From: Octopus vulgaris
Lineage: Eukaryota
Length of the DNA: 64,000 nucleotides
Direction: 5' to 3'
NCBI GenBank assembly: GCA_951406725.2
Contig: OX597817.1
Location: forward strand, 139,438,001-139,502,000
The position numbers were made by a program, and so were the translations under genes. Shown here one piece after another: positions 1 to 64,000 of the stretch (positions within the stretch are counted from its first letter, which is position 1; every line of letters begins with the position of its first letter). The notes below the pieces were generated by a model that searched no databases, was not told where the DNA came from, and was given only the letters and a program-made list of their open reading frames with translations.

Positions 1-97
1 GCCAGATGTTAAACGATGCTCGGGGTAGCAATAGTGACAACAGAAGCGATGACAATTACACGGATGGATGGATTTATATATATATATATATATATTT

Positions 98-925
98 CAT
101 CATCATCATCATCATTGTTTAATGCCTGCTTTCCATGCTAGTATGGGTTGGATGGTTTGACTGAGGACTGGCAAGCCAGAAGGCTGCACCAGGCTCCAAT
201 CTGATCTGGCAAAGTTTCTACAGCTGGATGCCCTTCTTAATGCCAACCATTCTGGGTGTGCAGTGGGTGCTTTTTACATGCCACCAGCACGGGAGCCAGT
301 CAAGCAGCACTGACATTGACCATATTCAGATAGTGTTTTTTACATGCCACTGTCACGGGGAGCCAGTCAGTTAGTACTGGCATCGACCCACGCTTGAATG
401 GTGCTTAGTACGTGCCACCAGCATGGTTCCAGTCAAGTGGCACTGGCATCAGCCACAACTACAATTTCCATTTTAATTTTGATTTAATTTGGATTTTACT
501 TAACTCAATAGGTCTTCTCAGGTGCAACATATCGCCTGGTGATTCAATGGTACTTTTAAATGGTCTACTTATCTGACACTTGTATAGGCTACGACTGTGA
601 TCTCACTTTACTTGCTGGGTCTTCTCAATCACAGCATATCTCCAAAGGTCTTTTGTCATTGCCTCTGTGAGGCCCAACATTCGAAGGTCATGCTTCAACA
701 CCTCATCCCATGTCTTCCTGGGTCTCCCGCTTCCATGGGTTCCTTCCACTGTTAGGGTGTGATACTTCTTCGTACAGCTCTCCTCATCCATATGCAGCAC
801 ATGACCATTCTAGTGCAGTCGTCTCTTGCACACCCCATCTGATGCTTCTTATGTCCAACATTTCTTTCAGGGCGCTTACATTCTGTTGTGTGTGTACACT
901 GACATTACACATCCAGCAGATCATA
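98..925 (-). mobile_element. RTE LINE 3' fragment with (ATG)n tail
   Basis: ORF 603-800 GRPRKTWDEVLKHDLR; reverse complement of the 9230-9770 region. Confidence 0.9.
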
Positions 926-1125
926 ATATATACATACGCATACACACACACACACACATTTCTGTCAGAGAACCAGAAATCCCACTGTATCTCTGTAGTG
1001 ATTGTAGTTGTTATTTCTATGGTGTTGCTATAGTAACGGCAGCGTTAAGTCGTACTTTAGCCATATTTCATGCCCCAGCTGTTGTCTAATGGAATGTTCT
1101 TTAAATCTCTTTTAATCCTTTCTAG

Positions 1126-1244
1126 GTTTTGGGGATGAAGACAAAGCTGTTCGGTCCCCATCTTTCAGCCCTGATGGAAAAAAGATAGTCTACATGGATA
1201 ATCCTGCATCTGGGCCTCACTACCAATGTAGCAGACTACTGATG
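1126..1244 (+). CDS. APEH: Acylamino-acid-releasing enzyme (APEH), internal exon (beta-propeller); upstream exons lie outside the window
   Basis: ttctag acceptor; FGDEDKAVRSPSFSPDGKKIVYMDNPASGPHYQCSRLLM resembles APEH AVSSPRLSPD..IVYL..PHHQCSQL; ends at a GC donor (ATG|gcaagt). Confidence 0.9.
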
Positions 1245-2363
1245 GCAAGTAGATTTGGACGATTCCAAAACGGATTAAATTGAGATTCTACCAATTTATT
1301 GATTAATAATTCTTGATTCTGAAATATTTACAAACTCGACTGATTGATTGGTTGTTGTTGCTTAGTTCAAAAGTCATCTCTGATCTTACACATAATCAAA
1401 GGCATTCTGGCTATGACCATCGCATCTCTGTTCTGTAAAAGTGTATCTAGGAATATATTAGATATGTGTCCTTCCATTCATTTTTAGAGACAGTAAGATA
1501 TAATTTTAAGGAGGTTTGGCTGCTCTTTCTAGCACATTGAATAGCCCTGTAAATATTCCCTATCAAGTTTGCTTCTTGCAGGTTCTATTTCTCAGAGACA
1601 AGTCTATCGTTTTCTAATCTTTATTACTAATTGCCATTATAGTTGCGACCACAATATAAGTTATTTTTATTTACCTATTTCTCAATGCTTCTCCATTGAC
1701 ATTCTAAATGTAGACAAAGTTCCTTTCTCCCTTGTATAATTAAAACATTAAATTTGAATGGTGGAAAGTCAGAAGGTTATTTTAGTGTAAATCTTATCAC
1801 ATCTGTCTGGGTTACAGAAGATGTGATTCAGGTCCCACAGGTAGCTTTTCACCTTTTTTACATTCAAGGAACTTTAACCTTAAATGCAATATAAGTTATT
1901 ATCTGTAGCTCATTGTGCTTCAAGAGACACTTGTTGTGTCACTTGTATTTTATCACCAATGTCCAGTCTTTAGTCTGTCTAACATCACTCTGCTTCTAAA
2001 TGTGATGGCCAATTTAATACAGATCCGAATAATAAAAGAAACCTTAATTCTTTGATAATTATCTATTGACATCATTTCATTATGTTAGACATGATTAATT
2101 CTATGGTGGCATCCCTAACTCTTTCGTTTGAATTCTCATATTACTGTCTATAAAATTCAAAGTGACCGCTGTTATCAAACTTTAATATCAACCATATTGA
2201 TGTCACCAGGACCAAAGGACATAGCTAAAGTTATGTACTCAGCCCTTTACTCCTGATGAAAATCCTTAAAATATTAAAATAACAAAATCCTTATGTTTTG
2301 CTGATCCAATTTTTATTTCTGATTGTGACTTTGTTTAATTATCTATCCTACATTTTATTTCAG

Positions 2364-2421
2364 ATTGATTGGGTGAATAAAGAAACCAAAATCGTATTGG
2401 ATGTTGTTGACCAGGCAAAAG
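2364..2421 (+). CDS. APEH: APEH exon
   Basis: tttcag|IDWVNKETKIVLDVVDQAK|gtaggc; phase 0 to 1. Confidence 0.9.
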
Positions 2422-3745
2422 GTAGGCCTACATTTTAAAGGCTCAGCAAAATCTGTTTCTTTTGAAATGACTTTAAAAATAATTGAGAATCAAGTAATGA
2501 AAACGGTTTAATCTTTTCTTTTTTTTTTTCTCTCTCACTCTCTTCTCACCCTCTTATGCAATTAGTCACCCCCTCTCCCTGCCCCCAATCCACTGTCTGT
2601 ATTCTCACAATGCTTTGGTCAGCCTGAAACTATAGCAGAAGACACTTGTCCAAGGTGCCACTCCATAGGACTGAACTTGGAATCATGTGGTTGGGAAGCA
2701 AGCTTCTTACCACACAGCCACATCTTCACATGTTTGTCTAATTTTTAATAATTTAAAATTTTGTCACTGAATACATTTCTCTTGGTTTCTGTCATCTACA
2801 CTGTATTCCTCTCACTTCAACCCCTATCACAACTCATCATCATCATCGTCATTCATACCTCCATCATGCTTCTCACTCAGTAAAGTTGTTAGGGAGTGAG
2901 CAGGAATATGGGGCTATCCAGTCCCTTTAGTTGTGTCAAGGACACGGCTTTCCCTCACTCTGTCTCTCTTTCTCTCTCAGACTTATGCCACTAGAAACAT
3001 TCCCACTACCATCTGTCATTCTATGAATTGTGATCACCATTTAGTTTTGCCAAGGACTTGATAAAGTAAGACATGCTTAATACCTTACATACACACTCAA
3101 CAAAATGACGTGTAATAAGATATAAGGCTGTATTCTCCCTTTTACTCAGCTTCTTATTGCTTATGAGTTTGTTCTGGCACACTCCCCCCTACCCTTCTAG
3201 AATGCAGGGTGGCCATGTATCTACTCAATAACAAGACCCTTGGTCTTGTCTCTTTGTCATATTTTATCCTCTCAACACCTGGCATAAAGCCTCCTCTCTC
3301 ACTACCACCCACCTGCTCAGTTTAGCAGGTGGGTGGTCTTGAAGTGTTACCTGGTCACCTCACTAACCCTGGTGCCACATAAAAAGCACTCAGTACATTC
3401 TATAAAGTGATTGGCGTTTGGAAGAAGGGCAGCAGCCAGCCATAGAAACCGGGCCCAAGATGACAATAGGGACCTGATGCAACTCTAGCTCATCATCCTA
3501 TTGAACCATCCTAGCCATTCCAGCAGGGAAAATGGATATTCAATGATGATGACAACGATGACATCAACAACATAGTAGTAGTGATGGGAGGAAGAGGAGG
3601 AGTAGTTGTTATTGCTATAGTCTCCACCCCCACCCCAAAAATGAGTAAGGAAAACCAGTTAAATGAAGTTTTAATCAGTACCATTGTTGCGTTGTCGAAA
3701 TCCTTCTTCATGGATATTTGCTATTGAAGAATTTCTAAATAAATA

Positions 3746-4050
3746 TTGCAGCGTAGAAGGTGTTTATAAGACATTTAAGAAACACACAAAAAACCGTTAG
3801 ATTCGCTTTAACATTTAAATTTCATTTGTCAAAATATTTTCGTCACTTTGAGATGCAGCATGAAGTTTTGTCACTGAACAGGTCGTGGTCTCAAAGCAAC
3901 GAAAATATTTTGACAAATTAAATTTAAATATTGATGTGAATCTAACGGTTTTTGTGTGTTTCTTAAATGGCTTATAAACACCTTCCATGCTGCAACTGTT
4001 TTCGTTCCAGCACACGATCTCAGATCAAGTCACTCACTATGCAAGTACAT
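3746..4050. repeat. Foldback element, about 105-bp inverted arms (3746-3855 / 3888-3995)
   Basis: gaaggtgtttataag..aagaaacacacaaaaaaccgttagattc mirrored by gaatctaacggtttttgtgtgtttctt..cttataaacaccttc. Confidence 0.85.
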
Positions 4051-4108
4051 TTCCATAATAAATAAATACCATTTTGCTAATTGTTGCTGTTTTCTGTTCC
4101 TTTTAAAG

Positions 4109-4209
4109 ATGATGAATTTGCTGGAGTTTTTGTCCATAGTCTTCCTGATCGCTGTTGGTCATCTGACAGTAAAAGAGTGCTCTTCAGTACAGTCTCTCGA
4201 TCTCATTTG
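4109..4209 (+). CDS. APEH: APEH exon
   Basis: ttaaag|DDEFAGVFVHSLPDRCWSSDSKRVLFSTVSRSHL|gtaaat; matches the APEH CWSADSQRV motif; phase 1 to 0. Confidence 0.92.
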
Positions 4210-4829
4210 GTAAATGTTCTGATTTTCTCTGCTATATTTTGAGAGAGAGGTGTGTGTGTTAGATACTTTTTTTTTTTTCAAATTTTGGCATTTAATTGAA
4301 ATCTTGGAGAAAGTAATGAGGCATTGAAATAATTCTAATTCTACCCAATAAATTTTGATACAATAATGGCACATATTTCTTTGCTAGTGATGCTAAAACA
4401 ATTTAATTCATGTATTTTGTTTAGTTGCAAATAAGATTCAAGAAAATAATCTTACATAAAAACCAAAATAATTACCTGTACATTTAAAATTGTATAAATT
4501 GAAATTGTAATTTACCTGAGAAATTGTGATTTACCTGAGAAATATTTCCTGAAAACTGATTTATATATCTCCACAATTTCTGTTGTGAAAAACAAGTCAT
4601 CCACTTTTCCATTTCATCTGTGATGTAGTGTATATATGATGCAGTGTGCATATGAAATAGTGTATACAGGATGTGAGTTATATATGATGTAGTACTGTAT
4701 ATACAATGTTGTAACAAAGTATGAAACACAAGATTTTTGTACATAATTTAATCCATTTCAACATTGGTCCAACCCATGCCAGCATGGAAAACGGACGTTA
4801 AATGGTGATGATTATTTCTTTTTTGCTAG

Positions 4830-4881
4830 GTTCCAGTCGTTGTTAATACAGAAACACAGAAAGTAACACGGATTAAATCGC
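4830..4881 (+). CDS. APEH: APEH exon
   Basis: tgctag|VPVVVNTETQKVTRIKS|gtaagt; phase 0 to 1. Confidence 0.88.
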
Positions 4882-5398
4882 GTAAGTGAATCTTGGCATG
4901 TTTTGTAATTTCCATCATCAGCAACTCATTAGATGCTGCTAAGTGATAGAACAGTATCATAGATGACGTTATTTTAAAATTCACTGATATTTTAATGGAA
5001 AAAACGTTTAAGAGCATTTGTTTCTCACAATGCATAATGACCAAGTCTCCAGTTGTATTTCACAAACATAATTGGGTTTCAAAACTTCTGCTCCCTCATC
5101 ATGTTTACATTTATCATTCCATTATGGCAGAATCTGCTGACTTCCTTAGAGGTCTACTGTTCTGTCATTTCATCACACTTTCAAATTATGAGAAATCCTT
5201 CTTTGAGAACCATCATGTCAGTACACTAATCAAATACTTCATCCTTCAAGCTGTAGAGTTGCTCCAGCTGGGTCGACCAAGTTTATTCAATAAAACAAAT
5301 TCCATGCCCAATTGGTTGCAGTGGTGATCATTGGAAGGACAGTTGTTTTTGCAGCTGGACTCTATCCCTAATGTTAACCATTCATCCATAAAGAGTTG

Positions 5399-5642
5399 CT
5401 GTGCTTTGGAGTAAAGATTGTTTGCCAAAATAACATGGCAGTCCTGGTTTAGGACGAATGTTGCTGTAATTTAGCCCCAAGAGACATCGTCTTCAGCTGG
5501 CTGTACGACACAATCTGTGTATCACAATTTCCGGGTTATTTCCCTAGAGACAATGTCTCCTGGGGCTAAATTACAGCAACATTTGTCCTAAACCAGGACT
5601 GCCATGTTATGTTGGCAAACACTCTTTACCCCCAAAGTACTG
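5399..5642. mobile_element. MITE-like element with about 85-bp TIRs; partial second copy at 28861-29051
   Basis: ctttggagtaaagattgtttgccaa..gtcctggtttaggac..aatttagcccca mirrored at 5545-5638. Confidence 0.8.
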
Positions 5643-6309
5643 TTGTGAGATTTAAAAATAGTAATTTTCTAATTGCTGTGCTTTGTTTTCATCTATTATA
5701 TAAAAGGGAAGACAGTCTCCATGATGTTCCAAGAATGGTGGAAGGAATTCTTGAACCCGAGACCAGATTTAAATGCTTGCAACAACAGAATGAATTTTAC
5801 TAAAGGCACTTAGGGGTCAGGTAGTGGGATTAAACTGAGCAATGGGTTAAGCCTTCCATTGTTGGGATGGTTTGAACACCAAATCTAAAGTACTGAGATC
5901 AATATCACAAGGCACCCAGTCTGATGTTCTTACAGTTCCAACTATCAACTATGTTGGATTGTAATTTTTCCATTGATCCCAGAAGGATGAAAAGCAGAGT
6001 TGACCTCAGCAACAATTAAACCCAGACCACAGAGAGTTAGAGTAAATGCCACAGAGCATTTTATCCAACACTCTAACCCCTAACCCTGCTAATTCCACCA
6101 CCACCACCAGTTTACATCATCCACATCAAGTGAAGCAAATAAATGTATTGGCCTTGCTCAGGGCACAATGCAATGACTGTATGAGCAAAGCTCGGATTCT
6201 TGACCATATGGTCAATATTCATTCACAAGCATTGTGCCTCATAAAGTTATTAGATTAAGTTAACCATTAATCCCTGCAGCTTCTGACCAGAATGTCTTTT
6301 GTCTTCCAG

Positions 6310-6401
6310 CTGAAAGTGGTGTCAGTGCCTTACAGATATTAGATGTACACCATGATCATATCGTGGCCCAATTCTCTGCTCCTAACCAACCTCAGTATTT
6401 G
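6310..6401 (+). CDS. APEH: APEH exon
   Basis: ttccag|PESGVSALQILDVHHDHIVAQFSAPNQPQYL|gtgagt; phase 1 to 0. Confidence 0.92.
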
Positions 6402-6699
6402 GTGAGTCGTTCTTTCAAATTTCCATGTTTTAATTAAGACTCCTGTTTTTATGCGTGTTGGTGTTTCCGTGCCAAGAGTCACGTATCATATTAATGATCA
6501 GCAAAAGAAAATTAAATGAAATAAATCTTAAGTTTTAGGACCAATTTGTAAAGCTAGATTGGAAGGGAAATCCAGAAAGGTGTCTGTAAATGATGGAAAA
6601 TATTGGATTAATCCTTAAATACACTGTAAAACAAAATCCTTATATTTAATCCTAATTCCAATTATAATAGCCTCTCTAAATCTCAAAATCAAAAACAAC

Positions 6700-7663
6700 A
6701 TATATAGAATATGAATTAGAGATAAAACCACTATTAGGCAACTCAAACAGTGATAGACATTAACCAATACATAAATAACAAATAATATAAATATAATTAA
6801 TATAATATATATATTTAAATTTTTAAATTAAAAAACTTTTTTTTTCTTTTCCAAAAAGTATAAAAAGAATGATAAATATAATATAATAAATAAAAACACT
6901 ATGTACGTTTCATGGCTATAATTAAATTCAAATTTCAATTAAGTTTAAATTCAATTGAAATAAATTCAAGCTGAAATTATAGTCAATCTTCAGTAAGTAA
7001 TAATGGACTAATTAATTTATTTATTTTTCATTATATGTCTATATATTTATTGATAGAGTAAATTTTAGATTTTAATTACTATATTTGTTAATTATAATTT
7101 AGTTATATTTTTAAATATTTTATAATTATTAGATGTGAACTTTAATCTAAAAATATGAATAGTGATTATTTTGTTAAATAATTTGGTAATTAAATATTGG
7201 ACTATAACTGAGTTAAGGATATTCGTGAGTTTATTATGTTTTTTTAAAGCCATATTATATCTTCATAGATAAATACATATTTCTATCTATTTTTTTTACC
7301 TTAAAAATAAATATTTAACATAATAAATGGGTTGTATGACATAATCCTAATGTTTTAAATTTCAAATTTAGATAATGGAGTTTTTATAAGAAAAATTATT
7401 TTATTTATTTCTTAAAACATATTGTTTAACTCTATTTGCTTATTTATTTAACTATTATCATTAACCTGAAGATTGACTATAATTTTAGTTTGAATTTATT
7501 TCAATTGAATTTAAACTTAATTGTAATTCGAATTTAATTATAGCCATGAAACGTACGTAGTGTTTTTACTTATTTTATATTTATCATTATTTTTATACTT
7601 TTTATAAAAAAAATTTTTTTAAATTTAAATATATATATATATTATATATTATATTAATTATAT
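6700..7663. repeat. Extremely AT-rich foldback element with about 200-bp inverted arms (6785-6993 / 7466-7663)
   Basis: acgtttcatggctataattaaattc...agtcaatcttcag mirrored by ctgaagattgact...gaatttaattatagccatgaaacgt. Confidence 0.85.
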
Positions 7664-9772
7664 TTGGACCAAATAACTGAGGTATTTCGGATTGCTAGAC
7701 AGTGTGTGAGAGAAAATAGTGATGTTACAGGAGAGAAATGTGTCCGCATGGATGATGGGGCACTTGCTTTTAATGATGGTGAAAAGAAAGAGGCTTGGAG
7801 AAGCCATTATGAAAGACTGCTGAATGTGGAGAATGAATGGGAGGAGGAGAGCCTGCCAAATGTTGACCCAGTAGAGGGACCAGCTATCCGAATAGATAGC
7901 TCCCTTGTAGTTAAGGCAATTAAGGGTATGAAACCAGGTAAAGCCCCCGGCCCATCAGGAATCACTGCTGAGATGCTTAAAACAGCTGGTTGTGTGGGCT
8001 ATGGCCTAGTCACCCGCAATGTAAACCAGGTATTTCATAATGGAGTCATACCCAATGACTGGCGTAGCAGCACCATAGTCACCTGCTACAAGGGTAAGGG
8101 TGATGCTCTAGATAGAAATAACTACAGGGGTATTAAGCTGTTGGATCAGGTGATGAAGGTCACTGAGAGGGTCATAACCCATCTTATTAGGGGGAGCATT
8201 TGCTTAGATGAGATGCAGTTCGGTTTTGTGCCGGGTAGAAGCACCACTGATGCTATATTCCTGGTCCAACAACTGCAGGAGAAGTACCTAGCTAAAGATA
8301 AACCCCTCTACATAACTTTTGTGGACTTGGAGAAAGCCTTTGACGGGGTCCCCTGATCCCTTATCTGGTGGTCGATGCGGAAACTGGAGATTGATGAATG
8401 GCTAATAAGGGCTGTACAGGCCCTATACAGAGAGGCTGTTAGCAAGGTTAGGTTTGGCAACGAATATAGTGAAGAATTCTGGGTAGAAGTAGGTGTACAC
8501 CAAGGTTCAGCCCTCAGCCCCCTTTTATTCATCATAGTCCTCCAGGCAATAACAGAGGAATTCAAAACAGGTTGCCCCTGGGAGCTCCACTATGATGACC
8601 TGGCTCTCATAACAGAATCACTACCGGAACTAGAAAAGAAATTTCAGGTGTGGAAGCAAGGGTTAGAATCAAAGGGCCTTAGAGTAAATGTAGCAAAGAC
8701 CAAAGTTATAGTAAGCAGAAAGGTGAACTCAGCACACACACCCTCGGGCAGGTGGCCCTGCTCGATCTGTAGGAAAGGTGTAGGTCGAAACTCCATAAGA
8801 TGTACCCAGTGTAAGCTATGGACGCATAAGAGGTGCAGCAACATCAAAGGGAAATTAACTGATAAGATAGCTTTCATGTGCGGCAGATGCACAGGGACAA
8901 TAGGCACCACAGATACTCAGAAAACAGATTCCATCACACTCCAGGGGGAGAAACTAGAAGTAGCTGATAGTTTTTGTTACCTGGGTGACCAAGTTAGTAG
9001 TGGAGGTGGATGCTCAGAGAGTGTCACCACTAAAATACGAATAGCCTGGGCAAAGTTTAGAAAGCTCCTACTCCCACTGGCGACAAAGGGTCTCTTGCTC
9101 AGAGTGAAAGGTGGATTGTATGATCCATGTGTGCGAACTGCCATGCTTCACGGTAGTGAAACATGGGCTGTGACTGCAGAGGACATGCGTAGACTTGAAA
9201 GAAATGAAGCTAGCATGATCCGCTGGATGTGTAATGTCAGTGTACGCGCACGACAAAGGGTAAGCACTCTGAGAGAAATGCTGGACATAAGAAGCATCAG
9301 ATGTGGTGGGCAAGAGCGTCGCTTGCGATGGTATGGTCATGTACTGCAGATGGATGAGGAGAGATGTGTGAAGAAGTGCCGCTCCCAAACAGTTGAAGGT
9401 ATCAGGGGGAGAGGTAGACCCAGGAAGACATGGGATGAGGTAGTCAAGCATGACCTCAGAGCGTTGGGCCTCACAGAGGCAATGACGAAGGACCAAGATC
9501 TCTGGAGATATGCTGTGACTGCAAAGACCCGGGCTGCTTCCTGCACCAGTTCCGCATAGCCCCTGCCCATTCAAAGTACCTTGGATTTCAGAACATCCCG
9601 CTGTGCTTGAGAAGACCTATTGAGTCAAGTACATGAGTATCGAAATAAATATCAATGGAAATAGTAGTTGTGACACCTGTGCCGGTGGCACGTAAAAAGC
9701 ACCCACTACACTCGTGGAGTGGTTGGCGTTAGGAAGGGCGTCCAGCTGTAGAAACACTGCCAGATCAGACTG
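7664..9772 (+). mobile_element. 5'-truncated RTE-clade LINE (RT + PHD-like finger), inactivated
   Basis: ORFs 7664-8356 and 8375-9559 are in the same frame, split by one TGA; RT motifs KAPGPSG, NYRGIKLL, QFGF, DLEKAFD, GVHQGSALSPLLF; YADD reduced to YDD; RTE C-terminus RLRWYGHV..RGRGRPRKTW; 3' UTR shared with short copies. Confidence 0.95.
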
Positions 9773-10395
9773 CCAGTACAAGGATGTGATTGTGCTGACA
9801 ATGTTATATGGTGCAGAGACGTGAGGGCTGAGATAGGCAGAAAGGAGGTAACTAGATGTGTTTGAGATGAGATGTCTGAGGGCTATGGTTGGTGTGACAC
9901 GGATGGACAAGATGAAGAATAAAGAGGTGCAAAGGTGAGCAGGAATGAGAGAAAATCTATGTACCAGAATGAATAGACGACTGTTGAGGTGGTTTAGCCA
10001 CATGAAGAGGATGGATGAGGAGCAAATGGTAAGGAGGGTGATGAAGGCAGAAGTAGTAGGCAGCAGAACCAGAGGCAGACCTCAGTTTCTGTGGATGGAT
10101 GGAGTGAGGAAAGCTTTGGTGGTTAGAGGTGTTGGAGTGAGAGAGGCAAGAGAGTTTATGAATGATAGGAAAGCTTGGAGAGTGTTTGTGGGCGGATAAG
10201 TGAATTTGATGTTGCTCAAAGGGGTACGGAGCCAGCATGATGCTGTCGGGTCTCACTGCTGATATTGGGGGTTGCCTTCTATGCCTTGACCCGAGCATGG
10301 GATGGGGCTCGCCTCTTTGAACTGGGAAATGAATGGAATGCTTGGTGTGTGTCTTGTTGTGGCTATCCTCTCCTATGGGGAAAAGGCCTTGGTAA
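9773..10395 (+). mobile_element. 3' fragment of a second, divergent RTE-like LINE family
   Basis: MLYGAET..LDVFEMRCLRAMVGVTRMD..LRWFSHMKRM..RGRPQFLWMDGVRK with in-frame stops, followed by a UTR ending in (TA)n. Confidence 0.85.
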
Positions 10396-10628
10396 ATATA
10401 TATATTTAAATATATAGTATTTCCAGTTCTCTGAAGCTGTTAGATTCCATGCGTATTTAAATGGATTGGCTCTTGTTTGCCTGGGACTGGTCAAGTGATG
10501 TAGAATCTCTGATGAGACCCCAGCAACGGTTGAAAATCGATTATGGCTGTTTTTCATTGTTATAATCAGGTTAACTTGACAAGTTTGTAAGTCTCCTCCA
10601 TAGATCTACCTTTTGTATCTCTCTACAG

Positions 10629-10773
10629 GTGATTGGTCATCTGCCACCAGAAGGAGAAGAAGATACAATTGAATGGGTGAAATTAGATGCAGAACTCAAT
10701 CATAAATTGGATGGCATCACAGTAGAATTACTGAAGCATAAACCAATTGATGGCATGATTAATGAAGAATTCC
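10629..10773 (+). CDS. APEH: APEH exon
   Basis: ctacag|VIGHLPPEGEEDTIEWVKLDAELNHKLDGITVELLKHKPIDGMINEEF|gtaaga; phase 0 to 1. Confidence 0.92.
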
Positions 10774-10860
10774 GTAAGATGGTTTTGTTTTGTTTTCTAA
10801 ACCAGGATCTTTTCCTTAATTTAACTTCTTATTACTCATCTTGATTCATTTGTTAATGTA

Positions 10861-10902
<42 letters not shown>

Positions 10903-11555
10903 TTACTATTATTCTGCTGCCTTTATCCTCAGCCACCTTCTGAACTGTCCGTCATCTTCTCTCCCCAACTCATAGTGTCATTGATCACCTCTCAGCACTT
11001 TCTAACTTTTATCTTTGTTACCTCCTCTTCCTCCTCCTCTCTCAACACCTGTTCTTCATCATTTTCACCCTTTCACTATTTCTAACCGTTCCTCACTCTC
11101 TGACATGCTCTTGCAACCTCTTTTCATCTACACTTCCCATTCGCTCAGATCACTTCAAAACTTCACGCTCCACCCTTACACCTCATCACCGTTGTTTTCC
11201 AGCTCCACCTTGGTTCTACCTGTCCTCTCTTCTCTAATCTCAGTAGCCATGTAGCTCCTCTTCAGCAAGAAACCTCTTCTGTTTGTTGCCCCCATTTCAC
11301 ATGCTTTAATCCTTCATCTCCGAGCATTAAACTGCCTCCCTCATTCCTTTCAAAGGGGATATTTATCTTGCAAACTGCAGGCTGATCCCACTAGTGCTGG
11401 TGCTATGAAAAATGCACCCAGTACATGCTGTGAAGCAGTTGGCGTTCAGAAGAACCTCCAGTCATAGAAATCCTGCCAAAGCAGATATTGGAGCATCATA
11501 CAGGCTTCTGACTCATTGGCTGCTGTCAAACCATCCAACCCATACCGACATTGAA

Positions 11556-12362
11556 CATCATCATCATTTAACGTCCGTTTTCCATGCTAGCATGGGTTGG
11601 ACAGTTCAGCTGGGGTCTGGGAAGCCTCGAAGCTGCACCAGGTTCTAGTTTGATCTGGTGAAGTTTCTACAGCTAGATGCCCTTCCTAACGCCAACCTAA
11701 CGAGTGTAGTGAGTGCTTTTTTTACATGCCACCGGCACAGGGGCCAGAAGGGGCTGGCATCAACTACGGCCGGAAGGTGCTTTTTACGTGCCACCAGCAG
11801 GGGAGCCAGTCAAGGTGGTGCTGGCATCGGCCACGTTCAGATGGTGCTTTTTACATGACACCGGCACAGGAGCCAGTCGGGGCAAGGGGGCTGGTAACAA
11901 CCACGTTCAGATGGTGCTATTTATGTGCCACTGGCACGGGGACCACAACTACAATTTCCATTTGATTTGATTTGATGTTGATGTACTTGACTCAATAGGT
12001 CTCCTCAAGCATGGCCTGTCACCCTATGATCCAAGGTACTTAGAGTGGGCTGGTTATGTGACACTGGTGTAGGTTACAGCTGTAAACTCACTTTAGTTGC
12101 TGGGTCTTCTCAGTCACAGCATACCTCCAGAGGTCTCAGTCTTTTGTCATTACCTCTGTGAGGCCTAACGTTCGAAGGTCATGCTTCACCACCTCATCCC
12201 ATGTCTTCCTGGACCTCCATCTACCCCAGATTCCTTCCACTGTTTAGGAGTGGCACTTCTTCACAAAGCTCACCTCATCCATCCACAGTACATAACCATA
12301 CCAACGCAAACGTCTCTCTTGCATGCCACATCCAATGCTTCTTAATGTCCAACATTTCTCTC
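11556..12362 (-). mobile_element. RTE LINE 3' fragment
   Basis: Same family as 98-925; (CAT)n flank. Confidence 0.9.
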
Positions 12363-13616
12363 TATGATGATGATGATTAATTAGTTTTTGGATTTTGTTG
12401 GGCAGATTCCAACAGAGAACCATAAGTCAGTTAATTTTTTCTCTTTACTCTATTATTTGTTTCAGTCATTTGACTACAGCCATGCTGGAGCACCACCTTT
12501 AGTTGAATAAATCAACCCCAGGACTTATTCTTTGTAAACCTAGTACTTATTCTATTGGTCTCTTTTGCTGAACTGCTAAGTTACAGGGACATAAGCCCAC
12601 CAACATTGGTTGTCAAGTGATGATGGGTGGACAAACACAGACACAAACAAATATATATACATATATTATATATATTATATATATTTTATATATATGTATA
12701 TAACAGACTTCTTTTAGTTTCTGTTTACCAAATCCACTCGCAAGGCTTTGGTCAGCCTGAAACTATAGCAGAAGACACTTGTCCAAGGTGCCACTCCATG
12801 GGACTGAACCTGGAATCATGTGGTTGGGAAGCAAGCTTCTTACTACACAGCCACATCTTCGCCTGTTCGTCTAATTTTTAATAATTTAAAATTTTGTCAC
12901 TAAATACATTTCTCTTGGTTTCTCTCATCTACACTGTATTCCTCTCACTTCAACCCCTATCACAACTCATCATCATCATCATCATCATTCATACCTCCAT
13001 CATGCTTCTCACTCAGTAAAGTTATTGGGGAGTGAGCAGTTGTGTCAAGGACACGGCTTTCTTTCTCTCTCAAACTTATGCCATTAGAAACATTCCCACT
13101 ACCATCTGTCATTCTATGAATTGTGATCACCTCTTAGTTTTGCCAAGGACTTGATAAAGTAAGGCATGCTTAATACCGTACATACACACTCAACAAAATG
13201 ACGTGTTATAAGATATAAACACACACTTGTATAATCTCTCTGCCAATGGACTTGTGTCTTATCAACTCTGCCAAAAATAAACTTGTATCATATATTCAGT
13301 GAGTGAGCAGATGTCCTATTTCTTTAACCTATAAGCTGTTGAGTATTTGTGAAAGATCTTATCAGCCTCTCCTCTAAAAAATTATGATTTCACATTGAAA
13401 CATGATAGTTATTACAAATGAACGTTACTAATGTTTTGGGCAAAGACCCTTTATCAGGAAAGAGCTATAGTTCTATGTGTTACTATACAGGAATCATGAT
13501 GACATCCAACAACAAGGAACAGATTTCATATTAGACATTTAGTTTTACTGAAACATTTCATTCTTTTTATTGAATGATCATATTTCTTAATCAGTTCTGT
13601 ATTTAAAAGCTGAGGA

Positions 13617-13752
13617 ATTATTTACATTTGATGGATGTTTGTCCTCGTCATGTTTGTTGTTAACACAACGTTTCGGCTGATGTACTCACCAGCCAAAACA
13701 TTGTGTTAACAACAAACAAGATGAGGGCAAATATCCGTCAAATGTAAATAAT
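13617..13752. repeat. Near-perfect 63-bp-arm hairpin
   Basis: attatttacatttga..ttgttgttaacacaacgtttcggctg / cagccaaaacattgtgttaacaacaa..tcaaatgtaaataat. Confidence 0.85.
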
Positions 13753-13841
13753 ATTTTTTTATTATTTATCAATAAAATATGTATGCAAATACATTTTCAT
13801 CCTGTTTAAATCTAATATTGTGTGTATTTTTGTATTTGCAG

Positions 13842-13922
13842 CTGATTTGGAATTTGAAAGTATTTTCTTGAGGCCATCAGAATGTGCTGACTCTAAGTTT
13901 CCCCTTGTTGTCTGGTCCCACG
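13842..13922 (+). CDS. APEH: APEH exon (start of the S9 catalytic domain)
   Basis: ttgcag|PDLEFESIFLRPSECADSKFPLVVWSHG|gtaact. Confidence 0.94.
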
Positions 13923-14320
13923 GTAACTATTTCCATATTGTCTTTCCCACCTACTATTCCAACAGTTATTCTATATTCTGTCATTTTTCCATTTACAAAT
14001 TACTGGTACAGGGAATATTTACAAAAATGGTGAGCTGGCAGAATTGTTAGTGTGCCAGACAAAATGCTTAGCAGAATTTCGTCCATCTTTACATTCTAAG
14101 TTCAAATTCCTCTGAGGTCGACTTTGCCTTTCATCCTTTCATGGTCGATAAAATAAGTACCAGTTACACACTGGGGTCAATGTAATCGACTTACCCCCTG
14201 CCCCAAACTTGCTAGCTTTGTACCAAATTTTGAAGCCAATATTTACCAAATTTTCTGTTGTCTTTTAGACTGTTTTCTGTCTGCCTGTTAAAAACAAGCA
14301 TTTACCATTTTCATCCTTAG

Positions 14321-14401
14321 GAGGCCCTCATTCGGCTTTCATGGGAGACTTTCAGTTGTATCCGGCTGCCATGTGTTCCTGTGGTTTTGCTGTTCTATTA
14401 G
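14321..14401 (+). CDS. APEH: APEH exon (HGGP oxyanion loop)
   Basis: ccttag|GGPHSAFMGDFQLYPAAMCSCGFAVLL|gtgggt. Confidence 0.95.
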   Translation, partial: EALIRLSWETFSCIRLPCVPVVLLFY

Positions 14402-14460
14402 GTGGGTGCTGTCTTTTTTAAATATAAGTTGATATTAATGGTTTTTCATTTCATATTTAC

Positions 14461-14945
14461 CATCATCATCATCATCGTTTAACGTCCGCTTTCCATGCTA
14501 GCATGGGTTGAACGGTTCGACTGGGGTCTGGGAAGCCAGGAGGCTGCACCAGGCTCCAGTCTGATCTGGCAGTGTTTCTACAGCTGGATGCCTTTCTTAA
14601 TGCCAACCACTCCGTGAGTGTAGTGGGTGTTTTTTACATTCCACCGGCAGGTGCCAGGGGAGGCTGGCAGCGACCACAATCGGTTGGTGCTCTTTACGTG
14701 CCACCGGCGCAGAAGCCAATCAAGGCGGCGCTGGCATTGGCCACGTTCGGATGGTGCTTTTTACGTGCCACCGGCACATGTATCACAACTACAATTTCCA
14801 TTTGATATTTTTGATGTTGATGTACTTGCCTCAATAGGTCTCCTCAAGCACAGCAGGTCATGTGCCACCGGCACAAAAGCCAGTCAAGGCAGCGCTGGCA
14901 TCGGCCATGTTTGGATGGTGCTTTTTTACGTACCGCCGGCACTGT
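14461..14945 (-). mobile_element. RTE 3'-end short copy
   Basis: (cat)n-cgtttaacgtccgctttccatgctagcatgggttg...ttctacagctggatgcc. Further copies at about 22272-22541, 22745-22960, 26691-26982, 37720-38035, 40853-41108, 46905-47435, 50136-51015, 53727-53880, 62184-62460 (all -) and 60577-61026, 62461-62605 (+). Confidence 0.85.
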
Positions 14946-15300
14946 TCTTGAGAAATATTTTACTACTCTAGCTCCAGGCTAACCAAAGCCTTATGAGTGG
15001 ATTTAGTAAGTGGAAACTGAAGGAAGCCTGTCATGTATGTATATATATATGGTGTGTGTGTGTACCCTTGTTTTGATGTCATGTGATATTTGTAAAAGGG
15101 TAGCACTGCTATAGAAGTAGCACCATTCATTCTCAGTCTGCTATAAAAAGCTTGTCTGGCTGTGATAAAAATATTACCTTACTTGAAAATAGGTATGGGT
15201 TGGTGATTGAAAAGATATCCAGCCATAGAAAATCTACCTCAACAAATTCTGTCTGACCCATACAAATATGGAAAAGTGGTCATTAAATGATGATATAATA

Positions 15301-16589
15301 CACAAGGTTTCCTAAAATTAAAGCAACCAAAGTTTCAGGCTTTAATAACTATCAATAAATGGATAAGACATGAGAATTATCCATCATTATAAAAGCTTAC
15401 TGCATCCTCTTTTCTGTTTCAGACTGAATAAATTCAGATTTATAAATTACGTAATGGCTATAGACTGAAATATAGCCATAACCCTCCACAAAGGAGGTGA
15501 AAGAAATACAGCTATAGCAAAGGAGATTAAAATTAGCTGAACAACAGTCTGGAAAATTGTTGAGAAATTTCAAGAGTCTGGTTCCATCACTGATTGACCT
15601 GGATATGGCCAAAAAAGAAATGTGCAGACCCCTCAGCTTATCAGAAGTACCAATGGAAAGATACAGCAAGATGCTTGTAATTCCATCAGAATATTTGCTT
15701 CCACAGCAAGAATAAGCTGAACATTGATGTATCGAATGCTAAAGGAATTTTTGAGGACCCAGCCCTACAAGATGATCTGCCATCATGAGCTCACACAGGT
15801 TTATAAGGCCATGAGACTGGAGAGAAGTCGTCTTGTCTGGAGTCTGATTGCTGAAGGCACACTGCCAAATCTGGTGTTCACTGATGAAAATAAATCTGAC
15901 ATTGAGCAGACAGTAAACCACCCGAGTGACCAACTTTGGGGTGTATCTGGCTCTTTCGGAGGTAGACTTGTAAATTGACATCAAAATCCACAGTCAATTA
16001 TTGTTTGGGCAGCTGTGACAGCCACTGGAAGGTCTCCCCTCGTTTTTGTGCCCTCAGGTGTTAAAATTAACACCCAGTGATACATTAGTGACATTCTGGA
16101 AGCTGAACTGCTTCCATGGGCGAAGGAGCACTTTCAAGGCACACCTTGGAGCCTCCAACAGGACTCAGCACCATCCTCCCACAGCTCCAAACAGACATAA
16201 CACTGGATTCAGAAAAAACATTCCATCATTCATAGGCACAGATGTATGGCCCTCAAGAAACCCCGATCTCAACCCTTTAGATTTTTCAGTTTGGTCCATT
16301 TTGGAGGGTCTTGAGCTCTCTTCATGCTTCGCTCAATGCTCTGAAAGCAAAACTGCTCCAGAAATGGACTTTGATTCCACAAGAATAGTCACATGCCACA
16401 TGTGAAGCGTTCACACCTAGTCTTAAGGTTGCGATTTGAAGCAGAGATTGTCGTATTGAATAAATGTAGTAATGTCATAATTGTGTTTGCTTAAAACCAT
16501 TGCATTGCAAGGCTCACACCTGAAATATAACAATATTTTGTTTTGGCAAAATTGAAAAAAGTTGGTTGCCTTAATTTTGGGACACCCTG
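15301..16589 (+). mobile_element. Decayed Tc1/mariner (maT, DD37D-like) DNA transposon
   Basis: TIRs caaggtttcctaaaattaaagcaaccaa / ttggttgccttaattttgggacaccctg with flanking TA; broken transposase VFTDE..VWAAVTATGRSPLVFVPSGVKIN..QQDSAP..WPSRNPDLNPLDFSVWSILE. Confidence 0.9.
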
Positions 16590-17968
16590 TATTCAAATAT
16601 AAATTATATATTTTTAAAATATTATAATGTAATTCTTCTGACTGTTAATCTCAGAAAATATCTCTTAATATTTATGTGTACACTGTTTCTGTTGGTTTAA
16701 TTATTGATCATCATCAGGAATGTTATTTCTGGATGTGTAGGCAACTGGTTGGATTTGAACTCATGATATATATTTCTCATTTAACAGCAACAGTACTCAT
16801 AGCCACTTGGTCTCGGTTGCTTTATGTTATCTTCAACCGAAATATTTTGCTTCATTAAAAACACATCACAGCTCACAAGAATTATTATTTTTTTTGTATT
16901 TTGTTATTTTTGACTTAATGTTTGTTATTTTGCTTCAAGACATAATTTTAGGGATTTGAAGTTCCTCTTGGACTTTTGATGAACAAATATCATGGAACAA
17001 CTCCTTAGTTTGATTCCAGAGACCAATGGAAAGTTTACAGCAATTCCATTATTAATGGCACAAGAAGCAACTTAAGTAACAACAAGGCCTAACTGCCAGC
17101 TCCTCCTCCTCCTCCATGATGCCCCAGGGAACTGAGCCCTACCCCACTACATTCCATTAGCATTCAATTTCATGTTGTGTGTCTCTACTAATTACACCAG
17201 TCTAGCTGAGTGGTCTTTATTCGGTGGGCGGGGATGTCTCCAAAATGTAATATCCAGTATGGCCTGTTGGTCAAAACAACAGCAGTGACAGAGAATGCCT
17301 ACATTGTGTTGAGCAGTAATAGTAGGTATGAGCAGAATGTGACCTTGTGCTCTTACTATGAGATCTTTTGAGCCCTCATCAGAAGCCTGGTGAGTGAACC
17401 ATCAAAGTAACCTTGAAGCTCCATCTTCATAGTTCAGGTTTCAACTCCATGGAAAGCACTAATCTCTACAGATGCCCTGACAACTGTTTTTGGTCTTGAC
17501 GCCAATATTGCACTTCTAAAACAAGTACCACACCATTTGCTTTTTAATTAAAAAAAACAATCTCTATTTCACCAATAGTCCCCCCCACCACCATTCCATG
17601 CAGCCAAAGCTGGGACATTGTTGTTTATTTTGGAAGCACCACACTACATGTTAAGTTCCTGTTAATCTAGTCCAGCACCATCACCAAGTTGTTTTCCTTC
17701 CTTTCTTGTTCTGCTGGCTGGTAACCAGGACGGAGTAGGTTTTGAGTGTTCACCCAAGATCACACTACACCTGAACTCCACCCCCTTAAGTGTTGCAAAT
17801 ATTTAACCTAGACATGCTTCAGATCCTCTTTAAACCCTCTTGGGAAAATGTAGATTATTATAAAATGTTAACCACCAAATGGTAGCCAATATTTAGATGG
17901 TCATTAATATTTAGATAGTCACCAACTATATACATATAAAACTAAATACCTTCAATCTTTTATTTCAG

Positions 17969-18057
17969 TAAATTATCGTGGCTCCATTGGATGTGGTCAG
18001 AACTCTATTAAATCTCTTTTGGGTAAAATTGGCCATCAGGATGTACAAGATGTACAA
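17969..18057 (+). CDS. APEH: APEH exon
   Basis: tttcag|VNYRGSIGCGQNSIKSLLGKIGHQDVQDVQ|gtaagt; NYRGS motif of S9 peptidases. Confidence 0.95.
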
Positions 18058-19561
18058 GTAAGTCATTACAAAGAACCTCATGATTGAAGACAGATTTAGC
18101 AAAGTTGTTAAGTTTTTTTCTTTCTTTCTTCCCCAATATAAATATCTTCAAAATGTTGAGCCTGTCCAGTCAAAAAAAAAATACCAAGGTTTTTGATTAT
18201 AGAATAAATTCTATGTTTAATGATTTTGTTAATCAAAGATCTCGATTAAAGAGTTGTTTAATCATATCATGTTATTTGAAAGTAACAATTTTAGTTTATT
18301 TTCAGTGTATCAGATTTTAGATTATATATTTTTAAACATCTTATGATATAAATGAAACCTCCCCAATGCTAAATAGGAAATATACATATTAGATACCATA
18401 CCTCCATACCCACAGTTTGCACAGGTAGAGTAGAATAGTTAGAGGACTGTTAGGTAGATAAATGTATGTATGTGTGTGTGTGTGTATGCACCTTTTTTTT
18501 TTGTATAAGCATATAGATAATATAGATATGAAAATAAACAGATCAACATACAGATGGATAGGTACATAGGTTACAAGAACAGACACATGGAGACACGGAT
18601 CCACACATATAAAGATGCTCATCCATACATACAAATATGGTACATAGTTGCATAACACACACACACACACACACACAAGGAGACAGAGGTGCATACATAT
18701 ACAAACACATGCTCACACACACATACATAGAAAATACACAAACACGGACATGCAAGCACATAAATATGCAGGTTACGTACATACAGATGCACACACATAT
18801 ATACATATGCATACACACACACATATACATACACACACACACATACATACATACGTACATGCATGCGTGTATAGGCACACACTAACCCACACACATGTGC
18901 ACAAACAAACAAAAGGGAATGCAGTGTAAATAACGGACAGAGTCAAGACTATTGTAAAGGTTGCAAGACGCAACGAAAATTTTAGGAAAATAAGAAATAA
19001 GTGGAAATTTTACCGGTGTGTGTGTGTTACTTTATAAGGCACAAAAAGAAAATTACTCTCCCCAGACACAACAGAATTTTATGAGACCTGTATTAATTGC
19101 TACAAAATATACAATTGGCTACTGTCATACCATTCAGTCCACACACCGTTCACTAAAATTACTCAGTAACAACACATTTATGGTACTGGCACTTCTATGT
19201 AGACTACCAAACCTTATTAAATGGAATTACCATTTCTACCTCATCTTTGATTTGTTGGTAATAACTCCAACAGTGCTTAGAGTTATGTAACTTTAAACAG
19301 CATTTTACTATTTTAAATTTTGTTTTTTAAATGTTAATAATTTTTTTATGAATGTAAACAAGATTTCTTATATACATGAAATATGAGGCATTTTTCAAGG
19401 GGTGGGGTTCACTACCATTTATTTGATTCCTACACAAAATTATTGTCCCTCACATCTGTGTTCATTTCCTTAAATCAGTGTTCACTATGTCCCTTATATC
19501 ATTATCCAATATGCCTCATCATTGCATAATATTGTCACTTATATCATTGTTCAATTTTTTC

Positions 19562-20930
19562 TATTATGATTATTATTATTATTTCTTTTTATCTCATGTT
19601 TTGTTGGAACTTCTGAAGTCTTGCCTGCATAGTGGGCTTGCTGCCTGCAGCCTACGGTACCATGCTATCCATTCTTTTCAACTATCTAATACTTTCCTGA
19701 TTATTCTGGCCGTGCCAAGCAGGCAAACCTTTTGTAACAGTTCTACTGGGCACTCTTCCAATTTCATTTATATTCCCCTTGATGCCTTCTAATACTGTTC
19801 CCAAAGACCCAACAATAATTGGCACTATCTTCACCTTCTTCATTTTCCATAGCTGGGCTAAGAGGATTGTATGTGTCTATTTTTTCACCTTCCTTCTTAG
19901 CTATTCGTGGGTCAAAGGGCAACATCAACTATGTAGCACATGTGGTGCATCTCAGGTTCAGTCTATTATGCTCTAACATCTGATCTGTTTGAATAGAAAA
20001 ATCCCAGATTTTGCAGGTCTTTCACTCCGCCACTCTCTGCAGTTTGTGTTCGTACCACGTCTTGCCTCTCTCTATATTCCCCACTTTTCGCACAGTTTCC
20101 AATGTAGCACTTTCACTACCTGATCCTGTCGCCACGACTTGTAATGGTTTGGGGCGAGTCTAGAGCACTCGTTCGTGATATGGTCAATGGTTTCGTCCAC
20201 TCTATTGCAGATGCAGCACAGCAAAGACACTTGCTCATTCCTAAAGTTAACCTTCCAATTTGTGGCCAAAGCTTGGTCTTGCGCTGCCAGTCTAGCGTTC
20301 TCAGTCTCTTCAGCCAATCCCACCGATTTTTTCCAGCAACTTCGGTTGTGGCTACATGGAACTGATTGTGCAGTCCCTTCTTGTGTAATTCTTCTTCATG
20401 TCCTTTTAGTACTTCTTTATTTTTTTTTTTTTTTTCTCAGCTTTCAATACTCCCGCATTCCTTACTGACACTAGCAAGGTTTCCTTACTTTGGGTTAGGT
20501 ATCTCATTAAGCTCTCAACTACGATACATATGCAGTCTTCCACACTTATCAGTCCCCTTCCTCCATTTGCTCTCTTCATCTATTGGCAATCAGTGTCTGC
20601 GCATGGTTGAAGGATCTTTCTTGTCTTCCTGTCCAACTCCTTTAGTTCCTCCTTTATCCACTTCAGGATTCCAGTGCAATACCAAACTACTGTGACTGCT
20701 TGTGAGTTTATTGCCGAAATTATATTTCTGGCATTCAACTTTGAAGCCAATATTTTTCTCACTGGTCACAGCTAGTCTTTCTTTGTCTTTTCTTTCATAT
20801 CACTGTGTTTAGTTCCATTTGCCTCAAAGTATTTATAACTGAACTGAGGTTTAATTGCCTTCATCATTTTACCACTTGACACCCATATTTCCTTCTGTCC
20901 TGACAAGCTTTCCTCATCTCATCACCTTCT
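19562..20930 (-). mobile_element. Decayed R4/Dong-like (RLE) non-LTR retrotransposon, 3' part
   Basis: AAQDQALAT, C..C....ETIDHITNECSRLA zinc knuckle, R.DQV.K.LHWKLC; N.ISAIN..AV.V..Y..GILKW..EELKELDRKTRK; both flanks are (TAA/TTA)n. Confidence 0.8.
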
Positions 20931-21406
20931 TTATTATTATTATGGCGGCAACCTGGCAGAATTGTTAGCATGCTGGACGAAATGCTTAGCGGTATTTCGT
21001 TCATCACTCCATTCTGAGTTCAAATTCCACCGCGATCAACTTTGCCTTTCATCTTTTCTGGGTCGATAAATTAAGTGCCAGTTGGGCACTGGGGTCAATG
21101 TAATCGACTAGACCCTCCCCCAAAATTTCAGGCCTTATGCCTATAGTAGAAAGGATTATTATTATTATTATGATCATTATTATTAAAGTGGCGAGCTGGC
21201 ACAGTCGTTAGCACGCTGGACAAAATGCTTAGCGGTATTTCGCCCATCACTTCATTCTGAGTTCAAATTCCGACAAGGTCAACTTTTCCTTTCATCCTTT
21301 CAGGTCGATAAAACAAGTACGAGTTGGACACTGGGGTCAATGTAATTGACTCATTCTCTCCCTCAAAATTGCTGCCCTTGTGGCAAAATTTGAAACTATT
21401 ATTATT

Positions 21407-21632
21407 ATTATTCAGTAGTTCTATTTTTATAGCGTGCTTTCACTTCACTACCGAGTGCAGCTCTGTGTGCCTTGGGTATGTGCTGTGGTTTGTTGTGATG
21501 CTCTTATGGTTACTGTATTGAAAGTGTTTTTCGTAGGATGTATACAGTGCCCATTAGTGCAATTTTCTGTATGTTATATATATTTGTAAGTCCTGGTGTG
21601 TTTGTTATGTATTTGTCTGAATATTTTTTTAA
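21407..21632 (-). mobile_element. 3' tip of another R4-like element
   Basis: Minus strand reads KYSDKYITNTPGLTNIYNIQKIALMGTVYILRKTLSIQ*; embedded in (TTA)n. Confidence 0.7.
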
Positions 21633-22033
21633 ATAAATAAATAAAATAAATAAAAAAATTATTATTATTATTACTACTACTACTACTACTACAGTAGGCT
21701 GGCAGTCATTACAAAATGCTTTGTGATATTTCTTCTGGCTCTTCTGAGTTCAAATCCTGCTCAGGCCAGCTTTGCCTTTCATCCAGGGTCGATGAAATAA
21801 GTATCAACTGCACCCTGAGGTCAAAGTAATTGACGAGCCCCACCCACTACAACATTTCATGTCATGTGCTTACAGCAGAAAGAATTATTGCTGTTGTTGT
21901 TCCTGGATCTCTTCCTGACATTATTCAATTTGCTCCTTATATTATTGCTCAGTTTGTTTGTTGTTAAACTCTCTGCCCCTTACATCATTAATAAATTCCT
22001 AAATGTTTTTGTTGTTTTTTGTTGTTGTTTCAG

Positions 22034-22144
22034 TTTGCTGCTGAATCTTTATTGAAACTTGATTACATTAATGAAAATCATGTGACTGTGATTGGTGGCT
22101 CCCATGGTGGTTTCATTACATTACATCTCATTGGACAGTATCCA
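22034..22144 (+). CDS. APEH: APEH exon with the catalytic Ser (GGSHGG)
   Basis: tttcag|FAAESLLKLDYINENHVTVIGGSHGGFITLHLIGQYP|gtaagt. Confidence 0.97.
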
Positions 22145-23285
22145 GTAAGTTTCACACACTTTCCATTCCTCATCAGTAATTGCTTTCATCACTGTTGTAT
22201 GTGTCCAGTTTTCCCTTGCTTACCACAAAGCTTGGACAAGTCTTTCCCCACCATAGGATGGTATTGGCTTTTCATCATCATTATCATCATCATCGTTTAA
22301 CATCCGCTTTCCATGCTAGCATGGGTTGGATGGTTCGACCGGGGTCTGGGAAGCCAGGAGGCTGTACCAGGCTCCAATCTAATCTGGCAGTGTTTCTACA
22401 GCTTGATGCCCTTCCAAACACCAACCACTCCGTGAGTGTAGTGGGTGTTTTTTACATGCCACCGGCACAGGGGCCAGAGCAGGCTGGCAAACGGCCACGA
22501 TTGATTGGTGCTTTTACGTGTCACCAACACGGAAGCCAGTCAAACTTTTTATTATTATTATTTATTGATACAGCTTTGTGGTTTAGAAGCTTGCTTGCCA
22601 ATGATGCAATCTTGGGTTTGTTCAGTCCCACTGCACAACAGCTTGGGAAAGTGTCTTTTACTGTAGCCCTAGGCTAACCAAAGCCTTGTGACTGGATTTG
22701 ATAGAAGGAAACTGGAAGAAGCCTGTTGTGCATATCTGTATATCATTGTCATCGTTTAATATCCTTTTTCCTTGCTGGCATGGGTTGGACAGTTTGACAG
22801 GGAGCTGTCCAGACGCCATCTGTCTGTTGGGGCATGGTTTCTATGGCTGGATACCCTTCCTAATGCCAACCACTTTACAGATTGTGTTGGTTGCTTTTTA
22901 CCTGCCACCAGCATGGGTGCATTTATGCAGCATTCACACAGGTGTATTACAGAAGCACCAGCACAGGTGCTTATTAAGTGGCAGAGAGAGAGGGCTTACA
23001 GAAATAAATGTGTGTGTGTGTGTGCCTTTGTAGTGACACCAGGTAATGGTTGTAAATGTGCATCATCATCATACAAGCAATATTACTTGAATCCAGTCTT
23101 CCATGAGGAACATATCTGGCTGTGAAAGTGGATATTAAACTAGGGTGGCAGTGATGATGACAACAACTTCATCTTCTTCTTCTCTTCCTCCTCGTCCTCC
23201 TCTTACTAGTACTACTGCTAGCTGGTTCCTTAATGCTCCCTGTGTTATCTTTAACTTAATGATAATGTTAGTTTTGCACTTATTA

Positions 23286-23574
23286 CAGTGGAACTTCAGT
23301 TTACAAATTTAATTCATTCTTGAAGACCGTTTTTCACCCAAAATGTTTGTAAACTGAAACTATTTTTCCCATAGGAACTTAAAGAGAAGGCACAGTGAAT
23401 TCAAGCACTGAGTGAAATTGGTGCTCTCCTACTTGGCGCCAACCATTGTTGTTGTTGTCTTGCATCTTTGTTACCGAAGACACCATTCATCACCCAAGAT
23501 GTTTTATGTCAGAAAAATTGTTCATAAACCAATTTGTTTGTGATGAGAAGCATTTGTAAAGCAAGATTCTGCTG
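23286..23574. mobile_element. Old Tigger/pogo-like MITE
   Basis: TA-cagtggaacttcagtttacaaat ... atttgtaaagcaagattctgctg-TA degenerate TIRs. Confidence 0.6.
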
Positions 23575-23760
23575 TATTTGCTGACCCAGACCATTCCACG
23601 CTTCCTTGATATTTACCATTTCACTATAACATGAGTGACTTGTTCCAATGGACAGTTTGGATATAGTAATTCCTACAGTTCATTGCCATATTCTTTACAT
23701 TTTAAAAATTATGAAAAACTGAAAAACTAAATTTTGAACATGGTTTTTATTTGTTTCCAG

Positions 23761-23809
23761 GATTTTTACAAAGCAGCGGTTTGCAGAAATCCAGTTACTA
23801 ATTTGCTAA
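23761..23809 (+). CDS. APEH: APEH exon
   Basis: ttccag|DFYKAAVCRNPVTNLL|gtaagt. Confidence 0.94.
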
Positions 23810-24161
23810 GTAAGTATTTTTGACTGTCCGAAATATGTCCTTACATTTCATTATTCCTGTTTTAATGTTAAACCCTTTAAATGGATACTGATGCAAAGTT
23901 GAACACTACAGAATAGTTAGCTAAATCAGTTTGTCTTAGTGTACACTTAACCATCAACACCTCAGTTCATGCTGTTGTTTATGATGGACTGATGTAGCTG
24001 TTTAGTGTTTTATGTGATGGTGGACTCACACAGCTAAGTACACAGCATCCCAAATGACTGTGCCACAGCAGACAACACTGTACAACAACACCTCAAGGGA
24101 ACTGCTGCAGTGCTGGCCAACCTGCTAAATGGGGTAACCAAATTTCCCTCACATATCATGA

Positions 24162-24572
24162 GGATCTTTTCGGTTTGACCAGTAGTTTTTTCTAGCGGTG
24201 TCATATGAAATTGTCACCCATAATTATGACCCTAGTAACGATCTATTGCATTTCAATCTGTTTTAGGGTTATGGGGTGGGTGAAGGGTATCTTTTTTTCT
24301 TCAGAAATGTAAATAAACCCAATCTGTTTCTTAAACGAGGGATATATTCATACGGCACAGAATGTTTTCACCTCATTAGACGTCATTGATTGGTTGAAAT
24401 TGCAGAAATTGAAGAAAAAAAACAACAAATATCTTACAAACTATAGAATTTTCTCAATAAAGCCAAGAGAAAAAGATGTTTTATAAACACATTCTACCAA
24501 TATATGAAGTTTAAAAGTGTTTAGTTACGTGGAAATTATTTTAAAAAACTGCCGATCAAACTGAAAAGATCC
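24162..24572. mobile_element. Non-autonomous DNA transposon with GG termini and an 8-bp TSD (Merlin- or hAT-like)
   Basis: TIRs ggatcttttcggtttga / tcaaactgaaaagatcc; perfect TSD TATCATGA at 24154-24161 and 24573-24580. Confidence 0.85.
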
Positions 24573-25265
24573 TATCATGACAACATCACTAGGGCCAATG
24601 ACATAACAAAAAGCACCCAGTACACACTGTAAAGTGGTTGGCATCAAGGAGGACATGCAGCTGTAAAAATCATTCCAAAGCAGACATTGGAGCTTGATGC
24701 AGTTCTTGGGCCCATTGGATCCTTGTCGAACTGTCTAACCTCTTCTAGCTTGGAACAGGGATATTAAATAATGATGATGATATGCATCTTGGAAAGGAAA
24801 GGACACATTGCATAATGTGGTCCTACATACTTTGTAAAGCTTGGGCAGTCATAGCTGGAGTAGGATGACTAAGTCAGGTCTGGCCTGTGGTTAAACAGTA
24901 ACAACAGCAACAACCCTCTGCATCAAAACATTGCAAATGACATTTCTTTTATTGTTATCCTGGATGCCAGTTGTCAAATTACCAAAGGAGGCATACAAAT
25001 ATATTATTTAGAACTTTGGTTGGCTTTTGAAAATATATTTAACAACAGTAACTCTTACTGGCACCAAACAATGAACAATTTGCAGTATACCAAAATCTCT
25101 AATTACTCATATTTAACAGCAGAAACTTTTACTGGCACCAAACAGGAGACATTTTAGACTATCCTAAAATCTATCCCCACCCATTAAATTGGTTCTCCTT
25201 AAGATCATCCTGATAATTTTAAATGTAAACACAATTCTTAATTAATCCTTTTCTTTGGGTTACAG

Positions 25266-25296
25266 CCATATTTGGATCCTCTGACATTCCAGATTG
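25266..25296 (+). CDS. APEH: APEH 31-nt exon
   Basis: ttacag|TIFGSSDIPDW|gtaagt; matches APEH GSTDIPDW; phase 1 to 2. Confidence 0.94.
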
Positions 25297-25472
25297 GTAA
25301 GTATCAAACTAATCCACCCAATCTTCGTACTTCATTAATTATTATAATTATTATATTCCCTCATATTATCATATATATATATATATATAATTTAATGTTA
25401 AATAGGTATTGTTACCATTAATGATAATGATAATAATAAAGTGGTTCATTCGAAGTGTAGAGTTTATACACA

Positions 25473-25691
25473 ATGTAAGATTCCAATACCTTATGAGTAA
25501 GATCCAACAGTATTTAAAATTGGTCGTTCCAAGAACAAAATTTATACAGTGTTGTAGAGTCAAAGGTTTTTATTTAAAGGCACTTTAAATAAAAGCTTTT
25601 GACTCTACAACACTGTATACAAATTCTGTTCTTGGAACGATCAATTTTAAATACTGTTGGATCTTACTCATAAAGTATTGGAATCTTACAT
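25473..25691. repeat. Foldback with about 105-bp arms next to the hammerhead motif
   Basis: atgtaagattccaatac..agtgttgtagagtcaaag mirrored by ttttgactctacaacactg..gtattggaatcttacat. Confidence 0.88.
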
Positions 25692-25826
25692 ATATACCAT
25701 TCTGCCTAAAAAATGGACTACATATTCAATATCCCTACATATCTCACATCTATTTTCTTTCCTCCAACTCATTCTCTATTTTGTATCCTATCTAAATTAA
25801 TTATTACTTAACCATCCTCTCACACC

Positions 25827-25878
25827 GTCTCCGATGAAGGGATATAATTAATAAATATTCTGGAAACAGCTGTAAGAC
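25827..25878 (+). ncRNA. Minimal type-I hammerhead ribozyme motif (U4C core variant)
   Basis: gtct-CCGATGA-agggatat..atattctg-GAAAC-agct-GTA-agac: 4-bp stem I, stem II, palindromic stem III, GUA triplet. Confidence 0.65.
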
Positions 25879-26059
25879 CTATCTATAAATGTTCTAATAT
25901 CTACACAGCCTTGGTTTTTAATCTCATTACGCAAAAAATCTGATTCATGACATCTCCTGCTTTTGTCTCTTTCTCTCTGTTTCGCCAGACACTCAACTCT
26001 CCAAGTGTTCAATTCCTGATCTCTCTTGCTTCTGCCTCTTTCCTTCTTGCATGCATTTC

Positions 26060-26500
26060 TGTTAATACCACACACATTCCAGTTAGTCCTACAGCCATCC
26101 TCATAATTCCATGCCCACCCCTGTTAATCCCTCCCCCTTTCCTATTAATCCTACACCCACCCCTGTTAATCCTACACCCACTCTTGTTGATCCTTTGAAG
26201 ATATCTGTTAATCCCAATCCCATTTCTATTAACCCCTGACCCGTCCCTGTTAATCACTCACCCACTCTTGTTGATCCTTGGACATCTCTGTTCATTCCAC
26301 ATTCAAGCCTGTTAATCTCCACACCCATTCCTGTTAATCCCAAACATATCCCTCTTAATCCCACACCCACCCATCCCTGTTAATTTCACTCCCACCCCTG
26401 TTAACCCCATACCCAGCTGTGTTAATCCCCACACTCTTTCTTGTTAATCCTCCACCCTTCCTTGTTAATCTCCATGCTCATCCCTGTTAATCCTCCACAA
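26060..26500. repeat. Degenerate minisatellite, unit about 22 bp (cctgttaatccYacacccac)
   Basis: About 20 imperfect units with a ctgttaatcc core. Confidence 0.85.
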
Positions 26501-26568
26501 CTCTTATTGCTTTCTATTTTTCTGGAGTTTTCTTCTTATTCGTTTCTTTCTTTGTTCCATATTTGCAG

Positions 26569-26671
26569 GGCTTTCGTTGAATGTGGTCTGGATTTCAAAC
26601 ATGGCAAAGTTGCTGACATGGAAAGTTTAGAAACTTTCTGGAAGATGTCTCCAACTCGTTATGTTGATCAG
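26569..26671 (+). CDS. APEH: APEH exon
   Basis: ttgcag|AFVECGLDFKHGKVADMESLETFWKMSPTRYVDQ|gtgaga. Confidence 0.94.
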
Positions 26672-28118
26672 GTGAGAACAAGATTTCTATTCATCATCAT
26701 CATCATCATCATCATCATTTAACGTCCGCTTTCCATGCTGGCATGGGTTGAACGGTTTGACTGAGGACTGGTGAACCAGAAGGCTGCACCAGGCTCAATC
26801 TGATCTGGCAAGGTTTCTACTGCAGGATGCCCTTCCTAACACCAACCACTCCGTGAGTGTAGTAGGTGCTTTTACGTGCCACCAGCACAAGGGCCAGTCA
26901 GGTGGTTCTGGCAACGACCACACTCAAAAGGTGTTTTTACGTGCCACCTGCACAAGAGCCAGTCCATTGCCCTGGCAACAACTATTCATTTCTGAAAAAT
27001 TACTTTCCAACATCATTTAGTTTCTAAATGTTTTAGAAACTTAATATACAGTAATATCTTTTTCATTAAATGGGCAAAACTATTGTTTCTATTCAAAATA
27101 TTGTATGGTTTGTCATTTCTGGACAATTAAAAGTTACTGCAAATTTGTACCCTGTCTCTTTTCTTAATTTGTTAAAATCTAGTTAATAATTTAGTTGTTT
27201 TAGTTAGGAGCTACCAATATCCCACTCTACTTCATATCCTTAATGCCGTGTAACATGTGGGGTAATATAACTACAGGTCTCAAAGGGTACTCTAACTGTA
27301 CCCATGTCTCACATATGGTACCACAACCATAACCTCATGGCACAAAAACTTATTGCATATGATACTTTATTTATTTATTTTTTTCTTTACTACCCACAAG
27401 GGGCTAAACACAGAGGGGACAAACAAGGCCAGACAAACGGATTAAATCGATTACATCGACCCCAGTGCGTAACTGGTTCTTATTTAATCGAAAGGATGAA
27501 AGGATGAAAGGCAAAGTCGACCTCGGCGGAATTTGAACTCAGAACATAACGGCAGACGAAATACGGCTATGCATTTCACCCGGCATGCTAACGTTTCAGC
27601 CAGCTCGCCGCCTTGATACTTTATTTTTAATGACCAGCACAAAGGAGGATGGACACAGTGCTCATGGCCCTTTGTATTCTTTTAAAATACATCCCTTTTT
27701 GTTTCAATAAATTTCGAAATTAACGAAGAATTTATTAAGATAACTTTGTCATCATTAAGCTGGTTTTTAGAAGATAAATTAACGAGGAATTTTGATGGAA
27801 AGTTTTAGTTTAGATCACTTTAAGACAGAAGGTTTTGTATCATAGTCCCAGGTAGGTTACCACCAACAGGCTTCCATGCAGTTTCTATTTTGTTCATAGG
27901 TTATTTGGTAACCCAAAGCTATAGTAGAAGTGTTACTTAGTGGAAGTGAACCCCAAACACACAGGTAAACTTCTTAACCAGACAGCACAACCCTGCCTGT
28001 CTTGCACTAAAACCATTTCCACAACCAAAATTCTCGCTTCCATTTCTTACGTAATGTTTTCTTTACATATTTGTTTCTTTGTTTTTGTTGTTGTTATTTT
28101 ACTTGATTTCTTTTGCAG

Positions 28119-28225
28119 GTTATTACACCAACAATGTTCATGGTTGGCACTGCTGATCTTAGGGTCCCACCAAAATGTGCTCTTGAATACTACAAGGCTT
28201 TGAAAGCTCGTAAAATCCCTGTCAG
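28119..28225 (+). CDS. APEH: APEH exon with the catalytic Asp (DLRVP)
   Basis: ttgcag|VITPTMFMVGTADLRVPPKCALEYYKALKARKIPVR|gttggt. Confidence 0.95.
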
Positions 28226-29417
28226 GTTGGTTATTAGGATTCATTTCCTCATCCTGTACGAAATTTGATACAAGTTAAATTATAATTGCTGTATGTCTGC
28301 CATATTTTCTGATATTATCTGTGGTGGCAAAAGTATTTCTCGCAAAAGTTACCAGGGTCATGAGACAGTGCTCTTGTGTATATTATAGTAAGCCTCGTGC
28401 TCAACCCTGATGGTGCAGATCTATAATTAAAGACATCCCAGCCATGATCATCCTGTCTTTTATTCAAACATAAGTCTATCTAGAAATACATTTTTCAATG
28501 TGTTCTTCTTTTTCTAAGATGTTAAGGTATATATTTCTTTACTACCCACAAGGGGCTAAACATAGAGGGGACAAACAAGGACAGACAAACGGATTAAGTC
28601 GATTACATCGACCCCAGTATGTAACTGGTGCTTAATTTATCGACCCCGAAAGGATGAAAGGCAAAGTCGACCTCGGCTGAATTTGAACTCAGAACGTAAC
28701 AGCAGACGAAATATGGCTACACATTTCGCCCAGCGTTCTAATCTTTCTGCCAGCTCACCGCAGATGTTAAGGTATAGTTTAAGGGAAGTGTATCTACTAT
28801 ATTTAACAACCATGAAGAGGAAAATTACTATTTTTAAATCCCACACGAGATATTCAGCAACAGTACTTTGGAGTAAAGATTGTTTGCCAACATAGCATAG
28901 CAGTCCTGGTTTAGGACGAATGTTGCTTTAATTTAGCCCCAGGAGACATCGTCTCCAGCTGGCTATACGATCTGTGTTCTTATATTTTCGAACAAGGGAA
29001 TCTAGCACCCCCACCCAGCTCAAAACAATATCTGTGTATGTTGGCAAACAACCATGAAGAGGATCCCAAATTAATTGGTGTTTGTGTGTGTCACTCATGA
29101 AATATTGCCTTCCACAATAGCAACATTAACAGTTGATATATTATTATAAGAATAGTGGAATGGTAAAATGCTTTGGGTGGTAGGCAAAGTGCTTTTCAAT
29201 ATTTAGCTCAAATATCTCTGTTCCAAGTTCAAATTTTGCCAGGGTGAATTTTACCTCCCATTTTACTGGGGTCTTTACCATTCACTTTACCCTGCCCCCA
29301 AATATGTAGCTTTGTAACTATGCTAGAAATCAGTATTTCTGAGGTATTTTAATTAATTCACTCGTCATTCAATATTTCTGTTTAATTGATATTTCAATAT
29401 TTCCATCTTTACATCAG

Positions 29418-29520
29418 GTTTATGTCTTATACGGAAAATAGTCACCCACTGAACAAAGTCGACGCAGAAGCTGATGCCTTTGTCAACATTGTTTCCTGGT
29501 TTTGGTATTATATCTGTTGA
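29418..29520 (+). CDS. APEH: APEH terminal coding exon with the catalytic His and stop codon
   Basis: catcag|FMSYTENSHPLNKVDAEADAFVNIVSWFWYYIC*; TGA ends at 29520. Confidence 0.95.
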
Positions 29521-29643
29521 CCTATGAAACATTTTTTAAATTCCTGCTAATTCCTCTAGCAGCTTTATTGGTTTGCCAATTTCTTCCCTGCCCTACCTTT
29601 ACCCCCCTCCCTACTGAATCCTGCACCACCACCACCACTTCTC

Positions 29644-29664
29644 ATTAAACAAAAATGAAATAAA
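29644..29664 (+). terminator. Candidate APEH polyadenylation signals (ATTAAA, AATAAA)
   Basis: First hexamers after the stop codon, followed by T-rich tracts; usage unverified. Confidence 0.35.
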
Positions 29665-31319
29665 CTTGAGAAAATCTGTTTTATTCTTTACAAATAGTCC
29701 AAGTTGTTTATAACTGCTTAAAAGAGTTTTTTTTTTTTTTTTTGCAGTTTGATTTCAATTTTCCATTTGTTACAACCAGTAGTATATATATATGTATATA
29801 TATATATATATATTCTAATAATTGGTATGAAAGACTGTGTACTGTAAGCTTATTAAATGTATATATATATACACACACTCACACGTGTGTGTGTTTAAAG
29901 AGATATATACTCTCCTTTTCTACAGACACACACACTTGTCAATTATGGGTTTGTCACTTTCTTCATAGTGTTTCAAGAGAACAAGTTCTCAGAAAGAAAA
30001 AGCAAATGAAAAATGTTCAGTTGTCTTCTTCAAAGCAAGAATGTTATCTTTTTTCATCTCTTTTTGGTTTTTAATTTTTTTTTTTTAAACATTCATTTTC
30101 CATGTCAGCATGGATTAGATGGTTCTGAAATCTTGGATAATTCAATGAAATGTTGAAGTATTTTGACCGTTGAATGCCCCCCACCTCACTCATCTTGAAA
30201 TGAGAAAGTGTATTTTTCAACTAGGTTGACAAAGGTAATCTAGGTTGTATTCCTTGATTTGTGGCACAACACAAGACTGCTGAAAATAAATGTTTAAAAA
30301 AAAAAGAGAAAAATCCACATAAAATTTATTGAAATTTGTCACTAAATGGAATAATTTCTTGATGTTTTTTAAACAGTCTCTACTAATAATGGGTCCATTA
30401 TTCAAACTTTATCTTCTGCTGAATATTTCATAGGAATTCTGTTTTAAAATTAAGATACATTAAAAAACTTAATTTTCATTTACCTTTAATTCATGAGAAA
30501 AATATAACAAAAATTTAAATATTAATGTGTTTTTTAAAAGAAATTTATGTAAAAATCTTTTTGTTTGTGTGTGTATGTTCTTGTTTCCAACTGTTATAAA
30601 CTAGATTTTACTCAAAGGTATGATTAAAATATTTTTAAAGAGTAACTAAACTGTGTACATCTCAGAAATTCCTAATTAGTATATTGTTGTTATTAACTTT
30701 AGCTTTTAATAATCATAATTATAGTCTTTTTATTAAATGATATTTTCTGATACCATGTTTTATATGTTACAATTAAAGACTTTTAAAAGAAACCCTGTTG
30801 TGAGAGCTAACTAACAATGGTCGTTAAAATTCTAATATGTTTAATATTTGTGAGAAACTAATATTAATTGTGATCCTAATGTAATATAAATTTTGATAAA
30901 ATTCTTTTAGAAGTAGAAAACTGTATTTAATTATGAGATTTAATTATAGTTATCTCTTTAGTTTTATGACCAAATTTTACTGGTCTCAATGTTCTTTTCT
31001 TGTTTCACAACATCTCTTCATTAACATATTCAAAATATTTTTTATAATTTTTCCCAATCCTTTTCCCCATTTTCTGATCCATTTGTTGTGTTTAACCATT
31101 TCTTGCATTTGGTGACCTCTCTTCTGTATTGGCTTAGTTTTATCATGCTTGTCTTTAAAATCCCCCAACATTTTTTTTTTATAAGTGTTCATTTTATAAA
31201 ACCTACAAAATCAAAGTCATTATCTTAAAGATATTTGTAGTTTTTAAAGATGCTCCATATTTTAGTACAATACCACATGACTGGAAGAATTTCTATATAT
31301 ATATATAAATTCTTGTATG

Positions 31320-31350
<31 letters not shown>

Positions 31351-32743
31351 AGGCTCATTATTTTACTTATTCCTCTCCTCCTTACCCAGCCCAACACCCA
31401 GATACATTGAAGCACTTCAGTGTCATCAATTCAATTTTTCAGTGACTAATGCAGCCATGCAAATGGAAAATTATTGCCTAATTATAAGAAATTGTTAAAT
31501 ATTGATCTCTTGCATTGGCACAATCTCTACACTAAATACTAAGAACTGTGTTATATTCATTATATTGTTTTATGGGCAATTGATAGGGATTACACCTCAG
31601 GGCACAATGTTTTTTTTTACTAGGAATCTAGGGATAAGACCACGGGGTACCATATACAATTTTTATGGACAAGCTGTAGATATAAGAAATATACCTCAGG
31701 GTACATTTTGACAGACAATGGTAGTGATAAGAATTATACCTCAGGGAATCTACAAACTCAATGTTTACAAGTTTTACAAAGGAAGTATCTCAGTAAATTT
31801 CTATCAATTAATTATGTCTTTTTAATTACACTTACATATCGTTAAAATGGATCAATTCTATAAACTCAGAACAGTATTTTATAAAGTTCAGTATTTGTAC
31901 ATTGTACTGGTGGCACACCAAAATAATAATAATTATTATTATTAGAAGATAAATTAACAATCTTTTATTTAATAGCAATAAATATATATTTTTGCATATA
32001 TTTATTAAAAAAAAAAACCAAAGAGATTTTTTTTCAGAATGATTATTTTATCAGTTTAAAATTATTGGTTGTTAATTAATTGTTGCTGTTATATTAATTG
32101 AACAGATATCCCTCCCCACTCCTATCCCCATACTACAATAATGTCGTAATAGGAGAAATAGTTCAAATGACTTCAAAAGAATTTCAGGTTCATAAAACAC
32201 AAGACAAAAAAATTAATTAATTAATTAATTAAAAAAAGGAAACATTAATTTATTGATGGTACAAGCTGTTTTTAGATATTGCAAAAATATCCAAGATGGT
32301 CCAGAATTGTTGTAAAAACTATTGATTTTTGTTTTCTATTTACTCTCTAAAATTGAAAAATTAATACAATTTTATATATTGATATATTTTCAATGTTATT
32401 TTTATCTCAATAATATTCATTTGACTTCGATTGGTGATGTGACAGATATTTATTTGTATTACAAACTTGGGAAGTAAGAAGTAAGAAAAATCCTCAATGT
32501 TTATAATGAAATATCTCTAAGCAAACCAGAACAAGAAATCCTTTCTTAAAATTTAAGGGTCTTTAGGTAGAACCTATTATGGTAACATTACTCTCTGCTT
32601 CTCCATTAACAACAACAGAACCTTTCTGTATTTTATACAGAAATTGTTGCCATTCACTTGACAGAAGTAAATTTCTTGGCAACATTTTAAAAATATTTAT
32701 GGAACTGGTGGTTTTAGGGTTGAACTTAAGTCAGTGATTTTAA

Positions 32744-32971
32744 CCCTTTCATCACCATATTTATTTTGAGATGCTCTGTGTTTCTTTCAATTATTTTAAA
32801 TATAACAAAGAGTTTAGTAAAATAACTTAGTTATCATTAGGCTAGTGTTAGGAACATAAATTGTGACTAAGGTTTGGTGGAAGATTTTAATTCAAAACTT
32901 ATGAAAACACGATATTTCTCCTACAGAGCCAGAGCCAGAGCCAGTTTCAGCTGGGTTGGTAACGAAAAGGA
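32744..32971. mobile_element. piggyBac-like MITE
   Basis: TTAA-ccctttc ... gaaaagga-TTAA. Confidence 0.6.
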
Positions 32972-33181
32972 TTAAGCAAAAATTTTGTTGACAAATATAA
33001 TTACTCAGAAAACCTTGTGTTGAATGTGTTGGAAGTCTTAAACATTGGTTTATGAAGGACTGAGAGACATGTAAAAATAAATGCAACGAAATATGTACAC
33101 TAGATATAAGCACAAAATGCATGAATTGAGAGTTCAATATCTTATCTAGCCATTGGACCTCAAACTGTTTCTACTGTTTAA

Positions 33182-33401
33182 CCCTTTAGTGTTTAAACCG
33201 GCCACATCTGGCCCAAATATTCTACATGTTTTATATTTGAACTAGCCATATCTAGCCTCTCACACTTAACCTACATTGACATTCTAAAAATAAATATTCA
33301 CATCATTGAGATTTCAAAGCTATGAGATAATGTATGATTAATTCAAAACAATTTGAGTGAAAAAGCATTACATTTAACTGAATAATCTGAACACCAAAGG
33401 G
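33182..33401. mobile_element. piggyBac-like MITE (second family)
   Basis: TTAA-ccctttagtgtt ... aacaccaaaggg-TTAA. Confidence 0.7.
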
Positions 33402-34150
33402 TTAAATGAGGATAAATCTAATTAAGTAAGTAAGTTTGCAAATGATTTTAAAAGTGTTTTTAATCCTTGCATTCCCCAATTATGGGTCACTAGTTTAATA
33501 AAAAGAGCTGGACCTATCTGACCAAATTTATTCCTTCATACTGTCTCTTATATATATTTTACCCATTTGATTCTGGCCATTTTTTTTTTTATTATTTTAC
33601 TTCTTTTGATGATGATCTAAGGGGGCTTCAAGCAGTAATTCAACAAATATTTACTTTCTGTAAGCCCAACTGTTTGGATAACATCATAGTTATATTATAT
33701 TAAATGATCCCTTTTTTTTATTTATTTACAAAGGGAATTTGGTATTTTAACTAGAAATCTTCTGATCAATAGCCAACGAATACTACCATGTATATATTCC
33801 AAATGTTATATATATATATATATATAACATTTATACGCATGTGTGTGTGTGTATGTATACATATATATATAAAACATATACGTGTATGTCTGTGTATAAG
33901 TATATATATATATATATATACGCACACACACTCATAAAGTGATTAACTTCATCTTTAAGTCCCACCTCTTCTATCAGATTCTAACCTCAACTCTTTCTCA
34001 CATTTTCTAGAAATTTCTTGTTTCCTCCTCTCCACAACACCCAAGGCCTTTTACTTGCCAGATTTGTTGCCAAAAATAAAAGAATCCATAAAGTTTTAGA
34101 AATGAATCTTTTATTTTCAATATGTTAACTGCTTTTTATATATGTATTAC

Positions 34151-34229
34151 CAAATAATGACAATTCCTCCTTCCAAACTCCTGAACTGGCAAAAGGTGGC
34201 TACGAAAATCGAATTTTTGTTGGCTTCCC
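34151..34229 (-). CDS. Possible distal CDKL exon (tentative)
   Basis: ctgcag|GSQQKFDFRSHLLPVQEFGRRNCHYL|gtaata; phase-compatible with a 30-nt candidate exon at 34337-34366. Confidence 0.28.
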
Positions 34230-34773
34230 CTGCAGTTATTCTTTGTAAAATATAAGATTAATTGGTTCCAAAATGGCTATTTTTTTTCAACATTTTTTTT
34301 TTTTTTGTCTTTTGGTATTAACAATTCATAAATTACCTTGGTTCTTCCTGAATTACATTTTCAATGCTATACTTTATATCTTTATATAGTTTGTGATTCT
34401 ATATGCAGAGACGTGGAAGTGCTGAACACTTGTTTGTGAAATGAGTAGAGTCTGTTATATGTAAATTTCATTTATTTATGTGTCCAGCCCATGCCTTCAT
34501 GGAAAACAGACATTAAACAAGGATATATTTGTGTGTGTGTGTAATATATTCAAACATTGACTTTTGTTGAATGAATGAAGAGAGAACTCAATACATGTTG
34601 AAGAGTATGTTATTGATTTAAACTGAATTTTTTTTTCATGACTTGGGTTTCACACTACTGCAACTGTTGATCATACTTGCATGGTGATTGTAAACTTGTG
34701 TTTCAAGGAAGGAATTCACTTTAAATATACCATATATATGTATGCATGCATATATATATTTATGTATGCATGC

Positions 34774-34811
<38 letters not shown>

Positions 34812-35257
34812 CTTGTCCGTTAAATCTACACCTGGTTCATAAATATTAATTCCCAGATGGCATGAAATAATGTAAGTTGCAGTCTGATAAACATGGATTT
34901 AAGTGACTGTAATACATATGCATACATAACATGAACATACATATACACATACGTCTTAACATATGAACATTCTCATCGTTCTTGTTCATCCATCATTTTT
35001 GAAATTGACCAAAATTCTACATCTTAGGTACCACTGCATTAAAGAGCTTCAGAAACAGCGCATAGCTACATGAATAACTGGAGAGTCGACTAATCTCACC
35101 TCTATTACCCCCTCCATGTTTCATCATGAACTACAAAACTACTGAACTGCAATATTACATAATATATTGACTGCTGCAACAAAATGTTTGCCGTTTATTT
35201 GTGATTCCAAGAAGTCAGTCTGGACTTGGATTAGGAATGACTGCACCAGATAACTGG

Positions 35258-35301
<44 letters not shown>

Positions 35302-37479
35302 GACCTATGAGAAGCCGGGCCAGTATGAGTGGAGATATACTGGATATGCATCAGTATGTGCCAACCATGTTCTGAGGTACATGTGCTGCTGTGATGTGGT
35401 GATAGAAATTCAGTCTTCATATACAGAGAGAGAACTCCTTAAAGAATTTCACTGCCCACACTATTTGCTCCGGAGGTAGTACACTGTGACATAGAGACAG
35501 TTTGTGGAGCAAAAGGTGGAAGGTATGTACACAATGCTGAGAACTAGTGGCATATGAGCTGTCCTGTAAAGGAATTGGTACATCCCTTACCAAGGGTACT
35601 CTTCTTCCTCCCACACATCCACACCACATACATACACACTCACATATTCCAACTGGTTTGACAGTATTAGGCAGGCATTGGTGTCTACAGTTTCACACAC
35701 ATGGAATTGGGATATATTTCCTTTAAACACTTTTATCCTAAGAAATATAAAACAATCTTTGTATTGTACACTCATATGTTTAACATAATTGCTACTAAAT
35801 CTCTCTCTTTCTCTACCCCCCCCCCCTACAAAATAATCCACTCTGGACTTAAAGTTTGTTTGTACTAAAAGAAAGAAAATGACCATTGTTGCGGATTATA
35901 ACATTATTATTATTATATGAACTTTCATAAGGCAGCAATTTAGAGGAATCATTTGAGCATTGGACATAATGCACAGCAGCAACCAGTTACAGCTATTTGC
36001 ATACTGAGTTCAAATCCCACCAATGTCAACTTTGCCGTTCATTCCTCTGGGATTTGAACTCAGAAGAACCAATAAGTATTTTTCTGACACTAATGATTCT
36101 GCCATCTTGCTACCCTATTAATGGTTGTAAGACTTTCTAATTTTGGTACAAGGCCAGCAATTTTGAGGCAAGTGGCTAAGTCCCATTGCACAACTGGTAC
36201 TGATTTTATTAACCTCAAAAGGCTGAAACACTAAGTCAACCTCGACAGAATTTGAACTCAGACCATAAAGCACTTCAATCAGTGTGCTAATTGTTCTGCC
36301 TTCATCAACAATAATAATAATAATGTTTGTATGAAACCGTTGACTAAAACCAGACCTAAACATGACTTTCTTCGTGTGTGTGTGTGTTCAACAATGATAT
36401 TGACTAAAGTTTTCAGCAATTTCTAAAGTCTGCATTTTTGTTTCAATTCTCAGTTGGAAATGTTTCACTTCATAAATTATTCTGAGAAAGAGACACTCAT
36501 TTCAACTGCTCACTTTCTTTTGTCTGCTACTAAGGTTTTTATGCCTATGCAAGTAATAGGAAAACTTAATCCTTTGTTGTTGTTCTTGGAGTTCTTACTA
36601 ACCCCACCAGTCTTCTAATTTCTCTCCTTTCCCCCTAAATTTCCTAATGCCTTAAATAATAAATTGTTATTTAATCACGCCTTGTCTTTGACTTCTTTCT
36701 TTTGCTTGTGGTCTTTTTTTCTTTCTTAATGTTTTGTTTAATTAATAGGGCACCAGTTTGTGGTAAGTTGCATGAATTTTAGAATTGAGAGAATCACCCT
36801 GTTTCCATTTCATTATCTTCATTTTACAGTCTATTTGCCAAGTTGATATCAGCCAAATTGGTCACCTTAATCTGAGACAGTTTTAATTTGGAGTTCTTTC
36901 CCTCTTGAGTGAGACAAAGGTCCACATTCCACTTAAATGTTGACCTGGTTCCCATAGCTGGCTGCCCTTCCTATCACCAACCACATTAGCTTGTGTAATG
37001 GGTTCATTCTCTCATAGTGCCAGTACTGGAGAGGTTGTTATCTTTTTGGAAAGACTAAAATAGCTTCTACCCCTAGAATCATTTGCCTACCTCTCCACAG
37101 AATGTACTAGGTTCATTTTATCATGGCACCAGCATCAAAGAGCTTGGCTTGATCTGAAGAAAGGTAAAATGAGGAATGATATTGGTTGAAAATGTTGGCA
37201 CAAGGTCAGCAATTTCTGGGACGGAGTGTCAATTCCATCAATCCTTGTACACAGCTGCTTATTTTATCAACCAAAACAATGAAAGGTAAAGACAACTTTG
37301 GTTGAATTTCAACTCAGAACATTAAGATAGACGAAACATCACTAAACATTTTGACCACTCTGCCAATGATTCTGTCAGCTCATTGCCTTGGAATGAGGAA
37401 TGGTATTATTTGGTAAAACTACTATGAGTTTTTCTTTTTAAGCTACTACATGTTCAAATGGTGAGGCTGGTTAAAACTG

Positions 37480-38445
37480 AAAAGTGCAGAAAAAGCTTGC
37501 TGCTGCTCACGCCTGCATTTGTGTCAATGTATAAATGAAGGGGTTGTAAATGCAGCCAACAGAAGGGAAATAGAATGAAGATACTTGTAGGAAGGTAGAC
37601 TGGGGAAATGTATGTTAATGGGTGGTAGACAAGAAAATACATCTTGCTGGTGGGAGATGAAGAAAACAGATTCTTCTAGGTAGAGAACTAGGAAAACAGG
37701 GATTCTGATCAGGTTGACTATCATCATCGTTTAACATCCGTTTTCCACGTTAGCATGGGTTGGGCGGTTCGACCAGGGTCTGGAAGCCATGGAGGCTGCA
37801 ACAGGCTCCAGTCTGATTTGGCATTGTTTCTACAGCTGGATGCCCTTCCTAACACCAACCACTCCGTGAGTGTAGTGGATGTTTTTTACGGGCCACAGGA
37901 GACTGGCAAACGGCCACGATCGATTGGTGCTTTTACGTGTCACCGACACAGATGCCAGTCAGGTGGCGCTGGCATCTGCCATGTTCGGACGGTGCTTGCC
38001 TTTTACTGTGTCACCAGCACAGGTGTCTTAACTACTATGAAAATAAATATTACCAAGTGGTAGATTAAGAAAAATACATGTTAATAAAGTACAAAGTCTG
38101 TTGAGGGGCAAATGCTGGGCAGGGGACTGGAAAAATATTTGTCTCTGGGAGGTAGAAAATAGAAAAAATTTTGCCAGATGGTAGACTAGGAAAATAAATA
38201 TTACTAGCTAATAAGACTAGTGAAAGATGCGTTAATGTGTGGTTGAGTAGGAAAATACAATACAGTGCTAGACTAGGAAAATTCCTGTCTACTGCATGGT
38301 AGACATGCGTAATACATGTTACTAGTGTGTTTTCCTGTAAAATATATACCACTACATGGTAGACTTGGAAAATATGTGTTGCTGTATGAGAGACTGGAAA
38401 TACATTTTTGTATAGCTGAGAAGGAAAATACATGTTACTGGATAA
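37480..38445. repeat. Degenerate minisatellite, unit about 30-33 bp (ggaaaatacatgttact..ggtagact), split by an RTE short copy
   Basis: Recurring gtagactaggaaaata motif on both sides of the 37720-38035 insertion. Confidence 0.7.
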
Positions 38446-38573
38446 CGGAATTATATGTTTAAAAGAGTTTAAAATGTTGAAATGATAAATTTTGACTGAA
38501 AAGAAATTGTAAACTATTTCGCTTTGGGATTTGGTTTGCAAGATTCTTTATATGAGTTCGTGTGTTGAAGCAT

Positions 38574-38795
38574 ATTCTATTGTGTCTGGGGAGAGTCATT
38601 TTCTTTTTGTGCCTTATTGTATAACACACTCACCGGTAAAATTTCCACTTTTTTCTTATTTTATTTTCTTCAAGACGCAATGAAAATTTTAGGAAAATAA
38701 AAATAAGAAAAAAGTGGAAATTTTACCGGTGAGTGGTGAGTGTGTTACACAATAAGGCACAAAAAGAAAATGACTCTCCCTAGACACAATAAAAT
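38574..38795. repeat. Foldback with about 95-bp arms; single-arm copy at 18962-19076
   Basis: attgtgtctggggagagtcattttctttttgtgccttatt..accggtaaaatttccactt mirrored downstream. Confidence 0.88.
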
Positions 38796-41700
38796 TGTAA
38801 ACTGTTCCATTATTGTTATATTATTCCATAGATTTTCCAATCTGCTTACATAAACTAGGAATTACTGCCATAATTCTTTTAATCTCGTTTTTTTGGGTTT
38901 TTTTTAGGATTCTTAAAAGTATTGATTCCACAATTTACATATTTTTGTCTTTGAGCTATCTCATAAATTATGCTATTTTTGTGCCATTATTTGGTCAATG
39001 TTCCACTTGACCAGATGATATTTCATGTTGGTTGGCTACTGTTAATTTGTGCAATAACAAGTTGAAACATGGTTCCAAATCGTTAAAAACAGTTTGGCTG
39101 ATTTGACAACCAAAACAAAAACAGTTCACAGCTGATGGCTGACAGAGGACAAAGTGTGAAAGTGTTTGTAAACTGTGAACCCACCAAACAAATAAAATAT
39201 GCAAATATGGACTGAGCTGTTGTAGTCACAAAATGTTTTTCATTACAAAAATGTTTGTTCAGAAGTTTTGAGGTCACGAATTGTCGGCTTGTTTCAATGT
39301 GAGTGATTACGAAAGTAGGAAACTTGAAAGATATTCATAGATATAACAACAATAATTAATTATACTGGCTCGTTTATTTCTTAAATACCAACAAAAATGG
39401 AGATGGCATCAGATCTGGAGTGTAAAATGATATAATAATAATTACACAGCACTATTTTAGAATGTGAATGCATTCTAAAATAGGACAAAAATCAAAAATG
39501 GCGACTTTTAGATATTAATGTTCAACAATCAAGGTGAAGTTAATATTTATATTGTAGAAAGTGTACGTAGATATTGTCATGTTTTAATTTCAGCAAAAAG
39601 AAAAATCACAGAATTTGTATGTGTATTAAAACTGGTAAAAACAGTTCTGTTGAGGCTAGACCAAGGTTACCATCTAACTAGTTTGCAGAGAAAGAGGTTA
39701 AAACAAGATAGCAAAATAACAACTTACACATGTTCATTTATTTGTTTTACATCCATTTCTCCATGCTTGCATGGGTTGGAGGAATATGTTATTTGAGACA
39801 TTATGTTACAGCTGCATATCACTCCTGGCACACCATTCACCTGTTTTTCAAATAAGAGATCACTTATTCCACAAAGACACCACTTGTATGACAGTGATAC
39901 CTGTTCATAAATATCAAACGATGTCAAGACAAGGAGACACGTATACACACACACATATTGTACAGTTGTATGTGTGGTTGTACATATACCACACGTGGTT
40001 CCTTTATAATAATGACAAGGATTTCAGTTCAGTTATTCAGGAATCAAATAAAATTTATTATATTTATACTTTTGTTGTTTAGAGTAATTCACTTCACCTT
40101 ACCACAGTATCATTTATAGTGACTGAAGCAAAGCCATTAAGACTGGAATTTCTTTGCCAGAAGCACATTATATGATAACAGAAAACAAAAATTGATGACC
40201 TTTTGGTCAGTTTTCTGGAAGCTTATTGATTCATGCAGGTGCAATTCTCATGTCAAAAAAATTCTAATGATCTTTCTTGGACATTCATAGAAGGAAATTG
40301 GTAAGTTCATTTGCTTTGAGGAATGAATCATTAAGAAACTCCTTTATGGACAAATTCTTGCCAACAACACAGTTTCCTTATGTTGCAGATTTTAAACCGT
40401 TTCATGGAAACTTGATTAGTTTTGTGAAATCTGTAGAGATAACTTGCCTTTTCAATAGATATAAATGAAGAAAGTGATATTGATTGAAGAATCTTCAACG
40501 GAATCTTGAATGTTCTGTCATTCCTGCCTTTTCTGAAGATGAATAGGTGATGAAATAAACTCTGTATCTTTAACAAGCTATGCAACAGGTTAACCAAAAT
40601 TAAGGTTCTGATTTACCATTTTGACAAACAAAATGAATTTCTCATTGATGTTTAACTTGACTTCAAGTATTTCTGCAGTTTCATGATGCAATTGAATGTG
40701 TGTACCAATGGAGTTGATCGATCAATGATGTTCTTCCTTTACAAGAATATAACTCACCTTCATAAATTCTTACAACTTGACTGCTTGCATTAAGAATTGG
40801 TCGATTTTTATATTTCATTTACATTGCACTGTTCTCTTTTTCTCTATTTCTTCATCATCATCATCATCATCGTTTAACATCCGCTTTCCATGCTAGCATG
40901 GGTTAGATGGTCCGACTGGAGTCTTGGAAGCCAGGAGGCTGCACCAGGCCCAGTCTGATCTGGCAGTGTTTCTACAGCTGGATGCCCTTCTTAACGCCAA
41001 CCACTCTGCGATTGTAGTGGGTGCTTTTTACATGCCACCAGCACAGGTACCAGGGGAGGCTGGCAACAGCCACGATCGGTTGGTGCTTTTTACGTGCCAC
41101 CGGCATGGAACGTTTCTAAAATCAAAAGCAGAATTATCAATATCAAGATTAGGGCTTACTAAAACTGTGTTACCAAAAGTCCATTTCATCAGTCCTGAAG
41201 TGTTTTTATTCCTTGTTCAGTTAACTATTTTATGACTGCATTTGTAAAGAAATACACATTTGCTCATGTTTTCAATTAATTTTGCAAATAAGTCAAGAAT
41301 TTTGAAGGTTTTTGTGGAAGTAACTTTTTCATTAAGTTACTGTTTAGAACCTCACACCAAAACATCAAAATGTTTTCCCATAAAATTTTTATGAGAGGTT
41401 TTAATTTAGGTTTGAATATTTTAAAACAAGAAGTTTTGTATCATAGAAGCAGAGATGGCCTCAAAGTTGGTTAATGTCAAAAGAATTAAGATAATATGGG
41501 ATTATTAGAACTAATGGTAGACTTTGAAAACTGAGTCCAGGGAGTTTTCTCTGCTCTGCTGTATCTCTGACCAAGAAATCTAATTTTCCTTGCATTCAAA
41601 CAAGATACAGCATTGATTATTAATTTGAATTTCTTTTCTTTCATTAAAAAAATTGTTAAATTTAAGTAAAATCACAAAAGAATTTTGCAAAACCATTCTG

Positions 41701-43466
41701 ACATTGTTGTTGATTATCTCAAAGACTCTGTTGAAGTCTGAAGACAGAAACCTGTTGACCAATCAGTTTTACACTAAATACTTGTTGAATATCCAGATAT
41801 CCACCATAATTTACAACTTGCACCACAAACATGAGTTCAGCATCTACAACTTGTTGACCACAAGACTGACAATTGCCCATTGTCAGATGAAGATGGTGAA
41901 AAGATTTACTTGGAAGAAATAAATGTGTGAAATTGAGTTGAGTTTCACTTTTTTTTTCTGTTGCATATTTATTTCTTTTTATTCTGTCTGTTCTCAGAAA
42001 ATATTGAATTTGTCAGTAAATGCCAAATTAGAAATTTATTTTTATCCCTTGGAAGACCAACTCAAAGACTTAAAACAGTTTTGTTTCCTTTTCATCCTAT
42101 CTATGATTCAATGGTACATTTATCTGTGGGACTGTTCATAACCTGAAAGTAAAAATGATTTCACATGAACACAAGTTGCCAAATTTGCAAGGAAAGAGTT
42201 TAGCCGGTGGAACTGACCACAGCTTATGACAGATTAACTCCAGAAGGATAAATGGTAAGTGAACACTGGTTGGATCTAAACTCAACATGTAAGATGAAAC
42301 TGATTATGGAAAGGTTAATTGCAGATGGTCAATTCTTATTAAGAAAGGAGTATAGTTTGTTGAGTTAATACCAGTATATTACTGGTACTTGTGTTATTGA
42401 CAACAGAGAATTGAAAGGCAAAAATAATTCCATTAGGTTTTGAACTTAGAAACAAACTAAATTCTGTAAAAGAATTTCTGTTTCAAAAATAATACAAAAA
42501 CAGTAGATGATTAAATGTAACCTTTTGTTTGAACCATCATCATCATCATTGCTTTAGCATTCACTTTGCAATGCTTGAATGAGTCAGAGGGAATTCACTG
42601 AGTTAAATTTTCTATGTTTTGATGCCGTTCCTGTCACAAACAATGCTTCCATTGCAGGTTATATCTCTCTTTGGCCAGACATGTTTTCATTGAAAGTAGA
42701 CCTACATTATTTTTCCTTTTGTTTCAATTACTATTGACTTAGACACAGAAATGTGCCTTTTTATAATACTGTATCCCAAGCTACATAATCTAATGTGTCT
42801 ATATTCAAAGCAGGATTCCATACCCAAATCTAAGGCTTTGTTCAATCAACCATTCAAGAAAAAGAAAACTAACAAGAAACATAACATATATATAAGAAGT
42901 GGCATAAACTATAACAACAGAACAAGAAAATGTTACAAAGGAAGAAAACAAACAAAACCTAAGCCCTCATCATCTGTATCACTAAAGTTGATAGCAGTTT
43001 CAATGCCTTAGATAGAACTGCACACCTTAGGGTTATCAACTATAGGATATGATAAATAGACAATAGAAAAAGAGATTTGGGTGTAGACTCCTGTCTTAAA
43101 TATAGGTTCATTTGATTATGTAGCTTGGGATACAGTATTATAAAATTACTGAGCAGAAAAAACAGGATCTTCATAACTGCATCTTCCATATAAAGTCTTC
43201 TCAATCAAAGCTGACTTTGAGCTGAACTACAACAGCAGCAGTAGTAACCTCTGGTCTATACATAGTTAATTACCAATATATTGGTCCATACATGGCTAAT
43301 TACTAATATAATGATCAGTACATTAATTACTAATATATTGACCTGTGCATAGCTAATTATCAATCTATTACATACTTGTTTCTCTTAACATAAATGCTAA
43401 ACACAATGGGAAATAAAATGACTAAATGGTGTTAGGAAGATTTGAAACCTTCACCAATTCACTTAC

Positions 43467-43672
43467 TCTCCATTTTAGGTAAAATTAATATGTTTCTTTT
43501 TTCAGGTTCATTCAGCTTGATTTTCTTTTTTTCAAAATGGCTGAGTCTATCTTGTATTTTGCTCTGGCCACTTCTTGCATAAAGACTGGAGAAATGGTGC
43601 TGCAGGAATTGAAAACGTTGCTGGCTTTGGCTGGAAGAGCTTTTGCCATCTGATTGGCGATTTTCCATTGGT
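43467..43672 (-). CDS. Probable CDKL C-terminal tail exon
   Basis: Long polypyrimidine tract + ttccag|PMENRQSDGKSSSSQSQQRF...LPKME|gtaagt; phase 2 start fits the 49179 donor. Confidence 0.62.
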
Positions 43673-43861
43673 CTGGAAATACAGTGAAAGAGTAAAGAAA
43701 GGAGAAAGGAAGGCAGGAAAGAAGAAAGGTAGGTATTAGAGGGGAAGGTAAACAATGTAAAAACAAACAAAGCAAAGAAAGGACAATTTCTGTGGCAGTG
43801 GCGATAGTAATGATGGTGGTGGAGGGGTTGATTAACAGGACAATTACAATGTGCCTTGAAT

Positions 43862-44062
43862 AGCACACTGCACTCTACAGTGCACTCATAACTACACTCT
43901 ACACTGTACTCAACACTGTGCTTAACACTGCACTCAATACAGCACTCAACACAGCACTCTATACTGTACCGTACACTTGACACTTCACTCTACACTGCAC
44001 TCTACACTTCATTTTACACTGCACTCGACATTGTACTCTACACGGCACTCTACACGGCACTC
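43862..44062. repeat. 11-bp minisatellite (acactgcactc-type)
   Basis: Tandem imperfect units; source of the SVEC-repeat ORF. Confidence 0.85.
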
Positions 44063-44631
44063 ATATACATGATAGAGAGTATAGAGTAGAGTTATAAAGT
44101 CAGCTAGAGTCTAACATTACTATAGTGAAGAACCTTTAAATCATTACAAACTCTTTTGTGGCTCACCTTTAGTTATGGGGCCATCCAAGCAGAGCCAAGT
44201 GGGAATTATGGAATACATAACAACCACAGTTACATATAACTGCACCACAACATCTCTATGTAACAGTACAGGGTCTCGTTTAAACTCCATCTCTGATACT
44301 GACACAATGAACAGATGCCATTTGCAATCAGCTCATCACAATATAAGTAAACAGACATAAAAACTAGGACAATGAGGATTTGATGTCCAATTTTCCAAGC
44401 AAGGCTTAGACAGGTCTTCTCTATTGCAGTGCCTTACTCACGTTTGTAATAATCCTTTGTCATCAGCTCCCTAAAATTCCTCATCTTTGCATGAAGTCTT
44501 CCCCTTGAACATGATCCTTCTTCTGCTTGGATTACCTCTTTACCCAACTGATACCCTCCATTTACATCACACACCCATTCTCACTTACAAAGATCTTCTT
44601 CATCTCAATCTCTGGTTTGAAAATAAAAAAA

Positions 44632-45124
44632 TAATGAAATTATTGTATACAGTGCTCAGGTGCACCACAACTTGTCAAAAGTGCATATAAAGCATATGCA
44701 GTAATGTACAAATGTCTGGAAAGCGAACAGTGTATGAGTCAGATACATGCTTGCATGTGTATGGAGGGGAGAAAATCAGGTGTAGTGTTGGCGAATCTAG
44801 GAAGCATGGAAGTTTTGAAGGATGCAGTGCTCCGACAACTAACAACTGAAGCTGGCAGTTTGCTCCATGCTTCAGCAACTCTTAGTGTGAAAAAATGCTT
44901 CCGAAAGTCATGGGAGCTGTGCTGTTTTCTGACTTTGTAAACATGTCCACGGGTGTTAGACAGGTGGAGTTTGAAAAGGTGCTCAGAGTTATTGTTTGTA
45001 AGATGGTTAATAATTTTATGGGTGTCTGCCAAGTCAGCTGCCAGACGTTGGAGTTTCAATGTATCCATGCCCAGGGAAGTAAGGCGTTCAGAATATGGCA
45101 AATGCCTGATGGAGGGTATTCTCT
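44632..45124 (-). mobile_element. CR1-like LINE 3' fragment (same family as 58415-59460)
   Basis: IPSIRHLPYSERLTSLG..NTRGHVYKVRKQ..LRVAEAWSKLP plus a shared 3' UTR. Confidence 0.88.
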
Positions 45125-46465
45125 TGTTCTGCTGTTTTGTTTTGTCGTTTCTTGTCGCTTCATTTCTACTCACTCATCCATGCACACAAATACATTACAC
45201 AACCAGCATAGCTTCAACACATCACTTCTTCCCAACCTTTACCCACAGGCTCCACATTCATTACCCATGTTTCACAACCTTGCAATGTTGCACTTTGTGC
45301 TCAAACATTTCCAAGAGAACACTTTTATCTCCAAGAATATTTTCCACTCTTATTTTGGCAACACTACTTCCTGAACAACCCCACTCAACTGCTAATTTCT
45401 TTCTTTATTGCCCACAGGGCGCTAAACACAGAAGGGACAAACAAGGACAGACAAAGGGATAAAGTCGATTACATCAACCCCAGTGTGTAACTGGTACTTA
45501 TTTAATCGACCCTGAAAAGGATGAAAGGCAAAGTCAGCTCAGAATGTAGCAGCAGACGAAATACCGCTAAGCATTTTCTCTGGCGTACTAACGATTCTGC
45601 CAGCTCGACATTATTTCATACTTGGTGAAGGTACATGGCTCAGTGGTTAGAGTGTTAGGATCACAATCATGTGGTAGTGAGTTCGATTCCCAAACCAGGC
45701 TGTGTGTTGTGTTCTTGAGCAAGATGTTTTACTTCATGTTGCTTCAGTTCACTCAGCTGTAGAAATGAGTTGCTGAATCGGTGCCTTTGCCTTTCCCTTG
45801 GATAATATTGGTGGCATGGAGAGAGGAGGCTGGTATGCATGGGCTAATGTTGGTCTTCCATAAACAACCTTGTCTGGCCTTGTGCCTCGGAGGGAAACTT
45901 TCTAGGGACAATCCCATAGTCATTCTTGACCGAAGGAGATTCTTATCTTTTATTATGTTATACTTGGTTTTAACAGAAAAAAAACCCCAGGAAAGTGTCT
46001 CATACACAGGACAAAGTTAAGAGTGCAGCTTATACACAGGTAAATTTGACAGGTGACCCAAGAGAAACTCTCAATTACTTTTTGAGAACCTTCTAGACAG
46101 TTGAAAGAATTCATTTCTTGTCAACTCTTCCTGTTAACTTTTCCTAAGTATTTGTGTCACATATGAAGTCAACCTCCTCTCTCAGCCTGTCTGCAAGCTC
46201 ACTCCATTTTTTCTGCACACATACTTTACATCTGTGCACAGTACAGAGTTCCTACCAATTCCTCCTTTTCTGCATACTGAAGATGGTCTCTCCTCCTCTA
46301 ATGGCACCAGAGTCCTGCTTCCTTTCCTGCTAACTACAACTTTTGGTTTTGCTAGGTTTACCAAAACAAAACCCTATTATTCTACACTTTACTTCCTCCA
46401 TCCTACACCAATATGAACAGTGAACATGAAACAATGATGAAGATGCTGTTGCTGTTGCTGTTGAC

Positions 46466-46826
46466 TGAACGGCCTCGTCCCAGAGCTCGCAAGATGGGAG
46501 AAGTCCGAATCGTGGTCCTTTGCTATTTGTAAGACCCGCAGAAGAGAAAGCAGGTCAACCCCCGACACCGAGAGCATCGACGGATGGATGAATGCGCATC
46601 CAGGCTCAGCGGTTGCATAGAAAATCAGGGATAAGAAACAGGAAGAAAGAGTGAGAGAAAGTTGGAGCGAAAGAGTATAACAGGGGTTGCCACCACCACC
46701 CTGCCGGAGCCTCGTAGAGCTTTAGGTGTTTTCACTCAATAAACACACATAACGCCTGGACTGGGAATCGAAACCGCGATCTTCCGACCACGAGTCCACT
46801 GCCCTAACCATTGGGCCATTGCGCCT
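46466..46826 (-). mobile_element. tRNA-derived SINE (family C)
   Basis: Minus-strand head gcgcaatggcccaatggttagggcagtggac..cggtttcgattccc; (caa)n-like tail; another tRNA-head SINE at 45630-45940 (+). Confidence 0.75.
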
Positions 46827-47452
46827 CAACTTCTGCTGCTGCTGCTGCTGATGATGACGACAATATATCTATATATATTACACACACACACACACATACT
46901 TCGCATCATCATCATCTTTTAACGTCTGCTTTCCATGTTGGCATGGGTTGGACAGTTTGACAGGAGGAGGCCAGCTGGGGCACTGTCCACACTACCAGTT
47001 GTCTGTAGTAACATGGTTTGCCCAGCTGGATGCCTTTCTTAATGCCAACCACTTCACAGAGTGTGCTGGGTGCTTTTTACATACCACTGGCACTAGTGCA
47101 TTTATGCAGCACCATCATGGATGCATTTTACATGGCACCGGCCCCTCCTAAAGACATGCCCCTGTGTGTGGGAGACAGTTATTTTACTTAGCTTAACATA
47201 TCTTCTCAACTACAGCAAATCACCCCACAACTGCTGGCCCCTTGTCATTTCCTCAGTGATGCCCATCATCTGAAAATCCTTTCTCACCACTTCACCACAG
47301 GTCTTCCTGGGTCTACCCCTTCCACAGGTTCCCTCCACAATATGAGCTCAGTGCTTCTTTACATGGCTGTCGTCATCCATACATGTCACATGATCAAACC
47401 AGGGCAGTCTCCTCTCTTGCACACAATATCTAATGTCATATGTATATATACT

Positions 47453-47606
47453 TATAAATTTGACATGGGCGATTCTTTCTTGTCTTGGGATTCACGGTCA
47501 AACGGTTGGGTGGAATTGCGTAAAAATTACACAGATGTGTAGAATGATTCGGTGGTGATGCTGAGCTTTGTATTTTTTTCATAGCTCCCATGGTTACCAA
47601 GATAAT
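47453..47606 (-). CDS. Possible CDKL tail exon (tentative)
   Basis: tagtag|IILVTMGAMKKIQSSASPPNHSTH...RKNRPCQIY|gtatat is open, but needs an additional phase 2-to-0 exon (candidate 47881-47947, weak splice sites). Confidence 0.25.
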
Positions 47607-48319
47607 CTACTATAATAATACTCTTGTGTTTATGAATGAGAAAGGAAGGGGTGGTAGATGAATAAGGAAGGAAGGGGTGATGTCATACTTGGTAAGAGGA
47701 AAGGATGATAGATAAATAAGGAAGGGGTGATGTCATAATTGGTAGTGGGATGATGAAAATTGTATGCTGAAAAACTTAAATCAAACAGCGTTTCAACTCT
47801 GTGTGAATATATGTGTGTATATTTAAAAGGGGAGGGGTATGTGAATGTGTGTGTGTGTGTATGTGTGCATGTGCGCGCACAATGGAAGTGGGATGGTTCA
47901 TCTTTATTCGTTTAGTATTTTGGTTTATTTTTTGATTTGGTTGAATACTGGTTGTTTTTTTTTGTTGGTCAGTTATTTTTAGCATTGTGACAAGAAAAAG
48001 TCATTCTGAAATTGTTTTTTAATGTAACCAGGCTTAGCTCCTAGTATATATATATATATATATATATTTATTATCATCATCATCATTTAATGTCTGCCTT
48101 CCATACATATATACATGCGTGTGTGTGCATGTATACACACTCACGGACACACTTATGTATGTAACAAGAAGTACTGAAGAAACCATGTCCATGTCATGCA
48201 ATTCCACAGTCGCAAGAATGATGATGATGGTCATGAAAACAACAACAGTGATGATGACAACAATGATGGTTAAGACAACGATGGCAATAAGAGATGGCAA
48301 GAAGAGATATTAGCACCAA

Positions 48320-48338
48320 ATGTGTGTGTGTGTGTGTG

Positions 48339-48380
<42 letters not shown>

Positions 48381-48885
48381 ATGTGTATGTGTGTGTGTGT
48401 GTGCATGTGTATGTCTGTGTGTGTGTGTGAGTTGATTTGGCAGATGGAAACTGAAAGAAGCCCATCGTATATATGTGTGTGTGTGTATGTGTTTGTGTGT
48501 ATGTGTGCATGTGTATGTGTGCATGTGTATGTGTGTGTGTGTGTGTGCGTGTGTATGTGTGTGTGTTTATGTGTGTGTGTGCATGTTTATGTGTGTGTGT
48601 GCGTGTGCGTGTGCATGTGTGTGTGTGTGTGTGTGTCATATGTGTATACGGGTGCAGGTGTGGCCATGTGGTAAGAAGTTTAATTCTCAACCACATGGTT
48701 CTGGGTCCCATTCTACTGCGCTGTCACCTTGGGCAAGTGTCTTCTACTATAGCCTCGGACCAACCAAAGCCTTGTGAGTTGATTTCACAGATGGAAACTG
48801 AAAGAAGCCCGTCGTATATATATATGTGAGTGTGTGTGTGCGTGCATGTGTGTGTGTGCGTATGTATATATCTATGTGAGTGTGT
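48320..48885. repeat. Long compound (TG)n microsatellite with SINE fragments; similar tracts at 57514-57745 (TG) and 18600-18905 (CA)
   Basis: Direct inspection. Confidence 0.95.
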
Positions 48886-49178
48886 CTTTGTGTCTGTTCT
48901 TGTGCTCCACCACAGCTTGACAACCGGTGTTGGTGTGTTTACATCCCCACAACTTACCAATTCCGTTAAAGAGACCAACAGAATAAGTACCAGGCTTAAA
49001 AGAATAAGTCCCGGGATCAATTCATTCGACTAACAATTCTTCAATGCTGTGCCCCAGTATGGCTACAGTCTAATGACTGAAATGAGTAAAAGATCAAAGT
49101 GAAAAGATACCTGCTGCCCTTGCAATATTGAAATGGTGAACTTATTAAGAAGGAACTCTGCAAAAGAAATCAACTTAC

Positions 49179-49378
49179 ATTGTTTGTATGCTTTGTTTAG
49201 AAATATATTTATGGCTGATTGGCGGCATGGCATCAGATATAGTGCAGTGATCAGGTCTAAGGATGGCATTGTCTTCGTTCCATGAATGTGTCAACTTTTT
49301 TTCTTGTTCCACATGAGGAAATATGCTGAACCATTTCGATACTTCCGTTGGTTTCTTGTTAATTCTTCCATTATTTTC
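49179..49378 (-). CDS. Probable CDKL C-terminal tail exon
   Basis: tttaag|ENNGRINKKPTEVSKW...DAMPPISHKYISKQSIQT|gtaagt; open frame, phase 0 fits the preceding exon, ends phase 2. Confidence 0.6.
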
Positions 49379-51029
49379 CTTAAAAAATTCATTAAAGATC
49401 AACTATAAATTTCCTCCAATCACAAAATCAGGTTCCGTACTCATAAATAACAATTTTCTTTCCTGAATAAAATTGATAAACTTCTTTGCTAAAACCATTG
49501 ATTGTATAAATAGCCTATCCCTCAAGGGACAACAGCTGTGATATTTTAATGGTTATGATCCCATACAGTGGAAACAATGACCCAGGTTCAAATCCTAGTT
49601 TACAGCAGCCTTCATTAATTTTTCTCTTCAACCTACCCCTGCACTGAGAACAGACGTAAAATAGTGATGGTGATGATGATGATGAATGTTTTACCATCAT
49701 CATCATCATCTACTGACTGCAACTGTTGGACACGATGTGAGAGGAGTCGCATATCCCATCCCATCCTCAGTGTCCTGAGCTTAATCCCTTGTTGTCGAGT
49801 CATCACTGCCTTCGAGGGTTTTGAAAGGGATCCACAGTTCACCCTTCCATGGTTCCATTCTCAAATAATGGCTTGGCTTGCAGGTGGATAACCCTTGGCG
49901 CTTATGAAGTGCATGGAAGGGTTCAGCTGTGCTTCTGCAATATCATTGGTCAGAGCAGAATACATGGCCACACTGGAACACAATGGATGTTAAATGATGA
50001 TGATGATGATGATGGTATTCCAGTATTCTATTATGACATGTAAAGTATGATGTGTATGTGTATGCATATGTGTGTGTATGTGTGTGTGAGTGTACATGCA
50101 TACACATATTTACATAAACACACACACACACATGTATCATCATCATAATGATCATCGTTTAACATCTGCTTTCCATGCTGGCAGGGGCTGGACCGTTTGA
50201 CATAGAGCTGGCTAGCTGGAAGATGTTCAGACTCCACTTGTTTGTTGTGGCATGGTTTCTACAGCTGGATGCCCTTCCTTACACCAACCACTTAGCAGAG
50301 TGTGCTGGATGCTTCTTATGTGCCACTGGCACTGGGGCATTTATGCTGCACCAGCATGAGTGCATGTCATGTGACACTGGCATGGGTGCTTTTTATGGGG
50401 CACTGGCACCTGAAAGGACCAGCCTGTATGTGCGGAAGACAGGGATTTTATTTAGCCTGACGCAATTTTTATCAAGTACAGCAAATCACCACATCTCCTG
50501 GCCCCTTGTCATTTCCTCAGTGAGGCCCAGCTTATGAAGATCCTTTTTCACCACTTCGTCCCACCCATTCCTGGGTCTAACCCTTCCACAATTAGAGCTC
50601 AGCACTTCTTTATGCAGCTATCCTCATCCATACGCATCACATGACCAAACCATTGCAGTCTTCTCTCTTGCATACAACATCTGATACCTCTTACACCCAG
50701 TTTTCCTCTGAAAATCATTCACACTCTCTCATGCACACACACACTGACATTACCCATCCCAGCAGAGCATGCTACTTTCATTTCTTCACATGTCCTCCTG
50801 TAGTCAAAGCCCATGTTTCACTGCCATGTAACATAGCTGTACATACACACAGACATCTTACAGTCTGCCTTTCACACTGAGGGAGAGGCCCTTAGTCACC
50901 AACAAAGGTAGAAGCTCTCTGCCCAGCCCATTCTTATTCTAGCAATTACATTTTCAGATCTCCTTCTACCACTACTAACTTGATCTCCTTGGAAACAGCT
51001 GTCTACAACTTCTAATGATCCCCATGAGC

Positions 51030-51067
<38 letters not shown>

Positions 51068-51534
51068 TCATATATGTGTGTGCATATGTATTTGACTGTG
51101 GAGGTGTGTGGCCAAGTGATGAGGCTGTTGCACTCATGATCATAAGATTGTGGTTTCAATTCGTGGACCTGGTAATGCATTGTGTTCTTGAGCAAGACAC
51201 TTCATTTCACATTGCTCCAATCCACTCAGCTGGCAAAAACAAGGCAGCATACCGTCCAAGAGGGGAATGTGATACATCACAGAATCTGAGGAACTGATCC
51301 TACAAACCAATGGCCTAGGAAAGGTCTTTGATCGTTTTTTGGATGTTTGAACTGCTTTCCAAAATAAACATTCACTTCATCTTAATGACTCCAACAAAGC
51401 TACAGCATGTTCTACAAACACTCACCTTTGCGTGCAATGCTTCTTATAAAAAAAAAAAACAACAGTAAACAAGTCAAGATGATTACATAATTCCTGTTCT
51501 TTTGTCATTCATTCATTAATATTATGCTGTCTAA

Positions 51535-52210
51535 AGGTGGTGAGCTAGCAGAAACATTAACATGCCGGGTGAAATGCTTAGCAGTATATCGTCTGTCTTT
51601 ACATTCTGAGTTCAAATTTCACCGAAGTTGACTTTGCCTTTCAATCCTTTCGGGGTCGATAACTTAAGTACCAGTTGTACACTGGGGTCGATCTAATCGA
51701 CTGCCTCCCCCCCTCTCCAAAACTTTGGGGATTTGTGCTTAGAGTAGAAAAAAAAATTTTGAAGATGAAAAGGCGGCGAGCTGGCAGAAATGTCAGCATT
51801 GCAGGCGAAATGCTTAGCGGTATTTTGTCCATCTTTACGTTCTTAGTTCAAATTCCACTGTAGTCCACTTTGCCTTTCATCCTTTCGGGGTCAATAAATT
51901 AAGTACCAGTTGTGCACTGGGATCAATCTAATTGACTGGCCCCCTACCCCAAAATTTTGGGATTTGTGCCTAGAGTAGAAAAAAAAAAAATTTTTGAAGA
52001 TGAAAAGGTGGCGAGCTGGCAGAAACATCAGCATGGGAGGCAAAATGCTTAGCGGTATTTTGTCCATCTTTACGTTCTGAGTTCAAATTCCGCTGTAGTT
52101 CATTTTGCCTTTCATCCTTTTGAGGTCAATAAATTAAGTTGTGAGGTCGATCTAATCGACTGGTCCCCTCCCTCAAAATTTCAGGCCTTGTGCCTAGAGT
52201 AGGAAAGAAT
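51535..52210 (+). repeat. Head-to-tail trimer of family A SINEs
   Basis: Three units of about 235 bp joined by agagtagaaaaaaaa(t)ttttgaagatgaaaagg. Confidence 0.88.
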
Positions 52211-52289
52211 ACTATGTTGTCTACTTTCCTGACACTTTTACTGTAAAGCATTCATACATTGAATTCTAACTGCTGTTTACTAGCATCAC

Positions 52290-53410
52290 TATGCCTAAGT
52301 GAAACCATAATATATGGATTATGTCCTTGCCACCCTTGTTTGCCAAGTTGATTGCACCTCAGCCCTGTCTCCTTGCCCACACTCATCTCCTAATTGCATC
52401 CCTTTCCCCTCCTTTTCCACCTCTTCATTTGAAAATCCTATGGGTCTTCCAACTTCCCCTAGCCAATCCTACAACCCTCCCTGTAATTCCCAACTTACCT
52501 CTCCAAAATCTATGCAGCCTATTGGTTCATAGCTCTCTCTCTCTCTCTCTTTCCCTCTCCACTTCTACCCATCCTGGTTCCTTCCCTTGCTCCAGACCCT
52601 GGTGTCACACCTGTCCGTTCATCACCCAACACCATCTCCCTCGCTGGAACCAACCATCGCACTATTCACATCCATGACTCTTTCTCCTGTACCTCTTTTA
52701 ACATCACCTGTTGCCTCAGATGTATCCTTTGGGGATCATTATATGTTGGTTACTCTAGCCACCATCGACCCAACAGATTTACAGAACAAGGCAACGAGCT
52801 GGCAGAAATGTTAGCATGCCGGGCGAAATGCTTAGTAGCATTTCGTCTGCCGCTATGTTCTGAGTTCAAATTCTTTGATTCTTTCGGGGTCGAGAATTTA
52901 AGTACCAGTTATGCACTGGGGTCGATGTAATCGACTTAATCCGTTTGTCTGTCCTTGTTGTCCCTTCCATGTTTAGTCCCTTGTGGGTAGTAAAGAAATA
53001 GGTATATCGTCTGCCACTACGTTCTGAGTTCAAATTCTGCTGAGGTTGACTTTGCCTTTCATCCTTTCGGAGTCGAGAAATTAAGTACCAGTTACGCACT
53101 GGGGTCGATGTAATCGACTTAATCTGTTTGTCTGCCCTTGTTTGTCCCCACTATGTCTAGCCCCTTGCGGGCGATAAAGAAATAAAGATTTACTGAACAA
53201 TTCAGAGACATCTGCCACCAAAAAATATCCCTGTCACTCTTCGCTTCTGCTTGACCAACTACTCCATCAAACGCCTCGCTGTCTTCAGCTTAGACTTACC
53301 CCAGGGAATCACCACCATTACCACCTCCATCACCAAACATCACCAGGTGCAACAATACATCTTCACACTGAAAACTCAAATGCCACTTGGACTTAACATT
53401 CCTCAATGCA
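52290..53410 (+). mobile_element. Penelope-like element relic (Zn finger + GIY-YIG endonuclease), interrupted by SINEs
   Basis: Frameshifted PGSFPCSRPWCHTCPFIT..IHDSFSCTS..CLRCILWGSLYVG..RFTEQFRDI..IFTLKTQMPLGLNI, the layout of the PLE endonuclease C-terminus. Confidence 0.7.
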
Positions 53411-53913
53411 TAACTGGTACTTAATTTCTCCTTCTTGTAACAGGCTTCCATTTCTCTTTTTCCACTCATTCTCCTTTCCTCTGCTGTTCCCCACTTTTCT
53501 CTCCCCATTTATCTTCCACACACTTCCACATACATAACTTGCATTCCATCCCATACACACACATATCATAGTACATACAAAAACTCCTCACTCATGCCCT
53601 CGTACACACATGTACACACATACACGCTCGTACACAAACACATATCAGTCAAAGCTTGCAATGTATACATTCTGGTTTTCCGCCATGTCACCCAAAGTAT
53701 GTTATATTCCATCATTCTACCTTCCTCATCATTATCATCATCGTTTAACGTTCATTTTCCATGATGGCATGGGTTGGACGGTTTGACTGAAGTCTGGAAA
53801 GCCAGGGGACCTGCACCAGGCTCCAATCTGATCAGGCAATATTTCTACAGCTGGATGCCCTTCCTAATGCCAACTACTCCTTATCTACTACAATATTTCC
53901 TTAACTGATTCAC

Positions 53914-54138
53914 CTTTCCTGCTTCTTTTTCTTTCTGTTTATTCTTTTTCTCTTCATATTTCACAATATCGCTTGACTTATGATGAACTTTTTGTAAATG
54001 TTTGCTATGTTTTTCACGATGTATTTTGGCTCGAATTTCTTGAGGGAATTTTGAACAAAAACTGTCTTTTTGAAAAAACCCTTTTTTAAGTAATTGTGTA
54101 CATGTTGGTCTGTAGTTAGGGTCCAAGTTTAAACATTC
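53914..54138 (-). CDS. CDKL2: CDKL exon (subdomain XI and alpha-J-like helix)
   Basis: tttcag|ECLNLDPNYRPTCTQLLKKGFFQKDSFCSKFPQEIRAKIHRE...EAGK|gtgaat; resembles CDKL2 CLHIDPDKRPFC..DGFAERF.QEL..K. Confidence 0.88.
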
Positions 54139-55026
54139 CTGAAATTAATACAATAAAAGATTTCACTTTAAAATGTTGATACTGCATTAATTTAGACATT
54201 GTTTAGATTATTTAAAACAAAATACAAAAAGTAAAATAACGTGTGACTGATTCAACAATGGCTCTTTCTCACTCATGTCTTCTGGATGGTACCATCTTAC
54301 ACCATGATTGGTTCTGTACCATTTTCTCAGATTATACATTGAAATCTCCTAGTCACCAACAACCTAATTTTAATTACTAAGGTAAGAACAATTCAGAGAT
54401 TTATTGCAAATTTTTATTAAACTTGTTGCCTGCTTTCTAACCATCACCTGGTCCACAAGTGTTTAAGGCAGAGTTCACTCTATTGCAAGTATTTTGGTCA
54501 GGCCTCAGGTCTGAAGGTAACCTCCAGCCAGTCTTGGAGCATCTGAAAATGGCTATGAGCCTTTCTTCTTTAACCAACTGGGAAAAAACAGACTAAAGAG
54601 CTGTGTTGGTACTAAGAGATATATAAAAAGGAAAAATGGGCCTTCGGTCGATATCTCATTAAGTTTTGATTTTTATTTTAGTTGTTGTTATTGCTGCCAG
54701 TGCCAGGTCAGTACAACTAGCTGGTGGGGGGTGCTTGCCTCCCCTTTGCAAATATAAGGACTCAAGATGTGTCAAAGCCGACTGGAAGCATTGATGCTTC
54801 CTAGGGCTAAATAGCGGTGGTGTGATTCCCTTTATGGGACTGTCACGTTGTGTTGACAGTATACAACCACTATATCACCCCACCACCGCTCATGTCTCTC
54901 TGAGACATTTAGAAATTCAATATTTCTAAATTTGTTGATTGATTTCTATAATCAAGAGCCTGTACTCTTGTTCAGATTCATTGATCTGTGGTGTCTCAAA
55001 GTCTCCTCAAAAATGTCAATGAATTG

Positions 55027-55463
55027 TGTGTTTTATGTACATCATAGGCGCAGGAGTGGCTGTGTGGTAAGTAGCTTGCTTACCAACCACATGGTTCCGG
55101 GTTCAGTCCCACTGCGTGGCATCTTGGGCAAGTGTCTTCTGCTATAGCCTCGGGCCGACCAATGCCTTGTGAGTGGATTTGGTAGACGGAAACTGAAAGA
55201 AGCCTGTCGTATATATGTATATATATATGTATGTGTGTGTATATGTTTGTGTGTCTGTGTTTGTCCCCCCCACCATCAATTGACAAGCGATGCTGGTGTG
55301 TTTACGTCCCCGTAACTTAGCGCTTCGGCAAAAAGTGACTGATAGAATAAGTACTGGGCTTACAAAGAATAAGTCCTGGGGTCGATTTGCTTGACTAAAG
55401 GTGGTGCTCCAGCATGGCCACAGTCAAATGACTGAAACAAGTAAAAGAGTAAAGAGTAAAGAG
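55027..55463 (+). mobile_element. tRNA-derived SINE (family B, CORE-like ttgggcaagtgtctt) with an internal (TA/TG)n
   Basis: A/B boxes tggctgtgtggtaag..ggttcagtccc; (agagtaa)n tail. Copies at about 48650-49095 (+) and 12445-12863, 2605-2725, 61225-61360 (-). Confidence 0.88.
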
Positions 55464-57511
55464 TATCATCTAAAGGCAGGGGATGTTTCTGATGATGAAA
55501 AACAGCAGCGGTCAGATAGACATGTTTGAATCTGCTACAGCATATCAAAAATAAATGGATATAGCTTTGTTTAGATTTTCACTGTTCTACATGTATTTCA
55601 TGAATTATTATCTGTTTGTCAGACATCAGAATACATCATGAAACAAGTTGTTTGCTGATTTCTTTAAACAAATGTCAGTAATCTTTGTTACATTCATTGA
55701 TCCTGGGTAACTTTGATTCCCCATGAAGTAGAAACACTGCAGCGTCTCAAAATTCCTTAATATCAATAAATTGCATCTGTTATGAACACACATTGTCGAA
55801 CGAAAGGAGACGTTCTTCAATGATGAAATTCAACAGCAATCAGTATGCAGTGAGACAGGAATGATCTATTTTGAGTTTGCGGCTTAGGTCAGTTGTGCTT
55901 TGGCAGACTTCAGCCAATCAGAGCAGGAGGTGTAATAAGACAAGTAGTAATTTCCGTCCAGCAGAATGACATATCTTTTTGAAATAGCTTGCAGATTTGA
56001 CGACATAGAAGCAACATCACTCTCTTTGACATGTCACATTTTCAGCGTCCACTACCAACTACACGCAACTCCTTTGATGCATATCAGCTTCCACTTTGCT
56101 TCATATAAACCTCAGTGTATATAGTAAGTCATGCGATTTTCCCTGTCTCACATACACATATATGTGTATGCAAGATTCATATGCAAGATTAATCCTTGTT
56201 ACCACTTGCTAACACTCATTACACTTCTGAATAAATTTCAATGCTTTTGCTTTATACACTTGTCTTCTGAATATTCTTTATTCACGCTTCTTTCAGAAAT
56301 CACTAAAAATTAATTCTTTCTATGAATTGTCTTTAAAAAAATGCTAGCTACACACATTATGTTACAACTCGAACACATTACATATAGGAGACATTTCTTC
56401 CAGCTTACTTTAGTGACCATATGTTACAAGTATATTGATATTCAAATCTACAAGAACAATTTGAAAATGAATAAACACAGTTTTACCGGTTTTTTTTCTT
56501 TTTATTATTATTTCAGTTCTTATTTCTTTATTGCCCACAAGGGGCTAAACATAGAGGGGACAAACAAGGACATTAAGTCGATTACATCGACCCCAGTGTG
56601 TAACTGGTACTTAATTTATCGACCCCGAAAGGATGAAAGGCAAAGTCTACCTCAGCAGAATTTGAACTCAGAACGTAATGGCAGACGAAATACCGCTAAG
56701 CATTTCGCCCAGCGTGCTAACGATTCTGCCAGCTCGCCACCTTATATTATATTATTATTTCAATTCTAACTATGGGAAGAATTCACATTGTCAAAGGAGA
56801 AGGAGCTAAGTTCATGACACTTTGCAAAGACTCAGTAACCAAAGGGAAGATGGGAAGAAGATATGCTCCGACTGGAAAACTAATCTCAGCGTTTGCAACA
56901 AGGTGCAGTCTGTTAAGAAACTTGGAGAAGGAGTAAGAAAATCTTCTCAAAATTCTCAGAATCAGATCAATTTCACTGATGGGCTTTGACACAGTTTCCA
57001 TTTACCACATTCTAGTTAGAAGACTTTGGTACAACCAAGGCTATAATAGTAGACAGCAAACCAAGGAACTACCCTGCACACAAAGTGAACTTCTTGACCA
57101 CTTGACCTTAGCCATACCCCCATCACCATACAGCTTTACCTTCACTCAGAAATTAAAAAAAAATAAAGGTGGGGTTTGTTGTCATCTTGCATCCTTTACT
57201 AGAATTTAAATAACAGCAACAGTGAAAAGTTATAAGCTAAACTTTTGAAAAGCCTTTCATATTTTTACTGTTCCACTTACAAATTAACTTTGTAAAATGT
57301 GTGGTAATTGGTTTTTAGGTTAATGGCCGAATACATGGCCGAATACATCATGGATTATAAATATAAATGTGTACATTTTCTTTTGGGATTTATTTAACTT
57401 TTCTCCTTTACAGAATCGAAAGCAGTCACTAAAAAAGAGACAAGGCTGTTTTGTTTAAACCAAGGCTGAGCTCTTGGGTCTTGTGGTTATCTGAAAAATT
57501 GATTCGGGTGA

Positions 57512-57559
<48 letters not shown>

Positions 57560-58186
57560 TTGTGTGTATGTGTTTGTGAGTGTGTTTGTGTGTGTGTGTT
57601 TGTGTGTTTGTGTGTATGTATTTGTGTGTGTGTTTGCATGTGTGTGTTTGTGTGGGTGTTTGTGTGTGTGTGTGTTTGTGTGTACGTGTGTGTGTTTGCA
57701 CAACTGTACTGGGTGTGCATGTGTGTGTGCCTTTCATATATGTATGTGACAGTGTGCATGACTTTGTCCCTCTCTTACAAAGCATTATTATGCGTGTGTG
57801 CTGTCCTCTCTTCCCTTTGTTACCTTGTTATAGGCACTGTAACTGTTCTTGTCACCCCTAACATGTTGTGCCACTATTCCCACCTCTCATTATCTTTGAC
57901 TCGTCAATCACGCTATTACTGATAGCTCTGCAAGACAATCACTTTCAAACGTCTGCCTTGAACTCATATATATCACGTAACTGACACTGATTTCAACTGA
58001 GAACTCCTACAACAACTCTCCTACTACTGACCATGACTGTCACATGACTGTCACAGTACTGACTTTATAGTGCTGCTATAAGGGACTAGGATAACACTTT
58101 GTAACATAAACACTAATGATTAATTCCTTTTGAAGAATTAATTTGAAGATTTTTCTCCAAAAATTCAAGAAACCGAATATATTTAC

Positions 58187-58326
58187 CTCAATAAAGAGTA
58201 CAGCGTCAGAAGAAAACTTTGAGAAGCGCTTTCGGATAGATTTCTTTTCTTTTACTTCTGGGATTCTTACAGAAGAAAATGATGGATTCTTGGCAAATAA
58301 AGCCTTATGTTGAGGAATCAGGTCTC
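58187..58326 (-). CDS. CDKL2: CDKL kinase exon
   Basis: ttttag|GDLIPQHKALFAKNPSFSSVRIPEVKEKKSIRKRFSKFSSDAVLFIE|gtaaat; resembles CDKL2 GNLIPRHQELF.KNP.F.GVRLPE; phase 1 to 0. Confidence 0.88.
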
Positions 58327-58414
58327 CTAAAATGCAATAAAGAATTTATAAATAAATGTGTGCGTGTGTGCGTGTTCTCTTTTGCTTTTAATAATAATAA
58401 TGATAATAATAAAA

Positions 58415-59460
58415 CATTGTGTACTGTGCTCAGGTGCACTACAACTCATCTAAAGTGTATGTATAGTACATAGGGTAATGTACAAGCGTCAGGAAAAGAA
58501 CAGTGCATGAGTCATGACATACACATATGTGTATGAGTATGGAAGGGGGACAATCAGGTGTAGTTTCGGAGAGCTGGCAGAAACGTTAGCACACCGGGCA
58601 AAATGCTTAGCGGTATTTCGTCTGCGTTACGTTGTGAGTTCAAATTCCGCCGAGGTTGACTTTGCCTTTCATCCTTTCGGGGTCGATAAATTAAGTACCA
58701 GTTACGCACTGGGGTCGATGTAATCGACTTAATACCTATGTCTGTCCTTGTTTGTCCCCTCTGTGTTTAGCCCCTTGTGGGTAATAAAGAAATAGGTGTA
58801 GTTTCGGCGGATTTCGGAAAGCATGAGGGCCTTAAAGGATGCAGTGTCATGGCAGTCAACAACTGACGCAGGCAGTTTGTTCCATGCTTCAGCAACTCTG
58901 AGCGTGAAAAAATGTTTCTGAAAGTCATGGGAGCTGTGCTGTTTTCTGACTTTGTAGGCATGTCCACGTGTGTTGGACACATGGAGATCAAAAAGGTGTT
59001 CAGTGTTGTTGTTGGTGAAGTGGTTGATAACTTTGTGGATGTTTACCAAGTCCATCGCCAGGCGCCGGAGCTTCACTGAATCCATGCCCAGGGAAACAAG
59101 GCACTCAGAGTATGGCAGGTGTCTGATGGAGGGTATGCATTTGGCTGCACGTCTCTGAACAGATTCCAGGAGGTCAATGTTCTGAGCAAGATAGGGGTTC
59201 CAAACTGATGATGTGAATTCCAAGTGTGGTTGTACCATAGCTGTATACAGCTTTAAATAGATGGCTGGAGAGCGGGTAACAAAAGTCTTGCTGAGTGATG
59301 CCAAGACACCCTCGGCCTTCTTGACAATTTTAGAGATATGCTTTGTCAAACGCAAATCACTGCTGACAGTGATGCCTAGGTCATGCTCGCAAGAGGATTT
59401 CTTGATATCAGTGTTGTGGAGGGAGTATGTGGACGCAGGGTTTTTTCTCCCAAAATTCTT
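58415..59460 (-). mobile_element. CR1-like LINE 3' part (RT C-terminus) interrupted by a SINE
   Basis: DLGITVSSDL..HISKIVKKA..LYTAMVQPHLEF.SSVWNPYL..LESVQRRA..NTRGH.YK..FFTLRVAEAWNKLP. Confidence 0.9.
58570..58793 (+). mobile_element. tRNA-derived SINE (family A) with a 14-bp TSD
   Basis: B-box-like gagttcaaattcc, central gactttgcctttcatcctttcggggtcgataaa; TSD aggtgtagtttcgg. Other copies at about 14030-14238, 20944-21155, 21187-21397, 52790-53186 (+) and 27382-27613, 28535-28760, 45397-45607, 56521-56742, 60408-60566 (-). Confidence 0.9.
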
Positions 59461-59937
59461 CCCTCGAGAAAGGAACTGGTTTCTAACAAAGATATAAAGC
59501 TCCATCATTGGAATGGAGATAACTGAAACAATGTCACATTTTAAACCTGAAAAAAGTCTTGCATATATTTACTGTTCCACTTACAAATTGTACTTCGCTC
59601 AACAAACAAACAAACAAACAAACCAGCATCGGCAAGTTCTTTGTAATACAAAAAAAGAAAAAGGAGCAAATCCCCTTCAACTGGGAGTGGGGAGTGGTAC
59701 TGAGAGGGGTAACTTTGTGCCAGTTGAAAGATTAAAGGTATAAAGGGACACAAATGAATTGTTTTGAATTAATCTTGCATTATCTCAATGATGTGATTAT
59801 CTATTATTTAGAATGGCATTTAAAGACAAGTGTGAAAGGCCAGATCTGGCCAACGTGAACAGAAAACAAGTAGAATATTTGGGCCAGCAAAAGAGTTGAA
59901 TGATAATAAATGAAAAGAATACGAATGAAAACCTTAC

Positions 59938-60050
59938 CTAAACATCTGATGATTTGGTAAATCTGATCTAAATCTGAATCTCCAGGGAAGAGAGGATCTC
60001 CACATAAGATCTCGGCAACAATACAACCAACAGCCCATATATCAACAGCT
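59938..60050 (-). CDS. CDKL2: Cyclin-dependent kinase-like (CDKL2/3-type) kinase exon, subdomains IX-X; upstream exons lie outside the window
   Basis: ttacag|[38 protein letters not shown]|gtaagg. Confidence 0.88.
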
Positions 60051-60352
60051 CTGTAAAAAAAATATGTCATTAAAGACTGCCAAGCTGCATACACACATAA
60101 ATATAACTATAGTCATTTTTGTCCAATATCACCCATTATTAATTTAAGAATGGTAACTTCAAGTTCTTCGCAATCTGAGTACCATTATCTAATTTTGATT
60201 CCCAGTTGAAATTGTGACATTTTATGCTGCTTATGAATCTTGGAAAAATATAAACATCACAACACTTTCAGATTTCTTTCACTCATGGTGATAATGTCAG
60301 TGGAAAAAGGGTTGACTGCCATTACACCCTATTTAAATTTTCTTGTAGATCC

Positions 60353-60407
<55 letters not shown>

Positions 60408-61358
60408 TCTTTTCTACTCTAGGCACAAGGCCTGAAATTTTGGGGGAGTGGGGCCAGTCGATGAAAGGCAAAGTCGACCTCAGTGGAATTTGAATTCAGA
60501 GCGTAAAGACAGTCGAAATATTGCTAAGCATTTCGCCCGGTGTGCTAACGTTTCTACCAGCTTGCCTTATATATATCGGTGAGCAGCATCCATTGCTAGT
60601 GGAGCGCTAAGAGTACCATACGAGTGAGATCGTTGCCTGAGCAACAAACTGTCCTTCGTGCCGATGGCACGTTAAACACACCATTCAAGCGTGATCGTTA
60701 CAGCATCACCTTACTAGCACTTGTGCTGGTGGCATGTGAAACATTCGAGCTAGGACGTTGCCAGTGCCACTGGACTGGCTCCTGTGCAGGTGGCACGTAA
60801 AAGCACCATTTGGATGTGGCCATTGCCAATACCACCAAACTGGCCCTCATGCCGGTGGCACATAAAAGCACCCACTACACTCTCGGAGTGGTTGGCATTA
60901 GGAAGGGCATCCAGCTGTAGAAACTCTGCCAGATCAGATCGGAGTCTGGTTCGCCAGACCTCAGTCAAATCGTCCAAGCCATGCTAGCATGGAAAGCAAA
61001 CGTTAAATGATGATGATGATGATGATGTATGTATGTATATATACATGCATGTATATATATATATACATATATATGTGTGTGTGTGTATATATGTATGCGG
61101 AAAACGGGTGTTAAACGATGATGATGATGATGATGATGATGATGATATATATATATATATCCCTCTCTCTCTTCCGGAGAGGCACTGAGCAGCTATACGC
61201 GCACATACACACACAGCAGTAACTCCCGCCTACCGAATTCAATCACAAAGCTTCGGTTGGCTCGGGGCTATAGTGGAAGACACCTACCCAAAGTGCCACG
61301 CAATGGGACTGAACCCGAAACCATGTAGTTAAGAAGCAAGCTCCCTAACCACACAGCC

Positions 61359-61401
<43 letters not shown>

Positions 61402-62651
61402 GTATATATTACACATATACATATGCATATATATATATATATGTACATACACAAATATGTATATGCACAAATACACATGCAAACAGATGATAGATAAGTA
61501 GGACATCACCCACATATTTTTGTTGTGTGTGTGTGTGTGTGTGTGTCTGTCTGTCTGTCTGTGTTATATAAACACACTGTATTTTTCTAATGAGACACAT
61601 GAGACAAAGTCCAGAATGTAGTTGTCTTTTAAAAATACAAAAATCTAACATTTCATGATACAAATACAGTTGAGACATCAATGGTTATTCTCTCTAAAAT
61701 AATTCTTTATTTGAAGGATTTCATTGAAAATCTCCAGTCATTGTTCTTATTTATATTGTTGAAGACATCAATACCATGAATGGTGACGCTTACTTCAAGA
61801 TAAAACACAGATGCTGGTTCTACTTTTTAACCAGTCTTCACAATATTCCAACATGATGGAACCTCTAACCATCACCATCATCATCTCATGCCCACCTTTC
61901 GAAGTTTATTGAGCCTTTAATGCCTACTTTTTGATGCTTGCTTTGATTGGATGAAATTAATTTAGATGGATTTTCTATGACCAACTGTCCTTCCTGTCAC
62001 CTTCCCTCAGGGAATATTTCACCATGGCTGGACACCACTTTCATGATGGCAACACACACGTTTACAATTGTCATGCAAAGCAAAGGCAATGAAAGAGAAA
62101 CATTCGCACATATACATACATGCAAACATGCATACATGCATACATACATACATTCATACATATATATATATATATATATACATATCTGATCTGGCAGATA
62201 TGTATATATAGTTTCTACAGCTGGATGCCCTTCCTAATGCCAACCACTCCATGAGTGTAGTGGGTGCTTTTACGTGCCACCGGCATGGGGGCCAGTTTGG
62301 TGGTACTGTCAACGGCCACGCCCGTTTAGTGCTTTTTACGTGCCACCTGCACAGGAGCCAGTCCAGCGGCACTGACAACGACCTCGCTCGAATGTTTCAT
62401 GTGCCACCAGCACAAGTGCTAGTAAGGCGATGTGGTAACAATCACACTCAAATGGTGTGCAGCACGTAAAAGCACCCATTACACTCTCGGAGTGATTGGC
62501 ATTAGGAAGGGCATCCAGCCGTAGAAACTCTGCCAGACCTCAGTCAAATCATCCAACCCATGCTAGCATGAAAAGCGGACGTTAAATGATGATGATGATG
62601 AGGATGATATATATATACATACATACATACATACATACATACATACATACA

Positions 62652-62682
<31 letters not shown>

Positions 62683-62822
62683 CGATAACTTTATTGGCCA
62701 CACAAGTCAACATAGAAGGGGACAAATACAATGTAGAGTTTTTCTTTTTGAGTGGGGGAGGGCAAAAACAAATAGAGTAGGGTTAACCCTAAAGTACATA
62801 CATATAGAGAGATAGATAGATT

Positions 62823-62892
<70 letters not shown>

Positions 62893-62912
62893 TATATATA
62901 TATATATATATA

Positions 62913-63778
62913 CAGGGTGCGATGGGTAAATTGTCACCATTTTATATTTTTAATTTCACACATGTGCATTGTTTGTTTTTGATTTTATCGACTACACAGT
63001 ATAGTAGGGTCAGTTGGGTACCGTCTGTGAGAGAAACAGCACCATGACACAATTCACCCTGCTAGAAATTTGGAAATGACATTCTGTACTGTTTGGGATT
63101 CACACCGGAAGCTCCAATATGAACATTTCAGAGTGTTTGGGTGTCAATCTGAAGACAGTGCAATCTAAGGACATGTACTGAGAGTGATAAAAATCAAACA
63201 TCCAGTCAACCTCCTGGTGTTTGGAGTAATCACCAGTGATGGTGATATGCCTCCGTTCATCTTCCTACATGACCTCAGACTCAACACAGAGGCCTACTTC
63301 AAGTGCCTGGAGGAGGCAGTGCTGCCCTGAGTCAAGAGGGTGGCTGCTGGAAGACCCTATCGCTAGCAACAGGACTCTGTACCATGCCATACAAGTAGGA
63401 GAACCCATTCATGGTTGTCAGATAATTTCTGTGACCACATCACCCCTAACATCGGGCCAGCTAACTCCCCAGATTGCAACCCCTTTGATTATTACATGTG
63501 GGGCACAGTTGAGTGAGAGACCAACAAAACTCTTTGTAACACCAAAGACGACCTGGAGGCAAGGATTATGACAGCATTCACCAACTTAAACAAAGAGTTG
63601 CAGGAGATTCCGAAGTTGTATGGAGACCCTGGTTGAAGCCAGTGGCAATTTTAATGAATAAATTTACTCTTTGGTATTCCAAGATATTTTTATGTAATTT
63701 TGGTAAATATATCTGCTAAAATGAGATGTCAGTGTTATTTTCATTTTTGCATAATTTTGATATATATATAGCACCCTG
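62913..63778 (+). mobile_element. Internally deleted Tc1/mariner (maT-like) element
   Basis: TA-cagggtgc ... gcaccctg-TA ends; relic VFGVITSDG..QQDSVPCHTSR..NSPDCNPFDYYMWGTVE. Confidence 0.85.
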
Positions 63779-64000
63779 TATATATGTATGCATGAATGTA
63801 TGTGTGTGAATGTTATTGTTCTGTTGCCTTGACATCGCACAACAGTTGTAAATGGGTGCTGCCATCATGCAAGTGGTGTCTAGCTGTAGAGAAATATTCC
63901 CTGAGGGGTAGTGACAAGAAGGACAAATGGCCATAGAAAATCCATCTAAACAAATTTCATCCAACCAAAGCATGCATCAGAAAGTAGGCATTAAATGCTG

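Follow-up and report, generated by a model that had tools for sequence, protein, structure and literature searches.

Several short inverted repeats in the introns of an octopus gene carry motifs that look like self-cleaving RNA, which raises the question of whether these motifs are hammerhead ribozymes, from which elements they derive and whether they would cut the host transcript. We examined a 64,000-nt stretch of Octopus vulgaris DNA (the window), in which the gene for acylamino-acid-releasing enzyme (APEH) extends over 1128–29517 on the plus strand (15 matched exon pieces, residues 300–738 of P0001). In our judgement the motifs are probably (about 0.8) part of short fragments of several unrelated intronic repeats, likely the 3'-end (pseudo-LTR) stubs of Penelope-like elements (PLEs), each family with its own minimal hammerhead. 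The source elements would cut as dimers or with protein help, and the copies in the window are predicted to be dead.

Hammerhead-like motifs in APEH introns

The initial annotation had placed four motifs at 3867, 7466, 18949 and 25827. These positions were confirmed: 3867, 18949 and 25827 are the starts of stem I, and 7466 is the start of a core. The cores begin at 3874 (site C), 7466 (site B), 18952 (site D) and 25831 (site A). All four motifs are on the APEH sense strand and, together with foldback E described below, inside APEH introns; GAAA, the palindromic 15.1–16.1 segment and UH are present at all four plus-strand sites and in foldback E. A compact descriptor (at most one core mismatch, stem I of at least 3 bp, compact stem II, GAAA, palindrome, UH), modelled on the published consensus and written after the sites were known, matched the whole window at exactly 3874, 18952 and 25831. 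Block-wise dinucleotide shuffles yielded a mean of 0.26 compact matches versus the three real ones, and three were reached in 2 of 500 shuffles. With a looser descriptor, nine matches were obtained in the window versus 2.5±1.6 in 40 shuffles (maximum 6), so that about five loose matches are of chance grade. Site 7466 was caught by the loose descriptor and failed the compact one; a stricter descriptor missed B, C and D owing to its stem and palindrome limits. An Rfam scan of the window (E≤1) gave no hammerhead; its 78 matches were largely noise from microsatellites and miRNA-type hairpins. We conclude that the four motifs are real and exceed chance expectation. Judged by sequence, they appear to match the published minimal hammerhead of PLEs.

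Stem I comprises 7 bp in C, 2 bp in B, 3 bp in D and 4 bp in A (published alignment: 2–5 bp). Stem II, which in minimal PLE hammerheads measures about 4–8 bp and is closed by G10.1–C11.1, has five of five pairs in D and four of five in C, both with G10.1–C11.1, and seven pairs in A, with G-U first. A, C and D have an extra unpaired base after A9, which the published consensus gives as H; C and the majority of family D have G at this place. In the window, A, C and D each have a core that is one base off CUGANGA or off its U3–A8 variant. The elements are mutually unrelated, as had been proposed, their best pairwise matches being AT-rich words of 9–26 nt. The earlier description of variant core positions 3 and 8 applies to two of the four sites (3874 and 18952) and not to 25831 (U4C) or 7466 (canonical). 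Likewise, the view that foldbacks contain or abut the motifs needs qualification, as the 18949 copy is itself no foldback and the 25827 motif lies 136 nt past the foldback to which it may be linked.

Foldback C (3746–3995) has inverted arms that are 82% alike, the left arm ending inside the hammerhead stem II loop, and folds as a single hairpin (−137 kcal/mol, z −23). Its decayed minimal hammerhead (3867–3917, plus strand) has the core CUGAACA (3874–3880), the palindrome AAUAUU and H17=U. The core change is an uncompensated G8C, which alone abolishes cleavage of a tested PLE hammerhead (PMC11167929). Where stem II differs between the arms, the positions are, on our reading, of the CpG type. 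The isolated fold was no better than shuffles (z −0.1), and the best fold shifts stem II to another register.

At site A (25827–25878, plus strand) the core is CCGAUGA, with C3–G8 intact and U4C, a change that lowers hammerhead activity (PMC3088659). Two of its stem II pairs are G-U, the palindrome is ACAGCUGU and H17 is A; the isolated fold was again no better than shuffles (z +0.9). The foldback upstream of it (25473–25691; arms 92% alike, 4-nt loop) contains no hammerhead part. A metagenome scan for the site A-type pattern returned 19 loci, none with the family A fold, and 12 of the 19 share one 35-nt match that by eye is like bacterial coding sequence. An endonuclease C-terminus suspected by eye in the right arm of this foldback was unsupported by HMM and frameshift-tolerant scoring, a weak test with a narrow profile.

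Element B consists of a minus-strand left arm (6789–6993), an inverted copy that starts exactly at C3 and has an imperfect palindrome but no stem I, and a plus-strand right arm (7464–7665) with the hammerhead-like motif at 7464–7561 (core CUGAAGA, palindrome ACGUACGU, H17=A). The core is canonical in both arms. Element B is atypical in its 2-bp stem I, its stem II region of 74 nt (a U-U mismatch first, then 10 of 11 pairs) and its lack of G10.1–C11.1. In genomic context, the predicted pairing probability of the C, A and B hammerhead helices was close to 0 (for B, stem I only, in the right register).

Foldback E (13617–13752), absent from the initial annotation, is a palindrome with a G-C-closed hairpin of 5 bp at its centre; GAAA-CG-U-U comes next, so that the 3' half of a minimal hammerhead is present and the 5' core is missing. 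A further foldback at 5401–5640 was rejected as a hammerhead, having no GAAA-palindrome half and a sister copy without the core word.

Core variant and spread of family D

Site D belongs to a highly repeated stub (18905–19080, plus strand) with a sharp 3' end near 19077–19080 and a CA-rich microsatellite just before it. Its minimal hammerhead (18949–18985) has U3 and A8 in the core (18952–18958), a perfect stem II, GAAA, the palindrome AAUU and H17=U. The minimum-energy fold is the hammerhead fold (z −1.7), with the stem I pairing probability falling to 0.08 in genomic context. The window copy has U at position 18955 (core position 6), whereas the family has A in 99.0, 98.7, 99.1 and 99.3% of the depth (runs X1, X4, X7 and X8, respectively). 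At 18952 (U3) and 18957 (A8), no variant reached 10% in family D contigs. These data show that U3–A8 is the family norm and that the U at position 6 is private to the window copy; the majority core is UUGAAAA. The window copy differs from the majority at only four listed positions in ~175 nt, so that a chance repair of exactly 18955 has an estimated probability below ~1%. The idea of a compensated 3–8 variant that a CUGANGA search would miss holds for the U3–A8 family at 18949, the only true variant among the four sites; the other non-canonical cores, those of A (U4C) and C (uncompensated G8C, decayed stem II), are no compensated 3–8 pairs.

The majority base at 18955 had been set beforehand as a test, and the outcome was as predicted.

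In X1, depth was 1.85 million at the family D core versus 63 on unique flank, and the core/flank ratios in three runs were ~29,000–39,000, which is a depth ratio and no copy number. Judged by this ratio, the family has roughly tens of thousands of copies. Most contigs were 90–99% like the window copy, and we regard the family as very abundant and fairly young. Depth declines toward the 5' side and drops at the 3' end from ~2 million to 190 across 19075–19085 (X1). At 19077 there were 102–195 loose contig ends per run, whose first letters (~9–10 of them matchable) are those of the extension on one side of foldback D2. D2 (38574–38795), a family D member past the last APEH coding exon, has no 5' core; its right arm runs from the stem II loop on, and the tail is on the left arm only. 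At least six opposite-strand joints were found in the family, at differing places (among 15 joints listed of 30, most joints being supported by one contig each), and back-jumps in some contigs would be consistent with partial tandem duplication. Family D thus bears the marks of PLE insertion, namely 5' truncation, inverted or partial-tandem copies at variable points, a defined 3' end and a one-sided tail. Family D contigs held no compensatory stem change at ≥10% that would point to stem covariation, and non-CpG variants within the motif (~0 versus 1.5 expected) were not significantly depleted. A metagenome scan with the family D word returned 0 loci, and no RNA record was listed for 17500–26500.

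Probable Penelope-like origin and competing explanations

A PLE endonuclease relic had been reported at 52.3–53.4 kb, and it proved real. The broken linker and GIY-YIG endonuclease lie at 52435–53397 on the plus strand, in three frames and with a repeat insertion at ~52790–53185; HMM pieces 2–25, 30–76 and 87–140 of 145 matched with E values of 4e-5, 1e-8 and 1e-3. With its cysteine linker the relic is of the Neptune/Nematis type. An exhaustive protein search with the relic found four relatives, two of them GIY-YIG, and the relatives carry Pfam GIY-YIG and RVT_1; a direct Pfam scan of the four relic pieces gave 0 families and a direct word-index protein search no relatives. More than 26 kb separate the relic from site A. 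We found no hammerhead behind the relic, and none of the four motifs had a linked reverse transcriptase or endonuclease. A frameshift-tolerant search for an endonuclease tail upstream of A, B and D, which had low power, gave background scores (A ranked 280 of 510). Kinship of the region upstream of A with the 3' region of the relic was rejected (best DNA similarity E 0.23).

The initial annotation had taken the elements for non-autonomous PLE-derived or retrozyme-like families. A PLE origin is well supported. Since no motif lies in a tandem array, 'retrozyme-like' is unsupported, and 'non-autonomous' is not established, as coding PLEs would leave identical-looking 5'-truncated stubs. We propose that the hammerhead of the source element, acting as a dimer or aided by protein, would cleave tandem transcripts, and that target-primed reverse transcription would insert copies strongly truncated at their 5' ends. 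The foldbacks would then result from the addition of an inverted, truncated copy on the 5' side of such an insertion. Some inversions, most clearly that of E but also those of C and D2, may have arisen as snap-backs in the stem II hairpin or close to it. Published mutants together with the folding results lead us to infer that the window copies would leave the host pre-mRNA uncut: the core is altered by G8C in C, which is also trapped in a hairpin, by A6U in D and by U4C in A; B combines a stem I of 2 bp with an antisense arm, and the 5' core is missing from D2 and E.

It seems unlikely that octopus PLE families with uncompensated cores throughout the family (C3·C8 in C, C4 in A) exist as non-cleaving protein-binding folds whose stem II hairpin primes snap-backs, giving self-silencing intronic foldbacks beside a U3–A8 family of tens of thousands of copies. 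The simpler form of this idea, that the cores of C and A are family norms and a non-cleaving or slow fold was kept for protein binding, we likewise consider improbable. The window holds no second copy of the C or A core, insertion in vitro was independent of cleavage (PMC11167929) and U4C is tolerated in a viroid. However, the same question asked at site D revealed the odd base as private decay, and with C arms diverged by ~15% and a decayed stem II, one core change per copy is to be expected.

We give equally little credence to a reading in which the hammerhead-like words arose by chance in AT-rich DNA and the foldbacks represent MITE-type DNA transposons or mere inverted duplications. It has in its favour that MITE families exist in O. 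vulgaris, that a shuffled window contains 2.5 loose descriptor matches on average, that the tie to the motif is weak for B and for the foldback upstream of A, and that the CUGAAGA word in foldback 5401–5640 is lost in the sister copy at 28820–28970. Against this, compact matches numbered 3 versus 0.26, the core is repaired in the family D majority, and that family occurs with and without inversion, with varying inversion points and a one-sided tail. Moreover, the flanks of C, B, A, E and D2, compared crudely by eye, showed no matching duplication of ≥4 nt. Least probable of all are non-LTR retrozymes, non-coding tandem units copying through circular RNA: they have been proposed as non-autonomous PLE derivatives (bioRxiv 10.64898/2026.07.22.740005) and the family D back-jumps would fit them, but none of 28 tandem-array entries in 3000–40000 covers a motif, the motifs are of the minimal type tied to PLE ends (PMC4209133), and depth drops toward the 5' side as in truncated copies.

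Likeness to known elements

A U3–A8 core in Schistosoma PLEs, opposite-strand pairs of minimal hammerheads and a palindromic stem III were already described in 2014 (PMC4209133). Because the U3–A8 swap is published, the octopus is a new host of a known thing and not a new kind. Literature searches turned up no octopus PLE hammerheads, and the main text of a 2026 O. vulgaris repeat paper has neither 'hammerhead' nor 'ribozyme'; a 2017 paper on dimer-cleaving PLE hammerhead variants, or supplements, may list them. Cephalopods would join the hosts of PLE minimal hammerheads, and many short octopus foldbacks resembling MITEs may be PLE stubs. Family D would be a good test set for dimer cleavage by a U-A core and for selection on the motif.

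The closest counterpart of family D is found among the S. mansoni Cercyon PLEs (Cervera and de la Peña 2014, PMC4209133). The core of Schistosoma mansoni(4) in the supplement, UUGAAAA, is identical to the family D majority, and Cercyon hammerheads share the extra base before stem II, G10.1–C11.1, GAAA with a short palindrome, a 3-bp stem I and mostly single dispersed motifs. Family D differs in its octopus host, in G instead of H as the extra base and in having no ORF linked here; by depth ratio, it looks ~20-fold more abundant than the ~1,300 matches reported.

In architecture, sites A, B and C agree with the metazoan C3–G8 minimal hammerheads of PLEs (PMC4209133; Crassostrea, Lottia, Saccoglossus, Drosophila willistoni). 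The common features include AGCU and GUAC as palindromic loops, flanks rich in U on the 5' side and in AU on the 3' side, and motif pairs on opposite strands separated by a few hundred bases. Element B resembles the dual minimal hammerheads described on opposite strands 100–700 bp apart. A (U4C) and C (G8C) differ from this set, likely through decay, and B differs in its 74-nt stem II region, its 2-bp stem I and its U10.1–U11.1 mismatch, a known natural variant (PMC3088659).

A truncated copy in inverted orientation and a tail at one end are both marks of PLEs (PMC8557442). As in the inverted 5'-truncated insertions of Craig et al. 2021 (PMC8557442) and Frangieh et al. 2024 (PMC11167929), an inverted truncated copy lies here beside a forward copy, with a tail at one end and microsatellite or AT-rich surroundings. 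Unlike those insertions, the octopus stubs measure only 130–250 nt, and several inversion points are at or in the hammerhead. Non-LTR retrozymes (PMC7229834; bioRxiv 10.64898/2026.07.22.740005) also have a type I hammerhead in a non-coding repeat akin to PLEs; in contrast to them, this window is without tandem units each bearing a hammerhead. Site D shares its AAUU palindrome with H=U, and its stem I of 3 bp, with motifs in PMC4209133, for example a PLE-associated Crassostrea motif.

Four minimal hammerhead motifs in one host gene

The window holds a set of stubs carrying the minimal hammerhead, the small self-cutting-RNA motif known from Penelope-like elements (PLEs). Sequence inspection and a descriptor scan located all four motifs where the initial annotation had placed them, on the + strand. 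Site C (3867..3917, core at 3874) has a 7-bp stem I, the core CUGAACA, four of five pairs in stem II and the palindrome AAUAUU; site D (18949..18985, core at 18952) has a 3-bp stem I, UUGUAAA, a perfect 5-bp stem II and AAUU; and site A (25827..25878, core at 25831) has a 4-bp stem I, CCGAUGA, a 7-bp stem II and ACAGCUGU. Site B (core at 7466) combines a canonical CUGAAGA with a 2-bp stem I and the palindrome ACGUACGU. Its stem II region of 74 nt opens with a U-U and is then paired at 10 of 11 positions, and a second copy on the opposite strand begins exactly at C3. Variant core positions 3 and 8 had been claimed throughout, which holds for C and D only: A departs at position 4, and the core of B is canonical. 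The elements are unrelated, as proposed, sharing only short AT-rich words in pairwise comparison. Their supposed position within or beside foldbacks failed for the D copy, which is no foldback, and for A, where 136 nt separate the motif from the foldback. Just 3′ of site A is a degenerate 21-nt minisatellite of about 20 copies (26059-26493).

A compact descriptor matched exactly C, D and A in the window (shuffle mean 0.26; 2 of 500 shuffles reached three), a result that is supportive and not blind, the descriptor having been composed with the sites in view. A looser version, the only one that B passes, gave 9 matches vs 2.5±1.6 in shuffles. An Rfam scan of the window returned no hammerhead match. 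The segment 16815-16850 (+) carries a half motif, present as a single copy, in which a 5-bp stem closed by G-C is followed by GAAA, the palindrome AUAU and U; a 5′ core is not recognisable there, and the half motif is either a decayed copy or chance.

All four sites are intronic, on the sense strand, in the gene for acylamino-acid-releasing enzyme: 15 exon pieces of the Octopus bimaculoides protein (P0001) are spread along the + strand between 1128 and 29517, and the exon at 22031-22144 is identical to that protein. Foldback D2 (38574-38795), of the same family as site D, lies past the last coding exon. A protein kinase exon at 59807-60103 (-; Pfam Pkinase, E 4e-7) is presumably CDK-like.

The core of family D

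The site D copy departs from CUGANGA at U3, U6 and A8. We set in advance the expectation that, if it were a member of a U3-A8 family, that family would carry A at position 6 and retain both U3 and A8. Contigs from four sequencing runs, each with a different organism label, were aligned to 18905-19200 at 80% likeness (12,958, 11,349, 7,339 and 5,142 contigs per run). In each of the four runs, 98.7-99.3% of the depth at position 18955 was A, and 18952 and 18957 showed no variant reaching at least 10% of depth in these contigs, which makes UUGAAAA, with G next to it, the core of the family. This confirms the highly repeated element around site D (stub 18905..19080) as a very abundant U3-A8 family, and bears out the suggestion that some family has a non-canonical 3-8 pair. 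Listed variants inside the motif fell only at two CpG positions, 18969 and 18974, and the variable positions 18947 and 18986 border the 3-bp stem I on its outer side. The contigs of the four runs revealed no compensatory change within the family; a C3-G8 sister group might form less than 10% of depth or be too diverged to align at 80%.

Summed depth of the core relative to unique flank was about 29,000, 33,000 and 39,000 (runs X1, X4 and X7), ratios that are no copy number and were taken as an order of magnitude only. The 3′ junction of the insertion was bridged by a contig in these three runs and not in X8. Judged from the window copies, the simplest reading of sites A, B and C is that they are decayed or atypical.

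Known hammerheads and the state of the copies

The octopus members are new here; the minimal hammerhead kind itself is already known. Every element of the initial proposal is already present in Cervera and de la Pena 2014 (PMC4209133): the short stem I, the additional base that follows A9, a stem III that is palindromic, paired minimal hammerheads on opposite strands at spacings of 100-700 bp, and, with about 1,300 matches in S. mansoni, the U3-A8 core. Natural U3-A8 was first reported by Perreault 2011 (PMC3088659). PLEs have been annotated in O. vulgaris in a paper whose main text does not mention hammerheads (PMC13282606), and the literature searched contained no octopus PLE hammerhead.

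Within the source elements, one copy of the motif would pair with another by way of the palindrome, and cleavage would follow UH. In vitro, monomers are reported to be inactive and dimers weak (PMC4209133), and PLE hammerheads may require the element's protein; cleavage is dispensable for insertion (PMC11167929). The copies in the window are probably dead, by prediction. In the anole PLE hammerhead, the G8C change was by itself enough to abolish activity (PMC11167929), which bears on site C with its CUGAACA core; folding prediction gives the site C helices zero pairing probability inside a 250-nt hairpin, and the stem II differences between the arms would agree with a perfect 5-bp stem having decayed at CpG positions. 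The D copy lacks A6, and PMC3088659 associates changes at position 6 with low activity and U4C, as at site A, with lowered activity. Site B has almost no stem I, plus an antisense twin. Core changes occur in three of the four sense copies, about the level that decay over 11 core bases would yield, and thus do not point to selection exerted by the host gene.

Endonuclease relic and insertion anatomy

The PLE endonuclease relic claimed at 52.3-53.4 kb is real. Pieces of this broken GIY-YIG endonuclease (52435..53397) at 52561-52632, 52649-52789 and 53221-53397 match a profile built from 67 relatives (E 4e-5, 1e-8 and 1e-3); Pfam GIY-YIG and RVT_1 occur in relatives. Within the window no link to families A, B, C or D and no hammerhead 3′ of the relic were found, and the sequence upstream of A, B and D, searched for traces of an endonuclease, scored at background. 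The cysteine linker points to a putative Neptune or Nematis origin (PMC8557442). The relic is interrupted at about 52790-53185 by two tandem copies of an abundant short repeat, with a target-site duplication of approximately 15 nt as judged by eye.

Published marks of PLE insertions are truncated copies in inverted orientation and a tail that occurs on one end (PMC8557442; PMC11167929). Family D depth declines toward the 5′ side and, across 19075-19085, falls from about 2 million to 190 (X1). Loose ends at 19077 share first letters with the extension on the D2 left arm only, at low consensus agreement (0.45-0.48). Among 15 joints listed of 30, six change strand, all at different places and each resting on one contig per run; at several of the remaining joints the letters duplicate element sequence from further upstream, which would fit partial tandems. 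A crude flank check showed no fixed ends with target-site duplications.

Foldback E (13617-13752), from a local foldback scan and absent from the initial list, is a palindrome with a 5-bp hairpin, closed by G-C, at its centre and GAAA-CG-U-U next to it, i.e. the 3′ half of the commonest published minimal hammerhead motif without its 5′ core. Such 3′ halves number three in the window vs 0.16 in shuffles (0 of 500 reached three). The inversion centre in E is stem II itself, one arm of C and of D2 terminates inside the stem II loop, and both arms of element B begin at C3. These inversion points suggest that some insertions may have snapped back at the hairpin, a lead only, since the family D joints are spread out.

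A further foldback family (5401-5640 and 28820-28970), which has a non-inverted sister copy and lacks any hammerhead half, might represent either a MITE or a PLE stub. Inverted arms of 73 nt, 86% alike and about 240 nt apart, occur at 42759-43145. Right at the outer end of the element B right arm begins a nearly intact LINE reverse transcriptase region (7658-9559, +), which we take to be RTE-type. It matches Pfam RVT_1, contains an internal PHD-like finger and has a single in-frame stop, at about 8354. Two related LINE 3′-end fragments, 58729-59568 (-; no Pfam match) and 44739-45173 (-), are presumably CR1/L2-like.
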